NCBI GenBank assembly: GCA_964602865.1 | Contig: CAZRSX010000003.1 | Span: forward strand, 65,288-129,287 | Length of the DNA stretch: 64,000 nt | Origin: an uncultured Candidatus Saccharibacteria bacterium | GTDB lineage: Bacteria > Patescibacteriota > Saccharimonadia > Saccharimonadales > JAGQNJ01 | Reading direction: 5' to 3' | Part shown: positions 1 through 64,000 of the stretch, piece after piece | Position numbering within the stretch: position 1 is the first letter of the stretch | Layout: the number at the start of each line of letters is the position of its first letter | Made by a program: the position numbers and the translations under genes | Notes under the pieces: generated by a model | Database searches by the model: none | What the model was told of the DNA's origin: nothing | The model's input: the letters and a program-made list of their open reading frames with translations, nothing else

Positions 1-327
1 ACCGAGAACTGTTATTTTTTTGTCTTTGTAATTGCTCCTCAGCCAGTCAAAAGCCGCTACAACATCCGAAAAGTTATCCGCTCTGCTTAAGTCATCAAGA
101 ACAAACGGACTTTCGCCATGCCCAGCATAATCCAGCACGAGCGCAGAATAGCCTGTTTCTTTAACTAACGACCGAACCATATCTTCATATTTTTTCTTGG
201 TAGATGTAAATCCGGGCAGAACCAACAATACTTGATTTTTGTCCGTACCATACCAATCAGCGCACAATTCATAGCCTGTGTTTTGAATTTTCATTTCTTC
301 TTTCGTTACCTGAACAGCTTGGCTCAT
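1..327 (-). CDS. alpha/beta-fold hydrolase, N-terminal part (gene runs off the window start)
   Basis: Own minus-strand translation from ATG at 325-327: MSQAVQVTKEEMKIQNTGYELCADWYGTDKNQVLLVLPGFTSTKKKYEDMVRSLVKETGYSALVLDYAGHGESPF...KITVLG. It has the HG oxyanion motif and stops just before the expected GxSxG elbow. ATGA start/stop overlap with the next gene. Absent from the ORF track because it is truncated. Confidence 0.5.
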   Translation of the reverse strand, partial: MSQAVQVTKEEMKIQNTGYELCADWYGTDKNQVLLVLPGFTSTKKKYEDMVRSLVKETGYSALVLDYAGHGESPFVLDDLSRADNFSDVVAAFDWLRSNYKDKKITVLG

Positions 328-962
328 GTTAGCAACTCCTGTAGTTTTGGGTTTACTATTTTGTATATCAATTCATGACCAGCATCGTTTGGGTGCAGCC
401 CATCTGGCAGCAAATCTTCCCCAGCGTTAACATGCTTCTTGAACTCGTCAAACACCGGTACAAAATCTACGCCTTGTGCTGCTGCAACGTGAGCCATAGC
501 GTCTTCATAGGCCTTGATATTTTTATTCGTATAGTAATATTCGCCCCACGACACCGGTGTGGTTTGTCGCTCATCGCAAGCGGCAAAGCCAACAAAAATA
601 ATTTTAGAAGCAAACTGTTTTACTTTTGTGATTATTGCTTCAAGATTTGCCTTATATTTTTCAAGTGGCACTTGTGGTTCGTGTGGCTCCATCGCTCCAT
701 CATTGACACCAATTTGTAGAATTATTACCGGCTTAGCAGAATGATGTGGCCGAGTTCTTGCAGCTACCTCAGGCTCAATCCGCCTCAAGATATTTTCTGA
801 ATTATCGGCAGAGATTCCGAGATTGAAAACAGTTGGCTCATCGTTCCCGTCAAGATCTTCAAATTGTCGAGCGTCATAGAACATACGCATACGGTCAACC
901 CAGCCGTGCTCAACCGCCCAGTAACCCTGCGTAATACTATCGCCAAAAACCAAAGCTCTCAT
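324..962 (-). CDS. SGNH/GDSL-family hydrolase (lipase/esterase-like)
   Basis: 212-aa ORF. N-terminal FGDSITQG (block I Ser), GVNDG (block III), DGLHPNDAGH (block V Asp/His). Confidence 0.8.
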   Translation of the reverse strand: MRALVFGDSITQGYWAVEHGWVDRMRMFYDARQFEDLDGNDEPTVFNLGISADNSENILRRIEPEVAARTRPHHSAKPVIILQIGVNDGAMEPHEPQVPLEKYKANLEAIITKVKQFASKIIFVGFAACDERQTTPVSWGEYYYTNKNIKAYEDAMAHVAAAQGVDFVPVFDEFKKHVNAGEDLLPDGLHPNDAGHELIYKIVNPKLQELLT

Positions 963-972
963 GACAATCGCC

Positions 973-1635
973 TCATTTTGCTTGCTTCCTGTTGATAATT
1001 ACTTCTGTGACTTCCATACCTTTTGGCAGCTCAAGTGTTTGCTTCATATACTTTGCAATGTCTTCTGGATTCATCCAATTTTCTGGGTCTGCTATTTCTC
1101 TACCAGTGACTTTTTTAGCAATATCTGAATTAAACCCACCCACGCAGAAACTAATTACGCGACACGAGGTATCCTTCAGCTCAACCTGTAAGTTGGCACT
1201 GAAACCACGCATAGCCCACTTAGACGCGCCGTATACAGCCTGGTCAACATAGCCTTTTAACCCGACGGTAGAAGCAACATTTACAATATCTGTGCCGTCT
1301 TTTTTAATACGGTCGGCCAAGTTGGACACGAGTAATATTGCAGATTTCACGTTCGTAGACATAACTCGTTTAATTTCATCTTCCGTGATTTTTCCTAGGG
1401 GCTGGATAGACATTACCCCCGCGCAGTTCACAATTGCTTCAAGCGGCTCATCAATAGCAGCTACCTCATTAGCAGCTTTTTCAATTTCTGAGCCTACACG
1501 CAAGTCACGCAGTAGGTTTGTATCTGCATATTCACATTCACGCCGCGAGATGTTAACTACGGTTTTCCCCGCCTCTTTGTAAAGTTTCGCTAGTTGGCGT
1601 CCTAACCCATCACTTGCTCCAGTAATTACTATCAT
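973..1635 (-). CDS. short-chain dehydrogenase/reductase (SDR)
   Basis: 220 aa. TGASDGLG Rossmann motif at the N-terminus and the YGASK catalytic Tyr-x3-Lys motif. Confidence 0.85.
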   Translation of the reverse strand: MIVITGASDGLGRQLAKLYKEAGKTVVNISRRECEYADTNLLRDLRVGSEIEKAANEVAAIDEPLEAIVNCAGVMSIQPLGKITEDEIKRVMSTNVKSAILLVSNLADRIKKDGTDIVNVASTVGLKGYVDQAVYGASKWAMRGFSANLQVELKDTSCRVISFCVGGFNSDIAKKVTGREIADPENWMNPEDIAKYMKQTLELPKGMEVTEVIINRKQAK

Positions 1636-1955
1636 GAAAACTGCCTCATTCGTGCTGCTATAGCAAATTGCATTAAATAGTCATCCAGGCTGCTTTCGCT
1701 CGCGGTTGCATACTCATTGACAAATATTTCGCGCGCGCGCAAAACTTCACGAAGTTTAGAAGACTTTTTGATCGCTAACACCTCGGTAGTGGCGTCAAAC
1801 AGATCAAGGGCGCGCTCAAACGCCGCTTCCGATCGCTTTACATCCCGCATTTTTTTGGCAGTAAAGGTACGCCCAACCTCAGAGTAGATGTTGCCCATTT
1901 GGTCAAAAATACTCAGCTCTTGCCACTTTTCGCGATCAACACTGTAGCTACTCAT
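1632..1955 (-). CDS. hypothetical small helical protein
   Basis: Start placed at the internal ATG (MSSYSVDREKW...), which overlaps the upstream stop by 8 nt. The longer track ORF (to 2015) would run inside the upstream gene. The 3' end overlaps the SDR start by 4 nt. Confidence 0.45.
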   Translation of the reverse strand: MSSYSVDREKWQELSIFDQMGNIYSEVGRTFTAKKMRDVKRSEAAFERALDLFDATTEVLAIKKSSKLREVLRAREIFVNEYATASESSLDDYLMQFAIAARMRQFS

Positions 1956-2289
1956 GCACAACCTCACTGACAATCTGCTGTATTTGCGAGCGGATTTTTG
2001 GATCGTCCACGCCACGAGTCCGGTTATTCTGCCGTGGCTTCAGGTTAATCATTGAATCAAACTCCACAAATTCATCTGTACCAAATTTATCCGGATAGAG
2101 GTTTATCCCCCAGAGGTCTTCTTGTTTTGAACCATTTTCCAGCAGCTTCGCTTCGCCATCAGCGTGCATTTCCATATCCACAATGACGATTTTCTTAGCC
2201 ACATCAACGTCAGCCTTAACGAGGCTGCCATACATACGCTGTGCCATTTCTCGTAACTCTTTTACTGATATTTCGTTGACGATTTTCAT
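1948..2289 (-). CDS. DUF5674-like small protein
   Basis: 113 aa: MKIVNEISVKELREMAQRMYGSLVKADVDVAKKIVIVDMEMHADGE...LWGINLYP. From memory this resembles the DUF5674 family; unverified. Confidence 0.5.
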   Translation of the reverse strand: MKIVNEISVKELREMAQRMYGSLVKADVDVAKKIVIVDMEMHADGEAKLLENGSKQEDLWGINLYPDKFGTDEFVEFDSMINLKPRQNNRTRGVDDPKIRSQIQQIVSEVVHE

Positions 2290-2299
2290 GAAAACTGCC

Positions 2300-3001
2300 T
2301 CATTTCTTTGGCCTCTTATGATTATTGACTTTTCCGCCTCTTTTTGCTACACTTTTCTTATCCAATGGTTTCTTCAACCGTCGGGGAATCACATCCAAGG
2401 GCGCTCCTCCTAATCGAGGGGCGTTTTTATTTTTCTGTTCACGGTATTGCAATTCCTTGCCCCAGATATCGTCAGTAATATTGAGTATGTCTATATAACC
2501 ATGCCCGCCGGTACGCATCTCTGTTGAAACATTATTCCGAGATGAAAATATATACACCTTTTTACCTCTGTTTTTAATGTAATTAACAAGTGCGAGGAAA
2601 TCTGAATCACCTGTAAAAAAAACTGCTGTGTCATATTTTTTGATAAGATTTACGGCATCAATGGTCATTTCAACGTCCATATTGCCTTTTTCTTGAATGG
2701 CTTCACCTTCGTCTGTCAAGTTCTTAAGCCGCTTTAGCGGTTTTTTGCGAACAACAAACCCAAGACCTTTTTTCAAATATGTATAAAATTGGTGTTTTGG
2801 TGCCGTACTATAAGCTCGAGTACCCTCGGCCGGATAAGCGGTATAGTAATAGACCTTGATTTCACTCGCTTGGTATCGCTGCTTTAGATAATCCTTCAGC
2901 TTTGCAAGATCAAAAAATCTTCCTTTTGTTTTTTGAGCCTCCCACAGATTAGATGCATCAATAAATACATTGGTAGTTGGCTGTTGAGATTCTTTACCCA
3001 T
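2300..3001 (-). CDS. NYN-domain (LabA/DUF88-like) putative RNase
   Basis: 233 aa. NVFIDASNLW near the N-terminus and FFTGDSDFLALVNYIKNRGKKVYIFS match the acidic motifs of the NYN/LabA fold. Basic C-terminal tail. Confidence 0.7.
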   Translation of the reverse strand: MGKESQQPTTNVFIDASNLWEAQKTKGRFFDLAKLKDYLKQRYQASEIKVYYYTAYPAEGTRAYSTAPKHQFYTYLKKGLGFVVRKKPLKRLKNLTDEGEAIQEKGNMDVEMTIDAVNLIKKYDTAVFFTGDSDFLALVNYIKNRGKKVYIFSSRNNVSTEMRTGGHGYIDILNITDDIWGKELQYREQKNKNAPRLGGAPLDVIPRRLKKPLDKKSVAKRGGKVNNHKRPKK

Positions 3002-3150
3002 ACACTACCCCGAAGATAGATTTCTGATTATACTTTTGATAGAATGAACGGGCTATAGTGGCGACAGTGTGCCATGCGAAAGCTGGTAACCACGCGGCCA
3101 ACGACGATAGGTTACGGTTTGGGATTTTGTGCCTAGCACTTATACCTATC

Positions 3151-3196
3151 AAAAATTGCTCCCTAAAAGCCCTGGGCTTATGGGAGTTATTTTTTT
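3151..3196 (-). terminator. rho-independent terminator downstream of pheS (bidirectional shape)
   Basis: Stem CTCCC (3159-3163) / GGGAG (3182-3186) with inner AAGC/GCTT pairing. Flanked by A5 (3151-3155) and a T-run (3190-3196), so a U-tract follows the hairpin on either strand. Confidence 0.6.
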
Positions 3197-3202
3197 GCCT
3201 AC

Positions 3203-4231
3203 TCATGAGAATTGCCTCAAGAAGTCTAGTTTGCCGGATTCGAAGTGGCGAACATCTTCGATGTTTTGCTTCATCATCACCAGCCGATCAATGCCAACAC
3301 CCCACGCAAAACCAGTATATTCACTAGTGTCAATTCCGCCCATCTTGAGCACGTTCGGGTGAATCATACCGCAGCCCAAAAGCTCAATCCAGCCAGCTTG
3401 ACTGCACACGTGGCAGCCCTTCTTCTGGCAAAATGGACAGCTGATAGCAAACTCAAAGCTGGGTTCGGTGAACGGAAAGTAGAACGGTTGCGTGCGAATT
3501 TCCAGCTCTTGCTCGTAGTATTCTTCCAAAAAAGTCTTGAGCGTGGCAATTAAGTTGCCGGCATGTACGCCCTTGCCCACATAAACCCCTTCCAGCTGAT
3601 AGAACGTGTGCTCATGGCGCGCGTCCAAGTCTTCGTTGCGAAACACGCGCCCTGGAATAACGGTAGCAATCGGCTTGCCCTCTTTGAGCCGATCTTTACG
3701 GCTCTCCAGCACACGGTTTTGCATGGTGCTGGTGTGCGCTGGCGCGATGAGTCCATCGGTGGTCATAAAGGTGTCGTAATCATCGCGTGCCGGATGACCC
3801 TCTGGGAAGTTCAGCGTTTCAAACATATGGTAATCATCGTCAAGCTGGCGCGACTCAACCGCCTCAAATCCCATTCGTCCAAAAATATCCAAGATTCGCT
3901 CTAGCTCAGTCATAAGCGGGTGTTTGCTGCCATGATCGGCAGTGAGGAGCTGCGGTTTAGTTTTGGCGTTCACATCAAATGGCGCAGTGACATCAATCGC
4001 TTCAACACTGTCAACTGTCGACTGTTTACTGTCAACTAGCTTCTCAAGCTCCTGCTTGAGCTGGTTCACTTCCTTGCCAAAGCTGGCGCGATCTTCCGGC
4101 TTTAACAGCGGTATTTCTTCGTACAGCGCCTTGAGCTCCACCGCCCTTAGAAGATTGACATCAGGTTTTGCCTTGTGCCGCTTCTGGAGCAACGCTGCCA
4201 CATCTGCAATTTTCTTGTGCTTATAACTCAT
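3203..4231 (-). CDS. pheS: phenylalanine--tRNA ligase alpha subunit
   Basis: 342 aa. Class II aaRS motifs (FRNEDLDARHEHTFYQLEG, GFAWGVGIDRL) and a typical PheS N-terminal coiled coil. Confidence 0.9.
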   Translation of the reverse strand: MSYKHKKIADVAALLQKRHKAKPDVNLLRAVELKALYEEIPLLKPEDRASFGKEVNQLKQELEKLVDSKQSTVDSVEAIDVTAPFDVNAKTKPQLLTADHGSKHPLMTELERILDIFGRMGFEAVESRQLDDDYHMFETLNFPEGHPARDDYDTFMTTDGLIAPAHTSTMQNRVLESRKDRLKEGKPIATVIPGRVFRNEDLDARHEHTFYQLEGVYVGKGVHAGNLIATLKTFLEEYYEQELEIRTQPFYFPFTEPSFEFAISCPFCQKKGCHVCSQAGWIELLGCGMIHPNVLKMGGIDTSEYTGFAWGVGIDRLVMMKQNIEDVRHFESGKLDFLRQFS

Positions 4232-4292
4232 ACTTGCGAAGTATTATAGCAGTTTCAGGATGGCATTGTCACAGATAGGAGTTGTGGCAATG

Positions 4293-4874
4293 CTAGACGC
4301 CGAATTTGAACTGCTCAAGATCGACAATACCGCTGTCACGGATTTGCTTGAGGGCCTCGGCGTACGCGATGAGTATTTTAAGCGCGTAATCAGCACGTGC
4401 CCTGACGCCATCTTGTGTAATCTCGCCATTTACGAGCAAGTTATTGACATCACTAAAGCGCAAGTTTTCCGGCGTCACCACGTAGTGTGTGTTTTTCGGT
4501 CCGGTTGCCCGCAGCTGAGCCAGCGGATATATACCGCCCATACCGTCGCTCACACTGGCCAATGTCACAGGCTTGTGCGCCAGAGCATTACCTGCGTAGT
4601 GGAACATATTGTGCAGTCCTACGCTGAACATGCCGTCCCATTCCGGTGATACAAACACATAGCCGTCGGCGCTTTCCAGCGCAGCTTTTATAGGATTCCA
4701 AACCTCTTCCCAAGGGCCTGAGCTGCTATTATCAAAAATCGGCAGGCGGCTTTCGTTCAGATCAACCAGCTCGGTTTGGGCACCCAGTTCCACTAGTTTT
4801 TTATCAAGATACTCGGCCACTTTACGTGATTGGGAGTCTGGTCGTGTACTCCCGGAAATAACAATAATTTTCAT
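4293..4874 (-). CDS. NAD(P)H-dependent FMN reductase-family oxidoreductase
   Basis: MKIIVISGSTRPDSQSRKVAEYL is a flavodoxin-like N-terminus. Start set at the internal ATG at 4874, because the track start (4898) would overlap the divergent yajQ start. Confidence 0.7.
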   Translation of the reverse strand: MKIIVISGSTRPDSQSRKVAEYLDKKLVELGAQTELVDLNESRLPIFDNSSSGPWEEVWNPIKAALESADGYVFVSPEWDGMFSVGLHNMFHYAGNALAHKPVTLASVSDGMGGIYPLAQLRATGPKNTHYVVTPENLRFSDVNNLLVNGEITQDGVRARADYALKILIAYAEALKQIRDSGIVDLEQFKFGV

Positions 4875-4896
4875 ACGTCCATGATAGCATAGAATC

Positions 4897-5394
4897 ATGG
4901 CGCAATTTAGTTTTGATATTGTGAGCGACTACGACAAGGCCGAGATGAATAATGTCTTCGACCAAGTGCAGCGTGAGCTTGCGAATCGTTATGATTTTAA
5001 AGGCACGCCGGCAGCTGTTGAGTGGCTCAATGCTGAAAAGACTGGGTTAAAGGTTACTGGCAATAGTCAGTATCAGCTTGATGCAATTGTTGAAATTATT
5101 CGTAAAAAGCTAGCTGCCCGCGAGCAAAGCCAAAAAGTTATTGATACCAGTCGCGAACCGGTTGAAGCCAATCTCAAAACGACTTGGGAAGTGCCGTTCC
5201 TGTCTGGGCTTGACCAAGAAAAAGCCAAGAAAATTACCAAGTTACTCCGCGACAAACTCCCGAAACTCAAAACCCAAATTCAGGGCGAAGAAGTCCGCGT
5301 AACCAGCAGCGCCAAAGACGAGCTGCAGGCTGCCATGCAGCTGATACGCGCTCAGGATTTTGACTTCCCTATCAACTTTACCAACTATAGATAG
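4897..5394 (+). CDS. yajQ: YajQ-family nucleotide-binding protein (UPF0234)
   Basis: 165 aa. MAQFSFDIVSDYDKAEMNNVFDQVQRELANRYDFKGT is the characteristic YajQ N-terminus. Confidence 0.85.
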   Translation: MAQFSFDIVSDYDKAEMNNVFDQVQRELANRYDFKGTPAAVEWLNAEKTGLKVTGNSQYQLDAIVEIIRKKLAAREQSQKVIDTSREPVEANLKTTWEVPFLSGLDQEKAKKITKLLRDKLPKLKTQIQGEEVRVTSSAKDELQAAMQLIRAQDFDFPINFTNYR

Positions 5395-5606
5395 TTTTAG
5401 CCTGATCCTACACAGAGTAACTGGCTTATTTGCATTTTTATAATCATTTGTGATATATTTGTGCCACTATGTGTACAAATGCAACCAGCATTATTCCTGT
5501 ACATAGCCGGGCTGTTGGCCAAGGCACTCTTTTTGGTGGTCGCGCTCTCTAGCGCTTCCTATATATCTCCTACTATCTGAACTTTTTACATTATTTAGCA
5601 CAATTT

Positions 5607-6011
5607 ATGTGCAAGGAGATTTTAATTATGGAAAACTTAGAGAATTTTGAACCTATACCAATACGATACCGTGACAGGCTTCGGCTGAAGTTTGTCGATC
5701 GATATCCGAAAAAATATCAGCGAGTCGCTGTGGTAGCCACGGTAGTGGCTGCAAGTGCGCTCACGCCGATCGCCGTCCACCAAGAACTCACATACGAGCC
5801 AACCTACGAAGACCGTCTGAATGATGAATACCGTGAATTCAGGGACTGCCTCGCAACTGAGCCATCACTTGCGAACAGTCGCCGTGTAATCAGCCAAGAC
5901 CGTCTTCATCAAATTGATCTTCAATTTGCTTTCCCGGAATATCCGCTCGATGCCGAATTTCAGACAGTCGTCGATCAGTGCAGAGAGGAGCATCCTATGC
6001 CGCGAGAATAG
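5607..6011 (+). CDS. hypothetical protein
   Basis: 134-aa ORF. AAGGAG lies before the alternative start MENLENF at 5628. No recognisable motif. Confidence 0.4.
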   Translation: MCKEILIMENLENFEPIPIRYRDRLRLKFVDRYPKKYQRVAVVATVVAASALTPIAVHQELTYEPTYEDRLNDEYREFRDCLATEPSLANSRRVISQDRLHQIDLQFAFPEYPLDAEFQTVVDQCREEHPMPRE

Positions 6012-6142
6012 CCGTAAATTGGCCAGCCACAGCGTCGGTGGCCAGATGATTGAGCATCTGACCACCATGCTATAAGCTACAGCGATGGTTCATCGGCGTA
6101 TGTTCAAGACTTCGACTTCCCCGTCTCCTTCACCAACTTCCG

Positions 6143-7135
6143 CTAGGCAGCAGCGATTGCCCATTCGGCAGCCAAAAGATGGGGCTGTCGCGTTCGGAAA
6201 AACTCTTGAGCGCCACCGACACGCATCACATTTGGCATGGCGAGACGATCTGCGATTTCAGTGTCAGCATTCTCTCGATCAACGCCACCAGTTGAAAGAT
6301 ATGGAATATCGGGTCCATATTGCGCCCACAATCTGGCATGTTCTTTGGCAATTGGGGCCACAATCGGGCCGCTCATGCCGCCTTTCCCTCCAGTTAGTTC
6401 CGGAAATGGCTGTGTGGCAATGGTGTTGATGCCCACTACAAAATCAATGAAATCCTCCGTCGCATAGACAAACGACTGCACCGTTTCCCCGTCGGGGTAT
6501 ACATACGGTGAGTCAGTATGCGGACCGTCTTTCGCGCCAACACACACCTCGCTACCCACTCTTTTGCGGACAGCTTCCAACACTTCACCACACGCGTCTG
6601 GTTCACGATACAGCGGAGGATGAAATGATCCATCAGGAGCTTTGCCATTTGGACAGGCAAAGTTTACTTCAACCGCAGTCGGCTCAGACTCGGCTGCGAT
6701 TTCAACCAGTCCTGGAATGACATCAAGTGGTTTTTCGTGTGGTAAATTCGTCACCTGAATTATGGTTTTCACTCCTATTTTGTTCAGCTCAGCTATCGGC
6801 TTCTTCAGTCCAATGATTCCATCTTTGCCAGGGTTTTTAAGTCCGACGCAGTTACCGGCGGCATGCCTCGCCAAATCGTACGTAAACGTTTCGCCAGGAT
6901 TTCCGTCCCACTTTGGAAGCGTAAAACCACCAAGTGCTAGCAAAGGAACGGCTAGTGGATCTTCAATCTGTTGAAAAGGTTCCAGCTGAGCCGGTTCCTT
7001 CAATATCCCCGCCGAGATAAATAGCGGAACGCCTTCACCTGGGTGTAATGGGTGTTGCTCAAAATTTGGTATTAGGCCGAAAAAACTCATTCCTGCATCA
7101 AGCTTAAATCGTACCCCAGCATCTAGCAAGCACAA
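6143..7135 (-). CDS. dihydroorotate-dehydrogenase-like TIM-barrel flavoenzyme
   Basis: 330 aa. GLKNPG, NFACPNG and GGMSGP...STGGV segments resemble the DHOD/DHPD family. Alternative start at 7090 (MSFFGLIP). Confidence 0.5.
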   Translation of the reverse strand: MCLLDAGVRFKLDAGMSFFGLIPNFEQHPLHPGEGVPLFISAGILKEPAQLEPFQQIEDPLAVPLLALGGFTLPKWDGNPGETFTYDLARHAAGNCVGLKNPGKDGIIGLKKPIAELNKIGVKTIIQVTNLPHEKPLDVIPGLVEIAAESEPTAVEVNFACPNGKAPDGSFHPPLYREPDACGEVLEAVRKRVGSEVCVGAKDGPHTDSPYVYPDGETVQSFVYATEDFIDFVVGINTIATQPFPELTGGKGGMSGPIVAPIAKEHARLWAQYGPDIPYLSTGGVDRENADTEIADRLAMPNVMRVGGAQEFFRTRQPHLLAAEWAIAAA

Positions 7136-7171
7136 GCGAGTTACGTATGCTTCAGGTATACTAATTGGTAT

Positions 7172-8530
7172 ATGTCCAAAGACCCGAAAGACGAGCAGGA
7201 TCTAGAAAAACAAGCGCCGGATTTGCTGAGCGAAGCCAAAGACGTGTTGGCACATAACGACCGCGACGGCAAATACACTATTCCGGCCAGTGGTTTGTAT
7301 CCGCACCAGTGGTTGTGGGACAGCGCTTTTATTGCTATTGGGTTGGCGCATTACGATGTGGAGCGCGCACAAACGGAAATTTTGAGCATATTACGCGGCC
7401 AGTGGGCCAACGGCATGATTCCGCACATGATTTTTGCCGAGGGTATTACCCACCGCCAGGATCGTGAAATCTGGCGTAGCTACGTGTCGCCGTTTGCGCC
7501 GGACAATGTCGCCACCAGCGGCATTACCCAACCGCCCATGTTGGCCGAAGCTGTGGTGCGCATTGGTAAGAAATTGAGCAAAGCCGAGCGTCGCAGTTGG
7601 TATGGCCGTGTCTATCAGGCGCTCGTCAACCATCACACCTGGCTGTATGCCGAGCGCGACCCGCACCACGAAGGCCTGATGTTGCAAATTCACCCCTGGG
7701 AAACGGGGCTGGATAACACGCCGCCGTGGATGTTTGAGCTGCACGAACACCAGCTCAGTTGGTGGATTACAGCCGTCGAAAAGCTGCACCTGGACGGATT
7801 GTTTACGGTCTTTCGCAAAGACACGCAGCATATGTCCGCCGCCGAGCGGCTCAGCACCATCGACGCGCTGGGTCTCTACAGCGTGCAACGCCGGCTCCGG
7901 CGCAAACAATACGACATTCAGCGCATCCTGACGCATTCGCATTTTGCCATTGAAGACGTCGTTTTTAATTCCATTTTTATCCGCGCCAATCACCATTTAC
8001 GGCACATCGCCAAGACTATCGGCGAAGAGCTGCCCGAAGATCTACTGGATAACATGAAGAAAACCGAAAAAGCCCTGGAACAGCTGTGGGATGCCTACTC
8101 TGGCATGTACTACGCGCGCAATTTTGTTACCCACAAACTGATCAAGATCCCGACCATTGCCACGCTTTTGCCGCTGTATGCTGGCAGTATCAGCAAAGAA
8201 CGTGCCCAGCAGTTGATTTCGCTGCTCAAAACCAGCAAACAGTTCAGCCCCAAATATCCGGTGCCGAGCGTGCCGGTTACGTCAGAGTATTTTGGGGAGC
8301 ATCGTTACTGGCAGGGGCCGACGTGGGTGAATACTAACTGGTTGATTATCGACGGCCTCCGGCGCTACGGCGAAACCGAGCTGGCCGACACCATCACACA
8401 AAAGACCCTTGAGCTGGTGGAAAAACACGGCTGTTACGAATACTTTTCGCCCAAAGACGGCTCACCAGCTGGTGCCAAAAACTTCTCCTGGACCGCCGCC
8501 CTGATTATTGACCTCCTGCAATCCAAATAA
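7172..8530 (+). CDS. six-hairpin glycoside hydrolase (GH63-like / MGH1-like)
   Basis: 452 aa. HQWLWDSAFIAIG, HPWETGLDNTP and GPTWVNTNWLIIDGL are typical of the (alpha/alpha)6 glucosidase/trehalase-like fold. Confidence 0.65.
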   Translation: MSKDPKDEQDLEKQAPDLLSEAKDVLAHNDRDGKYTIPASGLYPHQWLWDSAFIAIGLAHYDVERAQTEILSILRGQWANGMIPHMIFAEGITHRQDREIWRSYVSPFAPDNVATSGITQPPMLAEAVVRIGKKLSKAERRSWYGRVYQALVNHHTWLYAERDPHHEGLMLQIHPWETGLDNTPPWMFELHEHQLSWWITAVEKLHLDGLFTVFRKDTQHMSAAERLSTIDALGLYSVQRRLRRKQYDIQRILTHSHFAIEDVVFNSIFIRANHHLRHIAKTIGEELPEDLLDNMKKTEKALEQLWDAYSGMYYARNFVTHKLIKIPTIATLLPLYAGSISKERAQQLISLLKTSKQFSPKYPVPSVPVTSEYFGEHRYWQGPTWVNTNWLIIDGLRRYGETELADTITQKTLELVEKHGCYEYFSPKDGSPAGAKNFSWTAALIIDLLQSK

Positions 8531-8546
8531 ACTCTCCCTGTTCTGC

Positions 8547-8602
8547 AAAAAAAACTTGTACCCTAAAATGTGACGGCCGTCAGATAATTGGGTACAAGTT
8601 TG
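8547..8602. terminator. bidirectional terminator between convergent genes
   Basis: 10-bp stem ACTTGTACCC (8554-8563) / GGGTACAAGT (8590-8599) enclosing the palindrome TGACGGCCGTCA. A8 run to the left, TTT to the right. Confidence 0.6.
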
Positions 8603-8650
8603 GCGCCTAGTAGCAGGCGCCGCCCCTAGCATTCCAAGAACATGGAAATA

Positions 8651-9820
8651 CTAAAAATCAGCAAAACGGTTACCTCGCCGCCACTGCTTGATGGCAGCTT
8701 TGTAGGGCAAGAAATTCCTGAATATCCACTTGTCGGCACGGCGGCGAACAAGCCAACCGCGGTAGCCGCTGATTTTATTTTTTTGTGTTTGCAAAACCGC
8801 CCACCGCTCGCCAATCGGAATAACGTAGATCGGGTGCCACGCTCGGTACGCAACTGGCGACGTACCTTTTTGGGCGCGCAGCAAATTGCGCACCACAAAT
8901 TTTGCATCATGCAGCGCTGTCTGCGCCATACCGCTAAATTTGGTACAGGCGTTATCGCCAAGTACATATATATTGTCGTGTCCTGCCGCCCGCAAATACT
9001 CATCAACTTTGACGCGGCCTTTTTCTAGCTCAAAGACCTTGGGATGGTCGGCGTAAAAATCAACCGCCCGGCTGCCCGCTGTCCAGACAATAATATCAGC
9101 GTCCAGATCACCGCTGTCCAGGCACACCGTATTTGGCTGGCACGAGTTTACTTTGGTACTCAGCCGCAGCTGCACGCCAAGTTTCTTCAGGCGTTTGTAG
9201 GCCTTGGCTGACAACACCGGGTCAAGATTCGGCAATACGCGATCAGCGCCCTCTATCAAAATCACCTCCGGGTGTTTGACGTGCGCGCGGTATTTGTGCG
9301 CCACCATGCGCGCGTAATTTTGTAGCTCGCCAGCCAGCTCCACGCCGGACGCGCCGCCGCCCACCACCGCAATCACCGGGTCTGTATCGCTTTTTTTGAA
9401 AAGTTCCGTTAGCTTGTTGCGAAGGGCAATGGTCTGGGGCACCGTGCTCATGGCAAAAGCATGCTGCTGCATGCCATCAATACCAAAGTAATTTATAGTA
9501 TTGCCCATCGCTAATATCAGTACATCATAGGGATACGTCGTGCCCGTTTCGCTTATGATAACCGTACGCTTGGCGTCAATTCGTTCGATAGTATCGAGCA
9601 CAAACGTCACGTTTCGGGAGTGCTGCAACATATCGCGAATCGGTATGACCACTTCCATCGGCGAGCGGCCAGTCGCCGAACGGTACAATGCGCCGTGATA
9701 TTCAAAGTTATTGCCGCTGCTAATCAGCGTGACGTCAAAACCTTTTTTGTTGACTAGCTCCAGCGCCGCTTTACAACCCGCAAAGCCGCCACCAACGATA
9801 ATTACTTTTTGTGTTTTCAT
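8651..9820 (-). CDS. ndh: type II NADH:quinone oxidoreductase (NDH-2)
   Basis: 389 aa. KVIIVGGGFAGCKAA and VVGGGASGVELAGEL are two dinucleotide-binding motifs arranged as in NDH-2. Confidence 0.8.
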   Translation of the reverse strand: MKTQKVIIVGGGFAGCKAALELVNKKGFDVTLISSGNNFEYHGALYRSATGRSPMEVVIPIRDMLQHSRNVTFVLDTIERIDAKRTVIISETGTTYPYDVLILAMGNTINYFGIDGMQQHAFAMSTVPQTIALRNKLTELFKKSDTDPVIAVVGGGASGVELAGELQNYARMVAHKYRAHVKHPEVILIEGADRVLPNLDPVLSAKAYKRLKKLGVQLRLSTKVNSCQPNTVCLDSGDLDADIIVWTAGSRAVDFYADHPKVFELEKGRVKVDEYLRAAGHDNIYVLGDNACTKFSGMAQTALHDAKFVVRNLLRAQKGTSPVAYRAWHPIYVIPIGERWAVLQTQKNKISGYRGWLVRRRADKWIFRNFLPYKAAIKQWRRGNRFADF

Positions 9821-9841
9821 GCTTGTGTTTAGTATACCAAA

Positions 9842-10534
9842 TCAGGGTTCAATAATCGTCACGATTGGCGCGTGATCTGATCCGCCAAACGGCAGAACTT
9901 CGTGAGAAACCGGACGCAAACCCGACAAGAACATTCTATCGAACTGGCTTTGTATGATTGGATTGGTGTGCGTTCTATAGGTGTCACCGCCCGCGCCGTC
10001 GTGGTAACCAAATTGCTGCGCAATATTGAGCAAGCCTTTTGAGAACAGTGGATAATTAAAATCGCCGGTCAGAATAGCGCCTCGATTACTGCCGTTTTGT
10101 TGGTAGCCTTCCATTCTAGAAAACGCTTCATACGCCTGTTGCCTTCTGGCATGGTTAGAGGCATAGAGGTTTGCCAGGTGAATATTACCGACTGTCAGCG
10201 CTTCGCCGCTATCATTGAACTTCAAAACGCTCGCCAGCAAACGAAACCGCTCAGTTTTAGCTCGTTCGTACCACGCAAGCGGCAAGCGGTGACTTTCACT
10301 CTCGACGTGTTCAAAAATTTCAGGATTATAGTAGGTCGCCAAGCCAACGCGTCCCAACTGAGCCGTTTCTGCCAAAACCAATCCGCCGGCCTCGCGTTTT
10401 ACTTTTGCAGGCACTACTTCTTGCAAGCAAATGATATCGGCATGGGAGGTCTCCGCCAGGGCTGCTAACTCACTGTAGCCCTCATGAAGTTTGACATTGT
10501 ACGAAACTACTTTAATCATTCCGGAATCTTGCAA
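9842..10534 (-). CDS. endonuclease/exonuclease/phosphatase (EEP) family protein
   Basis: 230 aa. DIICLQEV, GDFNYP and the C-terminal GSDHAP motifs. Alternative start at 10519 (MIKVVSYNV). Confidence 0.75.
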   Translation of the reverse strand: MQDSGMIKVVSYNVKLHEGYSELAALAETSHADIICLQEVVPAKVKREAGGLVLAETAQLGRVGLATYYNPEIFEHVESESHRLPLAWYERAKTERFRLLASVLKFNDSGEALTVGNIHLANLYASNHARRQQAYEAFSRMEGYQQNGSNRGAILTGDFNYPLFSKGLLNIAQQFGYHDGAGGDTYRTHTNPIIQSQFDRMFLSGLRPVSHEVLPFGGSDHAPIVTIIEP

Positions 10535-10596
10535 ATCCCTTCATGACTTCAAGTGTAGGTGTTAAAAGAAGAAAAGTCGAGAAGAACGGTAGTGCC

Positions 10597-11676
10597 TTAA
10601 TCGTCAACTGTTGGTCTGTCGAGTAAAAGCGGCTCGATGACCGATTCGCTACCGGCGATTTTGACGATGTCTTTGTCTATTCTGCCCAGTTCTTTGCTGG
10701 CACTGTTATAGTGCCCCACTGTTGCGCCCAGGCTGGTGCCGACTTTTTTGAAATAGCCGTCGTATTTAATAAGGTGGGTGGTCAGCTGCTCGACATTTTT
10801 ACGGATAACTTCGGTGTCTTTTTGGATTTCTAAACTGCGCATGCCCTGCACAATGACCTGCAGCATGGCCGAGAGCGTACTCGGGCCGACAATCGTCACA
10901 CGCTTGTCTACCGCCGCGTATTGCATCAGGTCGCGGCCATTGACGCCGCCAGCTCCGACTTTGTTGGCCAGCAAATCGTAGTAGATAGCTTCGCTCGGGA
11001 TAAACATCAAGGCTTGTTCGAGTGTGCCTTTTTTGGGCTGGATATATTTGGCCGTTTCGTCGATACGTTTTTTGAGATCTTCTTTGAACTGCTTTTCCAA
11101 GCCTGCGCGCGCGGCACCTTTGGCCTCAATCAGGCGGTTATAATTCTCCAGGCTAAACTTGCTATCGATCGGCAGCAGCTTGTCATCAAGCTTGATGGCC
11201 GCGTCCACCACCAGCCCCTCGGCCAGCTTGTGCTGCAAGACATAACTACCCGGCGGTAATTGGTTTTGTAAAATCTGGTCCAGGTAGAATTCGCCCAAGA
11301 CGCCGCGCTGTTTGGGATTTTGCAGCACGTTTTGCAAACTTTTTAGTTCGTCGGCCACATCAACCACGCGCTTGTTGGTTTCGTCGAGCTTGGTCAACCG
11401 CTGCGTCACATCAGCGATAATTTTGGCACTTTGGGCAAACTGCCGCTGAATACTGGTATTGAGTTCTGTCTGTGACTTGCTCAATTTTTCGTTGATATTT
11501 TCACTCAAAGACTTCTGTAGCTCGTTGACACCTTTGTTGAGATTGTCGAGATCCGTTTTGAGCAAACTGGTCGCCTGGTCATTGTTCACACTCGATAGCT
11601 TTTGATTCAACACAAAAATCACCGCCCCAAAACCAGCTGCGATGACGACGATAATTACTACCCCAAGCATATCCAT
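10597..11676 (-). CDS. rmuC: DNA recombination protein RmuC
   Basis: 359 aa. N-terminal TM helix, long coiled coil, and a C-terminal MFIPSEAIY...VTIVGPSTL nuclease-like core typical of RmuC. Confidence 0.8.
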   Translation of the reverse strand: MDMLGVVIIVVIAAGFGAVIFVLNQKLSSVNNDQATSLLKTDLDNLNKGVNELQKSLSENINEKLSKSQTELNTSIQRQFAQSAKIIADVTQRLTKLDETNKRVVDVADELKSLQNVLQNPKQRGVLGEFYLDQILQNQLPPGSYVLQHKLAEGLVVDAAIKLDDKLLPIDSKFSLENYNRLIEAKGAARAGLEKQFKEDLKKRIDETAKYIQPKKGTLEQALMFIPSEAIYYDLLANKVGAGGVNGRDLMQYAAVDKRVTIVGPSTLSAMLQVIVQGMRSLEIQKDTEVIRKNVEQLTTHLIKYDGYFKKVGTSLGATVGHYNSASKELGRIDKDIVKIAGSESVIEPLLLDRPTVDD

Positions 11677-11719
11677 GCCTACAATTATACTGGTTGTGCT
11701 CTGGTTATGCTACTCGCGG

Positions 11720-12589
11720 CTAGTCGTTACGGTCATCTTCATGATCTTCTTCGTGCTCGTGGTCGTCTTCGTCCTCGGTATGTTCATCGGCGTGTTCGGC
11801 TGTGGTTGTATTGTGACCATGATCGTGGCCAGCGTCAATGTACTGGTGCGCGTAATTTGTCACAAGTCCGACTGTCAGTACGCCCAAAATAAGCAGAAAC
11901 GCCTGGGCATCAAGTAAGCTACGCTTCTGCTTTGCATGAATCGACGGTATTACATCACTCAGCGCAATGTAAAGCAAAAATCCCGCGCTCAAGCCAAGCA
12001 GCGCGCCGATTGGTAGCTGTCCGCCTTCGCCAATCAAGAATGTTGCAACCGCAAACACTATGGTTGCGAGCGCACTGAGCAAGTTCGCAAGCATGACATT
12101 GCGCCGACGCATACCTTTTGACAGCAGTAGGCCGAAGTCCCCGATCTCTTGCGGTATTTCGTGAGCCGCGACAGCTATGGTCGTCACAATACCAGTCGGT
12201 ATACTGACCATAAACGAAGCAGCAATCGCGACACCATCAAGTCCATTGTGTAGTGTATCTCCAAAGATAATGAGCCATTTCCGCGGATCGGTTGTGTCGG
12301 CATGCTCATGATGGTGGTGAAACCAGTGTAAGAACGTTTCCGCAAAGAAAAACAGGAGTATCCCAATCAGTGCCGCGAGAAGTACTTGGTATGTTTCGCC
12401 ACTGACCTCAAGTCCTTCCTTGAGCAAATCCAGGAATACGGCGGCCAGCAATGCGCCCCCCGCAAATGGTGTCGCATATTTGGCGACCGATTGGGCTCTT
12501 TTTTTGTTGCTTAATAATAGGAGTCCGCCGAGCAGCGAGAACACACTCCCGATAAGCGAAAAAATAATGATGTATGTCAATGTATCCAT
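11720..12589 (-). CDS. ZIP-family divalent metal (zinc) transporter with His/Asp/Glu-rich C-terminal tail
   Basis: 289 aa. Multi-TM with HHHHEH loop and AAHEIPQEIGDFG signature. C-terminal tail GHDHGHNTTTAEHADEHTEDEDDHEHEEDHEDD. Confidence 0.8.
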   Translation of the reverse strand: MDTLTYIIIFSLIGSVFSLLGGLLLLSNKKRAQSVAKYATPFAGGALLAAVFLDLLKEGLEVSGETYQVLLAALIGILLFFFAETFLHWFHHHHEHADTTDPRKWLIIFGDTLHNGLDGVAIAASFMVSIPTGIVTTIAVAAHEIPQEIGDFGLLLSKGMRRRNVMLANLLSALATIVFAVATFLIGEGGQLPIGALLGLSAGFLLYIALSDVIPSIHAKQKRSLLDAQAFLLILGVLTVGLVTNYAHQYIDAGHDHGHNTTTAEHADEHTEDEDDHEHEEDHEDDRND

Positions 12590-12629
12590 GGGAACAGCAT
12601 ATGGTTGGATTATGGTTTTTGCAAATTTG

Positions 12630-12653
12630 TTGCAATTTTTGTTATAATTGCAA
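12630..12653. promoter_or_regulatory. candidate Fur/Zur operator overlapping a -10 element
   Basis: Inverted repeat TTGCAAT-N10-ATTGCAA spans TATAAT (12643-12648) in the 66-bp divergent ZIP/Fur-family spacer. A third palindromic TTGCAA hexamer lies at 12619-12624. Confidence 0.35.
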
Positions 12654-12655
12654 TT

Positions 12656-13090
12656 ATGACCGAAGTAAACGAATTACTCATCAGAACACTCAAAGATAGT
12701 GGGTATAGCGTCACAACCGTCCGCAAGCAGGTTTTCCAAGCCCTAGACCAGAAAGAACCGCTGGAAATGCGCAACATCGTTGCCGCACTGCCCGGTGTTG
12801 ATAAAGTCAGTATCTACCGCACGATTGCCCTGTTCGAAAAACTCGGCATCGTCCACCGCTTACAGATTGGCTGGAAATACAAACTGGAGCTGACTGACAC
12901 GTTTAGCTACCACCATCATCACCTCACGTGCAGACAATGTGGCAAAGTTATATCGTTGCCAGAAAACGCAATACTCGAAACCAGCCTGCACGCACTTGCA
13001 AACCAACATGGCTACCGCGATCTTTCCCACCAGCTCGAAATCACCGGCATCTGCCCCGCCTGCCAAAAACAAAATCTTCAGGGCTTATGA
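12656..13090 (+). CDS. Fur-family metalloregulator (Zur-like by context)
   Basis: MTEVNELLIRTLKDSGYSVTTVRKQVFQAL is a winged-helix region. HHHHLTCRQCGK...CPAC are the paired Cys metal sites. Start at 12656; the track start at 12605 would cover the promoter region. Confidence 0.75.
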   Translation: MTEVNELLIRTLKDSGYSVTTVRKQVFQALDQKEPLEMRNIVAALPGVDKVSIYRTIALFEKLGIVHRLQIGWKYKLELTDTFSYHHHHLTCRQCGKVISLPENAILETSLHALANQHGYRDLSHQLEITGICPACQKQNLQGL

Positions 13091-13103
13091 AATGTATCCG
13101 AAC

Positions 13104-13634
13104 TCATAGTTTCAGTTCTGCAATTTGGCTAAGAGGCTTGTCGTTGATATATGTGGTATCAATAAACTGTTGATAAAAGTCTGCTCCAAAGTGACGAGCA
13201 CCGTCAAGACAGGTCTGCAAGTAACGAGCCTGGGCTTCGGAAGTAAAATCGTACACCCCATCACGTTTATCAGAAACAAATACCAGACATAGGCCAATTG
13301 GCTTACCGGAAGTAAAATCATAGGCCATCGTTTGTAACACTCTGTAATCATGCTCTCTGGCTATCAATGCCTCGTAGTCGTGCTCAGCAACTTCAAGCAC
13401 AATACCGTTCACTACAGAGTCATTTGCATCATTCTGCGTAATGTTGACCGCACAGTAGGGCAAGCCGGCTAAATCGAGATTGGTGTCTGTAAAACCCTTC
13501 TCATCAATAAGGTCAAAGCTCCTTTTGAACCCCTGTATGTATGCAGGCTGCACATTGCCGGCCCGAGGTGCGGTAGCTTGCAATGACTTGTGATTCAATA
13601 ATGACCCGTAGCCGAATACTTGATACTTATTCAT
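13104..13634 (-). CDS. gamma-glutamylcyclotransferase-like (GGCT/AIG2-like) protein
   Basis: Start at internal ATG 13634. MNKYQVFGYGSLLNHKSL matches the YGSL motif of the GGCT-like fold. Confidence 0.55.
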   Translation of the reverse strand: MNKYQVFGYGSLLNHKSLQATAPRAGNVQPAYIQGFKRSFDLIDEKGFTDTNLDLAGLPYCAVNITQNDANDSVVNGIVLEVAEHDYEALIAREHDYRVLQTMAYDFTSGKPIGLCLVFVSDKRDGVYDFTSEAQARYLQTCLDGARHFGADFYQQFIDTTYINDKPLSQIAELKL

Positions 13635-13726
13635 AGGCAAAAGTATACCGCATCCTGGGCAAGTAAGATTGGTGATCGAATTCTCCAAGAGATTGGCGTA
13701 TAAGTTCTTGCAACTGCGCTCGATCA

Positions 13727-14083
13727 ATGTATATCGCGATGTTGTTGGATAGTGGTATGAGCTTTGATGAAACGCGAACCTTGACGATAGAGACATTGAG
13801 CGGTATTGATATTGATGCTCAGGTTGCGCCCAGTCAGCTCAGCCATGCCGATTTTTTCGATACTTCACCAGGTCGCGGCTTTCAACACCTTGCTAAATCA
13901 TTTGCAGAAAATGGAGTAATGTCTGGCGACGCTCAAAACCATCAGCTTGCTTTGGCCCGTGAAATATTTTTAGACACGGCGACCCTTACGATGCATAGAG
14001 TGAGGGAAGTGCAAAAAGAAACCGGACAAATCCTATTGCCAAAGCCGGGATTATCAAGTGGCAACATTGAACCAAACTGGTAA
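13727..14083 (+). CDS. hypothetical protein (weak call)
   Basis: 118-aa ORF with no recognisable motif. It is the only sizeable ORF in this gap. Confidence 0.3.
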   Translation: MYIAMLLDSGMSFDETRTLTIETLSGIDIDAQVAPSQLSHADFFDTSPGRGFQHLAKSFAENGVMSGDAQNHQLALAREIFLDTATLTMHRVREVQKETGQILLPKPGLSSGNIEPNW

Positions 14084-14296
14084 CTCTTAACACTTGGTTT
14101 ACCTAAGCTGTCATAAAACGCAAAAAAACATGGACCCTGGCATTGCTACCAGGGTCTGAGGAAGTCTCTCACTTCCTGACTTTAGCATAAGCATTCGTAA
14201 CAAAAATAGCTGTGACTTTTATCACACGAGTCCCGCACCAGCTGGCCTGCTAACGTCAACTTGCGGTCTTTTACGCATATGCTTACAATAGGTGTA

Positions 14297-15223
14297 ATGA
14301 GCAAGCACGAAACCATAATTTCCGTCCAAAAACTTGTCAAAAAATTCGGTAGCTTCACTGCACTCAACCAGCTTGATCTTGCGGTCAAAAAGGGCGAAGT
14401 CCATGGCTTTTTGGGGCCTAACGGTTCGGGTAAATCAACGACGATCCGCGTATTGCTGGGGTTACTCCGAAAAACCAGCGGCGATGTCACCATGCTTGGC
14501 AAAGACCCGTGGCATGATTCGGTTGAACTGCACAAGCACCTGACGTATGTGCCAGGCGATGTCAACTTGTGGCCCAACCTGTCGGGCGGCGAAGTCATTG
14601 ACCTGTTCGCCGACTTGCGCGGCGGCATTAACAAACAACGCCGTGATAAACTCTTAAAAGATTTCCAGCTCGATCCAACCAAAAAATGTCGCACCTACTC
14701 CAAGGGTAATCGTCAAAAAGTCGCCCTGGTAGCGGCGCTGGCTTCTGACGCTGAGCTGTATATTTTAGACGAGCCGACCAGCGGGTTGGATCCGCTGATG
14801 GAATCGGTGTTCCAAAGCTATATCAAAGAACTCAAGAAAGCTCACAAAACCGTGTTGCTCTCCAGCCATATTTTGGCCGAAGTCGAGGCGCTGGCCGACC
14901 GCGTGACCATTATCCGCGAGGGTAAAACCGTCGAAACCGGCACCTTGTCGGAGCTGCGCCACCTGAGTCGCAACAGCGTCCACGTTGAAACCAAGAAGCC
15001 GTTGTCTGGTCTGGACACCATGAAAGGCGTGCATGATTTCAAGTTAGCGTCAAAACACGCCGCCGCGTTTGATCTCGACCACGATGCTATCAATAAAGTC
15101 GTCGCCCACTTGAGCAAGTTCGACATTGAGAGTTTCACCAGCGAACCGCCGACGCTCGAAGAACTGTTCATGCGCCATTACGATACGGACATCGCCGCCG
15201 ACACTGCCGCGGAGCAATCCTGA
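14297..15223 (+). CDS. ABC transporter ATP-binding protein
   Basis: GPNGSGKST (Walker A), LSGG signature, LYILDEPTSGLD (Walker B). Start at ATG 14297 (MSKHETIISVQKL). TTGCGG-N17-TACAAT lies at 14261-14289. Confidence 0.85.
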   Translation: MSKHETIISVQKLVKKFGSFTALNQLDLAVKKGEVHGFLGPNGSGKSTTIRVLLGLLRKTSGDVTMLGKDPWHDSVELHKHLTYVPGDVNLWPNLSGGEVIDLFADLRGGINKQRRDKLLKDFQLDPTKKCRTYSKGNRQKVALVAALASDAELYILDEPTSGLDPLMESVFQSYIKELKKAHKTVLLSSHILAEVEALADRVTIIREGKTVETGTLSELRHLSRNSVHVETKKPLSGLDTMKGVHDFKLASKHAAAFDLDHDAINKVVAHLSKFDIESFTSEPPTLEELFMRHYDTDIAADTAAEQS

Positions 15224-16854
15224 TGCGCGCACTCAAGGGAACAGGGCGTCTGGTTCGTTTGGCATTGCGGCGCGACCGCATGAAGCTGCCGGTCTGGATT
15301 ATTAGTATCTTGCTACTTGGTGCGGTCACGGCGAGCTCGATTGAGGCAACGTATGGCCAGGGTGAAGCCGAACGGCTATCCTACGCCACCACCATGGCCC
15401 CGAGCGCTGTCGGCCGTATGTTTGGTGGTGCGATTAGCGGCCCAAGCATCGGCGAGATTATCGTCATCGAGAGTTTTTTGTGGGTAGGGCTCGGTGTCAT
15501 ACTGATGAACATTTTCTTGGTCGTCCGGCACACTCGTCAGCACGAAGAACAAGGCCAGGCTGAACTGATTGGTGCAATGCAAGTCGGCCGGCAATCCGCA
15601 CTCACGGCAGCGCTCCTGACAGCGCTTGGCGCTAATTTCATAGTTGGGGCATTGCTGGCCAGTACCTTTATTGCACTTGGCTTTGAGACAACCGGTGCGC
15701 TGGCCTACAGCGTTGGTATCACCTTGCTCGGCTGCATGTTTGCGGTTATTGCCGCCGTCACCAGCCAGCTTTCTGAAAATACTCGTGGTGCTTCGGGTCT
15801 GGCCGGTGCATTTTTAGGTGGCGCGTTTTTGGTGCGGGCTATTGGCGACGCACTCGGTACCGTTGGTGCTGATGGCGTCAGTGTGACCAGCAGCTGGCTT
15901 TCATGGCTGAGCCCTATCGGCTGGATACAACAAGTCCGGCCGTTTGGCGATGAACGGTGGTGGGTACTCGCCTTATGCGTCGGCTTTATACTCGCTGGTG
16001 TTGCCCTCGCCTACGGTTTGCTGGCGAGGCGTGACATCGGCTCGGGAATCCTGACCAGTAAAAGTGGCCAGGCTAACGCCCGCGCCAGTCTGCTGAGACC
16101 GCTTGGACTCATCTGGCGGCTGCACCACGTCGCCTTTATTGCCTGGCTGGTCGGTATTATTATCATGGGCGCGTCAGTCGGTGGCGCCGCCCCTGAATTC
16201 GAGAACATGATTGCCGAAAATCCGCAGATCCAGGAAATCTTACAGAGCATGGGCGGCAGTGGCGACTTTACCGGTATCTTGTTTGGCTCAACCTTTGCGC
16301 TCGGTGCCATAACACTGGGCGCCTTTACTGTGCAATCCGTCCTGCGCACGCGTCATGAGGAGGCTGAGGGTCGCGCCGAAGCGGTGTTGGCCACGCCGCT
16401 CAGCCGGGTTCGCTGGCTGCTTCGCTACGTCATCTATACGACGCTGACCACGACTGTTTTGCTAGCCAGTTTGGGGGCTTCGACCGGACTGGTTTTTGGT
16501 CTGATAGAGGGCGATGTACTGTATTGGACTCATGAACTCACCGAAGCAACGCTCGTCTACGTGCCGGCCGTGTTAGCGCTCGGCGGACTGGCAATGTTTC
16601 TGGTCGGTATTATTCCGCGCTTCGCTGTAGCCTTGTCGTGGACAGCCTTTACGATCGTATTATTAGTTGCACAATTTGGCGCATTGCTCAAACTGCCGAC
16701 ATGGGTGATGAACATATCGCCGTTCGTGCACACGCCTACCCTGCCCGCCGCATCGTTCAGCCTGACACCGCTAGTGATTCAAGCTGTCGCAGCGCTGCTG
16801 CTGTTGGTACTAGGCCTGGTTGCCTTCCGCTCCCGCGATCTCAGCACAAGCTAA
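15223..16854 (+). CDS. ABC-2-type exporter permease (12-TM class)
   Basis: 543 aa, highly hydrophobic. ATGA-type start/stop overlap with the ATPase gene. Confidence 0.7.
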   Translation: MRALKGTGRLVRLALRRDRMKLPVWIISILLLGAVTASSIEATYGQGEAERLSYATTMAPSAVGRMFGGAISGPSIGEIIVIESFLWVGLGVILMNIFLVVRHTRQHEEQGQAELIGAMQVGRQSALTAALLTALGANFIVGALLASTFIALGFETTGALAYSVGITLLGCMFAVIAAVTSQLSENTRGASGLAGAFLGGAFLVRAIGDALGTVGADGVSVTSSWLSWLSPIGWIQQVRPFGDERWWVLALCVGFILAGVALAYGLLARRDIGSGILTSKSGQANARASLLRPLGLIWRLHHVAFIAWLVGIIIMGASVGGAAPEFENMIAENPQIQEILQSMGGSGDFTGILFGSTFALGAITLGAFTVQSVLRTRHEEAEGRAEAVLATPLSRVRWLLRYVIYTTLTTTVLLASLGASTGLVFGLIEGDVLYWTHELTEATLVYVPAVLALGGLAMFLVGIIPRFAVALSWTAFTIVLLVAQFGALLKLPTWVMNISPFVHTPTLPAASFSLTPLVIQAVAALLLLVLGLVAFRSRDLSTS

Positions 16855-16870
16855 AACTTATATTATACGG

Positions 16871-17437
16871 TTAGAGGGATCGTTCGATGTAGCCCGCAGC
16901 CGTGCCGTTGTGCGAGAAAAACTTGGCCGCGAGCTTTGTTGTGCCTGGCTCGATAACATTAGTGTAGACGCACTTTTTGTTGCTACTGGTCGTTTCGACG
17001 TAGTCGTGCCACGCGCCATCGGTGTAGTGTTTGAGATAGCATTTTCCGGCTTTGTTGCTGGCGATATAAACCATGACGTTATCGCCTTCAACACTAAAAC
17101 GCAGACTGACTTGGGTTGGTTTTTCGTGTTTCTTGTCATTCTTGTCTTTGTCCGGTTTAAGGTTGGCCTCGTCCGGTTTGTCCATCTCAGACTTTTCGAC
17201 TTCGTCAGATTCTGGCTGGTCGGCTTCGGGTTCGGTTTCTGGCTCTTCGATGGTGTCAACCGCCGCCAAATCATCTGTCTTGAGCTCAGTCTCGGTCTGG
17301 TTTTGCTCAGCTTCCTGGCGGGCTACTTTGCGATTGTTTTGTATAAAAAAGCCGCTGCCAAAGATAGTCAGAGCCACTACAACAACGATCGGAACCATCG
17401 CTTTCTTGTTTTGCGATAATTTGACAAAAAAATTCAT
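16871..17437 (-). CDS. membrane-anchored hypothetical protein with acidic linker
   Basis: Start at internal ATG 17437 (MNFFVKLSQNKKAMVPIVVVVALTIFG). The longer track ORF would overlap the upstream MauE-like gene. Confidence 0.5.
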   Translation of the reverse strand: MNFFVKLSQNKKAMVPIVVVVALTIFGSGFFIQNNRKVARQEAEQNQTETELKTDDLAAVDTIEEPETEPEADQPESDEVEKSEMDKPDEANLKPDKDKNDKKHEKPTQVSLRFSVEGDNVMVYIASNKAGKCYLKHYTDGAWHDYVETTSSNKKCVYTNVIEPGTTKLAAKFFSHNGTAAGYIERSL

Positions 17438-17454
17438 AGCGCAGACGTACTCCT

Positions 17455-18060
17455 TTATATCACAAAGTGACTGATGAGCATTATAAGCGCCATCGAGGCC
17501 ATTGTCACATCTTCGATAAGCGTTACGGTCGTGAGCGGCAGCTTTATAACATTGCCCAGACACGCACAGCGGATAGCTTCGCCTCTGGGCAGCGCCTTTA
17601 GCACACCCCACGCGCCAACTGATAGCAATACAACCGTCACCGTGTCACGAAACAGCGGATAGAGGTTAGCGCAGTACAAGAAGCCAAGCATCAACTCGAT
17701 GAACGGATAGGTGTAATTATAGAGCTTGAATCGTTTGGCGATCGGGTCGTAGGTGGGAAACATCAAGATAAACATTTCGTAGCCAATCAGCTTGAAGCTA
17801 CCAAATATCACGAAAAAGCCGCCCATAAACCAGCGCATCCACTCTTGCCAGTCAAAGCCAAGTACCGTGCTCATAACCGTTGCACAGAGCATGATGACCA
17901 GAAAAACGCCGGCTAATTTGTAGTATTCTTTTTTGGTGCTCTCGGCTGGAACCATAACCGCCGTGTCATGCGTATGCTCAGCGTGTTCTTCGTTCGGACG
18001 GGGTTCTCCGGGCCGTCGCCGCGGGCGCTGTGCATAGTTGTCTGAATAGTGATAATCCAT
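17455..18060 (-). CDS. MauE/DoxX-family membrane protein
   Basis: 201 aa, 4-5 TM. RCACLGNVIKLPLTTVTLIEDV resembles MauE/DoxX-type redox membrane proteins. Confidence 0.55.
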   Translation of the reverse strand: MDYHYSDNYAQRPRRRPGEPRPNEEHAEHTHDTAVMVPAESTKKEYYKLAGVFLVIMLCATVMSTVLGFDWQEWMRWFMGGFFVIFGSFKLIGYEMFILMFPTYDPIAKRFKLYNYTYPFIELMLGFLYCANLYPLFRDTVTVVLLSVGAWGVLKALPRGEAIRCACLGNVIKLPLTTVTLIEDVTMASMALIMLISHFVI

Positions 18061-18111
18061 TAGCAGAATTATACCATCTTATATCGCGCTGCTTGACAAA
18101 ATTGCGGGAGG

Positions 18112-19908
18112 TTACCAGCCGCCCCCACCGCCACCGCCTCCTCCACCACCAGAGAAGCCGCCGCCCCCAGAAAACCCGGATGAACCCGAACTGCTAGGCG
18201 GCGCAAATGTCGTACCGGACGTTGTCGAAAAGTTATGCAACGATGATGCCAGATAGGCAGTACTGAAGGTTGTCCAATTGCCGCGGTACCACTCGGGCGG
18301 TTCGCTATCGCTATATAAGTGTTTGAACTCGTCAGCCCACTTTTTCTCCAGGCCAAACAAGATAGCATACGGGAGAAGCTTCTCGAATAGCTTTATTTTT
18401 GTCTTGTGGTCTTTGGGGTCGCCAAAGCGCCGGGCACCTTCGGGGCTTTGCAGATATTTGAGCCGTTCGGCCTCGGCCAGCTTGATGTACTTTTCCATAC
18501 CCTTCAGATAATCGCGCAGCTCAACACCGTGCATAGTCCGCGCCGGCATAGCGGCCGAGCCGATAAAGGTAATAATGGCCGCGATGACGAGTCCAATGCC
18601 CAGTAAGATACCGATGCCGGTCATCATAACCAAAATGCCGAGTATCAGCAGCACTGTTGCCACGCCAACGAAACGACGCCGGGCTTTGGCCGGATCGGCC
18701 GCAAAATAGCCTTTTGTAAACGCAGTGTGCGCCGCGTCCTTACCAAGTTTTTTAACCGTCTGGTGCATCGTTGTTTTCAGCGAAGACAACGTTACTTTGT
18801 CGCCAACGGTTGGGTGTGCGCCAAAAAACATCGTCACGACATCGCGATGTTCCGCCGCCAAGTGTGCTGGTGATTTAATAAGTTCCAACTCGTAGTCGCG
18901 CGGCTTTTTGTCCAGATCATAAATGACCACGTACTTTTGAATTGCCAGCTCAATCAGCGTAGCGGTGATAGCCTTGTTACTGAGCTGCTCGCGAAACACC
19001 ACATCGGCAATGACAGGGTTGACACCTTTTGGCGGCAGATATTCAGGAATAATGATTCCCCTACCTTTAGGATCGCGGCCGTGGCGATGCCATTTTTTGT
19101 AGACAACACCAAACGCAAGCAGCGGCGGCACAATCACCATAGCAATCATACTAAGCACGACCAGCAGCCTGACAAATGCCGCCAGTGTATCCGGAGAAAA
19201 CGTACCCTGGTCAAACGCCAACACCACTGTTAACGTCTGGTTGGGTCCCAGATTCTGAGCGGTCGAAGTAATAATGGTGGTTCCGTCCTGCTGACGGCGC
19301 GTGATACTACAGTTGCCGCTACTGTCTCCGTAGCTGCCCGCAAAACACAGCTGCCGCTCCTGCAGGCCGCTGATGTGCGCCGGCACGTGTACGCGGGCAA
19401 TCACGTTGTCAAAGCGCTGCGGCCAGCCGTCGCCATTGATATCCCAGTAAAACTCCTGATGCTCATTCTCAAAATTAATTACGTCTTTCACCTGGTAGCG
19501 TATGTTGTAGACTACGCGCCCCTGGACAAAGACATTGGCATCGCCGATTTTGAGCACCGTGTTGTCATTTTCGTTGTAGGTCGAGAACGGGTGCGGCTGG
19601 CCGCGGTCGTTGGTGACGCTTGCTATTTTCAGCTGTAAACTGCGGCCGTTGTATTTGTTCGGGATAGCCCGCAAAATACCGCGGTTCTGATTTGGGTTCG
19701 GAAAATTGGCGACAATAACTTCCTCGACCGTCAGCGTGCTCACCCCCCGATTATTTTTGTCCAGGTAGTAGTCAGCGCTAAACGATGGAATCGAAAAATT
19801 CTGGACGTTCTGGGCGTCGACAGGTCTCATAAACCCAACAAAACCGATAAGTCCCACTAAAAGTATCGCGATACAGAAGCGTAAGCGGCGCATGCTTCTA
19901 TCATACAA
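18112..19908 (-). CDS. DUF2207-like membrane protein with Gly-rich C-terminus
   Basis: 598 aa. Signal/TM, large ectodomain, three central TMs and a C-terminal SSGSSGFSGGGGFSGGGGGGGGGGGW tail, as in DUF2207 proteins. Confidence 0.65.
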   Translation of the reverse strand: MYDRSMRRLRFCIAILLVGLIGFVGFMRPVDAQNVQNFSIPSFSADYYLDKNNRGVSTLTVEEVIVANFPNPNQNRGILRAIPNKYNGRSLQLKIASVTNDRGQPHPFSTYNENDNTVLKIGDANVFVQGRVVYNIRYQVKDVINFENEHQEFYWDINGDGWPQRFDNVIARVHVPAHISGLQERQLCFAGSYGDSSGNCSITRRQQDGTTIITSTAQNLGPNQTLTVVLAFDQGTFSPDTLAAFVRLLVVLSMIAMVIVPPLLAFGVVYKKWHRHGRDPKGRGIIIPEYLPPKGVNPVIADVVFREQLSNKAITATLIELAIQKYVVIYDLDKKPRDYELELIKSPAHLAAEHRDVVTMFFGAHPTVGDKVTLSSLKTTMHQTVKKLGKDAAHTAFTKGYFAADPAKARRRFVGVATVLLILGILVMMTGIGILLGIGLVIAAIITFIGSAAMPARTMHGVELRDYLKGMEKYIKLAEAERLKYLQSPEGARRFGDPKDHKTKIKLFEKLLPYAILFGLEKKWADEFKHLYSDSEPPEWYRGNWTTFSTAYLASSLHNFSTTSGTTFAPPSSSGSSGFSGGGGFSGGGGGGGGGGGW

Positions 19909-19945
19909 TGGTTATGCCAAAATGCCCGTCGTTTTTGCCGCCAAA

Positions 19946-19974
19946 CAAAAAACGGGACAACCTGTCCCGTTTTT
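19946..19974 (-). terminator. rho-independent terminator (bidirectional shape)
   Basis: Stem ACGGGACA (19952-19959) / TGTCCCGT (19963-19970), loop ACC. An A-run sits before it and TTTT after it. It lies just downstream of the minus-strand gene ending at 19994. Confidence 0.65.
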
Positions 19975-19993
19975 CTGTATTGCCTGAATTTGT

Positions 19994-20392
19994 CTATTCG
20001 GCTGCTTCGTCACCGTGGACAACAAGTGCGTAGATGATAAGGATATCAATTACGACAACCATGATTGACCATACCGGGTACGCACTGATGAACAAAAAGT
20101 TCGCCATTGCGCTCAGCGTTGCCAAAATGATAGCAACAACGCGTCCCCACGTACGACCGTTAATGACCGCTGAGCCTGCTGCCAGCAGAACAACGCCCAT
20201 GAGCATGTGAACCCAGCCCCAGGTTGTTACGTTAAACGCGAGCAAACTGCGCTCGGTCACGACATAAAAGTCGTCTCTTAATAGTGCCGTGAGTCCGGCA
20301 ATTCCCTGGAACACTCCTGAAATCATCATGAGCAGTCCAGCGAAGTATACCCACCCCACCCAACCAGAAACTTGTTTATCGTTTGCTGCCAT
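19994..20392 (-). CDS. small 4-TM membrane protein (DUF7144-like)
   Basis: MAANDKQVSGWVGWVYFAGLLMMISGVFQGIAGLTALLRDDFYVV. Start at the second ATG (20392). Confidence 0.5.
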   Translation of the reverse strand: MAANDKQVSGWVGWVYFAGLLMMISGVFQGIAGLTALLRDDFYVVTERSLLAFNVTTWGWVHMLMGVVLLAAGSAVINGRTWGRVVAIILATLSAMANFLFISAYPVWSIMVVVIDILIIYALVVHGDEAAE

Positions 20393-20500
20393 AAGGTGGT
20401 CCTCCACTTATGTTAATAGTGCCTTCATCATCACCCAGCGGAGCTAAAATGTCAACTTTGTGGTGAAAACATTATTTACAACACCTCCGCTTTTTTTGGC

Positions 20501-21151
20501 TTAGATGCCTGCTGGCAATTCCTGGGCGTCAGTCGGGATTTCAATCGTCACATCTCTGTAGTCGAACTCAATGGTGCTCGTCGAACCGTTGAAGGTCGAT
20601 TCGATCTTAACAATGCGTTTGCTGGCAGTATCGATGAAGACCGTCGCCGTACCGCTGTCTTGGAAGTTAGACACGTCCCAGACGTCACAGGTACCGGTGC
20701 TACAGCTTTGCTGGCCTTTGTGGGTTGCGTTAGCACGGAAGTTGTCGATGTCACTCTGGCTGTATTCGTACTGGCCCGGGTCAACTGCGCCTTGCTGGGC
20801 ATCAGACGTTGGATACCTGAAACAGCCTTGGGCGTCATTACACATATAGTGGGCGTCTTTTGTGGTGACAAATCGTATGGTCTGGCCGTCGCTATCCATT
20901 TCGTATTGGCTATTGCCGTTGCCATCAAACTCCATGACAAACGTTTGTGTCTCGCCGTCTTGAGTTGTTGTAACAGTTGCTACAACTGGCACGCCCTCGG
21001 TCGCTACCGGGTTAAAAGCATTCTCGGTTGTTTCGGTTTGCCCCGTTGCATCTTGCTGATCGTTGTCACCTAAAAAGAACACCAAGTAACCGCCGGTTGC
21101 CGCACCCAGAACAATCACAACTACGCCGCCTATGATAAGAAATTTTTTCAT
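20501..21151 (-). CDS. secreted/membrane-anchored hypothetical protein
   Basis: Start at ATG 21151, preceded by GGAGGG. MKKFLIIGGVVVIVLGAATGG signal anchor. Confidence 0.55.
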   Translation of the reverse strand: MKKFLIIGGVVVIVLGAATGGYLVFFLGDNDQQDATGQTETTENAFNPVATEGVPVVATVTTTQDGETQTFVMEFDGNGNSQYEMDSDGQTIRFVTTKDAHYMCNDAQGCFRYPTSDAQQGAVDPGQYEYSQSDIDNFRANATHKGQQSCSTGTCDVWDVSNFQDSGTATVFIDTASKRIVKIESTFNGSTSTIEFDYRDVTIEIPTDAQELPAGI

Positions 21152-21224
21152 GTACCCTCCTTGATTTTGTGTCGTACTTTGTAGTCTACGGTTTTGCGAG
21201 CCGAGAGACAAGTTTTTCTACGTT

Positions 21225-22181
21225 CTAGTGATGGATGACGATATCAAAGGCGTCTTTGGAGAAGAAAATTTCCTGACTCGGATAGACGAGATTGAGATCG
21301 AGGTTCGGATCGCCGCTCATATAGGTCGTTATTTGGGCTGCCTGGTGCACGTCGGCCGCAGTGGCAGCGTGACCGCGCGCGACTAGACCATCGGTAATAA
21401 CCTGCCCATAGGTATCGCCCGGCTGCACAGTGTGGTGCAGATCGGCTGGCGCCGGTGGCGCTTGCGGTATTGCCGGAGGTGTCGTATTGAATTGGTCTAT
21501 GGCCTGGTCAATCGCCGGACTGCTTGGCGTACGCGGCGCCGGGATCTGGGGTTGATTGCTGGCATCCAAGGTGTCCGGCATATGGTCAAACAGCCCTTGG
21601 GCAACGGTTTGTTTGCCTTGCCCGCCTGATAGACCTTTGTATGCCAGGTACACCCCGGCCGCGGCAGCAACCGTGGCGCCAACTGCGGCAAGGACTTTTT
21701 TGGTGCGCGGGCTGGTTTCACGCTCGCGACGGTTTCGCGTCGCCCACCGCGACTGGATGTTCGTCGCCACTGCCGTCAGCGAAAAACGTCCAAGTTTCTT
21801 TTTGGCGGGTAGCCGCTCATTCGAGGCCTCTTGCTCGGACGGTGCAACAAGCGCTGTTTCGAGCACTTTTTCGTCTACATACTGCTCCACGCCAAAACGA
21901 GCTGGCCTGAAATCTCCGGCTGGTTTCTTTGGTGATTTATGACCATAAATCACCAGCCCGGTCTGAATATCATGAACTGGCGCCAGTGCCTCTGATTCGC
22001 CTGATTTTAATTCTGGTTGCGGGTCTGGCAAACCACGACCATACCTTTTTTGGCCAATTGCGGCTTCAAAACGTTGACGCGACTCTAAAATATCGCTGGC
22101 ATACTCAGCGACTGGGTCGAAATCAGAAATTGACGGCTTGTTAGCTTCCGGGGTGTTTTCGGGTGAGAGAGAATCATGCAT
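21225..22181 (-). CDS. hypothetical membrane protein with C-terminal LysM-like segment
   Basis: 318 aa. Central TM (VLAAVGATVAAAAGVYLAY). C-terminal HTVQPGDTYGQVI...VYPSQEIFF resembles a LysM repeat. Confidence 0.45.
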   Translation of the reverse strand: MHDSLSPENTPEANKPSISDFDPVAEYASDILESRQRFEAAIGQKRYGRGLPDPQPELKSGESEALAPVHDIQTGLVIYGHKSPKKPAGDFRPARFGVEQYVDEKVLETALVAPSEQEASNERLPAKKKLGRFSLTAVATNIQSRWATRNRRERETSPRTKKVLAAVGATVAAAAGVYLAYKGLSGGQGKQTVAQGLFDHMPDTLDASNQPQIPAPRTPSSPAIDQAIDQFNTTPPAIPQAPPAPADLHHTVQPGDTYGQVITDGLVARGHAATAADVHQAAQITTYMSGDPNLDLNLVYPSQEIFFSKDAFDIVIHH

Positions 22182-22265
22182 ATCTTTTTATTATACCATA
22201 GTTGTCAATACTTTGTCAATATCCTGAGAAAGTTGAGCTCCATTGTAGCCAAACTTTCTAAAATT

Positions 22266-22274
22266 TGCTACAAT
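22266..22274 (+). promoter_or_regulatory. extended -10 promoter (TGcTACAAT) upstream of the tRNA-like locus
   Basis: TGCTACAAT at 22266-22274, about 35 nt upstream of the tRNA-Gln-like 5' end at 22309. No convincing separate promoter is seen in the 39-bp spacer before the intact tRNA. Confidence 0.4.
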
Positions 22275-22308
22275 TTCCCCTGTTCTTTGCGATTTTATAT
22301 TTCGATGA

Positions 22309-22454
22309 TGGGGATTGGCCAAGCGGTAAGGCAGCGAGGTCCAAGGTCCCATGATCGGGGTGAGAAATGCCGGTGGCATTTCGCAAGGAAACCTTCCTTC
22401 GAAAACTTGTTTTCAAAAGTGAAGTTTCGGGCTCGCCGAAGGTGAGTCGAATCC
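22309..22454 (+). pseudogene. tRNA-Gln-like 5' portion with ~85-nt insertion in the T-arm, lacking a 3' acceptor strand (attL-like junction)
   Basis: TGGGGATTGGCCAAGCGGTAAGGCA is 24/25 identical to the start of the intact tRNA at 22494. The anticodon-arm region GCGAGGTCCAAGGTCCCAT does not form a 5-bp stem / 7-nt loop. After TGATCGGGG the T-arm is interrupted. No ATCCCCA acceptor strand follows locally. Confidence 0.6.
22352..22454. repeat. left copy of 103-bp direct repeat (DR-L)
   Basis: Aligned by hand with 43191-43293 at an offset of 20,839 bp. 101/103 identical; the only differences are TC (22399-22400) vs CT (43238-43239). Confidence 0.9.
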
Positions 22455-22493
22455 GATTCGAACCCCGCGTATGTTAAAATCAGAATTATTTAT

Positions 22494-22567
22494 TGGGGAT
22501 TGGCCAAGTGGTAAGGCAACGGGTTCTGGTCCCGTGATCGGGGGTTCGAATCCCTCATCCCCAGCCA
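22494..22567 (+). tRNA. tRNA-Gln (anticodon CUG), CCA encoded
   Basis: Hand-folded: acceptor TGGGGAT/ATCCCCA with the U1-A72 pair typical of tRNA-Gln; D-arm GCCAAGTGGTAAGGC; anticodon arm ACGGG-TTCTGGT-CCCGT; T-arm GGGGG-TTCGAAT-CCCTC; discriminator G + CCA. Close to E. coli tRNA-Gln2 in layout. Confidence 0.9.
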
Positions 22568-22581
22568 GATGCGACAGTTTT

Positions 22582-22607
22582 AAAAGAGACCCATATGGGT
22601 CTCTTTT
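22582..22607. terminator. bidirectional rho-independent terminator
   Basis: AAAAGAGACCC-ATAT-GGGTCTCTTTT is a perfect 11-bp stem with A/T tracts. It sits between the tRNA (+) and the 3' end of the KAP NTPase gene (-). Confidence 0.8.
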
Positions 22608-22651
22608 ATTTTCCAGTAAAATTTACGACTATTATATCGCGAGAACTACGA

Positions 22652-25600
22652 TTATTCCTCTGTATATAGCGTTTTGAAATTATCCCAGTATGTCTTCTCT
22701 GCTTGATTTTGGCGACCACTTGCAAATGCTTGCATTGCTTCAAATATGTCTCGTTTTGCCTGTGTGTCGCTCCACGTTCGCATTCGAGACAGTAGATCAT
22801 CGAAGTCCTTCTTGTGAGTCTTATATCTCGGCCGTGCGATGTTTAATGAGCTCAATACTACTTGGAGCACTTGAAGATCTTGCGATTCTGCGAGTAGGCT
22901 GAAAAGTAGATAGATGTAGTCATTTCTGGGGGTGTCTTGAAGTAGTAAATAATAGTCGTTGATAATCCGAAAAGCAACACGATGAGCTGCAGATGCAGAG
23001 CGCCCTGGCTCTCGTAGCCATGTCAATAGATCGGTAGCTAGTTTGCGTTTGTCTGTTTCCTGGAGATGTTCTAGGCGGTTAAGGAATGCGTATCCAATAT
23101 CTGCTTGTGAAGGGTCGTTACTTTCAACGAGGGATGTAATCTGATCCAGTGCCGACTTTAGTTCCACGTTATCTGACTTGAGCATCTTAGCTGCAATAAA
23201 TTCAAAATACCGCTCTTTAAACGTGTATGTATTGCGCCCAGCTTTGTCGAGAAGCATCGACACAATATTTTTTCTATCGGGTAACTTATCTAGTGAGCTG
23301 ATAAAGTCGACATCATAGTAGTTGTCGGCTGGAGCACGCTTAATGATATCACTTAAGATTATCTTCTTTTCATCATCATCAGCGTTTTCGTAGATGTAAC
23401 GCAATACGTCCGCTGACGTAGCGAGACGGGGCAATATTGTTGGCAAAATAAGCTTAATGAAGCGTCCACGGGACTCTTTATTCCAATAGTCGAGAGGCCG
23501 CTGGAAGTGTGGTAAGTCAGTGAAATCTTGGAAATAGCTGTTGATACTATCGACTATCGCTTGTTTGTCGCCAGTGTCAACGAAGTTTCGAATCCAGAAT
23601 AATGCAATAATCTGGTCTGAACGCTGCTCCCATTGCGGAGTGTACGGGATGATTTTGATGATATTTTGCGAGATTTCAGAAAGGTATTGCGATCCATTTT
23701 CCAGTTCTTTGCCAAAGGTGCTGGTTAGTGGTGAAATGGCCTCAATGATCTTTGCCTTATTGTCATCGTATCGAGCAGATGCCGCCAAATCTTTCTTGAA
23801 TAGCTCGGAGATAGTCGCAACCACATCCGGTATAAGGCTGTGCTTGAGTATATAATCCTTGTAGCGATCTATGGTAGCGAGTTTTGTTGTCAGATTGTCG
23901 ATATCGAATGATCCTAGATAACTATTGAGCAACTTCTCGGTGATGAACACCTCTTGACTCTTCACATCATCGAAGATGAGGAGTGCTTCTTCATCAGTTG
24001 CATACTTCGATTCTAGTAAGGTCCTGAATTCAGTTTTTTGCTGCTTACTCAGGAGTGTCGGATTTTCTTTGAAGCTAGTAATGATGCTCAATTTGAAGGC
24101 CGCTGCCGATGCTTCGCTACCAATGATACCTAGATATCGGGTGACGATATTGCCTCGTAATGCCAGGCTTATCTTCTTATTTGCTAGAAGCTTAAATACG
24201 TGGTGCAGTGGAAGACCTTCGTGTTTTGGCCAGAGCTCTGTATCGATTGTTTTCGCCACCTCGTTTGCGTATCGTTTACTATCGACCTCAACAGCAAGAC
24301 TCGAAATTATCTCGAACTGTGTAACCACGACATTGTTTAGCATGTTTTCCTGACCAGAATACTTTGCTACCAAGTCGGTGATAAACTCAACAAGCTTATC
24401 GGCAGGCTCACTTTTAGAAGCTTCCATTGCTTCAGTGACATTACCTGCAACAAGTGCATTCTTAATGTCATTGGCATTCTTAAGACCACGAGAATCAGCA
24501 GGATCTTTGAAGTAAATAAACGGTTCGGCATCATCTACTGTAATGCGACTCGTTTTTTGCATAAAATTGGTGAAATCTTTCAGTTCTCCTGGGTTCTCAC
24601 CATTAGTTATAGCTTCAGGCTGGTGCCAATTCTCCTTGAGTGACTCATAGGCCTTCGGGAACTTCTGTCGAATGATGAGTATCTTCGCTAAATATGCAAC
24701 GTTGCTGTCAATGATATCTCTTACACCCGTACCGCGCGTACTGATAATCATGGCAATTAAGTTATTAATGAATTGGATAATCTCGCGTGGGTTGCGTGAG
24801 AATGCGGAGTTGATAACCAAAATGACATCCTCGTCATCAAGAAGCTTGCTGATTTCACCAGTTTTTCCAATCAAGTCATTCGTGTACTGCTCGAGGTCGG
24901 TGTTAATGAAGTCGGGAATCCAGATAATCAAGTTGAATATTTTTCGTAGATACTCTGCGGCACCAAAGGAATCCGACCTAACCCCATTGCTGCCATAGAA
25001 ATACTTTTCAACCTGCACTTCGATTGCGGTAGGATCGCAGGGCACGATAAAGACGAGACCGTTCTTCGCGTTACTGTACATGAACGTCTTGATGGTTGTA
25101 AGCATGGAAATAGCAACATCACCTTGTACACGATCTATGTTGTCGAATACGATTACCATCTTCTTGTCTACATGCTCAAGTATCTCAATGAATTTTGCTT
25201 CAAATTGCTCCGGTGAGTTTAGCTTATCCTGCTGGATCGTTTTAGTAATTAGTTCAGTCTGAGCTACTTGCTTACTGAATAAGCTATTTACTGCAGCCTT
25301 TACAATCTCTTCAACCGCCGGCTTGAGTATCACAACGAGTACCGATATCGATGCAGTGAAAGAAAGGACTGTTTTGAAAAGATCTGCTATAGAGAGGTGC
25401 TGCCAAACAGTGTTGAAGAGAATAATAAACACGACCGAGATAGATAGTGTACCCAGAAGGGCAAAACGTCTTGCATATCCTACAAGATTTTTGTACCACG
25501 GCCTCTTCTCAGTTTTAGCGGGGTTGTCATTTTTAGTTACAGTATTCGTTGTCGAGTTGTAAAGTGGGGTTAAAATATCTTCATCAATTTTGATCTTTTT

Positions 25601-25906
25601 GTCTTTGAGAAAATCGACAAGCTTAATAAGAAACGTCCTGCGAAGCGTGTCGTCCTTATACTTCCATGCATCAAAAATGAATACAGGCATATCAAGCTCG
25701 CTATCATTTTTCACCATTTCGATGACCGTACTTTTGCCAGCGCCCCATGCACCAAATAAGCCAATAGTATGCGGGGACGTGTCATCTTTGAGAATCTTTT
25801 TTAGTGCTGGAGCGATTGAGTTATGGTAAAAGCGTTCATAACTAACCTCAGATTTTGTCTGTGGTTCGTCTTTTAGAAAAATAAACTCAGGTGGACTCTT
25901 TTTCAT
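22652..25906 (-). CDS. KAP-family P-loop NTPase with intramolecular TM helices
   Basis: 1084 aa. Walker A GAWGAGKST and Walker B MVIVFDNIDR are separated by two hydrophobic helices (FALLGTLSISVVFIILF, VLSFTASISVLVVIL), the KAP hallmark. Long helical C-terminal region. Confidence 0.75.
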   Translation of the reverse strand: MKKSPPEFIFLKDEPQTKSEVSYERFYHNSIAPALKKILKDDTSPHTIGLFGAWGAGKSTVIEMVKNDSELDMPVFIFDAWKYKDDTLRRTFLIKLVDFLKDKKIKIDEDILTPLYNSTTNTVTKNDNPAKTEKRPWYKNLVGYARRFALLGTLSISVVFIILFNTVWQHLSIADLFKTVLSFTASISVLVVILKPAVEEIVKAAVNSLFSKQVAQTELITKTIQQDKLNSPEQFEAKFIEILEHVDKKMVIVFDNIDRVQGDVAISMLTTIKTFMYSNAKNGLVFIVPCDPTAIEVQVEKYFYGSNGVRSDSFGAAEYLRKIFNLIIWIPDFINTDLEQYTNDLIGKTGEISKLLDDEDVILVINSAFSRNPREIIQFINNLIAMIISTRGTGVRDIIDSNVAYLAKILIIRQKFPKAYESLKENWHQPEAITNGENPGELKDFTNFMQKTSRITVDDAEPFIYFKDPADSRGLKNANDIKNALVAGNVTEAMEASKSEPADKLVEFITDLVAKYSGQENMLNNVVVTQFEIISSLAVEVDSKRYANEVAKTIDTELWPKHEGLPLHHVFKLLANKKISLALRGNIVTRYLGIIGSEASAAAFKLSIITSFKENPTLLSKQQKTEFRTLLESKYATDEEALLIFDDVKSQEVFITEKLLNSYLGSFDIDNLTTKLATIDRYKDYILKHSLIPDVVATISELFKKDLAASARYDDNKAKIIEAISPLTSTFGKELENGSQYLSEISQNIIKIIPYTPQWEQRSDQIIALFWIRNFVDTGDKQAIVDSINSYFQDFTDLPHFQRPLDYWNKESRGRFIKLILPTILPRLATSADVLRYIYENADDDEKKIILSDIIKRAPADNYYDVDFISSLDKLPDRKNIVSMLLDKAGRNTYTFKERYFEFIAAKMLKSDNVELKSALDQITSLVESNDPSQADIGYAFLNRLEHLQETDKRKLATDLLTWLREPGRSASAAHRVAFRIINDYYLLLQDTPRNDYIYLLFSLLAESQDLQVLQVVLSSLNIARPRYKTHKKDFDDLLSRMRTWSDTQAKRDIFEAMQAFASGRQNQAEKTYWDNFKTLYTEE

Positions 25907-25984
25907 ATTTTACCTTGAATCAACCCCACCTGATGAAACCTTAGTCATATTATAGCAAGAAATACAGCTGTTTCAGTAGTCTCC

Positions 25985-27286
25985 TCAAGGATGTTGCATA
26001 TAAAGCCGACTCCTGTAGATCTTACGCCCTTTAACAAGTAGTGGCACGTTTAGTCCTCGTAAGAATCCGTCTTGTTCACTTAAGGTTCCTTGTTTGAGCG
26101 TATAGCTTGCAAAGTTACGGAAATGATCTCTTTCTGTGAGCTCAATCCCGTGATCTTTAATCAGCTGACTTGTTATTCGTTTATGCTGCTCTATTTTCTT
26201 AAAAACTGACTCGCTTGGCTCAACGTCATCAAGTTCGCCAGCTTCTATCATTGCCAGTATTTGCTCGACTATCATATGTGACTTTATTGATGGTTCAGGA
26301 CAATCAGGATCCTTAGTAGATTTCGTACACCGATAGTATACGTGTCTATTTTTGCCACCATCTTTACGTTTCTTGAAATGTTCCTCAACCGTTAACCTAG
26401 ATCCACATGATCCACAGTAAAACAGATGCTTGAATGGGAACTTCTTTGATCCCCATGCGGGTTTGTTGTCAGGTACGATAGATGCCATTCTACCTCGAAC
26501 GATATCGAATAGCTCTTTTGATACTATTGGTTCGTGCTTGCCTTTATACAGAGGTCCACCTACGGGATACGCAAAGTATCCATAATAGAAAGGATTGGTC
26601 AGTATTCGATAAATCTGGCTTAGCGAAAGCCGTGCCCCTGACTTAGTTGTGAAGTCGATACTATCAAGCCAGTCCTTTATTTTTCGCCCACTTTGGTTTT
26701 GTAAGCCTGATCGCTCAAACACCTCTCTAATAATTGGTGCTCTATCAATATCGAGGACTATGTCTTTCACGCCACCAAATGATCGATTTATGTAGCCGAT
26801 AGGAGCTGCGCCTGGCCGCCAGCCCATTTCACACTTGGCACGTATCCCACGTTTGACGTTAATACCTCTGTTATCATTCTCAAGCTTTGCTTGTGAACAT
26901 AGAATCATGAGCAGGAACTTCTCGTTTGGAGTATTACTGAAACTCTGCCCGAAGGTTCTTATCCTTTGCAGACGATTCATGTCCATGAGATCGACTAACG
27001 ACCCAAGATCTCCAGCATTTCTGCTTAGCCGATCAGGTGCCCATGTCAGAATCGCATCAAACTTGCCGTTTCGTAGATCATGCAGAAGTTCGTTGAACAC
27101 TGGTCTATGTCCTGATTGTTTTGCCGAGAAGCTTTCCTGTTTTGTATCTACAATATTCAAGTCTTCGCGTTCTGCCATCGCCATCATCTCTTTGATCTGT
27201 GAGTCGATTGACATCGCTTGACGTTCATCGGATTCGCTTGATTTGCGGGCATAGAGACAGTATCTGAGCTGAACGGTTTCTTCCAT
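25985..27286 (-). CDS. large serine recombinase (resolvase/invertase N-domain + recombinase domain + zinc ribbon)
   Basis: YCLYARKSSESDERQAMSIDSQ contains the catalytic Ser region. DAILTWAPDRLSRN follows, and the C-terminal part has CGSCGSRL...YYRC. Start at MEETVQL (27286) or 27295. Confidence 0.85.
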   Translation of the reverse strand: MEETVQLRYCLYARKSSESDERQAMSIDSQIKEMMAMAEREDLNIVDTKQESFSAKQSGHRPVFNELLHDLRNGKFDAILTWAPDRLSRNAGDLGSLVDLMDMNRLQRIRTFGQSFSNTPNEKFLLMILCSQAKLENDNRGINVKRGIRAKCEMGWRPGAAPIGYINRSFGGVKDIVLDIDRAPIIREVFERSGLQNQSGRKIKDWLDSIDFTTKSGARLSLSQIYRILTNPFYYGYFAYPVGGPLYKGKHEPIVSKELFDIVRGRMASIVPDNKPAWGSKKFPFKHLFYCGSCGSRLTVEEHFKKRKDGGKNRHVYYRCTKSTKDPDCPEPSIKSHMIVEQILAMIEAGELDDVEPSESVFKKIEQHKRITSQLIKDHGIELTERDHFRNFASYTLKQGTLSEQDGFLRGLNVPLLVKGRKIYRSRLYMQHP

Positions 27287-27325
27287 CAACAACAAGGTAC
27301 CGCAATAATTATAGAAGTCTAGGCT

Positions 27326-27814
27326 TTAATACTGTCGTTCTACGCAACTAACATTACTCTTTGTTGCGTATGCGGCACCTTCATTGGTGATTATAACGAG
27401 ACCTTCAAAGTATTTAGTGTCACCTGGGGCAAGAGGAGTGTTCCAGGTGACATAATCATATCCGCTGTAAGTTCCAGCTTCGTTACGGATAGTTATTGAA
27501 CAAGCAGGGTTAGACTCAGTTGAACCAGTATTTTTTACTGTAAAAGTTAGTCTTCTGCTCGTAGGGTCTGCATATGTATTACCCGCAATATTTATCTCAT
27601 AGCTTGGTGGTTGTGACTTTGGGATTTGAGCTTGTTCTGCTTCGCTATTTTCTGTTTGTACCGGCTTTGGCTCTTGCCGAGCATTAGGGTCGGTCGTAAA
27701 TCTAACTATTAAAGCACTGCCGAAGTATAAGACGATGAATGATACAAGCAGAATACCCCACGGCTTTTTGTACCATTTCTTTGCTTGTTTCTTTGGTTTG
27801 TTAGTTGGCTGCAT
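27326..27814 (-). CDS. membrane-anchored hypothetical protein (beta-sandwich-like ectodomain)
   Basis: 162 aa. Basic N-terminus plus a TM helix (WGILLVSFIVLYFGSALIV), then a Ser/Thr-rich beta-type domain. Confidence 0.5.
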   Translation of the reverse strand: MQPTNKPKKQAKKWYKKPWGILLVSFIVLYFGSALIVRFTTDPNARQEPKPVQTENSEAEQAQIPKSQPPSYEINIAGNTYADPTSRRLTFTVKNTGSTESNPACSITIRNEAGTYSGYDYVTWNTPLAPGDTKYFEGLVIITNEGAAYATKSNVSCVERQY

Positions 27815-27889
27815 ATTGACTCCTCGCCTAAGTAATGTCGGTAATCAGCGAGTAAGTCTAGCCAAATAAAAAGGACAGCCACGCTGACT

Positions 27890-27992
27890 GTCTAGATCCA
27901 CAAAAGGGTTAAACCAATTGCTTTTTTACGTAGCTGCCCATTTTATGGTTTAACTACGTCAAAAAGACGTTTGCTCTTTTGTGAATCTAGAC
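27890..27992. repeat. nested imperfect inverted repeats in an intergenic region
   Basis: GTCTAGATCCACAAAAG (27890-27906) vs the reverse complement of 27976-27992 (GTCTAGATTCACAAAAG): 16/17 match. Inner GGTTAAACC (27907-27915) / GGTTTAAC (27947-27954). Confidence 0.6.
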
Positions 27993-27999
27993 TATTTCA

Positions 28000-28479
28000 T
28001 TATAGCTCATTTTCCTTCTTGAACTGCTCTTTTAGCTCCTTTCTGACACTAGCCTTAAATTCCTCAGGATCATGACCTGCAATACGAATCGCTTCATCGA
28101 CACCAATTAGGTTAATTAGCTCATCCAGTAACCTCTGCATGCTTCGAATCTCTCCCTTGTGTCGCAAGTTTTCTTCTAAATATAGCCTTATCGCATGAGG
28201 TCGATACTTTTTGCTGTTGTGCCTTAGTACGAAGGATATCGCCTGCTGATTATTATTGCTGACATTCTCGTATAGCTTCGACTCCGCAAAGTCACTAATC
28301 TTGTCCCGGCCTCGTTCAATAGCGATCGCTACCATTTCCCTGAAGGCCGGGTCTTGATCTCGCCACCTATAAAAAGTCGCTCTTGATATCTTAAGTCTGT
28401 TACATGCCCTGGTAACAAGTGGATTTTCCTCAAGTTCCTTTAATAGCCCGACTTTTTTATCACGAGTTTTTCTTGCCAT
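28000..28479 (-). CDS. HTH DNA-binding protein (phage terminase-small-subunit-like / regulator)
   Basis: 159 aa. LVTRACNRLKISRATFYRWRDQDPAF is a helix-turn-helix. Overlaps the upstream methylase gene end by 20 nt. Confidence 0.5.
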   Translation of the reverse strand: MARKTRDKKVGLLKELEENPLVTRACNRLKISRATFYRWRDQDPAFREMVAIAIERGRDKISDFAESKLYENVSNNNQQAISFVLRHNSKKYRPHAIRLYLEENLRHKGEIRSMQRLLDELINLIGVDEAIRIAGHDPEEFKASVRKELKEQFKKENEL

Positions 28480-29806
28480 CGATTTTTACCCTTTTCTGAC
28501 CAGTCAACGTCTCCCATCTCTTAAGTGCAACCTCGGCGTATACTGGTGATTTTTCCATGATGTAACATCTCCGCTTTAGTTTGGTAGCAGCAATTAGCGT
28601 TGAGCCTGATCCACAAAAGGGTTCGACCACTAGATCTCCACGCTTAGTAAGTACCTTAATATAAGGAATAAGTATCTCGATCGGCTTGGTTCCAAAGATG
28701 ACGCCTTGCCCAGAGTGCTTTTCATCACTGGCTATAAAGTCAATGTGATCTGTTGGTTGGTATTTCTTGCCCCCTTCATATCCCTCCCACTGAGGCTTGC
28801 CAGAAATGGCATATAAAGCTGTCTCGTATTCTTCTTGCAGTCCATCTGGCTCTTCATCATGGTTATAAAGAACCTCGCCGCTTGCTCCCACCATAGCAAT
28901 GTCGTGCTTGCTGAAGAACTTATACTTGGACGCAAAGCCCTGGTGACGATTTTTTAAATGCCAAACGATCATATTTTTTATCTTCCAGTGTTTAGCCATC
29001 TCGGCCCAAATAACAGGGATATTCTTCCAATTTTCATAACATATGATACTGAAGTCAGGTTTTGCATGAGCGGCAATATTAGCCATCCAGAGTTCGGTAA
29101 AATCATCAGGTAGCATATCGGTCTCTAGGTATCTTCGGTTTCTTTTTGCACCGAACCCTTCTGTAGGCTTGCCGTGTCGCTTTGCGTTCAAGTAGTCCAA
29201 GATGTAAGGCGGATCCGTCATGCACATGTCTGCTAGCTCTCCGTCCATGAGTTTTGTCACATCCGCTTTAACCGTTGAGTCACCGACCATCAGTCGTGAG
29301 TCGCCTAGCTGGTAGATGTCACCCTTACTGGCGTTAATCTTTCTTATGTCGAGCTTCTCCAACTCCTTGTTCAGGTTAAACGGCTTGTCTTCGCCGTTAC
29401 TTATGTCAAAGACTTCATCCAATTCCTCGCTCGTAAAACCTATATCTGTCAGTAGCGTCTCATCAAATTTGGCTAGCAGTTCAAAGTCCCAGTCCCCAAG
29501 ATTTTTATTGAGCCGAATATTAAGTTCCTTTTCACGCTCAATATCTGAGATATCTACATATACTACCGGCACCTCGGTGTAGCCGAGGTCCTTTGCCACC
29601 TTCAGGCGAAAGTGGCCTCCTATAACTACATTCTTGCGTTTAGCTGACACATTCACGAGTATCGGATCAACCAATCCGAAGCTTCTGATACTATCGGCGA
29701 GTTGCTCAATCGCATGTTCGGACCACTTTCGTGGGTTATACGGAGCTGGGTTTAGCTCAGTAATTTTTACAGTTTGTATTTTTAAGCTAGGCGTTTTTAT
29801 AGCCAT
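28460..29806 (-). CDS. ParB-like nuclease domain fused to N6A/N4C DNA methyltransferase (beta class)
   Basis: N-terminal KITELNPAPYNPRKW...GGHFRLKVAKDLG is a ParB/Srx-type domain. DPPY (motif IV) precedes FCGSGST (motif I). Start at ATG 29806 with an upstream GGAGGAC. Confidence 0.85.
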   Translation of the reverse strand: MAIKTPSLKIQTVKITELNPAPYNPRKWSEHAIEQLADSIRSFGLVDPILVNVSAKRKNVVIGGHFRLKVAKDLGYTEVPVVYVDISDIEREKELNIRLNKNLGDWDFELLAKFDETLLTDIGFTSEELDEVFDISNGEDKPFNLNKELEKLDIRKINASKGDIYQLGDSRLMVGDSTVKADVTKLMDGELADMCMTDPPYILDYLNAKRHGKPTEGFGAKRNRRYLETDMLPDDFTELWMANIAAHAKPDFSIICYENWKNIPVIWAEMAKHWKIKNMIVWHLKNRHQGFASKYKFFSKHDIAMVGASGEVLYNHDEEPDGLQEEYETALYAISGKPQWEGYEGGKKYQPTDHIDFIASDEKHSGQGVIFGTKPIEILIPYIKVLTKRGDLVVEPFCGSGSTLIAATKLKRRCYIMEKSPVYAEVALKRWETLTGQKRVKIDGKKNS

Positions 29807-30008
29807 AATTTTGTCCTCCAGTGTCGCAATCGGAAATAAAAATACTCCTGCCATTGACGACTTAGTTGTTATATAACTAGGCCCTTTGTCAATTCGCAGG
29901 AGCGTTAGCTCAACTGGATTGTCACGCGGTATAGCGTATTAACTACAGTATAGCACTAATGTGCTTATGTGCATGGGTTTTTGTCTGGGAACAGAGGTGT
30001 TTTTAGGG

Positions 30009-30014
30009 TATAAT
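30009..30014 (+). promoter_or_regulatory. candidate -10 box (TATAAT) for the plus-strand operon
   Basis: GGGTATAATATTG lies about 40 nt upstream of the 30054 start codon. No good -35 at canonical spacing. Confidence 0.3.
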
Positions 30015-30053
30015 ATTGTGTAATATGACTGTCTATTTTGAAGAGGCCACAAA

Positions 30054-32846
30054 ATGAGATTAAGCTTTTCTGACGTGCAACGAAACGTGTCTGAGATAGC
30101 TAATCGTCAAAGCTACTCAATTGATGTCCTATACGAGCTCATGGCTGCCTATGGCCGATCTGCCTCTTCAATTACAAAGCTACGCAACGGCATTATTAAT
30201 CTCGCCGAGGATAAACAAAGTACAGTACTTCAACGTGGAGTCGTTTATCTTAAGGATACTGGCTCCGTTGAAAGTCTACCTGCAGAGGTTGAAAAACTAG
30301 AGCAAGACCCTCTAACCGTGAGATACAACCCTCGCTTTCTAATTGCTACCGATTTTAAAACATTTGCGGCTAAAGACACCAAAAAAGGAAACACCCTCGA
30401 GATTGCATGGGAGGATATCGATAGAAATGTCGATTTCTTCTACGGGTGGACTGGCGATGAAGTAACAGACGAAAAGACAGAAGCCGTTGCCGATCGTCGT
30501 GCTGCCGACAAGATGAAAGAACTCTATTACGAAATAGAGAAAATAAATCGCGACAAGCTGGCCGAAAAAGGTAATACTTTCAGGCATGATCTGAATGTAT
30601 TTTTCACCCGTTTGCTGTTCTGTTTCTTTGCAGAAGACACGAAGGTCTTTAGCAAAGAGGACAAGAGTATTTTTACTAGTGCAATTAAAGACTACACGCT
30701 TACCGATGGTAGCGATCTGGACGAATTCCTCAACACACTATTCAGTGCGTTGGATAGCGAGGACAAGTCATCGTTCACAAGTCCGTTTTCTAACTTCCCA
30801 TATGTAAACGGAACACTTTTTGATACCACTCGCAACATAGCCATTCCTAAATTCAATGCCCAAGCACGTAAGTACATCTTGGATTGTGGATCTCTCAATT
30901 GGGCAGAAATTAATCCTGATATCTTTGGCTCTATGTTCCAGAGTATTGTGGACGAAGAACATCGAGCCACACACGGCCAACACTATACAAGCGTGCCAAA
31001 TATCATGAAAACAATCGAGCCTTTGTTTTTGGACGAGCTACGAGAAGAGTTCGACAAGCACTATGACAACCAATCTAAGCTTATAAAACTTCATGATCGG
31101 ATATCGAAGATCAAGATTTTTGACCCTGCTTGCGGCTCTGGCAACTTCTTGATTATTGCCTACAAAGAGCTACGCAAACTTGAGCATGCCATTATCGAAC
31201 GGCTCTATGAGGATGATTTCAAAAAAGCAGCGCTTGCAGGTAGACTTTCTACGCGCATTGACCTAGATAACTTTTATGGCATCGAGATTGATGATTTTGC
31301 TTGCGAGGTTGCGGTACTGTCACTATACCTAGCCAAACATCAAATGAACATTGAGTTTGAAAAGCAGTTTGGTAAAGAAATAAAGCTTATTCCACTCAAA
31401 GACAAGGCCAATATACATCATGGCAACTCAACAAGGGTAAATTGGCAAGAGGTATGTCCTAACATAGAGCACACTATTGACGTCCATCGGGCACATGAAC
31501 AAAGTACTCTCATTGAATTTGATGATAAGCAACCAACTTTGGAGCTAGGTCAAAAATATTGGGACGAAATATATCTAATCGGTAACCCACCATACCTTGG
31601 GTCAAGTTTGCAGGACGCAGATCAAAAAAGAGACATGACCCATGTGTTCTCTTCGTTTGGCAACTACAAGAACTTAGACTTGATTGCAGCTTGGTTTAAG
31701 TTAGGTGCTGATTATATACATGGCTCAAAGGCAAAGCTGGCATTTGTGTCAACAAACTCAATATGTCAGGGTGAACAAGTCGCTCTTCTTTGGCCGTATA
31801 TCTTTGACAAGGATGTCGAAATTGGCTTTGCGCATTCTTCGTTTAAGTGGAAGAATGGAGCACGAGATGTAGCGGGTGTAACGGTAGTAATTATCGGCTT
31901 ACAGTCATTGAGCAATGACACTAAGTACATATATAACGGTGGCATTCGCTCTGAAGCCAGCCACATTAATGCTTATTTGAGCGAAGGCGATAACATAATT
32001 GTAGTTAAGCGCACAAAACCATTATCGAACATTCCTAGAATGGGCTATGGATGCAAGCCTGTTGATGGTGGTCATCTTATATTTGATACCGAGACTAAAC
32101 AAAAAGTAGTATCTGAGGATCCAGGTATAGAGAAGTACATTAAGAAATTTGTTAGCGGCCAAGACTACCTCAATCAAAAAACAAGATGGTGTCTTTGGAT
32201 ATCTGATGCAGATTTTGCTGAAGCGTATAAGCATAACTTCATAAAAGAACGTGTCGATGCAGTACGCGAATTCAGGCTGGGCAGAAAAGATAAAGGTGCT
32301 CAGGATATGGCTAAAAAGCCCTATCAGTTTAGAGAGTTTGTCATGCCACCAGAAAACTCAATTATCGTTCCTTCCACATCATCCGAAAGACGAGAATATG
32401 TACCCTTTGGATATATTGAGGTGGGCACAATCGTTAATAATGCTTCATTTGTACTTTCAAATGCACCTCTTCATATATTTGGCCTTATTAGCTCAAGGAT
32501 GCATATGATCTGGATGCGAGCCGTATCCGGAAAGCTAAAGACGGACTATAGATATTCGTCGTCTCTTGTATACAACACTTTCCCATTCCAACCATCAAGC
32601 AGTCAACTAGAGGAAATTTCTAGCAAAGCCCGTAATGTCATATTCGCCAGACAAAATCATTCTGAAAAAACTCTAGCTGAAATGTACGATCCAGATAAGA
32701 TGCCAAACGATGTACGCGAAGCACATCAGGAGCTGGACTTAGTTGTTGATCAAATTTATCGTGCAAAACCATATGGATCTGACGAAGAAAGACTAGCAGA
32801 CCTATTTGAACTTTATGAACAAATGGTAGAAAGAGAGAAGAAATAA
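30054..32846 (+). CDS. MmeI-family (type IIL / YeeA / PglX-like) N6-adenine DNA methyltransferase
   Basis: 930 aa. MmeI-type N-terminal region (RFLIATDFKTFAAKD...LEIAWEDIDRNVDFFYGWTG), motif I FDPACGSGNFLI, motif IV GNPPYLG, long C-terminal TRD-like region. Confidence 0.8.
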   Translation: MRLSFSDVQRNVSEIANRQSYSIDVLYELMAAYGRSASSITKLRNGIINLAEDKQSTVLQRGVVYLKDTGSVESLPAEVEKLEQDPLTVRYNPRFLIATDFKTFAAKDTKKGNTLEIAWEDIDRNVDFFYGWTGDEVTDEKTEAVADRRAADKMKELYYEIEKINRDKLAEKGNTFRHDLNVFFTRLLFCFFAEDTKVFSKEDKSIFTSAIKDYTLTDGSDLDEFLNTLFSALDSEDKSSFTSPFSNFPYVNGTLFDTTRNIAIPKFNAQARKYILDCGSLNWAEINPDIFGSMFQSIVDEEHRATHGQHYTSVPNIMKTIEPLFLDELREEFDKHYDNQSKLIKLHDRISKIKIFDPACGSGNFLIIAYKELRKLEHAIIERLYEDDFKKAALAGRLSTRIDLDNFYGIEIDDFACEVAVLSLYLAKHQMNIEFEKQFGKEIKLIPLKDKANIHHGNSTRVNWQEVCPNIEHTIDVHRAHEQSTLIEFDDKQPTLELGQKYWDEIYLIGNPPYLGSSLQDADQKRDMTHVFSSFGNYKNLDLIAAWFKLGADYIHGSKAKLAFVSTNSICQGEQVALLWPYIFDKDVEIGFAHSSFKWKNGARDVAGVTVVIIGLQSLSNDTKYIYNGGIRSEASHINAYLSEGDNIIVVKRTKPLSNIPRMGYGCKPVDGGHLIFDTETKQKVVSEDPGIEKYIKKFVSGQDYLNQKTRWCLWISDADFAEAYKHNFIKERVDAVREFRLGRKDKGAQDMAKKPYQFREFVMPPENSIIVPSTSSERREYVPFGYIEVGTIVNNASFVLSNAPLHIFGLISSRMHMIWMRAVSGKLKTDYRYSSSLVYNTFPFQPSSSQLEEISSKARNVIFARQNHSEKTLAEMYDPDKMPNDVREAHQELDLVVDQIYRAKPYGSDEERLADLFELYEQMVEREKK

Positions 32847-32848
32847 AC

Positions 32849-34822
32849 ATGAGCAACGCAACTATAAATATTATCGAAAACACCTACGGGCAAACTGGGC
32901 AAAGTAAAAAGACGAATAATCTTGGTATGCGTGAGATGCAGGAAAAGGCTTACGAGCTGCGTAAAAGCAAGCACCTGTTGATTAAGGCACCTCCTGCTTC
33001 GGGTAAATCTCGTGCACTCATGTACATAGCACTCGACAAGCTTCACAATCAAGGATTGAAGAAAGTCATCGTAGCCGTACCCGAAACATCCATTGGTGCA
33101 TCATTCTCAAATACTAACCTGTCTGATGGTGGATTCTTCACGGATTGGACAGTAGAACCACGCAACAACCTATGTGCAGGTTCGGGTGATGACAAAAGTA
33201 AAGTAAGTGCGTTCATACGCTTCATGCAAAGTGACGATCAAATACTAGTCTGTACGCATGCAACACTAAGATTCGCCTTCGAAGAAATAAACCCGAGCGA
33301 CTTTAATGATTGTGTACTCGCGATAGACGAATTCCATCACGTTTCTACTAGTGACACTAGCCGACTTGGCGAGCTTGTACGTAACGTTATGCGCTCATCA
33401 AGCGTTCAAATGATTGCCATGACAGGTTCGTACTTCCGTGGAGATGCTGTGCCAATCTTACGAGCTGAAGATGAGATGGATTTTGACAAAGTCACCTACA
33501 CCTATTACGAGCAATTAAACGGCTATGAATACCTGAAAACTTTAGGCATTGGTTATCACTTTTATACTGGAAGCTACTTGGATAAAGGTGCTCTTGAGGC
33601 TGTACTAGACACAGAAAAGAAAACCATCATCCACATTCCAAATGTAAACTCCAAAGAGTCTACTCAGATTGGCAAGCATGAAGAAGTTCAACAGATATAT
33701 GGCCTAATTGGCGAGTGGCAAGAACAAAATCCTGATACTGGCATAGAAATTCTAAAGACTAGTGATGGCCGGTTACTCAAAGTCGCTAACCTTGTAGAAG
33801 ACGAGCCTATTCACAGAGCAAAGCTAGATAAGTATCTATCCGAAGTAGCTAAAGACGATATTGACGGTGTAGATATAATCATTGCCTTAGGTAAGGCAAA
33901 AGAGGGTTTTGATTGGCCGTTTTGTCAGCAAGCTCTAACTATCGGTTATAGGGCAAGCCTCACTGAAATAGTTCAAATTATCGGACGCTGTACACGCGAT
34001 AGTTATAACAAATCACACGCACAATTTACTAACCTCATTGTTCAACCAAACGGCACCCAAGACGATGTTCAGGTGTCGGTAAACAATATGCTTAAAGCAA
34101 TTACAGCATCTTTACTCATGGAACAAGTTCTTGCACCAAACTTCACATTCAAACCAAGAACGTCTCCTACTCAAAAAACCCAAGCGGGTGAAGTATTCGT
34201 TAAAGGTCTCAAGCAACCGCCTAATGAAAAGGTTAAGCGAATTCTAGAAACAGAACTCGAAGACTTAACAGCTGCCGTACTTCAAGACACACAGTACCAA
34301 CGTTCAGTTGCTGCTGATCATCCACCAGAATATCGTAAGCACCTTCAATCAAAGATTATTCGCGAAAAACTTCCCGGTCTAACCGACGAAGAAGTTGAAG
34401 TAACACGACAATACCTTGCAAGCAACCTTGCGTTTAAGACAGGAAAAATTACTGAGGATGGTGGCAAGAAGTTCATTACGATGGCCAGTAGCTTCGTAAA
34501 CCTTGATGAACTAACAATTGATCTAATTGATTCAATTAATCCGTTCCAACATGCTTTTGAAGTCATATCCAAGAAAGTTGGGACAGACGTGTTCCGAGTT
34601 ATACAGGATACTATTGCAGGTTCAAGAATAGATATGTCTGATGAGGACGCTTTGGCACTTGTTCCTCAAATCAAGGCTTTTGTAGTTGCCCATAATGGTA
34701 AGTATCCGATGCTGAATTCAAATGACAAGAATGAGAAGTTATTAGCACAGGCTCAAGCATATCTCACAGCTAGATATGCCCAAGTTCAGCGAGATAGACA
34801 GCAAGGTGGCGAAAATGGCTAA
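32849..34822 (+). CDS. SF2 DEAD/DEAH-type helicase (YeeB-like)
   Basis: 657 aa. Motif I KAPPASGKSRAL, motif II AIDEFHHV, motif VI QIIGRCTRD. Starts 2 nt after the methylase stop. Confidence 0.8.
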   Translation: MSNATINIIENTYGQTGQSKKTNNLGMREMQEKAYELRKSKHLLIKAPPASGKSRALMYIALDKLHNQGLKKVIVAVPETSIGASFSNTNLSDGGFFTDWTVEPRNNLCAGSGDDKSKVSAFIRFMQSDDQILVCTHATLRFAFEEINPSDFNDCVLAIDEFHHVSTSDTSRLGELVRNVMRSSSVQMIAMTGSYFRGDAVPILRAEDEMDFDKVTYTYYEQLNGYEYLKTLGIGYHFYTGSYLDKGALEAVLDTEKKTIIHIPNVNSKESTQIGKHEEVQQIYGLIGEWQEQNPDTGIEILKTSDGRLLKVANLVEDEPIHRAKLDKYLSEVAKDDIDGVDIIIALGKAKEGFDWPFCQQALTIGYRASLTEIVQIIGRCTRDSYNKSHAQFTNLIVQPNGTQDDVQVSVNNMLKAITASLLMEQVLAPNFTFKPRTSPTQKTQAGEVFVKGLKQPPNEKVKRILETELEDLTAAVLQDTQYQRSVAADHPPEYRKHLQSKIIREKLPGLTDEEVEVTRQYLASNLAFKTGKITEDGGKKFITMASSFVNLDELTIDLIDSINPFQHAFEVISKKVGTDVFRVIQDTIAGSRIDMSDEDALALVPQIKAFVVAHNGKYPMLNSNDKNEKLLAQAQAYLTARYAQVQRDRQQGGENG

Positions 34823-35972
34823 AGATTTAACTGATGATTTAATCAAACTATTTGAATCTGATGATGGTAAATTATTTGTTCCCAAAGAAAAACCGACTGC
34901 ACCAACGGCAGATGATAGGTTAGCTGAATCATTCCAGAAAATTATAGAATTTGTTGAAGAAAATGATCGTCAGCCAGACATTGAATCTAATGATATAAAC
35001 GAAGCAATGCTAGCCAAGCGCCTTGAATCAATTAAGAATAATCCTGAAAAAGTTGAAGCACTAGAATCGTACGATTCACTCGGACTGCTTGTAACCCCAG
35101 AAGCCCCGGAGAGTGTAGAAGAATTATTTGATAAAGACGAATTTGGCTTATTCAGCGGAGTCGGTGCTGAGGTGCTGAACGTTAAGCACGTTCCTTTAAC
35201 TCCTCGTGCTCAAGCAGATGAAGTTGCTAGAAGAACCAGAGCTGAAGATTTTGATTCCTTCAAAGAAGGCTTTATCGAAGTGCAAAACGATTTGAAGTCT
35301 GGTAAACAAAAACTCGTTACTTTTACTAACGTAGAGCAAATAAAGCAAGGTCGTTATTTTGTGAGTGGTGGCCAGCTTTTATATGTGGCTAATATTGGTG
35401 AAGAAAAGCTTGTGCACGGACGCATGAAAAGCAGAATTCGTGCAATTTTCGAAAACGGCAGTGAGTCCAATATGTTTTTACGCTCACTCTCCAGTCAGCT
35501 CTATTATGACGGATACTGTGTTGTTGACGAACAGGAAATCTACGATAACGTAACGGACGATGATGATGTTAAGGGCTACATCTATATAGTGCGTTCACTC
35601 AGCGAAGATCCAAAAATTAGTACCATTGAAAACCTTTATAAAATTGGCTTCTCAAGAACCCCAGTTGCGAAGCGCATTTCTGGATCAAAGGATGATCCAA
35701 CATATCTGATGTCAGACCTTGAGCTAGTTGAAAGTTATCGAGTAACAGGCGATTATAACCCGCAGAAAGTAGAACATTTTATTCACCGTGTATTTGCGGA
35801 TGCTGCATTAGACGTAACTATTACCGACAAAAATGGGAGAGAATACACGCCTCGTGAGTGGTACTGTGTACCGATTCAAGCTGTGCGACACGCAGTTGAA
35901 TTAATCGATGGTGGCGAGATCGTTAACTACACTTACAATTCTGAAACTCAAGAAATGGTAGAGGCGAATTAG
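34815..35972 (+). CDS. T5orf172/MUG113-type GIY-YIG superfamily nuclease-like protein
   Basis: C-terminal GYIYIVRSLSED...LYKIGFSRTPVAKRI...REWYCVP. Start at ATG 34815 (MAKDLTDD), overlapping the helicase stop by 8 nt (ATGGCTAA). Confidence 0.6.
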   Translation: MAKDLTDDLIKLFESDDGKLFVPKEKPTAPTADDRLAESFQKIIEFVEENDRQPDIESNDINEAMLAKRLESIKNNPEKVEALESYDSLGLLVTPEAPESVEELFDKDEFGLFSGVGAEVLNVKHVPLTPRAQADEVARRTRAEDFDSFKEGFIEVQNDLKSGKQKLVTFTNVEQIKQGRYFVSGGQLLYVANIGEEKLVHGRMKSRIRAIFENGSESNMFLRSLSSQLYYDGYCVVDEQEIYDNVTDDDDVKGYIYIVRSLSEDPKISTIENLYKIGFSRTPVAKRISGSKDDPTYLMSDLELVESYRVTGDYNPQKVEHFIHRVFADAALDVTITDKNGREYTPREWYCVPIQAVRHAVELIDGGEIVNYTYNSETQEMVEAN

Positions 35973-36208
35973 TGATGAGTAGCTGTGTTTGCTCTGTTTG
36001 TGGCCACGATGAGGATAAATGCACATTCGATGAGAATTATCGACGAGCCAAAGAGCTTATCGGATTCAAGAAAAATGCATCAGCTGCCTTGCTTCAACGA
36101 GACTTAAAGATTAGCTACGTGAAATCAGTTGAAATATTAGAAGAGCTAGAATCAGAGGGACTGATCGGTCCGGCTGACGGCGCAAATCCAAGGACGGTTA
36201 ATCTCTAA
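35972..36208 (+). CDS. small Cys-cluster + FtsK-gamma-like winged-helix protein
   Basis: 78 aa. CVCSVCGHDEDKC, then ASAALLQRDLKISYVKSVEILEELESEGLIGPADGANPRTV, which tracks the FtsK/SpoIIIE gamma-domain consensus (S.LQR.l.IGY.RA..i.d.mE..GiVgP..G...R.V). Start GTG 35972 or ATG 35975. Confidence 0.55.
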   Translation: MMSSCVCSVCGHDEDKCTFDENYRRAKELIGFKKNASAALLQRDLKISYVKSVEILEELESEGLIGPADGANPRTVNL

Positions 36209-37866
36209 TGACCGTATCTCATACAACAGAAGAATATGAACAGCATCAACAAGCGAGAGCTGATTATTCTAAGCAAGTATTAAGCTCTTCTTCGAATAAG
36301 CGTTTAGTAATGGCGGGCCCAGGAACCGGTAAAAGCTTCCTCTTTCAGCAAGTAGCAAAAAATCTACGTGAGCAAGGTAAAGATAAAATTCTTGTCCTAA
36401 CATTCATCAATGAATTAGTGAAAGATCTTGCAATTGATATGCATGGATTGGCAGAAGTATCTACCCTGCATAGCTTCGCAGCCAAGAAGCTTAGAAGTCG
36501 CCAAAGTATTTATCTGGACTTATTATCTGTTGTTTCAAATGATTATAAAATCGAAGGCAATGGGGAGGTTAAGTTCCCACCCATCCTTAACAATTTAAAA
36601 ATATCAGAACATGAATGTGAACTAGAGTATCTCAGCAAAAGAAGACAATATTACGAGGCTTATGATGCAACAACAATTGTTTACGATCTGGTTAATTCAT
36701 ATCAAGCAGATAGCAATAAAATCCCGACATATGATCTGATAATGATTGATGAATATCAGGATTTCAATGAACTAGAGGCGGCATTAATTGAATTATTATC
36801 GACAAAGAGTCCTGTGTTAATAGCTGGTGATGATGATCAGTCATTGTATTCTTTTAAACATTCAAAACCTGAAAATATACGCACTATGCATGCGAATGAT
36901 GATTACGAAACTTTCGAACTCCCTTACTGTTCAAGAAGTACTAAAGTAGTCATAGATGCGTTTCACGATTTCCTTACATCGGCACAATCTAATGGGTATC
37001 TCAACGGTAGAGTTAGCAAGCAGTATTTGTACTTCCCGGATGCAAAAAAAGACAAGTATTCAAACACATACCCAGCAATTGAAATTCGAAAAGAAATATA
37101 CGAAACCAAGAATGCTTGCATGATTGACCAATCCATTAAGTCAATATTTGAGTTTGAGCCTGAATTCGATGTATTGATTATATGTCCTCTGAAAAAACAG
37201 ATCCCCAAAATTGCCGAAGCACTTCGAAAAAAAGGTTACACGAATATTTCTGGCGATGAAAAAACAGGAGTTATCAAACGATTACTTGCAGAAGGCCTTC
37301 ACTTGTTATTTGAGAATAAGGACTCAAATCTAGGATGGAGATTATGCGCAGAGGCACTGTTAGATGAAGGTGTTTTTGAGGACGCGGTTAATAAAAGTGC
37401 CGACCTTCAGACAGCATTTAAGGATTGTCTTCCTAGGGATGCAGTAGCGCTAATCAAGAAGCTTCGGGCAATTTCGGTAAAGCTTCAGGATGGTACGGAA
37501 ATTAATGCCCAAGATCAGGAACTAATATTCGAGAAGCTGGGCATTCAACCAGATAAGCTTGGAGAGGCATTTGCAAAAGACATAATCTTCGGCTCTGCTT
37601 TATCAGGAGATTTACACTGTTCAGTTAAGATCAAGATAACTACGATCCTCGGCTCAAAGGGTCTTTCGTATGACTATGTCTTTATGGTTAATTTTGACGA
37701 CAGGTATCTACTTACACAAGACGGGTCTCAAGTGGATGACGAAAGTATTAATAAATTTCTTGTTGCACTGACACGCTCTCGTAAAAAAATATCAATATAC
37801 ACAAGCAAAACTACAGAGCCTACATTTGTTGCATGGATTAATGATGAGAGGAAGTTGGTCCTATAA
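36208..37866 (+). CDS. UvrD/Rep-like SF1 helicase / AAA ATPase
   Basis: 552 aa. Walker A AGPGTGKSF, LIMIDEYQDFN, IAGDDDQSLY, GSKGLSYDYVFMV, VALTRSRKK. TAATG start/stop overlap. Confidence 0.75.
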   Translation: MTVSHTTEEYEQHQQARADYSKQVLSSSSNKRLVMAGPGTGKSFLFQQVAKNLREQGKDKILVLTFINELVKDLAIDMHGLAEVSTLHSFAAKKLRSRQSIYLDLLSVVSNDYKIEGNGEVKFPPILNNLKISEHECELEYLSKRRQYYEAYDATTIVYDLVNSYQADSNKIPTYDLIMIDEYQDFNELEAALIELLSTKSPVLIAGDDDQSLYSFKHSKPENIRTMHANDDYETFELPYCSRSTKVVIDAFHDFLTSAQSNGYLNGRVSKQYLYFPDAKKDKYSNTYPAIEIRKEIYETKNACMIDQSIKSIFEFEPEFDVLIICPLKKQIPKIAEALRKKGYTNISGDEKTGVIKRLLAEGLHLLFENKDSNLGWRLCAEALLDEGVFEDAVNKSADLQTAFKDCLPRDAVALIKKLRAISVKLQDGTEINAQDQELIFEKLGIQPDKLGEAFAKDIIFGSALSGDLHCSVKIKITTILGSKGLSYDYVFMVNFDDRYLLTQDGSQVDDESINKFLVALTRSRKKISIYTSKTTEPTFVAWINDERKLVL

Positions 37867-39345
37867 ATGACTCTAAGTAAGTCAGACTACACAACCTATT
37901 TAAAACACCCTGCTTGGCTTTGGATCAAGAAACACGCTAAGACTATCCTCCCACCTATAGACCCTGCAACTCAAGCGATCTTTGATACCGGCCACGAATT
38001 TGAGCAATACGCAGAAGCTCTTTTCCCGGGTGGCGTAACTCTTGGATTTAATGACTACGACGAATACATATCATTGCCCGACAGGACTACCCAGGCCCTT
38101 GATGAAGGTATCCTCACGATCTTCCAGGGTCGCTTCGAACACAAGCAGTTAACCTTTATTTGCGATGTTATTCAGGTGGTTGGTAATAAGGAAGTAGACC
38201 TAATTGAGATCAAATCCAGTACCAGTGCCAAGCCAGAGCATGTGGTTGATCTCGCATTCCAGATGGTAGTTCTGGAGAAATGCGGCTACAGTGTGCGAAA
38301 TATATCCGTCATTCATGTAAACAATCAGTATGTTCGCAGTGGTGCAGTCGATGCAAAGTCCATTACTGCAAGAACTGACGTTACTGAAAGCGTTAAGGCT
38401 GCTCGTGAGTCTACTCTACAAAAAATAGATGAAGCACTCGAAGTACTGGCATTGACCGAATGCCCCGATGTGTCGCCGCTTCACGCTGATTCAAAGTCTT
38501 TTGGAGAATGGCTGGATATTTATAAGCATCTAAAGAATCCGAAGCCGGGCAGTATATTTGATTTATGCCAAATGGATGCCAAAACATTACGGAATCTACA
38601 AGCCAGTAACATCACTCATATAAAGGACATCCCCGCAGATTTTGTACTGAAACCAAAACAAAGATTGCAGGTTGAAGCCTTACGTCAAGGTCATCCAACA
38701 ATTCAAGCTGACAAGATTAAAGAATTTCTAGGCTCATTCGAATATCCCTTATATTTTTTCGATTACGAAACTCTGGGCAGCCTTGTGCCTTATTTTGACG
38801 GCTTAAAGCCTTATCAACAGTTGCCATTCCAATACTCGCTCCATACCCTAGATAGCCCCGACTCAGAACTAAGACACGAAGAATTTCTGCATCGTGATAG
38901 TGCCAACCCTGCCCAACCGCTTACAGAAGCATTGATTTCTCACATTGGAAATAAAGGAACGATCATCACCTGGAACATGGGCTTTGAGAAAAACTGTAAT
39001 AATCTAATCGGTAGTCTTCTGCCAGAACATGCTGAATTCTACGAAAATCTGAATAGCCGCATTGTTGATCTGATGACTCCGTTCTCAAAAAATTGGTTCG
39101 TAGATGCTGATTTCTGTGGTAGTGCATCGATTAAAAAAGTGTTGCCAGTGCTAGTGCCGGAACTTTCTCATAAAATGCTAGATATTTCTGATGGTAGTAC
39201 TGCCCAGCGACTTTGGATGGAAGCCGTTCTTGACGGAAAACGTCCAGACGAAAAAGAAAAGATTCTTACCGACCTACTCGATTACTGCAAACTTGACACC
39301 CTTGCAATGGTTGAAATCTGGAGAGTGTTAAGTAAATTGAGTTAG
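37867..39345 (+). CDS. DUF2779-like protein: N-terminal PD-(D/E)XK nuclease + C-terminal RNase H-fold exonuclease-like domain
   Basis: 492 aa. CDVIQVV...VDLIEIKSS is a D...ExK motif. YFFDYETL, TWNMGFEKN and LDYCKLDTLAM are DEDD-like motifs. Starts immediately after the upstream stop. Confidence 0.65.
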   Translation: MTLSKSDYTTYLKHPAWLWIKKHAKTILPPIDPATQAIFDTGHEFEQYAEALFPGGVTLGFNDYDEYISLPDRTTQALDEGILTIFQGRFEHKQLTFICDVIQVVGNKEVDLIEIKSSTSAKPEHVVDLAFQMVVLEKCGYSVRNISVIHVNNQYVRSGAVDAKSITARTDVTESVKAARESTLQKIDEALEVLALTECPDVSPLHADSKSFGEWLDIYKHLKNPKPGSIFDLCQMDAKTLRNLQASNITHIKDIPADFVLKPKQRLQVEALRQGHPTIQADKIKEFLGSFEYPLYFFDYETLGSLVPYFDGLKPYQQLPFQYSLHTLDSPDSELRHEEFLHRDSANPAQPLTEALISHIGNKGTIITWNMGFEKNCNNLIGSLLPEHAEFYENLNSRIVDLMTPFSKNWFVDADFCGSASIKKVLPVLVPELSHKMLDISDGSTAQRLWMEAVLDGKRPDEKEKILTDLLDYCKLDTLAMVEIWRVLSKLS

Positions 39346-39347
39346 CT

Positions 39348-40187
39348 ATGGCAAGATTTTACTGCACCGTCCCCAATCTTGATATAACGACTCAAGTAAC
39401 AGATGTAAAGTTAGCCGATAATGTCAGCAAAGTAGTGCTGTCTAATTCGAGATTATCTGCAGAATTGCCGAATGGACTGTCTGACAAGATTTATGACAAG
39501 ATATCTAAACAGGTTAGAATTATATATTCGTTTTGCTTTGAAGAAGTTTATCCAGAAAGTTATGACATAGACGAGCCAAGCACTTCAATTGGCGTTGGTG
39601 GACATGATGAAAGGAAAGAGCACCTCCTTGTATACTCAGGCAGCCCGAGAGACGAGTTTAAGGAAATATCATCTGCTCTATTCGAAGACCTTCTGAAGCT
39701 AGAGATTGGACAAAAAGATAAGCGACAACTATTTAATCTTATGTTTATATGGGCTAGAGCGAAGGAATTAGAAGAATTAAAATTGATGGTCGAGGCATAT
39801 ACCCAGTATTGGCGAATATTGGATCTAATTAAGGCTAAGGGTAACAAGGCGGCGGCGGTTAAACTACTGCAGAGCCTATCGCTAGAGCAAACCACATCTA
39901 ATATTGCTGCTGCAAAAATTGAAATGGTTATGCGACCACAAGCTAAAAAATATTCTAAGGATAATATAGAGATGATTTCTTATCTTGATAGCTTAAGGCA
40001 TCCGCATGCTCACAAACCCTCCAGAAGCGAGGACTACTATCTTGAAGAAATATCGACTCATTTGGATGCAGAAATGAATAATATCTTCATCGCAGACATA
40101 TCAAGACTTTATGTTCTATGGACTGTTGGGCTTAAAAAATATTATCTGAAACCAAGAGCAAACATTTACGAACTAGCTAAGCGTTAA
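39348..40187 (+). CDS. hypothetical protein (possible HEPN-like R-x4-H motif)
   Basis: 279 aa, predicted helical. Contains LRHPHAH (R-x4-H), which is weak evidence. Starts 2 nt after the upstream stop. Confidence 0.45.
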   Translation: MARFYCTVPNLDITTQVTDVKLADNVSKVVLSNSRLSAELPNGLSDKIYDKISKQVRIIYSFCFEEVYPESYDIDEPSTSIGVGGHDERKEHLLVYSGSPRDEFKEISSALFEDLLKLEIGQKDKRQLFNLMFIWARAKELEELKLMVEAYTQYWRILDLIKAKGNKAAAVKLLQSLSLEQTTSNIAAAKIEMVMRPQAKKYSKDNIEMISYLDSLRHPHAHKPSRSEDYYLEEISTHLDAEMNNIFIADISRLYVLWTVGLKKYYLKPRANIYELAKR

Positions 40188-40230
40188 AACGCAAGTGTTT
40201 ATCACCTTATCTACTGATACAATATAGTAA

Positions 40231-41151
40231 ATGTCTCTATACAAAATCAGCGAATCAAAGCTAAAACCAGTATCGGCTAAAGATTTCAAACTTGAGCGCG
40301 ATTCACAACGACTTATCGAATCTAATATCGAGGAAGTATTCGGACTGAAGTTTGTTGATACAGAATTCCAGCTCAATGGCCTGCGTGTTGATACATTAGC
40401 ATTCGACGAGGAAACAAACAGCTTTGTAGTTATTGAATACAAGCGTGATCGTAGCTCTAGCGTCATAGACCAAGGGTATTCGTATCTAGCTCTTGTTCTA
40501 AACAACAAGGCTGACTTTGTCTTGCGTTATAACGAAACACAAAAAGCTAGTCTCACTAAGTCCGATATAGATTGGAGCGCAACACGAGTTATATTTGTTG
40601 CTGCTCGTTTTACTACTCATCAACTTGGTTCAATTAACTTTCAAGACTTACCGATTGAACTATGGAAAGCCCAATTATTTGAAGGCGGTATGATCAGTAT
40701 CGAGCAACAACTGGCGGACAAACAAGCAGAATCTATCAAAACCGTCACCAAGAAATCTACAACTACCGACAGTGTTGTTGAAGAAATTCGTACCTATAGT
40801 GTGAACGATCTTATAAAAGAAGATTACCCGTCCAAGTCTCTATATGAAGAGTTGTCTACAAGAATTTTAGAACTTGACTCAAATTTCACAGAATCACCCA
40901 AGAAGGGCTACATTGGCTTCAAACTCGGTACAAAATTAGTTGTTGCTGTCGTACCTCAACGTAATCGTTTAGTACTAGAGCTGAATCGAACGAGACCCGA
41001 GGACGTAGATGATCCAAAAGGACTCGTTGAGCTTATACCTAAAAGTCTAGAGCATAAGAATCGATACATTAGTCGTATCTTTATTGAAGACATTGGTGTC
41101 ATCAACTACGCAATGACACTTGTTGAGCAAGTGTATAAAAGACATCTATAA
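40231..41151 (+). CDS. NucS/DUF91-like PD-(D/E)XK nuclease with C-terminal DUF5655-like region
   Basis: 306 aa. VDTLAFDEETNSFVVIEYKRD is a D...E-x-K core. C-terminal KKGYIGFKLGTKLVVAVVPQRNRLVLEL resembles DUF5655 from memory; unverified. Confidence 0.55.
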   Translation: MSLYKISESKLKPVSAKDFKLERDSQRLIESNIEEVFGLKFVDTEFQLNGLRVDTLAFDEETNSFVVIEYKRDRSSSVIDQGYSYLALVLNNKADFVLRYNETQKASLTKSDIDWSATRVIFVAARFTTHQLGSINFQDLPIELWKAQLFEGGMISIEQQLADKQAESIKTVTKKSTTTDSVVEEIRTYSVNDLIKEDYPSKSLYEELSTRILELDSNFTESPKKGYIGFKLGTKLVVAVVPQRNRLVLELNRTRPEDVDDPKGLVELIPKSLEHKNRYISRIFIEDIGVINYAMTLVEQVYKRHL

Positions 41152-41170
41152 ATTGGCGTAAAATGTAAGT

Positions 41171-42364
41171 GTGTACACACATCTCAAAGAACGCCAATTT
41201 TACGAAGATATCTACGATAAACACACTGTAGAGTCTGGTCGTCGTGGCATGGTTCATTATGAGAAGTTCTATAAAGAACTCGAAGCGAAGCTCGACAAAG
41301 ACGATACTATCGACAGGCCGGGTAATGCAATCCTACTCAATGCTTTTTATATGCAAATTATCGGCCTTGAGCTACTTGAGCGCTATGAAAACCGAGAACA
41401 ATACATTACCGACTGGATGGCCAAGGACGAAGTTAAAGACGAGCAAATTACCTCAGCAAGGCTGAGCGAAGAGCCGTACTGCCACAACTGTGGCAAGCAA
41501 GGGCTTAGGATTATAGACAAATCACTGATGCACCGAAGCAAGACCTATAAAATCGGCGATCCTGAAGAAGTCCTATTTATGCTTCGCTGTCCGCATTGCG
41601 AGAAGAACAGTGCCTTTTGGGAAGACGGCACTGCTTGGAAGGTAAAGCCAACCGTCTGTCCAAAATGTAAATCAGAAGTGACGCATAAGACTACTAAGAC
41701 CAAGAAAGCCATCACAATCACTTATACCTGCACCTCTTGCAAACATAGCTTCAAAGACAAGATGGATCTTACTGAAAAGAAAGAAGAACCTGACCCCAAT
41801 TTTGATAAAGACCGTGCTCATTTCTGTTTGTGGGACAAGGAGTTCCGCGAGCATGTATTTGCCACCAAGAAGGGCTTTGAAGACATGGCTCGGCTTGGTA
41901 AAGAGATGAAAGAAAAGCAAGACAATAAACATCTCTACGATGCTATAAAAGAGATTAAGAAGCCAAAGATCGCTGAGCTATCTACTATTCTGGCTCCCGC
42001 ACTGGAAAAGGCCGGATATATTGAATTTCACTTGGATAAACCCGAAATGGGACGAGATGTTTATATCGGCTTCAGCTGTCTAGATAGCAAAAGTGACCGA
42101 AACGACTACGATAGCGAAAAGACCTTAAGGAAGACTGTTCAGGCCGCGCTGACAGATACTAATTGGCGACTTATGAGTGACGGCATACATTACAGGCTCG
42201 GATACCTGAACGGACGACTACGAGCCTACGAGCGCGAAGAAGATCTTAAGAATTTAGTCGAGAAGGATATTAAGGCCGGTAAGCTCGTGCCAAAGGCTCC
42301 TAAACCTGCCGATAAAGACCCCAATACTCTCTTAGCACCTGACGGTACGAAGATAATACTATGA
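41171..42364 (+). CDS. hypothetical protein with two CxxC...CxxC zinc ribbons
   Basis: 397 aa (GTG start; next in-frame ATG at 41249). CHNCGK...CPHCEK and CPKCKS...CTSCKH. Lys/Glu-rich. Confidence 0.45.
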   Translation: MYTHLKERQFYEDIYDKHTVESGRRGMVHYEKFYKELEAKLDKDDTIDRPGNAILLNAFYMQIIGLELLERYENREQYITDWMAKDEVKDEQITSARLSEEPYCHNCGKQGLRIIDKSLMHRSKTYKIGDPEEVLFMLRCPHCEKNSAFWEDGTAWKVKPTVCPKCKSEVTHKTTKTKKAITITYTCTSCKHSFKDKMDLTEKKEEPDPNFDKDRAHFCLWDKEFREHVFATKKGFEDMARLGKEMKEKQDNKHLYDAIKEIKKPKIAELSTILAPALEKAGYIEFHLDKPEMGRDVYIGFSCLDSKSDRNDYDSEKTLRKTVQAALTDTNWRLMSDGIHYRLGYLNGRLRAYEREEDLKNLVEKDIKAGKLVPKAPKPADKDPNTLLAPDGTKIIL

Positions 42365-42386
42365 CATTCTGAGAATGTAAGTTAAG

Positions 42387-42821
42387 GTGACAAGCACCAT
42401 GACAGATTTATCAATCTATATGACATCCATCGGCAACGATGACTACCAGATGTTTATCAAGAACAATAACTCTGAAACAGACTTTATTAGGATTGTTATT
42501 GGTTATACAGAAATAGTTAAAGGCGAACGGGTTGGCAAGGTAGTCAACAGCTGGATTATCTCTCCGCTGCAAAGCTATGGAGAGCATGTTTTTGTTCAAT
42601 CAGCCAATAAGCACATGATGCAGGGCAAACGATTATGGGTTGCCTTTGAGGCATTGAAGCGAAGTAAACCGAAGAATACATTGGTTGGTAGTTTTATGGC
42701 ATTATCGCCAACAGGCAGTAAATGGCGCAATACAGTTGGCTCGTCTACATATTTCGATATCAAGGCCATAGATTCCCTAAGAAGTCTAGAAAAACCACTC
42801 GAAATAGCTCAGATTGCCTAG
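42387..42821 (+). CDS. hypothetical protein
   Basis: 144-aa ORF (GTG 42387 or ATG 42399), last gene of the co-directional block. No recognisable motif. Confidence 0.4.
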   Translation: MTSTMTDLSIYMTSIGNDDYQMFIKNNNSETDFIRIVIGYTEIVKGERVGKVVNSWIISPLQSYGEHVFVQSANKHMMQGKRLWVAFEALKRSKPKNTLVGSFMALSPTGSKWRNTVGSSTYFDIKAIDSLRSLEKPLEIAQIA

Positions 42822-42906
42822 CTTTTGAGACACCCTAGAGTAGTGTCTCATTTGTCGCATTTTAAGGAGTTAGGCTATAATTCATGCAAATAGCGAGGGT
42901 TAACTT

Positions 42907-43086
42907 ATGGCAAAAGATACTAAGAATAAATCAGCAGCACCTGGCTTGATAATTGTAGGCTCGTTAATTACCTCTGTTGTTACAGTAAACCCGGTACCAT
43001 TTATTGCCGGAATATCATTCGTAGGGCTATTCGGAAATAGATTTGGCCAGAAGTATGACAAAAAGACAGGAAGAAGAGTTAAGTAA
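42907..43086 (+). CDS. candidate 59-aa small membrane protein (below ORF-track cutoff)
   Basis: Own translation: MAKDTKNKSAAPGLIIVGSLITSVVTVNPVPFIAGISFVGLFGNRFGQKYDKKTGRRVK*. GAGGG lies about 9 nt upstream of the ATG. Hydrophobic core with a basic tail. Confidence 0.3.
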   Translation: MAKDTKNKSAAPGLIIVGSLITSVVTVNPVPFIAGISFVGLFGNRFGQKYDKKTGRRVK

Positions 43087-43114
43087 GCATTAAGGGACTA
43101 GACCTGTATGCTCA

Positions 43115-43156
43115 GCCAAAGCAAGGCTCACTCGCAAGAGTGGGTTTTGCTTTGGC
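43115..43156 (+). terminator. long GNRA-capped hairpin at the right end of the island (terminator or structured RNA)
   Basis: GCCAAAGCAA (43115-43124) pairs with TTGCTTTGGC (43147-43156). The inner stem GGCTCACTC/GAGTGGGTT is capped by a GCAA tetraloop (43134-43137), giving ~19 near-continuous bp. Only a weak T-tract follows. Confidence 0.4.
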
Positions 43157-43190
43157 TCTTGTGATGCGAGTTCGAATTCCCGATCAAAAG

Positions 43191-43293
43191 TGATCGGGGT
43201 GAGAAATGCCGGTGGCATTTCGCAAGGAAACCTTCCTCTGAAAACTTGTTTTCAAAAGTGAAGTTTCGGGCTCGCCGAAGGTGAGTCGAATCC
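43191..43293. repeat. right copy of 103-bp direct repeat (DR-R)
   Basis: 101/103 identical to 22352-22454 (see DR-L). Confidence 0.9.
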
Positions 43294-43307
43294 CTCATCC
43301 CCAGCCA
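43191..43307 (+). pseudogene. tRNA-Gln-like 3' portion (variable loop, interrupted T-arm, acceptor 3' strand and CCA); attR-like junction
   Basis: TGATCGGGG + insertion + GTCGAATCCCTCATCCCCAGCCA. The last 22 nt (43286-43307) are identical to the 3' end of the intact tRNA-Gln (22546-22567). No matching 5' acceptor strand is found nearby. Confidence 0.65.
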
Positions 43308-43389
43308 AGAAAAAGATGGCGGTGCATTCTCACCCCCAACCAAAAGCCTGATATACGAAATTTGAGTATTTACAGGTAGAATAGCTGTA

Positions 43390-45510
43390 ATGGCTAAAAA
43401 GATACAGAGCGACGAGCCGTTATTCGTAAGGCAGGATATCGGCAGCGGCAGGCCGATTGTGCTGTTGCATGGCATGTTTGGCGATGGCACGCAGTGGCGG
43501 GTCATTGCTGATCTGCTGTCCGACTATTTCCGCGTGATAGTTGTGGATCTACTCGGTCACGGAAAATCACCAAGACCAAAAAACGCCAAATATACACCGG
43601 ACGAGCATTCGCGGTCGCTCAGGAAAACACTTGAAAAGTTAGGTGCAACTGGGGATCTGACAATTGTTGGGTACTCAATGGGGGGCACAGTTGCGCTAAA
43701 GTACGCTGCCGACTACCAGGACGTCTCTCAGCTTTACATGATCTCTACGCCGTTTTATCTCCAACCGGAAGAAATGGTAAAAACCGGCTATGCAAATTCG
43801 CTTATCTACACAAAGTTTTCTCTAACGCTGTATCGCTGGGTAGATAAATCGCTCAAAAAAGACAAACTGCTGTATAAAATTGTCGAGAAAGACAGTCTCA
43901 TGAAATGGCTGCATATGCTGATTGACGCTTACGACAACAAACTCGATCCTGAAGTTACTCGTTTGAATCTTAAAAACTTAATCAATGAGTTTGAGTTTGC
44001 AAAAACTCTGCAAAAAGTAACGTCACCGACCACTTTTTATTCTGGCAAACGGGACGTTTTTGTCGTGCATGGCCAGTTATTGGCGTTGAGAAAAATAAAA
44101 CCCTTGATGGAAATAGAAACACTGGGCATTGTCAAAAATGACCATATGCTTGTTCAATATTTGCCACAGCAGATGGTCGAGGTATTGACGCGTTACCAGC
44201 AGCAATTATTACACGTGGGTACAGATGTTGGAGCGGGCGAGGTGCTGATACTGCTGCACGGTATCGAAAGTTCTTCGAGTTACTGGGACAATATTGTGCC
44301 CGAACTTTCAAAAAAATATCGCGTTATAACTATAGACTTGCTGGGTTTTGGCGAGTCGCCGAAACCGCGAAATATTGCATACGACTTAGAGGATCAAGTT
44401 ACGTGGCTCAAACGCACGCTTGATTCCATGGGAATAAAAAGAATAAGTATGCTTGGTCATTCACTTGGGGCGTTGATAGCCATGGCATACTCGGCGACAT
44501 ACCCAAACGAGGTACGGAAATTGTATCTGGTTTCTCCAGTAATTATCGACTCGAATGTAGATCACCGAAGGTTACTAATCAAAAAGTTCAACTACATAGA
44601 AAATTTTTCTGACACCGGTTATCTCGTTTCTACTATTTCCAGGACTGTTGGAAAACAAAGGATTGCCAAATTTATTCCGACCATTCGGTCCGTTACCAAT
44701 GCGGTAAAAAATCAAAATTCAATCGCCTTAGCCAAACGGATTAAAAACGTAGACACGACTATTATTTACGGAGAAAGAGATCAACTGGTAGATGAGCAAC
44801 AATTACGTTCAGTTGCCAGCAATATACCAAAATCCAACGTCATAAAAATTAGCTCTGGCGGGCACAATTTTTTACTCTATCAACCCGATAAACTGCTCCA
44901 TATAATGCAACCGGAAATAAAAAATACTTCAGTAAAAAAAGCAAAAGTAAAACCAGGCCGTGTTATCGCGCAACTGGTCAAATTAGCCAGCCCGATACTA
45001 CTCATCAAAGGACTTTTGTATATAACCGCCGGGCTGCTGCTTTTCAGCCAATACAAAGAAGAAACGCTCGTAGCCGGAATAGCAGTTTTGGTAATGTTCC
45101 AGAGTTTTCAGTTCATCCGCGGGTCTTTTTCTCTAAAAAACGAGGGATTGTCATACATAGGGTATTTTTCGCTTGGTATTATCGGCATACTCACTGGCAT
45201 CGTACTAACGAATCACTTCAAGTTTTCGCTGTGGCTGACTCTTGTGATGGTGTGCGGATATATTCTGATCAACGGTTTGTCCAGAATAGTAGCCAGCGTG
45301 TTATGGATAACCGATAAGGGTCTCCGTCGTAAGCAGCTTTTGAGCGGACTACTGCTTTTCCTTGTTGCTATTACCGCGTTCTTCGGAAGTCTGGTAAGTG
45401 TGTATGCAATCGTATATTCGATAGCAGGCTATTTGCTGGTGCGAGGCCTCACTTTTGGCTTTTATTTGTTCGTGTCGTTACTTGCGGCATTTTCGAGAAG
45501 TTACTATTAA
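43390..45510 (+). CDS. tandem alpha/beta-hydrolase domains fused to a C-terminal polytopic membrane domain
   Basis: 706 aa. Two hydrolase units (VLLHGMFGD...GYSMGG and ILLHGIESS...GHSLGA nucleophile elbows), followed by 5-6 predicted TM helices (res ~540-700). Confidence 0.7.
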   Translation: MAKKIQSDEPLFVRQDIGSGRPIVLLHGMFGDGTQWRVIADLLSDYFRVIVVDLLGHGKSPRPKNAKYTPDEHSRSLRKTLEKLGATGDLTIVGYSMGGTVALKYAADYQDVSQLYMISTPFYLQPEEMVKTGYANSLIYTKFSLTLYRWVDKSLKKDKLLYKIVEKDSLMKWLHMLIDAYDNKLDPEVTRLNLKNLINEFEFAKTLQKVTSPTTFYSGKRDVFVVHGQLLALRKIKPLMEIETLGIVKNDHMLVQYLPQQMVEVLTRYQQQLLHVGTDVGAGEVLILLHGIESSSSYWDNIVPELSKKYRVITIDLLGFGESPKPRNIAYDLEDQVTWLKRTLDSMGIKRISMLGHSLGALIAMAYSATYPNEVRKLYLVSPVIIDSNVDHRRLLIKKFNYIENFSDTGYLVSTISRTVGKQRIAKFIPTIRSVTNAVKNQNSIALAKRIKNVDTTIIYGERDQLVDEQQLRSVASNIPKSNVIKISSGGHNFLLYQPDKLLHIMQPEIKNTSVKKAKVKPGRVIAQLVKLASPILLIKGLLYITAGLLLFSQYKEETLVAGIAVLVMFQSFQFIRGSFSLKNEGLSYIGYFSLGIIGILTGIVLTNHFKFSLWLTLVMVCGYILINGLSRIVASVLWITDKGLRRKQLLSGLLLFLVAITAFFGSLVSVYAIVYSIAGYLLVRGLTFGFYLFVSLLAAFSRSYY

Positions 45511-45570
45511 ATTATTCTTGAAGATCTAGGTAGCGGTTACATCAAAATTCTGCCCACAATTTCCGGCAAA

Positions 45571-45696
45571 GCACAAGATTCGCCCTTAGTGCAATTTGGG
45601 ATGAAAACCGAGCACCGGAGCGGAGGCGTACTCCTGTTACGGTGAGTATCGGAGACGCAGGTTTTCGCCCAAAGGGTGCAAGTACGCAACTTGTGC
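45571..45696. ncRNA. candidate rod-like structured RNA (family and strand unknown)
   Basis: Co-linear pairings: GCACAAG/CTTGTGC (45571-77 / 45690-96), CGCCC/GGGTG, TTTGGG/CCCAAA, GAAAACC/GGTTTTC, then apical CACCG...CGGTG with GGAG-GCGTA-CTCC. Lies between a gene end (45510) and the downstream promoter TGTATAAT (45727-34). Confidence 0.3.
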
Positions 45697-45764
45697 AAAG
45701 AAAAATGCACAAGATTCATTTATGCATGTATAATAGATGCCACATCTATTATAAGGAGGTAATT

Positions 45765-46121
45765 ATGTCAGAAATTTCATCTAACACGTCTTCACTAAGT
45801 AAGAATAAACTAATAATCATTGCCGTTGCCGTACTGCTTGTGGGTGGAATCGCCGGTTATTTCATCGGGGTAAACACGACGGAGGATAAACAGCAAGAAG
45901 AACTTTCGTCGTTACAGCAGGAACTGGAACAGGCAAGGACAGGCGCCAGCGACGAAATACAGGAAGGACAAGAGGCTATTACCGAAGGTCAGCAGACACT
46001 TGAATCACTACAAGCTGAGAACGCCTCACTGAAAGCGACAATCGAACAGCAAAATCAGAAAATTGCCGATCTTGAGCAACAGCTCGAAGAAGCAGGGTCT
46101 GCAACTCCTCCAACACAGTAA
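45765..46121 (+). CDS. membrane-anchored coiled-coil protein
   Basis: Start at ATG 45765, preceded by AAGGAGG. MSEISSNTSSLSKNKLIIIAVAVLLVGGIAGYFIG, then a Gln/Glu-rich coiled coil. Confidence 0.55.
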   Translation: MSEISSNTSSLSKNKLIIIAVAVLLVGGIAGYFIGVNTTEDKQQEELSSLQQELEQARTGASDEIQEGQEAITEGQQTLESLQAENASLKATIEQQNQKIADLEQQLEEAGSATPPTQ

Positions 46122-46187
46122 GACTCATCAGTCTATCAACCCCAAGACCATCGTTCTATTTTTTGCACTTCCCAGAATTTAATGTGC

Positions 46188-46943
46188 CTAGAGGTGGTCA
46201 ATAGCATCGAGATAGTCTAATAGGTCTATCTCTAAGCTTTCCCATGTATCTTTTGTCGCATCTGTCTGCCGAGACCATTCCAGAGCATCAGCACTATTGA
46301 TAAAATCAAGTATCCTCAGTGCAGCAGGTCGTAACAAAGGATGAGGAGCGTACTCCTTTAAATAATCTACGTTGAAGCACAGATTATACATAACATCATC
46401 TATGGACGCCTCCCGGTGGCTCAAAGCATAGTCAACATCTACCATGTAGAGTTTTGGGGATTGATCGCCGTGTACTTTGCCGTACATGAATTGTGCTGGA
46501 CGAATCTCATACGCATATGGCATATTATGCTGATAAACAGTTACAGAGTACTCCGTTAAGCCCTCTAATAACGATGCGGCAATTTCAGGTGGAAAGTCTA
46601 ATTCGTCAACCTTACGACCCATTACCTCTGAGGTGACAAATTTGGCAATATGGAACAACGCAGGAAACCGGGCGTTGTCGGAATAGTTTACCCCTACAAG
46701 GTACTCAGGCGGATCCGATTCGGCAATTACATTCCAATGAGGCACGACGTTAAGCCCGCTAATCTCTTCAAAATCCTTTAATGCAGTGTCGTAACCTACA
46801 AGATCATTTTCGTCACTATACTCCTCAACACGTACAACGTATTGGTTTGTATCTGAGAATTTTCTTAAATCGCCATTGTAGGCAAATAGCCCTTTTTCCA
46901 AGGGTGCACGGAATGGCTCAGGATAAGACGTGTCAATCGACAT
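46188..46943 (-). CDS. hypothetical protein
   Basis: 251-aa ORF with no confident family. The LYMVDVDYA segment is vaguely kinase-fold-like. Confidence 0.5.
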   Translation of the reverse strand: MSIDTSYPEPFRAPLEKGLFAYNGDLRKFSDTNQYVVRVEEYSDENDLVGYDTALKDFEEISGLNVVPHWNVIAESDPPEYLVGVNYSDNARFPALFHIAKFVTSEVMGRKVDELDFPPEIAASLLEGLTEYSVTVYQHNMPYAYEIRPAQFMYGKVHGDQSPKLYMVDVDYALSHREASIDDVMYNLCFNVDYLKEYAPHPLLRPAALRILDFINSADALEWSRQTDATKDTWESLEIDLLDYLDAIDHL

Positions 46944-47098
46944 TACTATATTATACTATACAATTGTATTTTATACAAGTGTCACGCTCCCCAGAAAGGA
47001 CCTGGCTCGTCTGTACAGCTAATTCAGGAATAACAGGGATCCATCGTGCAGCTACAACACGATTTCTTTCTATAAAGCCAGTTCCGATACCTGAAGAT

Positions 47099-47524
47099 TT
47101 ACGGTTTCCGCAGAATTTTTTCCATTGCTTTTCCCTTTGCTAACTCGTCGATTAGCTTATCTAAGTAGCGGATTTCCTGCATGGTCGGTTCTTTGATATC
47201 TTCCACCCGCACACCACAGATCACGCCTGTAATCAATTTTCGCGAAGGATTGAGCTTAGGCGCCTGCGTATAGAAAGTTTCGAGGTCTGTTTGCTTCTCC
47301 AGTTGCGCCGCTAACTCTTTCTGGCTGTATCCTGTCAGCCAGCGAATAATTTCATCGACTTCCGCTTTTGTATACCCTTTTTTGGCTGCCTTGGCGATAT
47401 AATAAGGGTAGACACTTGCGAAACTCAGACTATAAACGCGCTGTAATGTTTTATCGGCTTCTTTCATAATTTTCTTTATTTTAGCACGAAGATATAGGAG
47501 TTCCTGGCCGGCACGTTCAGCCAT
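47099..47524 (-). CDS. DUF2200-like protein
   Basis: [38 protein letters not shown] matches the DUF2200 core as remembered. Alternative start at 47467. Confidence 0.6.
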
Positions 47525-47811
47525 AGTAGATTCAAACCAAAAAAGACTATGAGGCTATAATAAGACGGTAGCCAGAATAGCAGTGCTCGATTATCGCTTA
47601 CAAAGCGACGTTCAGCAGCAGACTCAAATACTTGCAATCAACAAGCTAGACTTTCCAAAAGAGCGTTGCGCGGAGAGGAACCGCATCCCTAAAACAGGCG
47701 ATGCAGATATTGCACCGGTAGCACCTTAGGAGAAAATTGATAAAAATTTCTTAGACATAAAATAGACATTACTAGTAATATCTGTTAATATATTACTGAG
47801 GTACCTCAATT

Positions 47812-48510
47812 ATGACCCCTAGTAGCCCGCTCCGAAATGCCGAACGCTCTGTCCTAAGCTTTGATCTATGGATGACGCTCATTAGAAGCAATCCCGAGTT
47901 CCGGCCTGCCCGCAACGCAGTTTTCCGGTCAGCAATTGCTCCCGCTATGCCTGCCGAAGAGTTTGATCGAATTGTCCATGAGCAAGATAGTATCGCCGAC
48001 ACTATCGCTGAACAAGACGGACGAGATATGTCGTTTGAAGAACGTGTACAGATGATCGCCCAGGCTGCTACCGCATCTCACGTAAATGCGCTGACTATGG
48101 AAGGTCTTTACCAACAACAGACTGAACTACTCGAAACTCACCCACCTATCCTATTGTCACCAAGAACGGCCGACGTACTGGAACAACTTGGTACTCGATA
48201 TGACCTGGCCGTAATTAGTAATACCGGTTTTATCCGTGGCAGAGAAATGCGGCGAATGCTTGGTTCGTTGGGTGTTCTGGAAAGCTTTCAATATTTGATA
48301 TTTTCTAATGAAATCGACTCGCCCAAGCCCGATAAGCGTATCTTTGATGTACTCCTTCAGCTTGCTCAAGTACCAGCAGGTGCCGTTACCCATATTGGCG
48401 ATAATATGATTGCTGACATACATGGCGCCCGGTCTGCCGGTATGAGAGCAATCCATCTGAAGTCGGGCATGACTATTGAGAATATTGCACGAAGAGTGGA
48501 GGCGCAATAA
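47812..48510 (+). CDS. HAD-superfamily hydrolase
   Basis: 232 aa. SFDLWMTLI (motif I-like), VISNTG (motif II), KPD...HIGDNMIADIHGA (motifs III/IV). Confidence 0.65.
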   Translation: MTPSSPLRNAERSVLSFDLWMTLIRSNPEFRPARNAVFRSAIAPAMPAEEFDRIVHEQDSIADTIAEQDGRDMSFEERVQMIAQAATASHVNALTMEGLYQQQTELLETHPPILLSPRTADVLEQLGTRYDLAVISNTGFIRGREMRRMLGSLGVLESFQYLIFSNEIDSPKPDKRIFDVLLQLAQVPAGAVTHIGDNMIADIHGARSAGMRAIHLKSGMTIENIARRVEAQ

Positions 48511-49385
48511 TGGCTGAGGCGGCGCAGAGATTCTCTCTTGGTGAAGTCAATGTTGCTCCCGAAGGAGCACTAACTTTGGCTCTTGGGCAGATAGCCGTTG
48601 CTGCCGGAGGTGTTAATCTTGAGGAGTATAGTCGTTTTAAACATGGTGATGGGGAGGCCGCCGCGTCTTATGGGGCGATGTTGGCTCGAGAGTTTGTGGA
48701 GGTTCATCCGAGCACACTCAACAGCGAACCACTACTCGTCACATCCTCTGCCTACAAAGTAGCTCCCTCTGCTGCACACTCCCTAGTCGCACCATTCGTG
48801 GCTGAGCTTCAGAGAATCACCGGAACACAAACAAACGCCAACGCATTTAAGATCGATCGTGCCGTATTGACTGATGGCGACTATGCATCGCTCTCAGTAG
48901 AAGAGCGCCAGCAGACGATGGAGCGCAACGGTCTAAGCCTGCCTGAAGGCCTTGATCTGAGAGGTCAGTCGGTCGTCCTCTTGGACGATATCTTAGTAAC
49001 GGGTTCGCATGAGGTGGTGACGAGGAAGTTGCTTGATGAGGCCAGCGCCAAAGCTATCTATTGCGGATACATTCTACGCGTCAATGGCGGTGAGAGCTTT
49101 CCAGAAGTTGAAGCGCTTATTAACACACAAGTTGTCAGGAATGTAGACGACATTTTAGCCATAACGCAAGAGCCGAACTTTATCCCAAATGCTAGACTCT
49201 GTAAATTTATTCTCTCGAGGCCAATTACAGAAATTGCCCGTTTTTGTGATGAGGCACCACCTGAGACAGTGAAGACTGTGAAGGCGTATATCCGTGGCGA
49301 TGGGCTCGATACCATGCTGAAATACTCTGAAACAGCAGACGCTTTGTTGCGTCACAACTCCTCAGGGAAAGCTCTTGTTTCCTAA
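48510..49385 (+). CDS. phosphoribosyltransferase-like protein
   Basis: 291 aa. The VVLLDDILVTGSH PRPP-binding-loop-like motif. ATAATG-type overlap with the HAD gene suggests coupling. Confidence 0.5.
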   Translation: MAEAAQRFSLGEVNVAPEGALTLALGQIAVAAGGVNLEEYSRFKHGDGEAAASYGAMLAREFVEVHPSTLNSEPLLVTSSAYKVAPSAAHSLVAPFVAELQRITGTQTNANAFKIDRAVLTDGDYASLSVEERQQTMERNGLSLPEGLDLRGQSVVLLDDILVTGSHEVVTRKLLDEASAKAIYCGYILRVNGGESFPEVEALINTQVVRNVDDILAITQEPNFIPNARLCKFILSRPITEIARFCDEAPPETVKTVKAYIRGDGLDTMLKYSETADALLRHNSSGKALVS

Positions 49386-49403
49386 CGAACCACTGTGTTC
49401 GTA

Positions 49404-49799
49404 TTATTTTGAGGCGTTCAGGCGAGCGAGTTCTTTTTCTTGCTCGTGGTAGGATTTGTCAATTTTGAACTGCACGTGGCTGACGAGCGCCGCAAAGCCC
49501 CACATCACAAACAGATACACGATGACCGCAAACAAGGCGGCGATGTCCAGATACCCCGTTTCGCCAACTGGTTTTGCCGGAAAGATGCCGCGAAATGGCG
49601 CTAAATAATCGCTCGACACTTGGTAGATAAATTTTACAAACGGTGTGGTTTGATTCGCCGAAAACAGCAACAAAAACACCCGAAGCACCAAACTCACCAC
49701 GCCAACAATCACCCAGGCATATAATATATAGGCAATGATTTTACTGACCCGCAAGTAGCCCGGGATAACGATTTTATTTTGTGTTTGCTGGTCTGCCAT
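49404..49799 (-). CDS. YggT-like membrane protein
   Basis: 131 aa. FVKFIYQVSSDYLAPFRGIFP...GYLDIAALFAVIVY follows the YggT pattern (P.R...P....iD.s.l). Confidence 0.5.
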   Translation of the reverse strand: MADQQTQNKIVIPGYLRVSKIIAYILYAWVIVGVVSLVLRVFLLLFSANQTTPFVKFIYQVSSDYLAPFRGIFPAKPVGETGYLDIAALFAVIVYLFVMWGFAALVSHVQFKIDKSYHEQEKELARLNASK

Positions 49800-49917
49800 G
49801 ATGCGAACCCTCCGTTTATCAAGTTATGTATGGCACGTATTATACAGCCACGCGCCGGCCATTGCCATGTTTTAGTGCTCGTTTGGTATAGTTTGCGCTA
49901 TACTGTAGAGAAATATT

Positions 49918-51048
49918 ATGAGTAGTTTAGCCATTAACGACCATCAAAAACGCGCTCTGGCGGTTGCTACCGTGATTGCGCTGATTGGCGGCGCCCTGTT
50001 TTTGCGCGATTATTTTACGCTGATTGCCTTTGCCGCCATCGTGGCTTTTATGTTCAGCCCTGTTTACGATTTCTTACACAAACGCTGGAAGTCACCCAAT
50101 AAAGCCGCCGGCACAACGGTGGTCGTGGCACTTTTGGCACTCTTGATTCCTTTAGTCGTCGTCATTCTTTTTAGCGTGCAGCAGGTCGAGCAACTGGTGC
50201 GCAATTTTGACCCTGCTTCGCTGGCTGGCGTGGAATCAAAAGTTATCGACATGGCCAACCAGGCACTTGCTGCGGTCGGCCTGTCGTATCAGCTTGACAC
50301 CGGCAGTATTACAACTGCGCTCTACGAAGGTCTGAAATCATTCGGCCAGACGGTCGTGTCATCACTGCCTGGACTGTTTGGAAGTTTTTTGAGCATCCTG
50401 ACCACGTCGATTATTTTTCTGTATGTACTCATGTCTATGCTCAAGCATCAGTCCACGATTGTAAAAGTTCTGCGGGCGCTGAATCCGCTCGGCCCGGACA
50501 TTAGCAAGTTATACCAGCAAAAAACCGCGGCCATGACCAAAGCCATGGTGCGCGGCCAGTTTATTATTGCTACCGCGCAAGGCTTTGCCGACGCTGCCTT
50601 TTTGGCGCTGGCCGGTTTGCCTGAATTGTTCTTTTTCTTCTTTGTTACGCTGACTGCGCTGTCGATTATTCCGCTGGGCGGCGGCATTGTGGCCATGCCG
50701 ATTGGTGTTGTCATGATACTCACCGGCAATATTTGGGGTGGCGCATTGGTGCTGTTTGGCCACATCGTCGTGGTGACGAATATCGACAACATCTTACGGC
50801 CAAAATTAGTCCCCAAAGAGGCAAAGCTGGATGCTGCGCTCACGCTTATCTCGGTTTTTGCCGGCCTGAAACTATTCGGATTTTTGGGGATTGTTATCGG
50901 GCCGGTTATCATGATTCTGATTGTCACCACTGTCAAAGTGTATTTGGACGTCTACGAAAACCTGGTGTTTGAAGACGGCGTCGGCAAAGAAAAACCAAGC
51001 TTCGAAAAGCGAGCCATAGGTCGCGTCAAGCGACTATTCAAACGATAA
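49918..51048 (+). CDS. AI-2E family transporter (PerM-like permease)
   Basis: 376 aa, 7-8 TM. The C-terminal VTNIDNILRPKLV motif is typical of AI-2E/PerM. Confidence 0.8.
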   Translation: MSSLAINDHQKRALAVATVIALIGGALFLRDYFTLIAFAAIVAFMFSPVYDFLHKRWKSPNKAAGTTVVVALLALLIPLVVVILFSVQQVEQLVRNFDPASLAGVESKVIDMANQALAAVGLSYQLDTGSITTALYEGLKSFGQTVVSSLPGLFGSFLSILTTSIIFLYVLMSMLKHQSTIVKVLRALNPLGPDISKLYQQKTAAMTKAMVRGQFIIATAQGFADAAFLALAGLPELFFFFFVTLTALSIIPLGGGIVAMPIGVVMILTGNIWGGALVLFGHIVVVTNIDNILRPKLVPKEAKLDAALTLISVFAGLKLFGFLGIVIGPVIMILIVTTVKVYLDVYENLVFEDGVGKEKPSFEKRAIGRVKRLFKR

Positions 51049-51052
51049 ATTC

Positions 51053-51931
51053 TTACTTTCGCTTGGCCATAAAAATGCTGTAGGCCTGCAGCGAACCGCT
51101 GAGGACCAGTGCCGCCAGGCCAATACCAATAACGTACCGGCCCTGGGCATTAAAGGTCGCAATAAAAGCATCGTATAAATTGCCGACGACCGTGCGGCCG
51201 TGAACATTACTAATGTTAGCCAAAAGCGGCGGACGAAACAGCGGTCCAACCAGAAGCGCAAGCAGTCCTGCGGCGGCAATACAAGCACCCTGAATAGCGA
51301 GATATTGTTTGTACGCAGCTCTGTTTACATAGTACGGGTATGCGAGTGCTCCCAACGCACCGATAAACGCCAGCGGTGCAATCCATAAGAACACCACGCC
51401 AATCTTGTAAAAGTTCGGGATTTCTTCGCGGTCAATCAGGACAATTTCGTCGGGAATGGTGCTGGGGTCAACCTGCGGCTCGCGGCCCAAGCTCGCCGAA
51501 ACGTTGTACAGCTGTGTCAGGGCATTTTTGATACTGCTCAAGTTGACCGTGATTGACTCTTGCGTGTTAGAGGTTACGGCGACTTGCAGACGCGCGACGA
51601 CTGTATCAATGGCATTGTTAGCTTGAGTGGTGCCCAAAAGTCCGCTGACAATCCGGACTGGTACATCGCCAGCCACTCGTTTCAGTACTGGCCGATCCTG
51701 GAATACAACATCAGTCACACCCTCTGCAATGGCTTGGCGGCTACTCTCTGACGTCAGCGAAGTGGTAACGACCCGTGAAAAATTGTCCGTGTCAAAAATG
51801 TAACGATTCACCCAAATAGCTGAGTTGGCGACCATCAACAGCAACCCTGCCAAAATTGCTAGCCAAAAAGTCTGAATGCCCAAGCTTTTTGTCGTTTGTG
51901 CGGATTTTGCTGGTGTTTTCGCCATAATCAT
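51053..51931 (-). CDS. hypothetical membrane protein
   Basis: 292 aa. N-terminal TM, extracytoplasmic segment, then four C-terminal TMs. Convergent with the AI-2E gene (4-nt gap). Confidence 0.5.
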   Translation of the reverse strand: MIMAKTPAKSAQTTKSLGIQTFWLAILAGLLLMVANSAIWVNRYIFDTDNFSRVVTTSLTSESSRQAIAEGVTDVVFQDRPVLKRVAGDVPVRIVSGLLGTTQANNAIDTVVARLQVAVTSNTQESITVNLSSIKNALTQLYNVSASLGREPQVDPSTIPDEIVLIDREEIPNFYKIGVVFLWIAPLAFIGALGALAYPYYVNRAAYKQYLAIQGACIAAAGLLALLVGPLFRPPLLANISNVHGRTVVGNLYDAFIATFNAQGRYVIGIGLAALVLSGSLQAYSIFMAKRK

Positions 51932-52197
51932 TGTCTCCTTTATTGACTACATTATATAGTTGTTGGCAAGTAAAATACAGCGCAATGTTTACATTGAAAA
52001 GACATACGTTAAAAAAACGCACAAAACTATCTAAGCCCTACAAGCTTTACCCATCCACTTTATGTCCGATCGGATATAAAGTGGATGGGTTTCTTGTGCA
52101 GCCTGTTGTTGCCTCTAGGCAAAAAATGCTTGCATTTGTAATTGGGTTATGGTTATTATTATGACAACACTACAAAAACAAAAAGGATTCTGTCATT

Positions 52198-53220
52198 ATG
52201 GCCAAACAAAATAAGTCGACCAAACAGCAAAATAAGCTAGGCTCATTCTTTCGCAAACTAAATCCCAACACCCCGGCCAAGAAACTGTTAGCATTCGTGC
52301 TCATCTTTGCCATGCTTGGTGGTGGCTACTATGCGTATAGGAGTTTTGCGGCGACAACAACGGTGAAGACCTATCACGCGAGTGACTTTGGGTCCAGCAG
52401 CGGCATCACAAGAAGCACTGAACGAAATGGCGTTATTACCTATTCGGTGATTAGCATGCTATCTACTGGCCAGCGGATCAATACCTCGACCGAAACCAAA
52501 GAGACATACAAAGGTAACTACCGGGCATGTTTCTACTACAGCATACCGCAACAACCCGCAAAAGCCACCATGGCCTTTGCGATTTTTGACGACCCAAGCA
52601 GAACAAAATCACTGGCTGGCACGAGTAAAGACTACTCTCCGACGAACGGCTACAAAACCGAGTGCCTTAGTTTCTACGCGCCAAACAGTAAAAAACTGAC
52701 GCTTGTCGTTGCTACTTGGAAAGGCTCCACTGCTTTTACCAAAGTAACCATCGCGCCGGAAAAGACCATGACCATCCACGCCAAAGATTTTGGCGCCTAT
52801 ACAACCAGGCTGGTCAATGTTCGCACCATGACGCAGCCTGCCGGTGACCGCAAAGGACAAATTGTGGCCGAGATGCACAAACCAAGTTCGCAGATTTTAT
52901 TCGGGCTCAAAAACCCAAAGCTGACGGCTGAGGTAGACTTCAAGATTGGTAAAAAATACGAGGCCTGCATCATCTACTCTATTGGCGACCGCGGCTCCAG
53001 TAGTGATCTGCTGGCTTTCTACCCGGTTGGTACTAGCAAAGTCGATCAAAAGAATCTCAAAACCACCAACAGCTTAAACACCTACAAAACCCACTGTCAC
53101 ACCTTTACCTACAACGGCGGCAACGCCGATGCGGTATCACTGCACTACCCCGGCTGGGCGCAGTCACTCAAAGATCCGTACAAAATCCGTGTCCGTGCTA
53201 TCCGCCTAACTGAGAAATAA
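52198..53220 (+). CDS. secreted hypothetical protein sharing a leader with the next gene
   Basis: 340 aa. Leader MAKQNKSTKQQNKLGSFFRKLNPNTPAKKLLAFVLIFAMLGGGYYAYRSFA. Internal two-fold repeat (KxxKGNYRACFYYSI / KIGKKYEACIIYSI). Confidence 0.6.
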   Translation: MAKQNKSTKQQNKLGSFFRKLNPNTPAKKLLAFVLIFAMLGGGYYAYRSFAATTTVKTYHASDFGSSSGITRSTERNGVITYSVISMLSTGQRINTSTETKETYKGNYRACFYYSIPQQPAKATMAFAIFDDPSRTKSLAGTSKDYSPTNGYKTECLSFYAPNSKKLTLVVATWKGSTAFTKVTIAPEKTMTIHAKDFGAYTTRLVNVRTMTQPAGDRKGQIVAEMHKPSSQILFGLKNPKLTAEVDFKIGKKYEACIIYSIGDRGSSSDLLAFYPVGTSKVDQKNLKTTNSLNTYKTHCHTFTYNGGNADAVSLHYPGWAQSLKDPYKIRVRAIRLTEK

Positions 53221-53250
53221 TTAACCAGACGTCAAAAGGAGCTACGAATC

Positions 53251-54987
53251 ATGGCAAAAAAATCAACCAAGCGGCAAGGTAAAATGAGAAGATTCTTCAA
53301 CAAACTTAATCCTAATTCACCGGCCAAAAAATTGGTAGCGTTTGTACTAGTCTTTGCTGTCCTTGGTGGCGGATATTATGCCTATCGGAGTTTCGCCAGC
53401 ACCGAACAAGGCGTTGTTAATGGTAATATCGTTGCGTTGCGGGGGCAATTCCATCTTGCATCGTCGAGTAGTCAGCACGGTGTGTTTTTAATTGACCCTT
53501 CTTCTGGGCAGCAAAAAAAACTAGACTGGGCAACCCCCGATAGAGTAGGGTACAGCCTGGACTTTGGCCGTTTTGTCGTTTCGCCAGACGGCTACCGTGT
53601 AGCATATTTTGAGTGCCCTGCACTTACATCCTATTGTGACCTTAAACACAGCATCCTCCACAGTGGGGGTGACACAAAGCACGTCGCGCGCGTCAATACT
53701 TACGGTGTGCCTCCAGGTCAACTAAATTGGTCGACGGATAGTAAGTATTTAACGTTTGCTGGTACCAGTAGATCCATGGAAGGTCTCCCATGGGAACAGG
53801 GCTTTAGTGATGTATACAGTGTGCCAGCAGCTGGAGGAACTGTACTTAATTTAACAGGCTCTCGGCCTTCAAATTACTATTCAATACCCCTCTTCATTGA
53901 TGAAAAAAATATTATTGTACATCGAAGTTGGAAAGACGAGAGCGGCACTCATCAGGGTGGTCACCAAAAAATTGATGTCACCAATAAAACACAGTCAGAC
54001 ATAGAGCTTGATATAACCAGTGGAGACAAGGATGAATTTGATAACTACATATCGAGCTTCTTTATCCCAAATAATACACTGTATGACTATAATGCTCGTA
54101 CTGGTAAAACATTGTCTTCCCGGCTCAATGACCGCTCTACAGAAGAGTTTTTCATTGCTGTTGGCAAACTCGAATCCAACACAATTGCATACGAAAAAAC
54201 CCTCAAACATGAACTTTCAGACATAAGTGTCTTCAAGCATCCTGGATGGTCGCCCGATGGAAACCAGTTCTACGTAAATAATGCCGTCTTTGCGGCTAGT
54301 GATGGTGCATTAGTGAAGAAGTATGGTAATGAGTTTGACATCATAGACTGGGCAGCAAAATATGAGACGTTCAACCCTACCGGGGTCACAACCCGCCAGA
54401 CTATGTCTGCGTTCTTGTACCGTGTTGCCGGCAGTCCGGCTGTACCAACCGCCAGTCAAAAATGCGGCACAGGTAAACCAGGGCCATTCACCGACGTCAA
54501 AGGTGACCACCCATTCTGTAAGGAAATAGAGTGGATGAGGGCAACCGGCCAAAGTACCGGGTACAATGATGGTACCTACAAGCCCACCGAGAAAGTGACC
54601 CGCCAAACCATGTCTGCGTTCTTGTACCGTACCGCTGGCAGCCCAAGTGTACCCACAGCAACCCAGAAATGTGGTGCTGGCAAACCCGGTCCGTTCACGG
54701 ATGTGAGAGGCAATCATACGTTCTGCAAGGAAATAGAGTGGATGAGAGCTAACGGCATAAGCACCGGGTATGCTGACGGAAGCTACAAACCGACCGAAAC
54801 TGTCACCAGACAAGTCATGGCATCGTTCCTGCACCGGCAAAAAGGCGAACCCAATCCAGGACAAACCACGCCACTCTATGCTGACGTACCAAGCAACCAC
54901 CAGTTCTTTAAAGCCATACAGTGGCTCGGAGAACAAAATGAACCTGCTGCAACAGACAGAAGCATGACTTCAAAGAAAACGAACTAA
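53251..54987 (+). CDS. secreted beta-propeller-like protein with three C-terminal SLH domains
   Basis: 578 aa. Leader MAKKSTKRQGKMRRFFNKLNPNSPAKKLVAFVLVFAVLGGGYYAYRSFA. C-terminal repeats TRQTMSAFLYR...FTDV...F.KEIEWM...G.STGY.DGTYKP are S-layer-homology-like. Confidence 0.7.
   Translation: MAKKSTKRQGKMRRFFNKLNPNSPAKKLVAFVLVFAVLGGGYYAYRSFASTEQGVVNGNIVALRGQFHLASSSSQHGVFLIDPSSGQQKKLDWATPDRVGYSLDFGRFVVSPDGYRVAYFECPALTSYCDLKHSILHSGGDTKHVARVNTYGVPPGQLNWSTDSKYLTFAGTSRSMEGLPWEQGFSDVYSVPAAGGTVLNLTGSRPSNYYSIPLFIDEKNIIVHRSWKDESGTHQGGHQKIDVTNKTQSDIELDITSGDKDEFDNYISSFFIPNNTLYDYNARTGKTLSSRLNDRSTEEFFIAVGKLESNTIAYEKTLKHELSDISVFKHPGWSPDGNQFYVNNAVFAASDGALVKKYGNEFDIIDWAAKYETFNPTGVTTRQTMSAFLYRVAGSPAVPTASQKCGTGKPGPFTDVKGDHPFCKEIEWMRATGQSTGYNDGTYKPTEKVTRQTMSAFLYRTAGSPSVPTATQKCGAGKPGPFTDVRGNHTFCKEIEWMRANGISTGYADGSYKPTETVTRQVMASFLHRQKGEPNPGQTTPLYADVPSNHQFFKAIQWLGEQNEPAATDRSMTSKKTN
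54385..54950 (+). repeat. intragenic ~207-210-bp tandem repeats encoding SLH domains (about 2.7 copies)
   Basis: Units start near 54385, 54595 and 54802. The first two are highly similar at DNA level (…ATGTCTGCGTTCTTGTACCGT…AAGGAAATAGAGTGGATGAG…). Confidence 0.7.
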
Positions 54988-55035
54988 CAAAAATGTCGAT
55001 ACGTTCTTTGTGACCTAGTCCGTTGAGTTAACAAT

Positions 55036-56421
55036 ATGCGTCAAATAAAGTATTTGGTGAAAAACCTAACCCCGGAGCGGAAGATAACCTTAAGTGTTGC
55101 AGTCGCTTTGGGGATGGCGTGGTCGTGGATATTTTTTATCGATGCCACCAAGGTCACTAGCTCGTCGCTGATTGCCAACATTGTTGCTTTTATAAGTTTC
55201 TGCGCGACTGTGGGTTTAAGCGCCGGCATTTTCTACCTGGCGGTACGCTATCTGGTGCGCGAATATAAAAAGTACAAACGTGCCTCGTTTGTGTTTGTGG
55301 CCAAAGTTTTCGTTGTGTGGGCCTTGGCCGAATGGCTGATAGCCTTTGCCGTCGGCTTATTGTGGGCCGGGCGCAACAGCAGCCTGGATACGTTTGTGCC
55401 GTTTGGCTCGCTGACACCACTACTGATGTACACACCAATTGGATTTGCAGCGCGGTTCGTTGGCTATTACGGCTTATCTGCGCTCGTCGTTACCACAGTC
55501 ACTGCATTACTGCTCAAAAAATATCGCCGCTATGGGCTGATTCTGGCGGCCGGCTTCGTACTGCTCGCAACCGGAGCTTGGGCGCTGTACCGGACGCCAA
55601 ACGGCACAGCTGTCGACACGCTCATCGTGGCCGAAAAACTTGGCCAGCCGCAGCAGATTACCACCGACGCCGAGCTGGTGGTATTGCCTGAATATGGCCT
55701 GGACAACGTGGAAAGCGACCACGTCAGCAACCGACTGACCAGCACACGGGCGGGCGGCACAGCCTTTGTTGGCTCCAAACAATATCCAACCAGCAAAGGT
55801 GTCCAAAACGTCCTGATTTTTGGCACGACATCAGACGGCTTTACGCACGAACAAGCCAAACGGCGCCTGGTGCCAGCCGGTGAATACCTGCCCTACAGCG
55901 TCGAGTTCGCGCTTCGCGCCACTGCTCAAACCGGTATACTTGCTGAGTTTGAATTTAGTCGCGCCGTCATCCGGGGCGATAAAGCTATTGAAGTCTTCCG
56001 TGTCCGCGATGGTCTCGTGGTTGGCGCCGAAGCCTGCTCCAGCATTATCTCGACCGAAGATTACCGCCAGCTTACCCGCCAAGGCGCAACTGTACTCACC
56101 AACTCCGCGTCGCTGGAAGTCTTTGGCGGCTCAAAAATATTTGCCGCCCAACACAAAGGCATGGCAAAGTTTATGGCCGTTGCCAACGCTCGGCCGCTGC
56201 TGCAGTCCTCGATGGACGGCCTGGCTTTTGCCATGGATCACAACGGCACCATAAACCAGCGCCTCATGCCGGTTGGCACGGCCGCGGCCAGCGTCACGAC
56301 CAATCAACAAAAGACCCCCTACACCATCCTCGGCGACTGGCCCGTTGTACTTGGTCTAATTTATATCGTGTACATGGCTGTTGTCTGGGCAAAAAATAAA
56401 TACAAAGCTAAGCGAACATAG
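55036..56421 (+). CDS. apolipoprotein N-acyltransferase-like (membrane CN-hydrolase)
   Basis: 461 aa. Six to seven N-terminal TMs, then a nitrilase-like domain with VVLPEYG (Glu), KRRLVPAGEYLP (Lnt-like K..LVPFGEY) and GAEACSS (Cys). Confidence 0.6.
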   Translation: MRQIKYLVKNLTPERKITLSVAVALGMAWSWIFFIDATKVTSSSLIANIVAFISFCATVGLSAGIFYLAVRYLVREYKKYKRASFVFVAKVFVVWALAEWLIAFAVGLLWAGRNSSLDTFVPFGSLTPLLMYTPIGFAARFVGYYGLSALVVTTVTALLLKKYRRYGLILAAGFVLLATGAWALYRTPNGTAVDTLIVAEKLGQPQQITTDAELVVLPEYGLDNVESDHVSNRLTSTRAGGTAFVGSKQYPTSKGVQNVLIFGTTSDGFTHEQAKRRLVPAGEYLPYSVEFALRATAQTGILAEFEFSRAVIRGDKAIEVFRVRDGLVVGAEACSSIISTEDYRQLTRQGATVLTNSASLEVFGGSKIFAAQHKGMAKFMAVANARPLLQSSMDGLAFAMDHNGTINQRLMPVGTAAASVTTNQQKTPYTILGDWPVVLGLIYIVYMAVVWAKNKYKAKRT

Positions 56422-56443
56422 TACAATACACATAAGATCATCT

Positions 56444-57085
56444 ATGAACATCGTCGGCTATCAAGACAAACAGGTAAAGAAGCAGGAGAGCGCCTGGCGA
56501 CCGAGCCTTGTGCAAGTACTGCTCTACATCGGCACGGCGCTACTCATCGTGGCGATCGCCCACCGTGGCATTATCTTGAGTTGGTTGGGCGGCGATGCGT
56601 TGCAGAGCCTCGGCGGCCTCAAGTTTATTAGCGAGGGCGAAGATTACTACTTGACATCGCTGTTTGCCATACCAGTGCTGGGCACCATAGCAGTGATTGC
56701 GTTCTGGGGTGCGCTGGGGTGCATGTTGTACTGTTTGGTTTGGGGACTCGGCAACGCTGTCCGTGAAGCCAAAAAGTACGAAGAAATATCCGAAGGATCA
56801 GTCATGCCAGAGGGACAGACCAAACAAAAATTCTGGGCTGGCAGTCTGGCCAACATCATTTTGCTCGTCAGCAGCGTGTTTGTGTTCATATTGCTGCTGT
56901 CGGTTGCCTTCGGCTACACGCTGCAAGCCTCTGGGCAATTATTGACGCTGGTGCTCACCAACCCCCTCAGCTGGGACGCTCTGCTAGCTGGGCTTATCTT
57001 TGTCATTGGTAGCGTTGTGATTGGTCATGGCCTGTATCTGAGCCTGCATACGTTCAACTACGCCCGAAAAGTCGTGTTCTTTTAG
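56444..57085 (+). CDS. hypothetical 4-TM membrane protein
   Basis: Start at ATG 56444 (MNIVGYQDKQ). The track start at 56381 would overlap the upstream gene. Confidence 0.5.
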   Translation: MNIVGYQDKQVKKQESAWRPSLVQVLLYIGTALLIVAIAHRGIILSWLGGDALQSLGGLKFISEGEDYYLTSLFAIPVLGTIAVIAFWGALGCMLYCLVWGLGNAVREAKKYEEISEGSVMPEGQTKQKFWAGSLANIILLVSSVFVFILLLSVAFGYTLQASGQLLTLVLTNPLSWDALLAGLIFVIGSVVIGHGLYLSLHTFNYARKVVFF

Positions 57086-57537
57086 ATAACTTCCTGAAAA
57101 TAGTCCGAACCATCTGCGAGATGTACTGGTTTAAAATCACCAAATTTAAGCTCGGCAGGTACGACTTTTATGATTGACAGGCTTCCTTTGTTGAGCTTGA
57201 CAGCAGGTGATGGCCAGTGAGATTTTTCGACAGTAATCTTCCATAGCTGCTCTAGGATATCACTAATCACTGGCTCATCTGTTATCTTTTGAGCTGTTCC
57301 TTGTATTTGAACGGTTTCAGCGGTTTCTTCATCAGTAATAACAACTGACACCTGTGGGTTTCGTTTGATATTGCTATATTTCGTTGTCTCTTCACGCGTG
57401 ACAAAATACAGATTGAGGTCATGATCAACGGTGTAATACACGCTGGCGGCGTGTGGCGCCCCGCTAGCTGATACCGTGGCAAGTGTTGCCAGAGAATGCG
57501 CATTCATAAATCGGAGTGTTTTTGTCTCGCCGCTCAT
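57082..57537 (-). CDS. pyridoxamine 5'-phosphate oxidase-family (FMN-binding split barrel) protein
   Basis: 151 aa. LATLATVSASGAPHAASVYY...LYFVTREETTKYSNIKRNPQVSVVI is typical of PNPOx-like proteins. Confidence 0.7.
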   Translation of the reverse strand: MSGETKTLRFMNAHSLATLATVSASGAPHAASVYYTVDHDLNLYFVTREETTKYSNIKRNPQVSVVITDEETAETVQIQGTAQKITDEPVISDILEQLWKITVEKSHWPSPAVKLNKGSLSIIKVVPAELKFGDFKPVHLADGSDYFQEVI

Positions 57538-57684
57538 CTCGTTAGAACTCCTCCATTTGAAGTAAACTATGGGTATACTGTCTATTCATTGAGCTATCCT
57601 TCAAGGAGATTCTAACGGGACTCATACCCAGATAGCATACACCGGCGTATGAGCATTCTGCAACCCAAGTGATACAATAACGAT

Positions 57685-58086
57685 ATGAAACGGCTCAAAA
57701 GCATCCAGAACGAGTTGCAGTTACTGGGAGCAAGAAAAAAGCTTCTGGGCAAAAGAGAAGTCCAGGAGCTTGCCAATGTAATGCACCAAGACGAGAACAT
57801 CCTTGGATTTATACATGGCCTTTATCAAGGCGGTCTGTATGCTTTGCTGGTAATGACAAACAAACGTGTTATTTTTGTTTTAAAAACGCCGACTAATTTG
57901 GTCATTGACGATATTCTCTACAACATGGTTGCTTCATTGGAATATAATATCGGTATCTTTTGGGGCAAAGTCGAGCTATTCGCACGGCACAAAAACTACA
58001 GCTTTACCTTTGTCAACAAAGCATACATCATGCCCTTCGCCCATATCGTCGAAGATGTCATCTTAAAACAAGCCGTTCGGCGATAA
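57685..58086 (+). CDS. bacterial PH-domain (YokE-like) protein
   Basis: 133 aa. EVQELANVMHQDENILGFIHGLYQGGLYALLVMTNKRVIFV resembles the bPH/YokE pattern. Confidence 0.5.
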   Translation: MKRLKSIQNELQLLGARKKLLGKREVQELANVMHQDENILGFIHGLYQGGLYALLVMTNKRVIFVLKTPTNLVIDDILYNMVASLEYNIGIFWGKVELFARHKNYSFTFVNKAYIMPFAHIVEDVILKQAVRR

Positions 58087-58132
58087 CCACTTTGCCCAGC
58101 CAAAACCTCTGTTATACTAAATGATATAGGTT

Positions 58133-60658
58133 ATGGTAAAAACAAACAGTAAAAACTGGCATACCCTCCACAATCCACAATTGCTGCATGCTTTTCAGTC
58201 CAGCGAGCATGGATTGTCAGCTCATGAGGCAACTCGTCGCTTGCAACACTACGGCCCCAACATGTTGAGCGGCAAAAAAACCTCGGTGCTCAAGCGAATT
58301 ATCGAGCCGTTTACGAGCTTATTTGTTGTCGTACTTATTATTGCCATGGTCATTAGCCTGTTCATGCATGAACGGCTCGATGCCTTTATCATCGGCGTCG
58401 TGCTGGTGATGAACGCGCTGATATTTTACTTTCAGCAAATTTCGGTCAATCGAGTGCTTCGTGATCTCAAGGCTCACGAAGACGGCGAAGTAACGGTGCT
58501 TCGAAACGGTCAGGACGTCACCATTCCCGCATACGAATTGGTGCCAGGCGACATCGTACTGGTGTTTGAAGGCACCAAAATACCGGCTGATGGGCGACTT
58601 TTGGAAGTCAGCAATCTTCAGGTCAACGAATCAATGTTGACCGGCGAATCGCTGCCAATCCACAAACTGGCCGAACCGTTGCCCGAAAAGACAGAACTGT
58701 ATGATCAAAAAAACATGGTCTTTAAGGGCACATTTGTGCATACCGGCAGCGGTCGATTTATCGTCTGTGGAACCGGTAACGATACCCAACTCGGCGCTAT
58801 TAGTCAGCTTGCCGACAAAGGTGATACCGGCAAGACGCCGATTGAGCGCAAGATTGACGATATTACAAAGTACATCATCCGGGCAGTCGGCGTCGTAGCC
58901 GCGAGCGTGTTTGCACTGGCACTGCTGCGTGGCATCAGCACAAGCGAAGCCCTGCGCTTTACCCTGTCCATGACCGTGTCGGTGGTGCCGGAAGGCTTAC
59001 CTGTCACTTTGACTGTTGTACTGTTGCTGAGTGCCAAAAAAATGGCACGACACAAGGCGCTGGTGAAACAATTATCAGCTATTGAAACGATGGGCGCGGT
59101 GACATTAATCGCCACCGACAAGACTGGCACTCTGACCAAGAACCAACTGCAAGTTGTTGACCTGTTTGATGCCAGCGGCCACTTAGCGAAAACGGCCGGG
59201 GGCAGTATTACGATGCAAAATGGCGTTATCATGGATCCACTCGACGCAGTGCTCGGCACAAAATTTAAACGAACCACCGGCAAGCATATTGCCGACTTCC
59301 CGTTTGACCAACAACTCCGCGCCAGCGGTGCTGTACTCCGTGATGGTACACGGTACCAGCTATATCTGAAAGGCGCACCGGAAACGTTTCTCAAAAACCT
59401 CAAGCCCGGGCAGCGGTACCGGGCCCAGGAGATTCTCGACACATACACCAAGAAAGGTTACCGTATCATTGCCTTTGCCCACAGTACCAGCAGCAAGGCA
59501 GCCGACAGGCTCGATGCATCCCTCATCAAACAGGCCACATTTGATGGCTTTGTTGCGCTGGCTGATCCACTCCGTAGTAACATTAAACGGTCCATTGCTG
59601 AAGCAAAAATAGCTGGTATTAAGGTCGTCATGCTCACCGGAGACCACACCAACACCGCCGAGGAAATCGCCCGCCAAGCCGGCCTCGTCACCAGCAGCAA
59701 TGAGGTGGCCAGTAGCAAGCTGCTTGAGAAGCCACCAAACGCTACCATCATGCGGACCATTCTTGAGCGTGTCCATGTCTTTGGCCGAGTGTTGCCCAAA
59801 CACAAATTTAACTTTTTGCGCAGCGTCAAGCGAAGCGAGATTACCGCTATGACCGGTGACGGTGTCAATGACATACCGGCACTGGTCGAAGCTGATGCCG
59901 GCCTGGCGATGGGCAGCGGCACAGACGCCGCTAAAGATGCCAGTGATATTGTGCTGCTTGATAATAACTTTGGGACTATTATTGATGCTATTCGGCTGGG
60001 ACGCGCTGTCATCGCCAACATCCGTAAGATGTTGTACTACCTCATCTCAACCAGCATGGGCGAGGCCATGACGATGATCGGCGCCCTGCTCATGGGACTG
60101 CCCTTGCCCGTTACTGCCGTACAAGTGCTATGGATTAACATCGTGACCGATAGCTTTACTGTCTTGCCGCTGGGTTTAAGCGACCCGGAAAAACACCAGA
60201 TGAAACAACCGCCCTACAACCCCAAAGCACCACTGCTGTCGCGCGTACTGATGAGCCGGACGATCTTTGCTGCGCTCGTCATGGCCATCACAACACTGAC
60301 TATTTTTTACTTGTTGCTGCCAAAAGGCTACGCCTACGCCCAAACAGCAGCCTTTATCTCACTCGTCGTCGTGCAGTGGGCGAATGCTTTGAACGCCAAT
60401 TTTGAGCGCAGCAGCTGGACTGCCATATTCAAACGGCCAAACTACAAATTATTCGCTGGTATTTTGTTATCTATCGCTTTCCAGGCACTGGCGCTCTATG
60501 GGCCGCTTCGCGACGTCTTTGACATTGTCACGCTTGAACAAAGAGACTTCTTGATTGCTGCGATTGTGCCAATTATCACGATTCTGATCGCCATTGACTT
60601 GCACAAACTTGTGTCAAACATGCTAGGCTATACTAAGAAGAGGAAAGGAACATCATGA
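58133..60658 (+). CDS. cation-translocating P-type ATPase (P2/Ca2+-Mg2+-like)
   Basis: 841 aa. TGES, DKTGTLT phosphorylation site, MLTGDH, MTGDGVNDIPAL hinge, 10-TM layout. Confidence 0.9.
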   Translation: MVKTNSKNWHTLHNPQLLHAFQSSEHGLSAHEATRRLQHYGPNMLSGKKTSVLKRIIEPFTSLFVVVLIIAMVISLFMHERLDAFIIGVVLVMNALIFYFQQISVNRVLRDLKAHEDGEVTVLRNGQDVTIPAYELVPGDIVLVFEGTKIPADGRLLEVSNLQVNESMLTGESLPIHKLAEPLPEKTELYDQKNMVFKGTFVHTGSGRFIVCGTGNDTQLGAISQLADKGDTGKTPIERKIDDITKYIIRAVGVVAASVFALALLRGISTSEALRFTLSMTVSVVPEGLPVTLTVVLLLSAKKMARHKALVKQLSAIETMGAVTLIATDKTGTLTKNQLQVVDLFDASGHLAKTAGGSITMQNGVIMDPLDAVLGTKFKRTTGKHIADFPFDQQLRASGAVLRDGTRYQLYLKGAPETFLKNLKPGQRYRAQEILDTYTKKGYRIIAFAHSTSSKAADRLDASLIKQATFDGFVALADPLRSNIKRSIAEAKIAGIKVVMLTGDHTNTAEEIARQAGLVTSSNEVASSKLLEKPPNATIMRTILERVHVFGRVLPKHKFNFLRSVKRSEITAMTGDGVNDIPALVEADAGLAMGSGTDAAKDASDIVLLDNNFGTIIDAIRLGRAVIANIRKMLYYLISTSMGEAMTMIGALLMGLPLPVTAVQVLWINIVTDSFTVLPLGLSDPEKHQMKQPPYNPKAPLLSRVLMSRTIFAALVMAITTLTIFYLLLPKGYAYAQTAAFISLVVVQWANALNANFERSSWTAIFKRPNYKLFAGILLSIAFQALALYGPLRDVFDIVTLEQRDFLIAAIVPIITILIAIDLHKLVSNMLGYTKKRKGTS

Positions 60659-61182
60659 ACGTAAACCTTATCGCAGATAACAGCAACGTAACCGCAAAAG
60701 CCGTAGCTGAAATGACCGGCCGCAAAAACCAGATTTCCGGCAAAGCCGAGTTTACCGAGATTACTGTCGATGGCTTCCGCTACGTTCGACTGGTCCTTGA
60801 TATTGAAGGCGACCCAAAAGTACTGACGCCTGGTAAGCATGCGGTGCATATTCACGAAAAAGCTTCATGCGACTGCGATGATTTCAAATGCGCTGGCGGC
60901 CACTTCGACCCCGGCCCCAGCGGCAATACCGACCCCGATGCTAATCACGGCTATCATGCGGGCGACTTACCAAACATCATGATTGACGAGAATGGTAAAG
61001 GCCATCTTGAAGCTATCACGACCCGCATTACCCTTTCTGATGGACCAGTCTCGGTGCTCAACCAACCTGACGGCACATCACTGATGGTACACGCCAACAC
61101 CGACCCCTACAAACCAGGTGAAAGCGGTTCAGGTATCAGTGGCGGCCCCCGCCTCGCCTGCGGCGTTATTAAGTCAGTCTAA
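60655..61182 (+). CDS. sodC: Cu,Zn superoxide dismutase-family protein, no obvious signal peptide
   Basis: 175 aa. HAVHIHE, GGHFDP, NHGYHAGDLPN and LMVHANTD supply all expected Cu/Zn ligands. ATGA overlap with the ATPase stop. Confidence 0.75.
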   Translation: MNVNLIADNSNVTAKAVAEMTGRKNQISGKAEFTEITVDGFRYVRLVLDIEGDPKVLTPGKHAVHIHEKASCDCDDFKCAGGHFDPGPSGNTDPDANHGYHAGDLPNIMIDENGKGHLEAITTRITLSDGPVSVLNQPDGTSLMVHANTDPYKPGESGSGISGGPRLACGVIKSV

Positions 61183-61290
61183 CTATCGCCTTGAGACCAG
61201 TTCAATGAGAGCAAACGCTGCTGTTGACTTGGATCAACCGGACAGGCAGCTGCAACAACAAAATCTGATAATGTATCAAAGAACATTTTG

Positions 61291-62010
61291 TCACCTGCAT
61301 CTGCGGTTTGCCCAAGTCCAAACACAGCAATATCGGTATAAGGTAGCCGCTTCGCGCTCATACCGTTTTTGTATGGCTACACGTGCATATTCGGCCATAG
61401 TGTATCGACTAACTCCGACAAAACCTTCCATTCCTGGTGCATCAAGCAGCATGCCAATCCTTAAGCGCAATCCGTTTATGGTCATTGCTCTTTCGTCAGT
61501 TAAGCGTTCTGCCATTGCAAAGCTACGAGCCATTGTTTCGACGTCTGAGAATACCGCAAGCAAGCCTTCCTCGATACCCAAGTGCGAACCATAGAATTCT
61601 TTCATAAAATTGAAGTGCTCTTCGCGCTTTGACTCAGATACTTTGACTGCTGCAGAAACCTCACGAATAACCGTTGAGGCGACTCCTAGTCCAATAAATA
61701 ATTTTCGTGATACCCCGGCATATTCTGTTTCTGGTGGCAGCATATAACTTACATCCTGTTCGAGTTCGTCAAGATCAGCCAGGCTCATGCTGTAGTGATC
61801 ATTGGCCCTAACAATAGAGTACTGTCGATCTGTTACGCGTTCCAGTGTTTGTTGCGCATCTTCATCGCCGACAACAAGGGTTGGCATATTTGGCAAGTCC
61901 ACCTCCCAAAGCAGCCGTGGAGCGCCATAAGCACTAGCCATAGCTTCTTGTATTGTGCTTACTTCTGTTTGCGTAATTTCTGTGAATGTTTCTGAATTGG
62001 CACTCATCAT
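61291..62010 (-). CDS. hypothetical protein
   Basis: 239-aa ORF downstream of trmD on the same strand. No recognisable motif. Confidence 0.45.
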   Translation of the reverse strand: MMSANSETFTEITQTEVSTIQEAMASAYGAPRLLWEVDLPNMPTLVVGDEDAQQTLERVTDRQYSIVRANDHYSMSLADLDELEQDVSYMLPPETEYAGVSRKLFIGLGVASTVIREVSAAVKVSESKREEHFNFMKEFYGSHLGIEEGLLAVFSDVETMARSFAMAERLTDERAMTINGLRLRIGMLLDAPGMEGFVGVSRYTMAEYARVAIQKRYEREAATLYRYCCVWTWANRRCR

Positions 62011-62043
62011 AGTAAGTTTATTATATCATTTTAGGTTGAAAAA

Positions 62044-62709
62044 TCAATGTTTACTACGCCAGGCATCGATATCGGCGTGGTGGCCGCTCAGCAGTACAGC
62101 CGGGACCTTTTGGCCGCGAAAGTCTTCGGGTCGGGTGTACTGTGCATGCTCGATAGTTTTGTCGTCGTCTTGGAATGATTCTTTTTCAGCCGACGTTTCA
62201 CCGCCCAGTACGCCCGGCAGTAGTCGCACGACGCTATCGATTATGGTCATGGCTGGCAGTTCGCCGCCGGTTAAAACGTAGTTGCCGACGCAAAACTGTC
62301 TATCAACATAGTCAGTGATGCGTTCGTCGTAGCCCTCGTACCGCGAACAGACAAAAATCAAATCATGCGCGTCTGCTGCTAGTTTTTTGGCATGAGACTG
62401 TTTGTATATTTCGCCGCGTGGCGTCGGCAAAATCACGACTGCATCTGGCGATAGTTTTTTGGCGTGCTCAATGGCTGTTACTACTGGCTCGGGACGTAGC
62501 ACCATACCATCGCCGCCGCCATACGGGGTGTCGTCGACTTGTTTGCGCGGACCCAAGCCAAAATCACGCAGATTGATGTGCACAAATTCCACGGCACCGA
62601 TTTCCTGCGCCTTGTGCAGCATACTGGCATTCAACACGCCATCAAACATCTCCGGAAATAAACTTATCGTATAAATCTTCACAATACTTAGTCTATAGAA
62701 ATTTGACAA
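62044..62709 (-). CDS. trmD: tRNA (guanine37-N1)-methyltransferase
   Basis: KIYTISLFPEMFDGVLNASMLHKA, DDTPYGGGDGMVL and YEGYDERI are TrmD signatures. The start could instead be GTG at 62682. Confidence 0.9.
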   Translation of the reverse strand: MSNFYRLSIVKIYTISLFPEMFDGVLNASMLHKAQEIGAVEFVHINLRDFGLGPRKQVDDTPYGGGDGMVLRPEPVVTAIEHAKKLSPDAVVILPTPRGEIYKQSHAKKLAADAHDLIFVCSRYEGYDERITDYVDRQFCVGNYVLTGGELPAMTIIDSVVRLLPGVLGGETSAEKESFQDDDKTIEHAQYTRPEDFRGQKVPAVLLSGHHADIDAWRSKH

Positions 62710-62767
62710 ATATTACAATTGCTGCTAATTTAGCTATCGTAATATTAGGCGGTGGGAAGGAGTTTCA

Positions 62768-63211
62768 ATGTCAGAAATCTTAACACCAAAAAAGGCAATC
62801 AATGCAATTGTCGCGCTTGGTCTATCAACCGCTGCACTAACTGCTTGTGCTAGCACAGAGAGCACAGAGCCAATGGTTGTCGGCGTCACATGCCCTGAAG
62901 ACACAGCGGTCAATATCGAAAAAACCGAGAATCCGACCACTAACTACGGCAGCACTGCTAATATTTTCGTGTCTTGTGACGGCGAGCAGCCATCGTCAAT
63001 GCAGTTACTCAATGATGGCCATACCGAAGTTATTGACAACACCGAAGGGCAGTCACGAATTGAGATTGAAGCCGACTACTACGGAGGTGATAGCTTCCTA
63101 AACTCTGGCGAAGACCCTTTTCTTTCGCTCAATGTAAGCCCTGAAGAAGACCAAGCACAAATTATTGTCAACGATATTGATCGCGTTACACGAGTCGAAG
63201 TCGTAGAGTAG
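62768..63211 (+). CDS. putative lipoprotein
   Basis: 147 aa. The signal peptide ends in the lipobox-like LTAC (AALTACAS). Confidence 0.55.
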   Translation: MSEILTPKKAINAIVALGLSTAALTACASTESTEPMVVGVTCPEDTAVNIEKTENPTTNYGSTANIFVSCDGEQPSSMQLLNDGHTEVIDNTEGQSRIEIEADYYGGDSFLNSGEDPFLSLNVSPEEDQAQIIVNDIDRVTRVEVVE

Positions 63212-63242
63212 ATTGAAGCGCTCGTCAAATATGGCTTAATTC

Positions 63243-63270
63243 AAAATACCCGGGAAAACCGGGTATTTTT
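63243..63270. terminator. bidirectional rho-independent terminator
   Basis: AAAATACCCGG-GAAAA-CCGGGTATTTTT lies between convergent genes (lipoprotein + / KH protein -). Confidence 0.75.
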
Positions 63271-63287
63271 GTCGCGTGACCTTGACT

Positions 63288-63788
63288 CTAGATGTCAAGG
63301 TCGTCGAGGTCCGCCAACTCTCGCCGAGTTTTATCGAACGAGCTGACCGCATCTGGCTCCCCAGCAGTAGATTCTTCTGAATCACTACGGGGCTGCGCTT
63401 CCTCCTTCGCCGAGGCTTCGGCGGACGAGTCGCTTGCTTCCAGCTCTGAGCTTTCTTCAGTAGACTGCTTATCTGGCTTTTTGTCAGATTCTTCTCGCTT
63501 TTCTTCGCGTTCCGGTCGCTCTGAACGTTCGCGGCCTTCGCCAACATCAACAATCTTCAGGTTATAACGTGCATCATTTTTGGTACCAAGAGCTCGTAGC
63601 AGCGTGCGAAGCGCTTGGGCGCCAGAGCCTCGCTTACCAATAACACGACCCAGATCTTCGGGGTCAACAGTTAGTTCAAGCAAGACACCTTTTTCGTCAA
63701 TGGTTCGTTTGATGGAAACGGCATCGGGATTACCGACAATGGTCTTGACAACATATTCAATAAATTGCTGGTCGATAGTAGCGCTCAT
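63288..63788 (-). CDS. KH-domain RNA-binding protein (YlqC/KhpA-like) with long acidic C-terminal extension
   Basis: FIEYVVKTIVGNPDAVSIKRTIDEKGVLLELTVDPEDLGRVIGKRGSGAQALRTLL carries the GxxG KH motif. The tail is rich in E/S/K. Confidence 0.8.
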   Translation of the reverse strand: MSATIDQQFIEYVVKTIVGNPDAVSIKRTIDEKGVLLELTVDPEDLGRVIGKRGSGAQALRTLLRALGTKNDARYNLKIVDVGEGRERSERPEREEKREESDKKPDKQSTEESSELEASDSSAEASAKEEAQPRSDSEESTAGEPDAVSSFDKTRRELADLDDLDI

Positions 63789-63842
63789 GAAATCCTCCTT
63801 GCAGGAATTACCGTGTTGTTAATAAGAACAGTATAGCAGAGA

Positions 63843-64000
63843 TTATTCTGCTTGTGGTTCGGCGGCAGGTTCTGGTGCAGCTTCGGTAGCTTCTTCAGTC
63901 GTAGTGGTTTCGGCTGGAGTTTCCTCGGCTTCGGTTGCAGGTTCTTCCGCTTTTGGCTCCGCAGCACCAGATGCTTCGTCGGTGCTAGACTTCGCTTCAG
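63843..64000 (-). CDS. 3' end of a gene encoding an Ala/Pro/Glu-rich tail; possibly ribosomal protein S16 with a C-terminal extension (by synteny only)
   Basis: Own translation of the frame ending at TAA (63843-63845): ...EEATEAAPEPAAEPQAE*. Its position directly upstream of the KH gene matches the usual rpsP-KH order. No S16 core is visible in the window. Confidence 0.3.
   Translation of the reverse strand, partial: EAKSSTDEASGAAEPKAEEPATEAEETPAETTTTEEATEAAPEPAAEPQAE

What the first reader, a model, noticed from the sequence alone, without database searches (positions are those of the whole stretch)
22309..43307. ~20.8-kb island bracketed by a 103-bp direct repeat derived from a tRNA-Gln-like gene, yet carrying only a serine recombinase
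22352-22454 and 43191-43293 are 101/103 identical; the only difference is TC vs CT at 22399-22400 / 43238-43239. The left copy is preceded by 43 nt that match the 5' part of tRNA-Gln. The right copy is followed by CTCATCCCCAGCCA, the complementary acceptor strand plus CCA. Left flank + one repeat + right flank therefore reads as one continuous tRNA-like gene, an attB-like empty site. A second, nested repeat also exists: the last 22 nt of the intact tRNA-Gln (22546-22567) equal 43286-43307. Two alternative excision products are thus possible (20,839 or 20,740 bp), one taking the intact tRNA with it and one leaving it behind. Hand-counted 60-nt lines are 37-43% GC inside vs 52-57% outside. Long tRNA-derived direct repeats are classic for tyrosine-integrase islands. 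Here the only recombinase (25985-27286) is a large serine recombinase, and it is not adjacent to either end. That combination is unusual.
Basis: partly seen in the sequence, partly recalled or inferred. Interest (0 to 1): 0.75.

Follow-up and report, generated by a model that had tools for sequence, protein, structure and literature searches.

The report
Serine-integrase defence island beside tRNA-Gln
A 20.5-kb anti-phage defence island was inserted by a serine integrase at the very end of a glutamine tRNA gene in a Saccharibacteria genome, and the long repeats that seemed to bracket it are two copies of a widespread, undescribed folded element that sits in tRNA-gene fragments next to tRNA genes.

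Summary
The repeats are real: 103 nt at 101/103 identity, plus a nested 22-nt repeat. They are not the island's attachment sites.

Homologues of the large serine recombinase (LSR) in 80 Patescibacteria loci nearly always lie next to a tRNA, mostly tRNA-Gln. These loci define conserved arms:
- P' (GATGCGACAG) directly follows the tRNA's CCA.
- P (..AGACCnnnnnTGCT) sits at the far end of the island.
- A 6-bp core, CAGCCA, lies at both junctions.
- Contiguous P-core-P' junctions occur in L006 and L007.

In the window the island is therefore 22568-43118 (20,551 bp). Removing it rebuilds tRNA-Gln, a 72-nt trailer/terminator and a "module". That arrangement is seen uninterrupted in dozens of loci.

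Each 103-nt repeat is an 86-nt four-helix insert lodged in the T-loop of a partial tRNA-Gln copy.
- More than 140 instances surround many tRNA types.
- Covariation is strong and strand-specific.
- Rfam has no match.

Verdict: an LSR defence island of a known kind with an unusual tRNA-3'-end target, sitting inside an unexplained and probably new class of tRNA-fragment modules.

The parts
22309..22360 (+). Upstream partial tRNA-Gln copy: acceptor 5' strand, D arm, degenerate anticodon arm, variable region and T-stem 5' strand, ending in GATCGGGG
   Evidence: 88% identical to the tRNA 5' part over 33 nt. Not called as a tRNA by ARAGORN or Rfam, even at E<=10. The same fragment type lies upstream of intact tRNAs in 42 other module instances.
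22361..22446 (+). Structured insert, copy 1 (TGAGAA..P1..GCAAGG..P2..P3..GGTGAG), lodged in the T-loop of the upstream fragment
   Evidence: CM R1 scores 114.8 bits, E 1e-25. RNAalifold and covariation support. No Rfam family matches.
22447..22466 (+). T-loop remainder TCGAATCC followed by an inverted 12-nt copy of the T-arm 5' side (GATTCGAACCCC). Together they form a hairpin.
   Evidence: Read from the sequence. blastn finds an inverted match to tRNA positions 48-59. The same feature occurs in L073, L055, L091 and L107.
22494..22567 (+). Intact tRNA-Gln(CTG). Its last 6 nt (22562-22567, CAGCCA) are the attL copy of the LSR core.
   Evidence: ARAGORN; Rfam tRNA at 61.7 bits; core defined.
22568..22612 (+). 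Island left end: LSR P' arm GATGCGACAG..., then a palindrome (AGAGACCCAT/ATGGGTCTCT) with a T-run that replaces the tRNA's own terminator
   Evidence: GATGCGACAG follows the CCA of tRNA-Gln in L002, L003, L004, L008, L009, L012, L015, L018, L019 and L021, and follows the core in the contiguous junctions of L006/L007. The palindrome was read by eye; the terminator scan did not list it.
22568..43118 (.). The integrated island as delimited here, 20,551 bp
   Evidence: Bounded by the two CAGCCA cores, with the P' arm inside the left junction and the P arm inside the right one. Removing it restores the canonical tRNA-72 nt-module arrangement. GC is 0.38-0.44.
22652..25906 (-). KAP-family P-loop NTPase (QatA-like), cargo lying between attL and the LSR
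   Evidence: Pfam KAP_NTPase 5.7e-27; PADLOC QatA 1.3e-20.
25985..27295 (-). Large serine recombinase, the island's integrase
   Evidence: Pfam Resolvase, Recombinase and Zn_ribbon_recom; PHROG 95 integrase 6e-65; homologues up to 86% identical in 80 Patescibacteria loci.
27326..29854 (-). Unknown 162-aa ORF; HTH / small-terminase-like protein (28000-28479); ParB-N6/N4 DNA methyltransferase (28460-29854)
30054..42821 (+). Defence cargo: MmeI-like type IIG restriction-modification enzyme (30054-32846), DEAD helicase, T5orf172 protein, GajB-like UvrD helicase, DUF2779 protein, PDC-S18 candidate (40231-41151), and three unknown ORFs
   Evidence: Pfam; PADLOC REase_MTase_IIG at 973 bits, GajB 1e-26, PDC-S18 2e-97.
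43093..43118 (+). Island right end: LSR P arm (GGGACTAGACCTGTATGCT) plus the attR copy of the core CAGCCA (43113-43118)
   Evidence: The motif TAC(C/T)AGACCnnnnnTGCT-CAGCCA is conserved at the far ends of LSR islands in L001, L005, L012, L017, L020, L028, L042, L047, L055, L067, L072, L078 and L079. Junctions aligned.
43119..43149 (+). The tRNA-Gln's original trailer and intrinsic terminator, displaced 20.5 kb by the island
   Evidence: Terminator-like site at 43130-43145 plus T-run. Colinear with the sequence directly after the tRNA in L176.
43150..43191 (+). Inverted, degenerate copy of the tRNA 3' part (TGGCT..GAGTTCGAATTCCCGATC) and a short loop. It can pair with the tRNA 3' half or with the downstream fragment.
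   Evidence: Read from the sequence. The same layout occurs in every downstream-type module inspected.
43192..43307 (+). Downstream partial tRNA-Gln copy: T-stem 5' strand (43192-43199), structured insert copy 2 (43200-43285), T-loop remainder and 3' tail to CCA (43286-43307)
   Evidence: CM R1 scores 114.6 bits. The tail is 22/22 identical to the tRNA 3' end. At least 50 analogous modules lie 62-82 nt after an intact tRNA.

Best explanation
Two separate things are superimposed.

(1) The island. Window 22568-43118 is a 20,551-bp integrative defence island. Its large serine recombinase (25985-27295, minus strand) inserted it at the extreme 3' end of tRNA-Gln(CTG). Strand exchange is inferred to occur inside a 6-bp core, CAGCCA, which is the last six bases of the tRNA.
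- attL is the tRNA 3' end, the core and the element arm P' (GATGCGACAG...).
- attR is the element arm P (...CTAGACCTGTATGCT), the core and the tRNA's original trailer and terminator.
- The tRNA stays intact, and the island brings a new palindrome plus T-run directly after it.
- Cargo is a type IIG restriction-modification enzyme, a QatA-like NTPase, GajB-like and DEAD helicases, PDC-S18 and a ParB-methyltransferase.

(2) The 103-nt direct repeat predates the island and is not made by it. Each copy is an 86-nt four-helix structured insert lodged in the T-loop of a partial tRNA-Gln copy.
- One is a 5' fragment 40 nt upstream of the tRNA.
- The other is a 3' fragment that normally lies about 70 nt downstream of the tRNA, after its terminator.
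- The island landed between the tRNA and that terminator and pushed the downstream module 20.5 kb away.

Such modules flank many tRNA genes in Patescibacteria. Their own origin is not settled. My working inference is a small non-autonomous insertion element that survives only in dispensable tRNA-gene fragments.

Shown: the domain architecture, the conserved arms and core, the uninterrupted arrangement elsewhere, and the covariation. Inferred: catalysis by this LSR, the exact crossover dinucleotide, and any function or mobility mechanism of the modules.
For: The LSR family is tRNA-linked.
- 58 of 80 homologous loci carry a convergent tRNA downstream of the LSR; 49 are tRNA-Gln. The median distance is 916 nt, and 20 lie within 500 nt.

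Arms and core.
- P' (GATGCGACAG) lies directly after CCA in at least 10 loci and in the window.
- P (AGACCnnnnnTGCT-CAGCCA) lies at the far end of islands in 13 loci and in the window.
- Contiguous P-CAGCCA-P' occurs in L006/L007, and tandem junctions occur in L018, L020 and L055.
- P and the reverse complement of P' share CTGT..GC..TC, the inverted symmetry expected of a serine-integrase attP.

Empty-site evidence.
- Window 22546-22567 joined to 43119-43200 gives tRNA + 72 nt + module. This is colinear with uninterrupted tRNA-Gln loci whose spacers are 64-76 nt, and closest to L176.
- The orthologue of the right-flank hydrolase (78% amino-acid identity, L201/L202) has tRNA-Gln 127 nt upstream and no island.

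Modules exist without islands.
- Counts around intact tRNAs are 36 downstream-only, 28 upstream-only and 12 both.

The insert is structured.
- In a 7-sequence alignment, 14 of 36 predicted pairs show compensatory changes.
- In 116 distinct sequences, 95.4% of cells are paired against 30-47% when partners are slid. 35 of 36 pairs show double changes, 0 of 500 shuffles reach the observed values, and G-U pairs are conserved.

Cargo annotation.
Against: - No read-level or experimental evidence of excision or integration for this island.
- The L006/L007 P-core-P' junctions could be tandem-element junctions rather than free circles.
- The nearest empty orthologous site (L201) is only 78% identical at the protein level and carries a different isoacceptor (TTG).
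- The two window inserts are 98% identical, whereas pairs around one tRNA elsewhere are often 75-92% identical or of different subtypes. A recent common origin or gene conversion in this genome remains unexplained.
- For the modules, no mobilising enzyme, transcript or free form was found.
- The covariation alignment was fitted to the model, so it leans towards the structure.
Confidence: 0.85

Rival explanations
1. A 20,839-bp element bounded by the 103-nt repeat integrated into a tRNA-like gene that already contained the insert. It disrupted that gene and brought its own intact tRNA-Gln, in the manner of tRNA-dependent lysogeny.
For: - The 103-nt repeat is 98% identical.
- The outer flanks do read as the 5' and 3' parts of a tRNA-Gln.
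- Phages that disrupt a host tRNA and carry a replacement are known, with tyrosine integrases (PMC10865867).
Against: - No complete 5'+insert+3' gene occurs among about 140 instances.
- Upstream and downstream modules occur independently (36, 28 and 12 for downstream-only, upstream-only and both) and often belong to different subtypes around one tRNA.
- Both modules flank tRNAs where no island is present.
- The LSR's conserved arms lie elsewhere.
Confidence: 0.04
2. Classical tRNA-3'-end duplication. The 22-nt repeat (22546-22567 = 43286-43307) is the att core, and the element is 20,740 bp including the right-hand insert as its attP arm.
For: - The 22-nt repeat is perfect.
- In L025 and L042 a tRNA tail copy lies beyond the LSR.
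Against: - The conserved P arm and core lie 170 nt to the left of that repeat, in the window and in L025/L028.
- The stretch between them (terminator, inverted copy, insert) directly follows the tRNA in uninterrupted loci.
- The contiguous P-core-P' junctions in L006/L007 contain no insert.
Confidence: 0.05
3. Composite reading, not exclusive of the best explanation. The segment 'inverted T-arm piece - promoter - tRNA-Gln - terminator - inverted tail copy' is itself one or two older integrase-less mini-elements that duplicated parts of the resident tRNA. The insert belongs to their ends or to a separate small insertion element. The LSR island later landed inside that structure.
For: - Presence/absence polymorphism of modules between loci about 98% identical, L098 and L166.
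- Tandem upstream modules in L133, and leader duplication in L107.
- Inserts after G-runs in an anticodon loop, a D-loop and an antisense tRNA copy, and nested in another insert.
- Decayed copies in L201 and L012.
Against: - No linked transposase or integrase, and no free form.
- 1-2 nt of the T-loop are lost at the insertion point, which is atypical of precise transposition.
- Copies within a locus are no more alike than copies from different loci.
- Strong structural conservation could equally mean a host function.
Confidence: 0.4
4. Assembly artefact: the repeat caused a chimeric join in a metagenome assembly.
For: The source is evidently a metagenome-assembled Saccharibacteria genome, and 103-nt repeats can mislead assemblers.
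Against: - The same architecture recurs in independent assemblies (L073, L025, L028, L068/L093/L120).
- The two copies differ at 2 positions.
- The att arms sit exactly where the LSR family predicts.
Confidence: 0.02

Closest known systems
Serine-integrase (LSR) prophages and integrative elements (phiC31, Bxb1, A118, Tn4451/TndX type)
   Same: - Resolvase + Recombinase + zinc-ribbon architecture.
- Very short identity at attL/attR.
- attP arms with imperfect inverted symmetry.
- Integrase gene near one end.
The review PMC5704250 notes very short repeats for serine-recombinase elements.
   Different: - Known serine-recombinase elements mostly insert inside, and disrupt, protein-coding genes (PMC5704250).
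- This family targets the last bases of a tRNA gene, mainly tRNA-Gln, and leaves it intact.
- It forms tandem arrays there.
Tyrosine-integrase genomic islands at tRNA 3' ends
   Same: - Target is a tRNA gene.
- The integrase is proximal to the tRNA.
- Elements accumulate in tandem, and leftover tRNA-tail copies lie downstream.
   Different: - No tyrosine recombinase is present.
- The att identity is 6 bp, not tens of bp.
- The long repeat is unrelated to integration.
tRNA-dependent lysogeny (Guerrero-Bustamante and Hatfull 2024, PMC10865867)
   Same: An intact tRNA of the same isotype lies next to a broken copy of that tRNA.
   Different: - There, a tyrosine integrase disrupts the host tRNA and the replacement tRNA lies inside the prophage.
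- Here the intact tRNA lies outside the LSR island, and the broken copies exist without any island.
tRNA fragments left by mobile elements in archaea (Caldiarchaeum, PMC3293823); group I introns in Patescibacteria tRNAs (PMC13011429)
   Same: - tRNA genes interrupted or fragmented by inserted sequence.
- CPR genomes are already known to be rich in insertions within RNA genes.
   Different: - The insert is only 86-100 nt and has no Rfam intron or ribozyme match.
- It is never found in a complete gene.
- It is found in partial copies beside an intact gene.
Integron cassette arrays / attC sites
   Same: In L118, single-gene cassettes alternate with about 190-nt palindromic, structured modules, and each cassette abuts a module's 3' tail.
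   Different: - No IntI is present.
- Cassette ends carry LSR-type P arms.
- The crossover is at a tRNA-like ...CCA end.
- The module contains tRNA-derived sequence.

Membership tests
Large serine recombinase integrative element | Integrase with an N-terminal resolvase catalytic domain, a recombinase domain and a zinc beta-ribbon domain | tested here: met
   Pfam PF00239 9.5e-22, PF07508 6.9e-14, PF13408 3.6e-11; PHROG 95 integrase.
Large serine recombinase integrative element | attL and attR share only a short core; the arms P and P' are element-specific and inverted-symmetric | tested here: met
   The 6-bp core CAGCCA lies at 22562-67 and 43113-18. The P and P' arms are conserved across at least 20 homologous loci and share CTGT..GC..TC symmetry.
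Large serine recombinase integrative element | attP (P-core-P') exists as a contiguous sequence outside the integrated state | tested here: inconclusive
   Contiguous junctions occur in L006 and L007, which hold no tRNA. They could be free circles or tandem junctions. No true hit in IMG/VR.
Large serine recombinase integrative element | An unoccupied attB in relatives | tested here: met
   The reconstructed attB matches uninterrupted tRNA-Gln + spacer + module loci. The orthologous hydrolase locus in L201/L202 has tRNA-Gln and no island. The relatives are distant (78% amino-acid identity).
Large serine recombinase integrative element | Recombination activity of this enzyme on these sites | not testable with these tools
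   Needs an in vitro or in vivo assay.
Tyrosine-integrase tRNA island with long tRNA-derived att repeats | A tyrosine recombinase is encoded in the island | tested here: not met
   No phage-integrase family hit in any island or flanking ORF.
Tyrosine-integrase tRNA island with long tRNA-derived att repeats | The long direct repeat is the product of integration, so only one copy is present at an empty site | tested here: not met
   Both repeat-type modules flank tRNAs that have no island. The single-copy complete gene was never observed.
tRNA-dependent lysogeny | The replacement tRNA lies inside the integrated element, and the host tRNA is disrupted by that same integration | tested here: not met
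   tRNA-Gln lies to the left of attL, outside the LSR island.
Any Rfam 15 RNA family (ribozymes, introns, tmRNA, Y RNA and so on) for the 86-nt insert | A covariance-model match | tested here: not met
   Only tRNA passes the gathering score. Nothing plausible appears at E<=10 over 22250-22650. Sixteen further module loci give only tRNA.
Conserved structured RNA (generic) | Base pairs maintained by compensatory changes, specific to one strand | tested here: met
   Antisense CM hits score about 20 bits against about 115 bits for sense hits. Transcription was not tested, and a folded ssDNA form is not excluded.
IS200/IS605-type PATE or other non-autonomous insertion element | A linked or trans-acting transposase, precise ends and a defined target | not tested
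   Only indirect hints exist: inserts follow G-runs in several contexts and nest within each other. No transposase was sought genome-wide.

The most novel reading that the evidence does not exclude
The 86-nt insert defines a large, undescribed family of structured modules in Patescibacteria.
- It is a four-helix element, folded as RNA or as single-stranded DNA.
- It lodges after G-runs, chiefly in T-loops, within partial tRNA-gene copies.
- Each partial copy has an inverted tRNA piece beside it and lies next to the intact cognate tRNA gene.

It would be either a new kind of non-autonomous mobile element that duplicates part of its tRNA target, or a new tRNA-linked non-coding RNA. Its 3' tails also serve as extra landing sites for serine-integrase cassettes, as in L118.
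Probability: 0.55. Interest if true: 0.8.

Novelty: new variant of a known kind. Interest (0 to 1): 0.6.

Why it matters
1. It corrects the boundaries and mechanism of a defence island. It also documents a serine-integrase family in the candidate phyla radiation (CPR) that targets the last bases of tRNA-Gln without breaking it. Serine integrases with compact, well-defined att sites are sought as genome-engineering tools, and the comparative data here give attP and attB almost to the base.

2. It shows that long tRNA-derived repeats around an island need not be att sites. This is a trap for automated island finders.

3. It exposes an abundant structured element around tRNA genes of Patescibacteria. 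The element is absent from Rfam and I could not find it in the literature. Whether it is a mobile element or a functional RNA bears on how these reduced genomes tolerate and organise insertions in RNA genes.

Tried and rejected
- Rfam on the window, on the repeat region at E<=10, and on 16 further module loci gave only tRNA.
- Exact-protein look-ups of the left-flank gene found nothing on record, and its only homologue is itself. The right-flank hydrolase was used instead.
- A scan of IMG/VR for the insert pattern gave 0 hits.
- A scan of IMG/VR for attP gave one chance hit in a high-GC coding region.
- LSR homologues in IMG/VR gave 3 loci. The closest (L207) is integrated beside tRNA-Gln, and the other two (L208, L209) show no tRNA and no att motif, so no free form was seen.
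- Hammerhead, K-turn / box C/D, group II intron ends, tmRNA and bridge or omega guide RNAs were considered from memory for the insert. None fits the conserved nucleotides, and none is supported by Rfam.
- A palindromic CG crossover in the T-loop TTCGAA was considered for the LSR. It was dropped once the real arms were found.
- The correlation between tail decay and loss of pairing (rho 0.67 for downstream modules, none for upstream ones) is confounded by variant T-loops and was not used.
- The test for within-genome homogenisation of inserts was negative.
- Literature searches found no description of the modules or of this LSR family.

Full report
**1. Observation**

The repeats are exactly as described.
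- 22352-22454 and 43191-43293 are 101/103 identical.
- 22546-22567 equals 43286-43307.
- 22309-22341 is 88% identical to the 5' part of the only tRNA, tRNA-Gln(CTG) at 22494-22567.

GC is 0.38-0.44 between 23 and 43 kb and 0.50-0.56 to the left. It stays at 0.41-0.46 for about 4.7 kb beyond the right repeat, so composition marks only the left edge.

The interval encodes one recombinase, a large serine recombinase (LSR) at 25985-27295(-), with Resolvase, Recombinase and Zn_ribbon_recom domains. The rest is defence cargo:
- an MmeI-like type IIG restriction-modification enzyme (PADLOC 973 bits);
- a QatA-like KAP NTPase;
- a GajB-like UvrD helicase and a DEAD helicase;
- a T5orf172 protein and a DUF2779 protein;
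- the PDC-S18 candidate;
- a ParB-methyltransferase and a small-terminase-like HTH protein.

**2. Host and relatives of the recombinase**

A scan of species-representative genomes with the LSR returned 80 loci, nearly all Saccharibacteria or other Patescibacteria, at up to 86% identity.
- In 58 of them a tRNA lies downstream of the LSR on the opposite strand.
- 49 of these are tRNA-Gln; the others are Asn, Ser, Met and Trp.
- The median distance is 916 nt, and 20 lie within 500 nt.

The family is therefore tRNA-linked. In the window the LSR is separated from the tRNA only by the KAP NTPase gene.

**3. The real attachment sites**

Three features recur.
- In the window and in at least 10 of the closest loci, the bases directly after the tRNA's CCA are GATGCGACAG (arm P').
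- At the far side of the LSR islands in 13 loci, and in the window at 43093-43118, the sequence is TAC(C/T)AGACCnnnnnTGCT followed by CAGCCA (arm P plus core), then unrelated host sequence.
- In L006 and L007, which hold no tRNA, P, the core and P' are contiguous...AGACCTGTATGCT-CAGCCA-GATGCGACAGCAG.... L018, L020 and L055 show the same junction between tandem elements.

P and the reverse complement of P' share CTGT..GC..TC, the imperfect inverted symmetry of a serine-integrase attP.

The window island therefore runs from 22568 to 43118 (20,551 bp). CAGCCA lies at both junctions, at 22562-67 and 43113-18. That strand exchange occurs within this core is an inference from the family, not something shown here.

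**4. The empty site**

Joining 22546-22567 to 43119-43200 gives tRNA-Gln, then 72 nt, then the right-hand repeat. The 72 nt comprise the trailer, an intrinsic terminator and an inverted degenerate copy of the tRNA 3' part.

Uninterrupted tRNA-Gln loci have the same layout with spacers of 64-76 nt. L176 is nearly colinear (AGCTAAGGCCCACTCGAAAGAGTGGGTTTTT...).

The orthologue of the right-flank hydrolase (78% identity, L201/L202) has tRNA-Gln 127 nt upstream and no island. It retains only decayed remains of the upstream module and of a tail copy.

**5. What the 103-nt repeat is**

Each copy consists of three parts:
- GATCGGGG, the variable region and T-stem 5' strand of tRNA-Gln;
- an 86-nt insert;
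- TCGAATCC, the rest of the T-loop.

Homologous inserts occur in other LSR loci: L073, L025, L028, L055 and L068.

Seven sequences gave an RNAalifold structure of three hairpins closed by a T-stem-like helix, with 14 of 36 pairs showing compensatory changes.

A covariance model and a metagenome pattern scan were then run. Together they gave 123 + 24 further hits, many at E<1e-20.

On 116 distinct sequences:
- 95.4% of cells pair, against 30-47% when partners are slid;
- 35 of 36 pairs show double changes;
- no shuffle reaches the observed values;
- several G-U pairs are conserved.

Antisense hits score about 20 bits against about 115 bits for sense hits. The structure is therefore strand-specific, on the tRNA's strand. 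That alignment was fitted to the model, which favours the structure somewhat.

No Rfam 15 family matches. The literature searches found nothing on it.

**6. Context of the modules**

They accompany many tRNA types: Gln, Glu, Val, Leu, Lys, Arg, Pro, Ser, Gly, His, Ala and Thr. There are two forms.
- The upstream form is a tRNA 5' fragment, the insert, the T-loop remainder and a 12-13-nt inverted copy of the T-arm. A promoter-like AT-rich stretch and the intact cognate tRNA follow 30-55 nt later (42 instances).
- The downstream form follows an intact tRNA by 62-82 nt (at least 50 instances). It consists of a terminator, an inverted degenerate copy of the tRNA 3' part, a short loop, the T-stem 5' strand, the insert, and the T-loop remainder through CCA.

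The two forms are independent: 36 downstream-only, 28 upstream-only and 12 both. Around one tRNA they are often of different subtypes, as in L091, L164 and L123.

None of about 140 instances is a complete 5'+insert+3' gene.

The modules are dynamic.
- L098 and L166, about 98% identical in their flanks, differ in which modules they carry.
- L133 has tandem upstream modules.
- In L107 the duplicated unit includes the tRNA leader.
- L201 and L012 hold decayed copies.

The insert also occurs after G-runs in other settings:
- the anticodon loop of a tRNA-Pro(GGG) fragment;
- a D-loop;
- an antisense tRNA-Phe copy;
- nested inside another insert.

Other insert families that lack the first hairpin exist in L080 and L032.

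Module tails can themselves receive LSR-type cassettes. In L118, single-gene cassettes alternate with modules and abut ...GGCCCTCCA tails. L126 and L005 are similar.

**7. Interpretation**

The island is an ordinary kind of element, an LSR-mobilised defence island, with an unusual target. By contrast, the review notes that site-specific serine-recombinase elements disrupt dispensable genes, whereas tRNA 3' ends are the usual target of tyrosine-integrase elements.

The long repeat is a pre-existing feature of the tRNA locus, split apart by the island.

RecA-type recombination between the two 103-nt copies remains physically possible. It would delete the intact tRNA-Gln together with the island, and it is not the element's own pathway.

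Why the two window copies are 98% alike, when such pairs elsewhere are more divergent, is unexplained. Recent gene conversion or a common recent origin are the obvious options.

**8. The modules' mechanism is open**

My leading inference, at about 0.4, has two parts:
- a small non-autonomous insertion element that is seen only in dispensable tRNA fragments, because insertion into the intact gene would be lethal;
- fragments that are themselves local duplications or leftovers of integrations.

Alternatives are att arms of integrase-less mini-elements, or a functional tRNA-linked RNA. No enzyme, transcript or free form was found, and copies within one locus are no more alike than copies from different loci.

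**9. Verdict**

- Observation: confirmed.
- Interpretation: partly supported. The island, the LSR and the tRNA link hold. The att sites, the empty site and the excision sizes are wrong.
- Novelty: a new variant of a known kind for the island.
- There is a substantial chance that the repeat belongs to a new class of structured element.

Noticed in passing
L118:11150-12750: Integron-like array. About 190-nt tRNA-Lys-type modules alternate with single-gene cassettes (a GNAT acetyltransferase and a 117-aa ORF). Each cassette starts right after a module tail ...GGCCCTCCA and ends with ..TAGAC..-GGCCCTCCA plus a terminator. No integrase lies within the 14-kb locus.
   Followed up: partly
window 43326-43342: ATTCTCACCCCCAACCA looks like a further, decayed copy of the tRNA-Gln 3' tail, 19 nt after the downstream module. 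L201 has a similar extra tail copy 23 nt after its tRNA. These suggest repeated past events at this tRNA end.
   Followed up: no
window 43308-48000: The right flank stays at 0.41-0.46 GC although its first gene (the double alpha/beta-hydrolase at 43390-45510) has orthologues next to tRNA-Gln in relatives. The stretch is either host DNA of low GC or an older island.
   Followed up: partly
L124:6129-6330; L140:8900-9060; L106:1640-1960: Inserts nested inside another insert's third hairpin (L124, L140/L180), and an insert within an antisense copy of tRNA-Phe (L106; also L198). In each case the insert follows a run of G.
   Followed up: partly
L147:6000-6270; L156:1650-1960; L086:2240-2436: Some inserts are not next to any tRNA fragment. 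They lie near a shared motif GGGGCGGACCGGGCG(G/A)CAGGACCCG, possibly part of a larger unknown RNA. Rfam finds nothing there.
   Followed up: partly
L080 (reverse strand) 7040-7330: Three copies, 105 nt apart, of the first 18 nt of tRNA-Val followed by ACTTTGCATCAGCAAACTTCG. The last copy is the real tRNA-Val. This is another family of tRNA-fragment repeats.
   Followed up: no
window 27895-27916 / 28608-28629 and 30266-30284 / 31235-31253: A 22-nt direct repeat (91%) flanks the HTH gene region, and a 19-nt inverted repeat (95%) lies inside the type IIG enzyme gene. No link to the LSR sites was found.
   Followed up: no
window 22176-22445(+) and 43128-43505(-): Mechanical ORFs of 89 and 125 aa overlap the two modules. 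An annotation pipeline could call them as spurious genes.
   Followed up: no
L020 (reverse strand) 3076-18750; L055 (reverse strand) 100-3100: Tandem LSR elements at one tRNA-Gln. Hybrid P-core-P' junctions lie between elements of the same or different LSR subfamilies, including a 195-bp remnant in L055.
   Followed up: partly

Follow-up and report, generated by a model that had tools for sequence, protein, structure and literature searches.

The integration of mobile DNA into tRNA genes is textbook biology, and integration in tRNA and tmRNA genes was reportedly sorted into sublocation classes by Williams in 2002. Structured RNAs occur at the ends of several mobile elements, as in the bridge RNA of IS110 and the omega/reRNA of IS200/605, and in integron attC sites, IS200/605 ends and CTX-type attP sites a strand-specific folded DNA is recognised by the cognate recombinase or transposase, whose gene lies nearby or elsewhere in the genome. 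The attP and attB sites of large serine recombinases are short imperfect palindromes, and the attL and attR sites that they give rise to share the central dinucleotide only. Genomic islands integrated in tRNA genes, together with the gene fragments that they displace, are collected in the Islander database (PMC4383910), and in Caldiarchaeum subterraneum an integrating element disrupted a tRNA gene (PMC3293823). In Patescibacteria, tRNA genes contain self-splicing group I introns of more than 200 nt, located in the anticodon loop of complete genes (PMC13011429).

The locus described here contains an 87-nt structured insert, designated element E. It lies in a stretch of 64,000 nucleotides from an uncultured Candidatus Saccharibacteria bacterium, the whole of which is referred to as the window. 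The relevant features of the window are as follows:

22246-22274, plus strand: promoter-like site (TAGCCA-17-TACAAT, with TG upstream) before the displaced tRNA 5' fragment, a consensus match only
22309-22360, plus strand: displaced (orphan) 5' part of a tRNA-Gln gene (TGATCGGGG), recognised by its 24/25 identity to the intact gene
22352-22454, plus strand: left copy of a 103-nt direct repeat bracketing the island, 98% identical to 43191-43293
22361-22447, plus strand: element E, copy 1 (E1), 87 nt; 111.5 bits with covariance model R1, structure from 83 copies
22448-22454, plus strand: CGAATCC, a short arm of tRNA homology that follows E, completes the T loop and opens the T-stem 3' strand, from reading the sequence
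22455-22493, plus strand: spacer Y, 39 nt, between the short arm and the intact tRNA, from reading the sequence
22494-22567, plus strand: intact tRNA-Gln(CUG) with encoded CCA; ARAGORN and Rfam, 61.7 bits
22582-22607, plus strand: terminator-like hairpin and T-run after the intact tRNA
22652-43086: island cargo, from gene and domain calls
25985-27295, minus strand: large serine recombinase with Resolvase, Recombinase and Zn_ribbon_recom domains
43100-43190, plus strand: conserved right end of the island, consisting of AGACC..GCTCAGCCA, a palindromic terminator (43116-43155) and then X
43191-43293, plus strand: right copy of the 103-nt direct repeat, with 2 mismatches to the left copy
43200-43286, plus strand: element E, copy 2 (E2); 114.2 bits with covariance model R1
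43287-43307, plus strand: displaced (orphan) 3' portion of tRNA-Gln, comprising the remaining T loop, the 3' strands of the T-stem and of the acceptor stem, then G and CCA

An earlier, sequence-only reading of this DNA had described a tRNA-Gln remnant with an insertion of about 85 nt, followed 39 bp downstream by an intact tRNA-Gln(CUG), and both descriptions held, with the insert now defined as 87 nt. The displaced 5' part comprises the acceptor 5' strand, the D arm, a decayed anticodon arm, the variable loop and the T-stem 5' strand. As that reading had noted, its first 25 nt (22309-22333) match the start of the intact gene (22494-22518) at 24 positions, and its anticodon region (22334-22351) is 2 nt longer than that of the intact tRNA-Gln and contains mismatches. 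The variable loop and the T-stem 5' strand are formed by GATCGGGG, directly after which E begins at 22361, and tRNA sequence resumes after the insert with TCGAATCC at 22447-22454. Both the remnant and a reconstructed gene were submitted to tRNA finders and Rfam: neither the region 22309-22470 nor the 5' part joined to E and the 3' end was called as a tRNA by ARAGORN or Rfam, even in intron mode or at E <= 10. Only 22494-22567 qualified as a tRNA gene by an RF00005 match or an ARAGORN cloverleaf. These results supported the view that the upstream copy is a non-functional remnant at the island boundary and that the island side supplies the working tRNA-Gln. The earlier proposal of a decayed tRNA kept at an attachment site therefore survives as regards the remnant and the tRNA-Gln provided by the island; what did not survive is the idea of a dead, unique insert (see below).

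The surroundings of the two tRNA copies were also inspected. The extended -10 noticed earlier upstream of the remnant was found again, as part of the promoter-like site at 22246-22274, in front of the 5' fragment; of the terminator proposed at 22582-22607, the hairpin and T-run are visible by eye and are absent from the scan output. Spacer Y contains an inverted T-arm-like sequence (GATTCGAACCCC), which forms with the short arm the palindrome TCGAATC-C-GATTCGA, and an extended -10-like sequence (TGTTAAAAT) at 22472-22480; this layout recurs in L073, L098, L091 and other loci. Directly 3' of the intact tRNA lies GATGCGACAG, which is conserved beside this family of large serine recombinases. Two MAGs with relatives of the recombinase have a tRNA-Gln(CUG) that matches the window gene at 100% identity, and the window probably belongs with the Saccharibacteria and Patescibacteria in which these relatives occur.

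The insertion had also been reported in the copy at the other end of the island (attR), and it is indeed present there, within the 43191-43293 repeat. Directly after this right repeat comes CTCATCCCCAGCCA, which holds the T-stem and acceptor 3' strand, with CCA, that the left-hand remnant lacks. Between the repeats lie 20.8 kb with a GC content of 41%, versus 52% in the left flank, and the cargo families include a KAP NTPase, the large serine recombinase, a ParB-methylase, a type IIG restriction-modification enzyme, helicases, DUF2779 and PDC-S18. No tyrosine integrase was found in a Pfam search of the island, in which the ORF at 41171-42364 matched no Pfam family. At the right end, X is an inverted degenerate copy of the variable loop, T-stem and T-loop, and it forms the palindrome CCCGATC-AAAAGT-GATCGGG at 43179-43198. 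A direct repeat containing part of a tRNA gene thus surrounds a compositionally distinct segment, as in displaced fragments at the boundary of integrative elements, and this segment carries a recombinase and has the intact target tRNA at one of its junctions. With the 103-nt repeat, the 5' part on the left, the 3' end on the right and the island between them, the locus is a tRNA-Gln gene split by a defence island, with E at both junctions. An exact-protein look-up of the flanking host genes, which are orphans, matched no other contig, and consequently no empty site was recovered.

In several respects the locus, and the others containing E, resemble known islands in tRNA genes: the target gene is interrupted within a loop that has a symmetric stem around it, the lost part is provided by the incoming element, and the displaced fragment marks the other end, with fragment arrays of serial integration in L174 and L175. 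They differ in having a conserved 87-nt structured module within the loop of the fragment, and in that most E cassettes have neither cargo nor integrase, and some exchange the 5' part and its promoter, or even the complete tRNA. The disrupted gene of Caldiarchaeum is similar in that a 5' fragment was left upstream of the new gene copy and an intervening sequence was added (PMC3293823); that case, however, is archaeal and the added sequence is a spliced intron of a functional gene, whereas E stays in a non-functional fragment.

Element E consists of three hairpins closed by a stem of the host tRNA arm. In copy 1, H1 pairs 22361-22371 with 22375-22385, and includes the 8-bp hairpin at 22364-22382 that had been seen before; H2 pairs 22388-22405 with 22410-22428; and H3 is a 7-bp helix, GCTCGCC/GGTGAGT, pairing 22431-22437 with 22441-22447. 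In the consensus obtained with RNAalifold from 83 distinct copies, H1 reads UG.GAAnnGCC with GGCnnUUC.CA and H2 is a long rod. This multi-copy comparison replaced the TTCGG/CCGAA stem drawn previously by GCTCGCC/GGTGAGT as the conserved helix. The two GGTGAG motifs are located where they had been placed, at 22359-22364 and 22441-22446, and had been considered a possible 6-bp target duplication. The first is constant among copies, whereas the second is the 3' strand of H3 and reads CGTGAC or GGTAGG in others, which indicated that they are internal element sequence and no target duplication.

The covariation analysis strongly supported this structure. Compensatory double changes were found in 22 of the 33 pairs among the 83 distinct copies; 96.3% of cells were paired, versus 76.7% when the 3' partners were shuffled and 27-43% in slid registers; and the covariation score was 0.50, which none of 500 shuffles reached, versus 0.15 after shuffling. 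G·U cells numbered 166 versus 33 for A·C, the tRNA-sense strand was 96.3% paired but the opposite strand only 91.5%, and one G·U pair was kept in 82 of the 83 copies. E accordingly shows the compensation beyond shuffle and slide controls, and the strand-specific G·U, of a conserved structured RNA, in a set of related sequences collected by pattern. The excess of G·U over A·C assigned the fold to the tRNA-sense strand, which points to a molecule that may be either an RNA read in the direction of the tRNA or that single DNA strand. The folding energy of E as a single sequence is unremarkable (z = -1.6 to -1.7), and the case for its structure consequently rests on comparison. Taken by itself this energy would fit a random decayed remnant whose hairpins arose by chance; against more than 130 homologous copies and compensatory changes in two-thirds of the pairs, that explanation is so improbable as to be negligible.

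Since the copies were gathered by a sequence pattern, the invariance of GGUGAGAA, GU, UU and CAAGG is in part due to ascertainment, and some pattern positions vary in copies that were not detected with the pattern (L028, the second copy in L118, and L190). The sequence conservation of the H1 region suggests that E may have a specific partner or activity and is more than a spacer. Two candidate relationships were examined by eye and rejected: a minihelix between X and the acceptor 3' strand, due to poor complementarity, and a dependence of the H1 sequence on tRNA isotype, as Gln loci alone have at least four H1 variants.

Rfam 15, searched at the gathering threshold and at permissive E-values, contained no family for E in the window or in 40 further E loci, and returned only tRNA and scattered chance matches. 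Hammerhead-like CUGAUGA/GAAA cores were absent. No match to the E region was obtained by BLAST against phage and plasmid collections or in scans of viral contigs, and in the literature searched, displaced tRNA fragments were nowhere described as carrying a conserved structured module. By contrast with the dead remnant that the sequence-only reading had considered, the element proved to be widespread: a degenerate pattern of the first hairpin matched at least 120 metagenome contigs, and a covariance model built on the 83 distinct copies gave 137 E matches in 100 of the at least 120 contigs listed, with up to six or more per contig. Homologues with 72-87% identity to E are found in L073, whose architecture is the same as that of the window, L055, L068 (two copies), L025 and L028, and diverged forms in L012, L079 and L004. 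On these comparative grounds, E is a structured family, absent from Rfam 15 and from the literature searched, that occurs in many Patescibacteria lineages.

The relationship between E and the recombinase was analysed from both sides. Relatives of the window recombinase were found in 197 stretches of the genome collection, almost all of them from Saccharibacteria or Patescibacteria MAGs, and in most of 80 such loci a tRNA-Gln lies just beyond the recombinase gene; E is present in 8 of these 80 related Saccharibacteria/Patescibacteria loci. Conversely, recombinase homologues occur in only 3 of 120 E-bearing metagenome loci among the matches listed. A recurring recombinase or nuclease beside E was sought in these 120 loci and none was found, the neighbours being housekeeping genes. 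E and the recombinase family are therefore only weakly associated. E resembles the bridge and omega RNAs, as a resemblance only, in being a conserved folded module at an element boundary flanked by target-derived sequence, but it is much smaller and no IS110, TnpB or IscB gene was found with it.

The position of E relative to tRNA genes is highly regular. An intact tRNA of the same strand and isotype was found by ARAGORN beside 91 of the 137 copies, and at least 13 isotypes are represented (Gln, Leu, Lys, Glu, Val, Arg, Ser, Ile, Pro, Gly, Ala, His and Thr), so that the element is not, as it had seemed from the window, specific to this tRNA-Gln. Two arrangements were distinguished, with two E copies falling in both classes. 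In the upstream type (45 copies) the tRNA starts about 125-150 nt after the start of E, and the order is 5' partial tRNA, E, some 10 nt of further tRNA homology, a spacer that contains an extended -10 as well as an inverted T-arm-like motif, and the intact tRNA. In the downstream type (48 copies) the tRNA ends about 65-87 nt before E. Here a palindromic terminator abuts the CCA of the intact tRNA, and after it come X (with an inverted degenerate T-arm copy), 8-10 nt of variable loop and T-stem 5' strand, and E; the remainder of the T loop and the acceptor 3' strand, CCA included, then lead into a second terminator. The distance between tRNA and E is only about 75 nt in most loci of the downstream type, which thus have no cargo, and 34 of 43 such loci have no upstream 5' duplicate. 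Both arrangements occur within about 290 nt in L068/L100/L138, L098, L184/L141, L118 and L158, and in L174 a tRNA-His is followed by two successive cassettes.

E usually replaces T-loop positions 53-55; it was also found in the D loop or D arm (L004, L079, L012, L159 and L166) and in the anticodon loop (L127). The homology boundary follows the position of E, whether this is the T, D or anticodon loop, and the short arm beyond E has a median of 10 nt in both types, which is just enough to rebuild the stem that closes E. When E was excised in silico from 103 copies, a tRNA was recovered across the junction in one case, a dubious one, which argues that E is not, by its sequence context, an intron of a complete gene.

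The proposal of a non-canonical intron in the T loop of a functional tRNA-Gln, removed after transcription, accordingly has to be regarded as highly improbable. In its favour, E is structured and lies in a loop closed by the stem of the arm, and introns are common in the tRNAs of Patescibacteria (PMC13011429). The acceptor 3' strand, however, is 20.8 kb away, the gene copies are partial in 102 of 103 cases with an intact copy alongside, and the anticodon arm of the window remnant is decayed. In addition, no group I or II intron was matched at E <= 10 in the window region or at E <= 1 in 20 loci. The tRNA introns known in Patescibacteria are group I introns of the anticodon loop (PMC13011429). 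E shares with them the phylum and the nature of a structured tRNA-loop insertion missed by standard finders, and differs from them in its size of about 87 nt, its location mostly in the T loop, the incompleteness of the copies that it interrupts and the lack of a group I core, as judged from the absence of an Rfam match.

The account that we favour, and consider reasonably probable, is that E is a conserved end-module of tRNA-gene-targeting insertion cassettes and islands in Patescibacteria, which caps the displaced tRNA fragment. Insertion would interrupt an existing tRNA gene within one of its loops, in most cases near positions 53-55 of the T loop. The cassette would bring along either the lost 3' part and a terminator, the 5' part and a promoter, or an entire new tRNA with a promoter or terminator of its own. 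The displaced fragment would be left capped by E and about 10 nt of tRNA sequence, rebuilding the closing stem. The window would then combine an upstream-type junction, in which the 5' fragment (22309-22360) bears E1, the working tRNA-Gln(CUG), the recombinase-bearing defence island, and a downstream-type junction, in which the 3' fragment (43287-43307) bears E2. E would be folded as RNA in the tRNA sense, probably transcribed from the old tRNA promoter at the 5' fragment, and it may either serve the element or neutralise the orphan fragment, the latter because replacement of T54-Psi55 would abolish the tRNA elbow and interrupt the palindrome of the att site and T arm. The two window copies may have arisen when two E copies recombined, or else in two distinct cassette events. 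The main arguments are the tight coupling of E to the homology boundary and the right end shared by the window, L025 and L028, which together indicate that E belongs to the incoming DNA. Some observations fit this account less well: the fold could also form in single-stranded DNA of the same strand, the recombinase family overlaps only weakly with E and no protein family recurs beside it, one conservative crossover would not by itself place E at both junctions, and orphans without E, nested E modules and E outside tRNA contexts would fit an independently mobile insert.

Such an insert would be a small mobile or repeat element in its own right, similar to a MITE, PATE or REP sequence or else dispersed by gene conversion via its conserved T-arm flanks, that landed secondarily in hairpin loops of unselected tRNA fragments; E1 and E2 would have landed after the island and a mini-cassette had split the gene. 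Besides the orphan fragments without E (L005 and the right-hand orphans of L110), this explanation can draw on the presence of six or more copies on some contigs, the tandem or nested modules of L174, L158, L088 and L189, the occurrence of E in D, anticodon and T loops and outside recognisable tRNA contexts, the sharing of E subtypes by different tRNA isotypes and the lack of an obligatory link to a recombinase. Like REP, MITE and PATE sequences, E is short, multi-copy, hairpin-forming, non-coding and sometimes tandem. Unlike them, it is a three-helix junction with a strict orientation and position relative to tRNA fragments, and a test for MITE- or IS-type features in E detected neither terminal inverted repeats nor a target duplication. 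Its constant location about 10 nt from the end of tRNA homology, in any loop, would be unexpected for random landings in orphans of 33-65 nt. Finally, the right end formed by GCTCAGCCA, terminator, X and E is common to the window, L025 and L028, that is, to all three recombinase islands whose far end is visible. We consequently regard an independent repeat as rather unlikely, and retain the interpretation of E as an end-module of the cassettes.

What is new, as judged from Rfam 15 and the literature searched, is a strongly conserved, covarying three-helix module in the loop of displaced tRNA fragments, associated with at least 13 isotypes in many Patescibacteria lineages. E defines a family of structured nucleic acids with a precise genomic grammar, and accounts for a class of tRNA-like sequences overlooked by tRNA finders; it also reveals very small cassettes without cargo that take the place of a tRNA gene, wholly or in part, in genomes regarded as streamlined. 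E could also be an active component of a new class of tRNA-gene-replacing mobile cassettes, and not a passive cap, that recruits or guides the recombination machinery or processes itself. Many of the cassettes comprise only about 190-300 nt and are protein-free, and a folded RNA or single DNA strand with tRNA-derived arms could either guide that machinery to the matching tRNA loop or, by self-processing, release defined tRNA fragments. The strand specificity of the fold would be compatible with the recombination sites that are recognised as single-stranded DNA. We put this forward as a tentative idea that is unlikely to be right; a role of E in recombination or RNA processing would represent a new mechanism, and even a passive cap or selfish repeat would be a useful marker of island boundaries in these uncultivated bacteria.

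The two E copies of the window were finally considered in relation to the crossover that could have produced them. The 103-nt repeat shared by the junctions differs from the att products expected of a large serine recombinase, and each end of the repeat has a palindrome, at 43179-43198 and at 22447-22461. A single conservative crossover would give E at both junctions only if the host tRNA had already been interrupted contiguously by E. E may instead be the attachment site itself, the island having entered by a homologous or site-specific crossover between two pre-existing copies, one in a host tRNA-Gln(CUG) already interrupted by E and the other carried by the island beside its own tRNA-Gln. 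We consider this explanation possible, though doubtful. A repeat of 103 nt and 98% identity exactly at the island ends would be unexpected if a serine recombinase had joined an attB and an attP unrelated to each other, and the decay of the anticodon arm in the 5' fragment, with E itself not decayed, is also in its favour. It would, however, require a parent allele in which the 5' part, E and the 3' part are contiguous: no such allele was present among the 103 copies, most loci have E on one side only, and for essential tRNAs the allele would be lethal. Only in an isoacceptor that the cell can spare would it be viable, for example in Gln(CUG), provided that tRNA-Gln(UUG) reads CAG.

Loci with two E copies (L068, L098 and L184) provided further information. 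In them, a block of about 37 nt, formed by the variable loop, the T-stem 5' strand, H1 and CGCAAGG, is identical between E1 and E2, and beyond it the two copies diverge. H1 was identical in all flanking pairs examined, versus 6.3% of between-locus pairs. A block that is identical on the left, with the rest differing, would be expected from partial gene conversion of an independent repeat, and would equally resemble a crossover confined to the longest identical stretch between two attachment sites; its edge looks like a crossover or conversion boundary that would lie inside E. In the window, the identity between E1 and E2 spans the whole 103 nt, with 2 mismatches.

In many Saccharibacteria MAGs, the tRNA-Gln that is linked to the serine-recombinase family of the window is immediately followed by the motif CCA-GATGCGACAG, which is probably a signature of the junction side that came with the island. 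The motif occurs at window 22565-22577 and at six of the compared loci (L001, L004, L012, L013, L017, and L019). The island at window 22652-43086 is a defence island, and its genes encode the following:

KAP NTPase, QatA-like
ParB-N/methylase fusion
type IIG restriction-modification enzyme, MmeI-like (PADLOC, 973 bits)
DEAD helicase
T5orf172 protein
UvrD helicase, GajB-like, with a DUF2779 partner
PDC-S18

An 89-aa ORF (window 22176-22445, plus strand) runs across the promoter-like site, the tRNA fragment and also E1, the left-hand copy of the three-hairpin element E. Since conservation of E is of the RNA type, this ORF is most likely spurious.

Besides its common form, E was found as a variant, E-b, in which the first hairpin (H1) and CGCAAGG are retained, the second (H2) differs (CCGGAAGCCGG...GAGGCGG), and the third (H3) includes an A/U-rich hairpin. 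This variant (L079, L012, L185, L094, L119, L143, L107, L135, and L170) is often located in the D arm instead of the T loop. A shorter arrangement was observed in L110, L111, L144, and L153: a 12-nt spacer separates the intact tRNA-Gln from the displaced 3' fragment and resembles the GG at the start of E joined to the bases at its end (GGAAGTGAGTT-TCGAATCC is one example). This spacer looks like a copy of E with an internal deletion.

The displaced tRNA fragments also carry other inserts. In L095, L196, and L198, the orphan 5' fragments upstream of E contain a second conserved hairpin insert in the anticodon loop, CCCCAC-AAAACAG-GTTTTGTGGGG-(A/G)CCCCG, together with E in the T loop. In the displaced 3' fragments of L083, L095, L103, L131, and L186, other, seemingly unrelated structured inserts occupy the position of E, approximately 70-160 nt past the intact tRNA. 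E may belong to a broader class of such inserts. Copies of E lacking a recognisable tRNA fragment context were detected in L092/L157, L097/L163, L125/L139/L142, and L134/L181, and no Rfam families were found at these non-tRNA contexts; in L134, some 200 nt separate the copy from a serine-recombinase gene downstream of it.

Outside the island, GC content is still low (43-44%) at window 43300-48000, and since it persists for about 5 kb past the right-hand repeat, the island may have another stretch of foreign DNA as its direct neighbour there. Further downstream, a 207-nt unit is present as two copies in tandem showing 72% identity (window 54362-54775).

What the first reader, a model, noticed from the sequence alone, without database searches (positions are those of the whole stretch)
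35972..39345. Standalone FtsK-gamma-like DNA-reader coupled to a UvrD-like helicase and a DUF2779 dual nuclease
The 78-aa protein combines a Cys cluster (CVCSVCGHDEDKC) with a segment (ASAALLQRDLKISYVKSVEILEELESEGLIGPADGANPRTV) that follows the FtsK/SpoIIIE gamma wHTH consensus almost residue for residue. In FtsK this domain reads the polar chromosomal KOPS motifs. Here it is detached. Its gene overlaps the start of a UvrD-like helicase gene, which abuts a gene for a PD-(D/E)XK plus DEDD-like exonuclease protein. Hypothesis: a sequence- or polarity-sensing loader directs a helicase-nuclease machine. That would discriminate self from non-self by oligomer skew rather than by methylation, conceptually like Chi/RecBCD. 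I know of no described defence system with this composition.
Basis: inference. Interest (0 to 1): 0.75.

Follow-up and report, generated by a model that had tools for sequence, protein, structure and literature searches.

The report
Free-standing FtsK-gamma reader in defence island
The three genes are real: a 77-residue zinc-knuckle plus FtsK-gamma DNA-binding protein, a short UvrD-like helicase and a two-nuclease DUF2779 protein. They are not a fixed three-part machine but separately shuffled add-ons that trail restriction-modification operons on mobile islands of ultra-small (Patescibacteria) bacteria.

Summary
Observation confirmed. The small ORF (best start ATG 35975, 77 aa) carries an invariant CCHC knuckle and a true FtsK-gamma winged helix. 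The evidence is Pfam E=4e-16, an AF2 model whose best PDB matches are FtsK gamma domains, and dN/dS of 0.14. It abuts a UvrD-like SF1 helicase and a DUF2779 protein (Cas4-like nuclease plus DnaQ-like exonuclease).

Interpretation partly supported. The genes lie in a 10-gene defence array on a ~20.8-kb serine-recombinase island bounded by tRNA-Gln-derived repeats, probably in a Saccharibacteria genome. The triad recurs only in near-identical elements, and a sister element lacks the helicase entirely.

The gamma protein family (117 homologues, nearly all Patescibacteria) sits at the 3' end of about 17 different RM or defence operons. These include types I, ISP, IIG and III, GmrSD and AIPR. DUF2779 lies next to it in about 7 of them. 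DUF2779, with or without UvrD, also trails RM operons without gamma (7 of 7 sampled).

Elsewhere, tandem gamma domains are fused to Mrr nuclease, TIR and DUF4062 effectors.

Best reading: these are modular RM accessories. UvrD plus DUF2779 is a RecBCD-like end processor, and gamma is a trans-acting DNA-recognition or regulatory factor. Reading of skewed motifs is untested, and the Arg that E. coli FtsK needs for KOPS recognition is a Glu here.

The parts
35975..36208 (+). 77-aa CCHC zinc-knuckle plus FtsK-gamma winged-helix protein (alternative GTG start at 35972)
   Evidence: Pfam FtsK_gamma E=4e-16. Family alignment with invariant C7, C10, H12, C17. AF2 model and Foldseek matches to FtsK gamma. 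Purifying selection. Start choice.
36208..37866 (+). 552-aa short UvrD/Rep-type SF1 helicase (GajB-like). Optional module, absent from sister element L037.
   Evidence: Pfam UvrD-helicase, AAA_19 and UvrD_C. PADLOC GajB E=1e-26 but no GajA in the island. Helicase motifs visible in the translation. Absence in L037.
37867..39345 (+). 492-aa DUF2779 protein: N-terminal Cas4/RecB-like PD-(D/E)XK nuclease plus C-terminal DnaQ/DEDD-like 3'-5' exonuclease
   Evidence: Pfam E=2e-37. Conserved catalytic residues. AF2 pLDDT 87 and fold matches to Cas4, Exo5, AdnAB, MAEL and DnaQ. Literature.
30054..32846 (+). MmeI-family type IIG restriction-modification enzyme, first gene of the same-strand array
   Evidence: All five MmeI Pfam domains. 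PADLOC REase_MTase_IIG E=3e-293.
32849..34822 (+). 657-aa DEAD/ResIII helicase, paired with the next gene
   Evidence: Pfam. The pair is conserved in L001, L037 and L053.
34776..35972 (+). 398-aa T5orf172/MUG113 (GIY-YIG-like) protein, immediately upstream of the gamma gene
   Evidence: Pfam.
39348..40187 (+). 279-aa protein with no family match, inside the array
   Evidence: No Pfam, PADLOC, NCBIfam or PHROG hit.
40231..41151 (+). PDC-S18 candidate defence protein (DUF5655)
   Evidence: PADLOC E=2e-97.
41171..42364 (+). 397-aa multi-CxxC protein ('Zn397'), a backbone gene of this island family that often lies directly after the gamma gene
   Evidence: tblastn matches in L010, L013, L022, L045, L052 and L053.
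42387..42821 (+). 144-aa protein with no family match, last gene before the right repeat. Also present in L006.
28000..29854 (-). ParB_N-N6/N4 DNA methyltransferase and small-terminase-like HTH gene. Phage-like backbone, also found convergent with the gamma gene in L006, L010, L038 and L051.
   Evidence: Pfam. PHROGs. Contexts.
25985..27295 (-). Large serine recombinase of the island
   Evidence: Resolvase, Recombinase and Zn_ribbon_recom domains.
22352..22567 (+). Left island boundary: 103-nt repeat copy (22352-22454) plus tRNA-Gln(CTG) at 22494-22567
   Evidence: Direct repeats D1 and D3. Alignment. ARAGORN and Rfam.
43191..43307 (+). Right island boundary: second copy of the 103-nt repeat (98% identical) fused to the 22-nt 3' end of tRNA-Gln
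30009..30027 (+). Conserved 19-nt promoter-like element TATAATATTGTGTAATATG at the head of the array (-10-like box plus imperfect palindrome ATATT-N4-AATAT)
   Evidence: The same element heads the MmeI arrays of L001 and L037 and the unrelated type I array of L010/L023, with non-homologous flanks.

Best explanation
Shown:
- The three genes are parts of one long same-strand array of defence cargo (30054-42821).
- The array sits on a ~20.8-kb integrative island that carries a serine recombinase, a ParB-methyltransferase and a small-terminase-like gene. tRNA-Gln-derived direct repeats bound the island.
- The closest relatives of the island genes checked (the gamma, helicase and DUF2779 genes) come from Saccharibacteria/Patescibacteria.
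- The three genes assort independently. DUF2779 is a common trailer gene of RM operons of every type in these bacteria. The short UvrD-like helicase is an optional neighbour of DUF2779. The 77-aa knuckle-gamma protein is a strongly conserved small DNA-binding protein that rides at the 3' end of many different RM or defence operons, most often beside DUF2779.

Inferred:
- UvrD plus DUF2779 act as a RecBCD/AddAB-like helicase-nuclease. The Cas4-like domain would supply 5'-3' cutting, the DnaQ-like domain 3'-5' cutting, and the helicase unwinding. The pair would process or destroy the DNA ends produced by the upstream restriction enzymes.
- The knuckle-gamma protein works in trans as a generic DNA-recognition or sensor subunit for the island's nucleases. 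It is not a helicase-specific loader. The window holds the fullest version of this kit.
For: Island and array:
- Direct repeats, tRNA and GC dip.
- Gene content.
- Intergenic gaps of 43 nt or less across 30054-42821.

Modularity:
- The window and L001 have gamma-UvrD-DUF2779. The sister element L037 has gamma-DUF2779 without the helicase.
- DUF2779 followed by gamma, usually with overlapping stop and start codons, occurs after PLD-SNF2 plus Eco57I-like methylase (L006), after GmrSD (L019), and after AIPR, Dcm and an AspBHI-like enzyme (L025/L042). It also occurs in L041 and L044.
- UvrD plus DUF2779 without gamma follows PLD-SNF2/methylase (L032) and type I RM (L034).
- DUF2779 alone follows type I, IIG-like and III RM and a true Gabija pair.

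Nuclease and helicase competence: catalytic motifs are conserved and the folds match.

Gamma as a DNA-binding accessory in defence:
- The fold matches FtsK gamma.
- The wing Arg (R74) is invariant and the Q-R...K-I-S-Y segment invariant or nearly so.
- Tandem gamma domains are fused to Mrr_cat (P0427, P0495, P0458), TIR_2 (P0477) and DUF4062 (P0493).
- Gamma is linked to cargo rather than to a fixed backbone slot. It lies on either side of the ParB-methylase/terminase-like module, and it occurs in loci with no backbone genes nearby (L002, L019).
Against: - No direct evidence of any physical or functional contact among the three proteins. No multimer prediction could be run.
- Gamma's immediate neighbours are very diverse: T5orf172, DUF2779, HsdS, methylase, type III Res, DUF2130, YgjP-like, and a 517-aa HTH protein. 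That argues against a specific complex with the upstream product.
- Overlapping stop and start codons are the norm between most neighbouring genes in these compact genomes, so they carry little weight.
- Pairwise identities of gamma and DUF2779 are not correlated (r=0.19).
- DUF2779 is far more abundant than gamma: at least 4922 homologues against 117. It lacked gamma in 7 of 7 sampled contexts, so it does not need gamma.
- A conserved promoter-like palindromic element heads gamma-containing arrays with different cargo. That fits a regulator at least as well as a nuclease adaptor.
- The sample is about 17 contexts and is not phylogenetically independent.
Confidence: 0.4

Rival explanations
1. 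The gamma protein reads a polar, strand-skewed chromosomal motif and loads or gates the UvrD-DUF2779 helicase-nuclease. Self and foreign DNA are then told apart as Chi does for RecBCD. The three genes form a dedicated system.
For: - The gamma stop codon overlaps the helicase start, and the helicase abuts DUF2779.
- In FtsK, gamma loads a motor at KOPS (PMC2680272).
- The DUF2779-gamma pairing recurs.
- Gamma-nuclease fusions exist.
- E1303- and E1306-equivalent residues and the wing Arg are kept.
Against: - The triad is found only in the window's own element lineage.
- The helicase is missing in sister element L037.
- Gamma occurs without either partner in at least 7 contexts.
- The partners occur without gamma in 7 of 7 contexts.
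- The R1300 equivalent is Glu and the N1296 equivalent is Ala or Val, whereas the host-type FtsK keeps GY(A/N)RAAR.
- Motif skew cannot be assessed on about 40 kb of host DNA.
Confidence: 0.12
2. The gamma protein is a transcriptional autoregulator of the cargo array. It would be functionally like RM controller (C) proteins, or like the BrxR/CapW regulators that co-localise with many defence systems. It would bind the conserved palindromic element that overlaps the array's -10 box.
For: - It is a small winged-helix protein with a family-wide conserved recognition helix despite variable cargo.
- A 19-nt element (TAyAATrTTrTsTAATATG, with ATrTT-N4-AATAT) heads the MmeI arrays (window, L001, L037) and the unrelated type I array (L010/L023), with non-homologous flanks. 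Promoter and gamma therefore frame variable cargo.
- The element is absent from the covered 5' regions of two gamma-less arrays, L032 and L034.
- The neighbour diversity fits a generic function.
Against: - Known defence regulators sit at the 5' end or divergent from the operon, not last in it (my own knowledge).
- The element resembles a general -10-N10-ATG leaderless promoter; a similar element appears at one unrelated position in L002/L021.
- It is missing at the L013 array head.
- Only two independent cargo types carry it.
- FtsK gamma binds asymmetric G-rich 8-mers, not AT-rich palindromes.
- Regulators are not expected to be fused to Mrr or TIR effectors.
Confidence: 0.25
3. The gamma protein serves the mobile element rather than defence. 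It could be a DNA-recognition partner for packaging (with the terminase-like gene). It could be the detached reader of a gamma-less FtsK-type motor for element transfer. It could be a recombination directionality or Xer-activating factor, like XafT of TLC-phi.
For: - The gene lies convergent with and touching the small-terminase-like/ParB-methylase module in L006, L010, L038 and L051, and directly before backbone gene Zn397 in L013, L022 and L045.
- Bacillus phages Sam46/Sam112 carry a gamma-TerS fusion, and single gamma genes occur in phages (PMC8190038; BFVD hits; PHROGs).
- Gamma-less FtsK motor paralogues occur in the same island family (L037, L053).
- Isolated gamma activates XerD (PMC3130261 abstract).
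Against: - The gene changes side relative to the backbone together with the cargo.
- It also occurs where no backbone gene is within 8 kb (L002, L019).
- Only one IMG/VR contig carries a family member, and there is no hit in GenBank phages.
- The island uses a serine recombinase, not a Xer recombinase.
- The window's island has no FtsK motor and no large terminase.
Confidence: 0.13

Closest known systems
FtsK/SpoIIIE gamma domain (KOPS/SRS reader and XerD activator)
   Same: Same Pfam family and the same three-helix winged fold. The segment QR..K/R-I-x-Y and the wing Arg are conserved.
   Different: It is free-standing, with no motor attached. It has an N-terminal CCHC knuckle. The R1300 equivalent is Glu and the N1296 equivalent is Ala or Val. 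It is encoded in RM/defence operons on a mobile island, not in a cell-division gene.
Single FtsK_gamma-like genes of phages, and the gamma-small-terminase fusion of Bacillus phages Sam46/Sam112
   Same: The gamma domain is detached from FtsK on a mobile element. The function of the single genes is stated to be unknown (PMC8190038). BFVD structural matches include 90-105-aa phage proteins and the Sam46 TerS.
   Different: The window's family has the CCHC knuckle, is essentially confined to Patescibacteria, and follows RM or defence genes. Only one predicted viral contig carries it.
RecBCD / AddAB / AdnAB helicase-nucleases with Chi recognition
   Same: The composition is parallel: an SF1 UvrD-type helicase plus a RecB/Cas4-family PD-(D/E)XK nuclease. 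AdnAB nuclease domains appear among the fold matches. A separate DNA-reading element is conceivable.
   Different: The proteins are separate and much smaller. There is an extra DnaQ-like exonuclease domain. The partners assort independently. No Chi-like motif is known, and no recognition pocket has been shown.
Gabija (GajA OLD-family nuclease plus GajB UvrD-like helicase)
   Same: The helicase scores best against GajB models (E=1e-26). Both pair a defence-island helicase with a nuclease.
   Different: There is no GajA (ATPase-TOPRIM) in the window. The nuclease here is DUF2779. In L052 a true GajA-GajB pair is followed by DUF2779 as an additional gene.
DUF2779 / solo-Cas4-like proteins (for example MMSYN1_0389 of JCVI-syn3.0)
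   Same: Same two-domain architecture and the same conserved Asp/Glu/Lys triad.
   Different: The Mycoplasma gene is quasi-essential and chromosomal. Here the gene is mobile-island cargo trailing RM systems.
RM controller (C) proteins and BrxR/CapW-type defence-island regulators
   Same: They are small or modular DNA-binding proteins associated with many different defence systems. A conserved palindromic element lies at the array's promoter.
   Different: The fold differs (gamma winged helix, not Xre HTH or wHTH-WYL). The gene is at the 3' end rather than the 5' end or divergent. No regulation has been shown.

Membership tests
FtsK_gamma domain (PF09397) | Profile score above the curated threshold | tested here: met
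   58.9 bits against a cut-off of 30.6, E=4.1e-16.
FtsK_gamma domain (PF09397) | Three-helix winged-helix fold superimposable on solved gamma domains | tested here: met
   AF2 pLDDT 81. Top PDB hits are 2j5o, 2ve9 and 2j5p, with TM (target-normalised) 0.71-0.82 and rmsd 1.1-1.5 A.
FtsK_gamma as KOPS reader | Recognition residues R1300, E1303 and E1306 (E. coli numbering; PMC2680272) | tested here: not met
   They align to E54, E57 (D/E in the family) and E60. The Arg is replaced by Glu across the family, and N1296 by Val or Ala.
FtsK/SpoIIIE translocase | Gamma domain covalently attached to an alpha-beta motor | tested here: not met
   The ORF is 77 aa, and no FtsK_SpoIIIE domain was found among the island proteins scanned. 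Motor-only paralogues exist in related islands L037 and L053.
UvrD/Rep SF1A helicase | UvrD-helicase, AAA_19 and UvrD_C profiles plus Walker A, motif II, motif III and motif VI | tested here: met
   Motifs GPGTGKS, DEYQD, GDDDQSLY and VALTRSRKK are visible in the translation. PDB sequence hits to Rep, UvrD and PcrA.
Gabija | GajA (ABC-ATPase plus OLD-type TOPRIM nuclease) encoded next to GajB | tested here: not met
   No AAA_15 or OLD_TOPRIM protein appears among the scanned island proteins. Compare L052, where both are present.
DUF2779 (PF11074) dual nuclease | DUF2779 profile, a PD-(D/E)XK triad in the N-terminal half and DEDD-type acidic residues in the C-terminal half | tested here: met
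   E=2e-37. Invariant D100, D111/E114/K116, D299/E301, E374 and Y473; D477 is nearly invariant in the wider alignment. Fold hits to Cas4, Exo5 and AdnAB and to MAEL and DnaQ are weak (E 2e-3 to 0.3).
RecBCD/AddAB-type helicase-nuclease | Stable helicase-nuclease complex with processive dsDNA-end degradation regulated by a Chi-like motif | not testable with these tools
   Only the composition is parallel. No complex prediction or biochemistry was possible.
RM controller (C) protein | Xre-type HTH protein encoded upstream of, or overlapping, the R gene, binding a C-box at its own promoter | tested here: not met
   The fold is a gamma winged helix, not Xre. The gene is fourth in the array and 3' of the RM gene. 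A promoter palindrome exists, but binding is untested.
Xer activation factor / IMEX | Element integrated at dif by XerCD, with a factor that contacts XerD | tested here: inconclusive
   The island carries a large serine recombinase and tRNA-derived repeats, not a dif-like site. XerD contact was not testable.
Dedicated gamma-UvrD-DUF2779 system (as proposed) | Co-occurrence of the three genes across divergent genomes | tested here: not met
   The triad is found only in near-identical elements (L001, with UvrD 93% identical). L037 lacks UvrD. About 15 other gamma contexts lack UvrD. Seven DUF2779 or UvrD contexts lack gamma.

The most novel reading that the evidence does not exclude
Knuckle-gamma proteins are the detachable DNA-reading subunit of a Patescibacteria immune layer. 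They would recognise a chromosome- or invader-specific short motif. They would then gate RM-linked nucleases (DUF2779 with or without UvrD, and others). That would make them a Chi-like or KOPS-like self/non-self signal, and the single-domain cousins of the gamma-gamma-Mrr and gamma-gamma-TIR sensor-effector fusions.
Probability: 0.12. Interest if true: 0.85.

Novelty: new variant of a known kind. Interest (0 to 1): 0.5.

Why it matters
The proposed new three-gene defence system does not hold up as a unit, but the survey turned up three things I could not find described in the searchable literature.

- **A conserved gamma-only family.** A CCHC-knuckle plus FtsK-gamma family, specific to Patescibacteria, is tied to the 3' ends of RM and defence operons of many types.
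- **DUF2779 as an RM trailer gene.** In organisms with minimal genomes, DUF2779 (sometimes with a short UvrD helicase) regularly follows RM systems. This suggests a portable substitute for RecBCD-type degradation after restriction.
- **Gamma-effector fusions.** Tandem gamma domains are fused to Mrr, TIR and DUF4062 effectors. The chromosome-polarity reader of FtsK has therefore been recruited repeatedly into conflict systems.

What single gamma genes do on mobile elements is an acknowledged open question (PMC8190038). This family gives a compact, testable case.

Tried and rejected
- **E. coli genomes, megablast:** no match, so the window is not enterobacterial.
- **GenBank phages, tblastn with the 77-aa protein:** no match.
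- **IMG/VR, single-sequence scans for gamma and for the helicase:** nothing. Profile scans gave one gamma contig and two DUF2779 contigs.
- **Sigma-70 promoter and terminator scan of the array:** counts no higher than in shuffled sequence, so uninformative.
- **DNA-level conservation around the gamma gene across 15 contexts:** homology stops at the CDS ends. There is no flanking conserved site that would mark a recombination core.
- **Co-evolution of gamma and DUF2779:** r=0.19, not significant.
- **PDB sequence searches for DUF2779 and Zn397:** nothing usable.
- **Structure prediction with alignment A3:** It was redone with A4.
- **Gabija membership:** rejected because there is no GajA.
- **A fixed 'hotspot-flanking backbone gene' reading for gamma:** weakened. 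The gene switches side relative to the ParB-methylase/terminase-like module together with its cargo, and it occurs without backbone genes.
- **Skewed-motif test:** not attempted, because about 40 kb of host DNA is too little.
- **All context look-ups and large protein searches are used up.** The neighbourhood census therefore rests on about 17 gamma contexts and 7 gamma-less contexts.

Full report
**1. What is at the coordinates**

ORF listing confirms three abutting plus-strand genes: 35972-36208 (78 aa from GTG), 36208-37866 (552 aa) and 37867-39345 (492 aa).

The small protein matches Pfam FtsK_gamma (E=4.1e-16, above threshold). An alignment of 28 family members shows invariant C7, C10, H12 and C17. 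That is a CCHC knuckle, C-x2-C-G-H-x4-C. The winged-helix part is highly conserved: A36, S37, L41, Q42, L45, K46, S48, Y49, E60, P67 and R74.

An AF2 model (pLDDT 81) superimposes best on solved FtsK gamma domains (2j5o, 2ve9, 2j5p; rmsd 1.1-1.5 A), ahead of MarR/GntR winged helices.

The gene is under strong purifying selection. dN/dS is 0.14 against the closest relative. Against the others, synonymous sites are saturated while pN stays at 0.11-0.20. Family members begin MS..C, so the likely start is ATG 35975, giving 77 aa.

The helicase carries UvrD-helicase, AAA_19 and UvrD_C domains and intact SF1 motifs. Its best PADLOC match is GajB.

The third protein is DUF2779 (E=2e-37). The acidic and Lys residues expected of a PD-(D/E)XK nuclease are conserved, as are those of a DEDD-type exonuclease. 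Its AF2 model (pLDDT 87) finds Cas4, Exo5 and AdnAB nuclease domains and MAEL and DnaQ exonuclease domains, with weak scores. Two papers reach the same two-nuclease reading.

**2. Surroundings**

The genes sit inside a same-strand array from 30054 to 42821 with intergenic gaps of 43 nt or less. In order, the array holds:
- an MmeI-type IIG RM enzyme;
- a DEAD/ResIII helicase;
- a T5orf172 (GIY-YIG-like) protein;
- the gamma protein, the UvrD-like helicase and DUF2779;
- a 279-aa orphan;
- a PDC-S18 homologue;
- a 397-aa multi-CxxC protein (Zn397);
- a 144-aa orphan.

Upstream on the minus strand lie a ParB-N6/N4 methyltransferase, a small-terminase-like HTH protein, a large serine recombinase and a KAP NTPase.

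GC drops to 0.39-0.44 here, against about 0.5 in the flanks. A 103-nt direct repeat (22352-22454 and 43191-43293, 98% identical) and the 22-nt 3' end of tRNA-Gln (22546-22567 = 43286-43307) bracket a ~20.8-kb island.

The window has no match in E. coli. The closest relatives of the gamma, helicase and DUF2779 proteins come from Saccharibacteria/Patescibacteria assemblies.

**3. Is the triad a unit?**

No. The gamma family has 117 homologues at 61-91% identity, all about 77 aa. I recovered about 17 distinct genomic contexts.

| Context | Loci |
|---|---|
| gamma-UvrD-DUF2779 | window, L001 (same element, UvrD 93% identical) |
| gamma abutting DUF2779, no helicase | L037 (sister element, DEAD 97% and PDC-S18 92% identical) |
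| gamma after PLD-SNF2, Eco57I-like methylase and DUF2779 | L006 |
| gamma after GmrSD and DUF2779 | L019 |
| gamma after AIPR, Dcm, an AspBHI-like enzyme and DUF2779 | L025/L042 |
| gamma after type I RM | L010; L002 (also with SduA and a YgjP-like gene) |
| gamma after type ISP, PIF1, AAA_13 and DUF2130 | L022 |
| gamma after an Eco57I/TaqI_C methylase | L038 |
| gamma after a type III Res-like enzyme | L051 |
| gamma after an S24 peptidase and a 517-aa HTH protein | L013 |

Contexts reached through the helicase or DUF2779 instead never contain gamma (7 of 7; the profile search was negative):
- UvrD plus DUF2779 follows PLD-SNF2/methylase (L032) and type I RM (L034).
- DUF2779 alone follows IIG-like, type I and type III RM.
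- DUF2779 follows a genuine GajA-GajB pair (L052).
- A 43%-identical helicase is paired with a PLD nuclease in a Mu-like prophage.

DUF2779 is therefore the hub. UvrD and gamma are optional, independently assorting neighbours, and the window holds the fullest combination. Pairwise identities of gamma and DUF2779 are not correlated (r=0.19).

**4. What the gamma protein might read**

Mapping onto E. coli FtsK gives these equivalents:
- R1300, needed for KOPS recognition, is Glu in the whole family.
- N1296 is Ala or Val.
- E1303, E1306 and the wing Arg are kept.

True FtsKs mostly keep GY(A/N)RAAR, including the Saccharibacteria FtsK encoded next to one family member; one (L031) has Glu at the Arg position. 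The small protein therefore probably does not read the host's FtsK motif in the same way. This is an inference.

DNA homology among contexts ends at the CDS borders.

A 19-nt element, TAyAATrTTrTsTAATATG, contains an imperfect palindrome. It heads the MmeI arrays (window 30009-30027, L001, L037) and the unrelated type I array of L010, and the flanks are otherwise non-homologous. It may be a leaderless-type promoter, an operator, or both.

**5. The wider gamma world**

A profile search of 1.84 billion representative proteins found 12,958 hits. Many of the best are non-FtsK proteins of 150-250 aa with two or three tandem gamma domains. There are also knuckle-gamma variants: two knuckle-gamma units in P0378, and a knuckle-gamma unit plus a C-terminal zinc ribbon in P0379.

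Pfam scans of 20 longer hits show tandem gamma domains fused to:
- Mrr_cat restriction nuclease (3 proteins);
- TIR_2 (1);
- DUF4062 (1);
- DUF4236, with or without DnaJ (4);
- short FtsK motors (6).

Phage proteins with this fold include 90-105-aa singletons and the gamma-small-terminase fusion of Bacillus phage Sam46. That paper states that the role of single gamma genes is unknown.

Related islands also encode gamma-less FtsK motor paralogues (L037, L053).

**6. Most likely mechanism**

*Shown:* modular assortment, intact catalytic motifs, and the defence-island context.

*Inferred:*
- UvrD plus DUF2779 is a portable RecBCD/AddAB-like end processor. It would act on breaks made by the upstream restriction enzymes.
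- The knuckle-gamma protein is a trans-acting DNA-recognition factor for the island's nucleases.

A regulatory role at the conserved promoter element is the main alternative. A role in the element's own packaging, transfer or recombination is a further possibility. I put these at about 0.40, 0.25 and 0.13.

**7. Novelty and verdict**

The domains and the single-gene classes are known. The triad is not a conserved system.

I did not find three things described in the literature I could search:
- the Patescibacteria knuckle-gamma family and its attachment to RM and defence operons;
- DUF2779 (with or without UvrD) as a general RM trailer gene;
- the gamma-effector fusions.

This is a new variant of a known kind, of moderate interest (0.5). 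There is a small chance (about 0.12) of a notable self/non-self reading mechanism.

Noticed in passing
window 22309-22567 and 43130-43307: A tRNA-Gln-like 5' half (22309-22341, 88% identical to the start of the true tRNA-Gln) is followed by a ~103-nt segment. That segment is repeated at the right island end, where it runs into the 3' end of tRNA-Gln. An intact tRNA-Gln(CTG) at 22494-22567 lies just inside the left repeat. This suggests the island disrupted a tRNA-like target and carries a replacement tRNA.
   Followed up: partly
window 30054-35972; L001, L037, L053: An MmeI-type IIG enzyme, a 657-aa DEAD/ResIII helicase and a T5orf172 protein form a conserved trio. The helicase-T5orf172 pair also occurs without MmeI in an IMG/VR contig. 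This may be a second helicase-nuclease accessory module.
   Followed up: partly
window 30009-30027; L001 2029-2047; L037 2032-2050; L010 1992-2010: A conserved 19-nt promoter-like element with the imperfect palindrome ATrTT-N4-AATAT heads arrays with different cargo (MmeI versus type I RM). In L010 the ATG at its end is the hsdR start codon, which suggests a leaderless transcript.
   Followed up: partly
window 41171-42364: A 397-aa protein with four CxxC pairs and no family assignment is a recurrent backbone gene of this island family. It often lies directly downstream of the gamma gene (L013, L022, L045).
   Followed up: partly
L037 14414-15487; L053 9798-11255: Motor-only FtsK/SpoIIIE paralogues (357 and 485 aa, with no transmembrane part and no gamma domain) are encoded in related islands, near or in place of Zn397. 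The island family thus holds both 'motor-only' and 'gamma-only' FtsK fragments.
   Followed up: partly
proteins P0427, P0495, P0458, P0477, P0493, P0400, P0426, P0468, P0483: Tandem FtsK-gamma domains are fused to Mrr_cat restriction nuclease, TIR_2, DUF4062 and DUF4236 (with or without DnaJ). These look like undescribed sensor-effector architectures.
   Followed up: partly
L052 3804-9509: A true Gabija pair (AAA_15 plus OLD-TOPRIM GajA, and UvrD-type GajB) is followed by DUF2779, a trypsin-like protease and a Zn397-like gene, all after an Eco57I-like methylase.
   Followed up: no
window 22652-25906: A 1084-aa KAP-family P-loop NTPase lies at the left end of the island, next to the serine recombinase.
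   Followed up: no
window 43390-47000: Low GC (0.43-0.44) continues for about 4 kb beyond the right repeat. This stretch includes a 706-aa protein with two alpha/beta-hydrolase domains. It may be a second, older insertion.
   Followed up: no
L034 13439-14848: A bAvd-like gene and a reverse transcriptase, resembling a diversity-generating retroelement, lie a few kb from the type I RM-UvrD-DUF2779 array.
   Followed up: no
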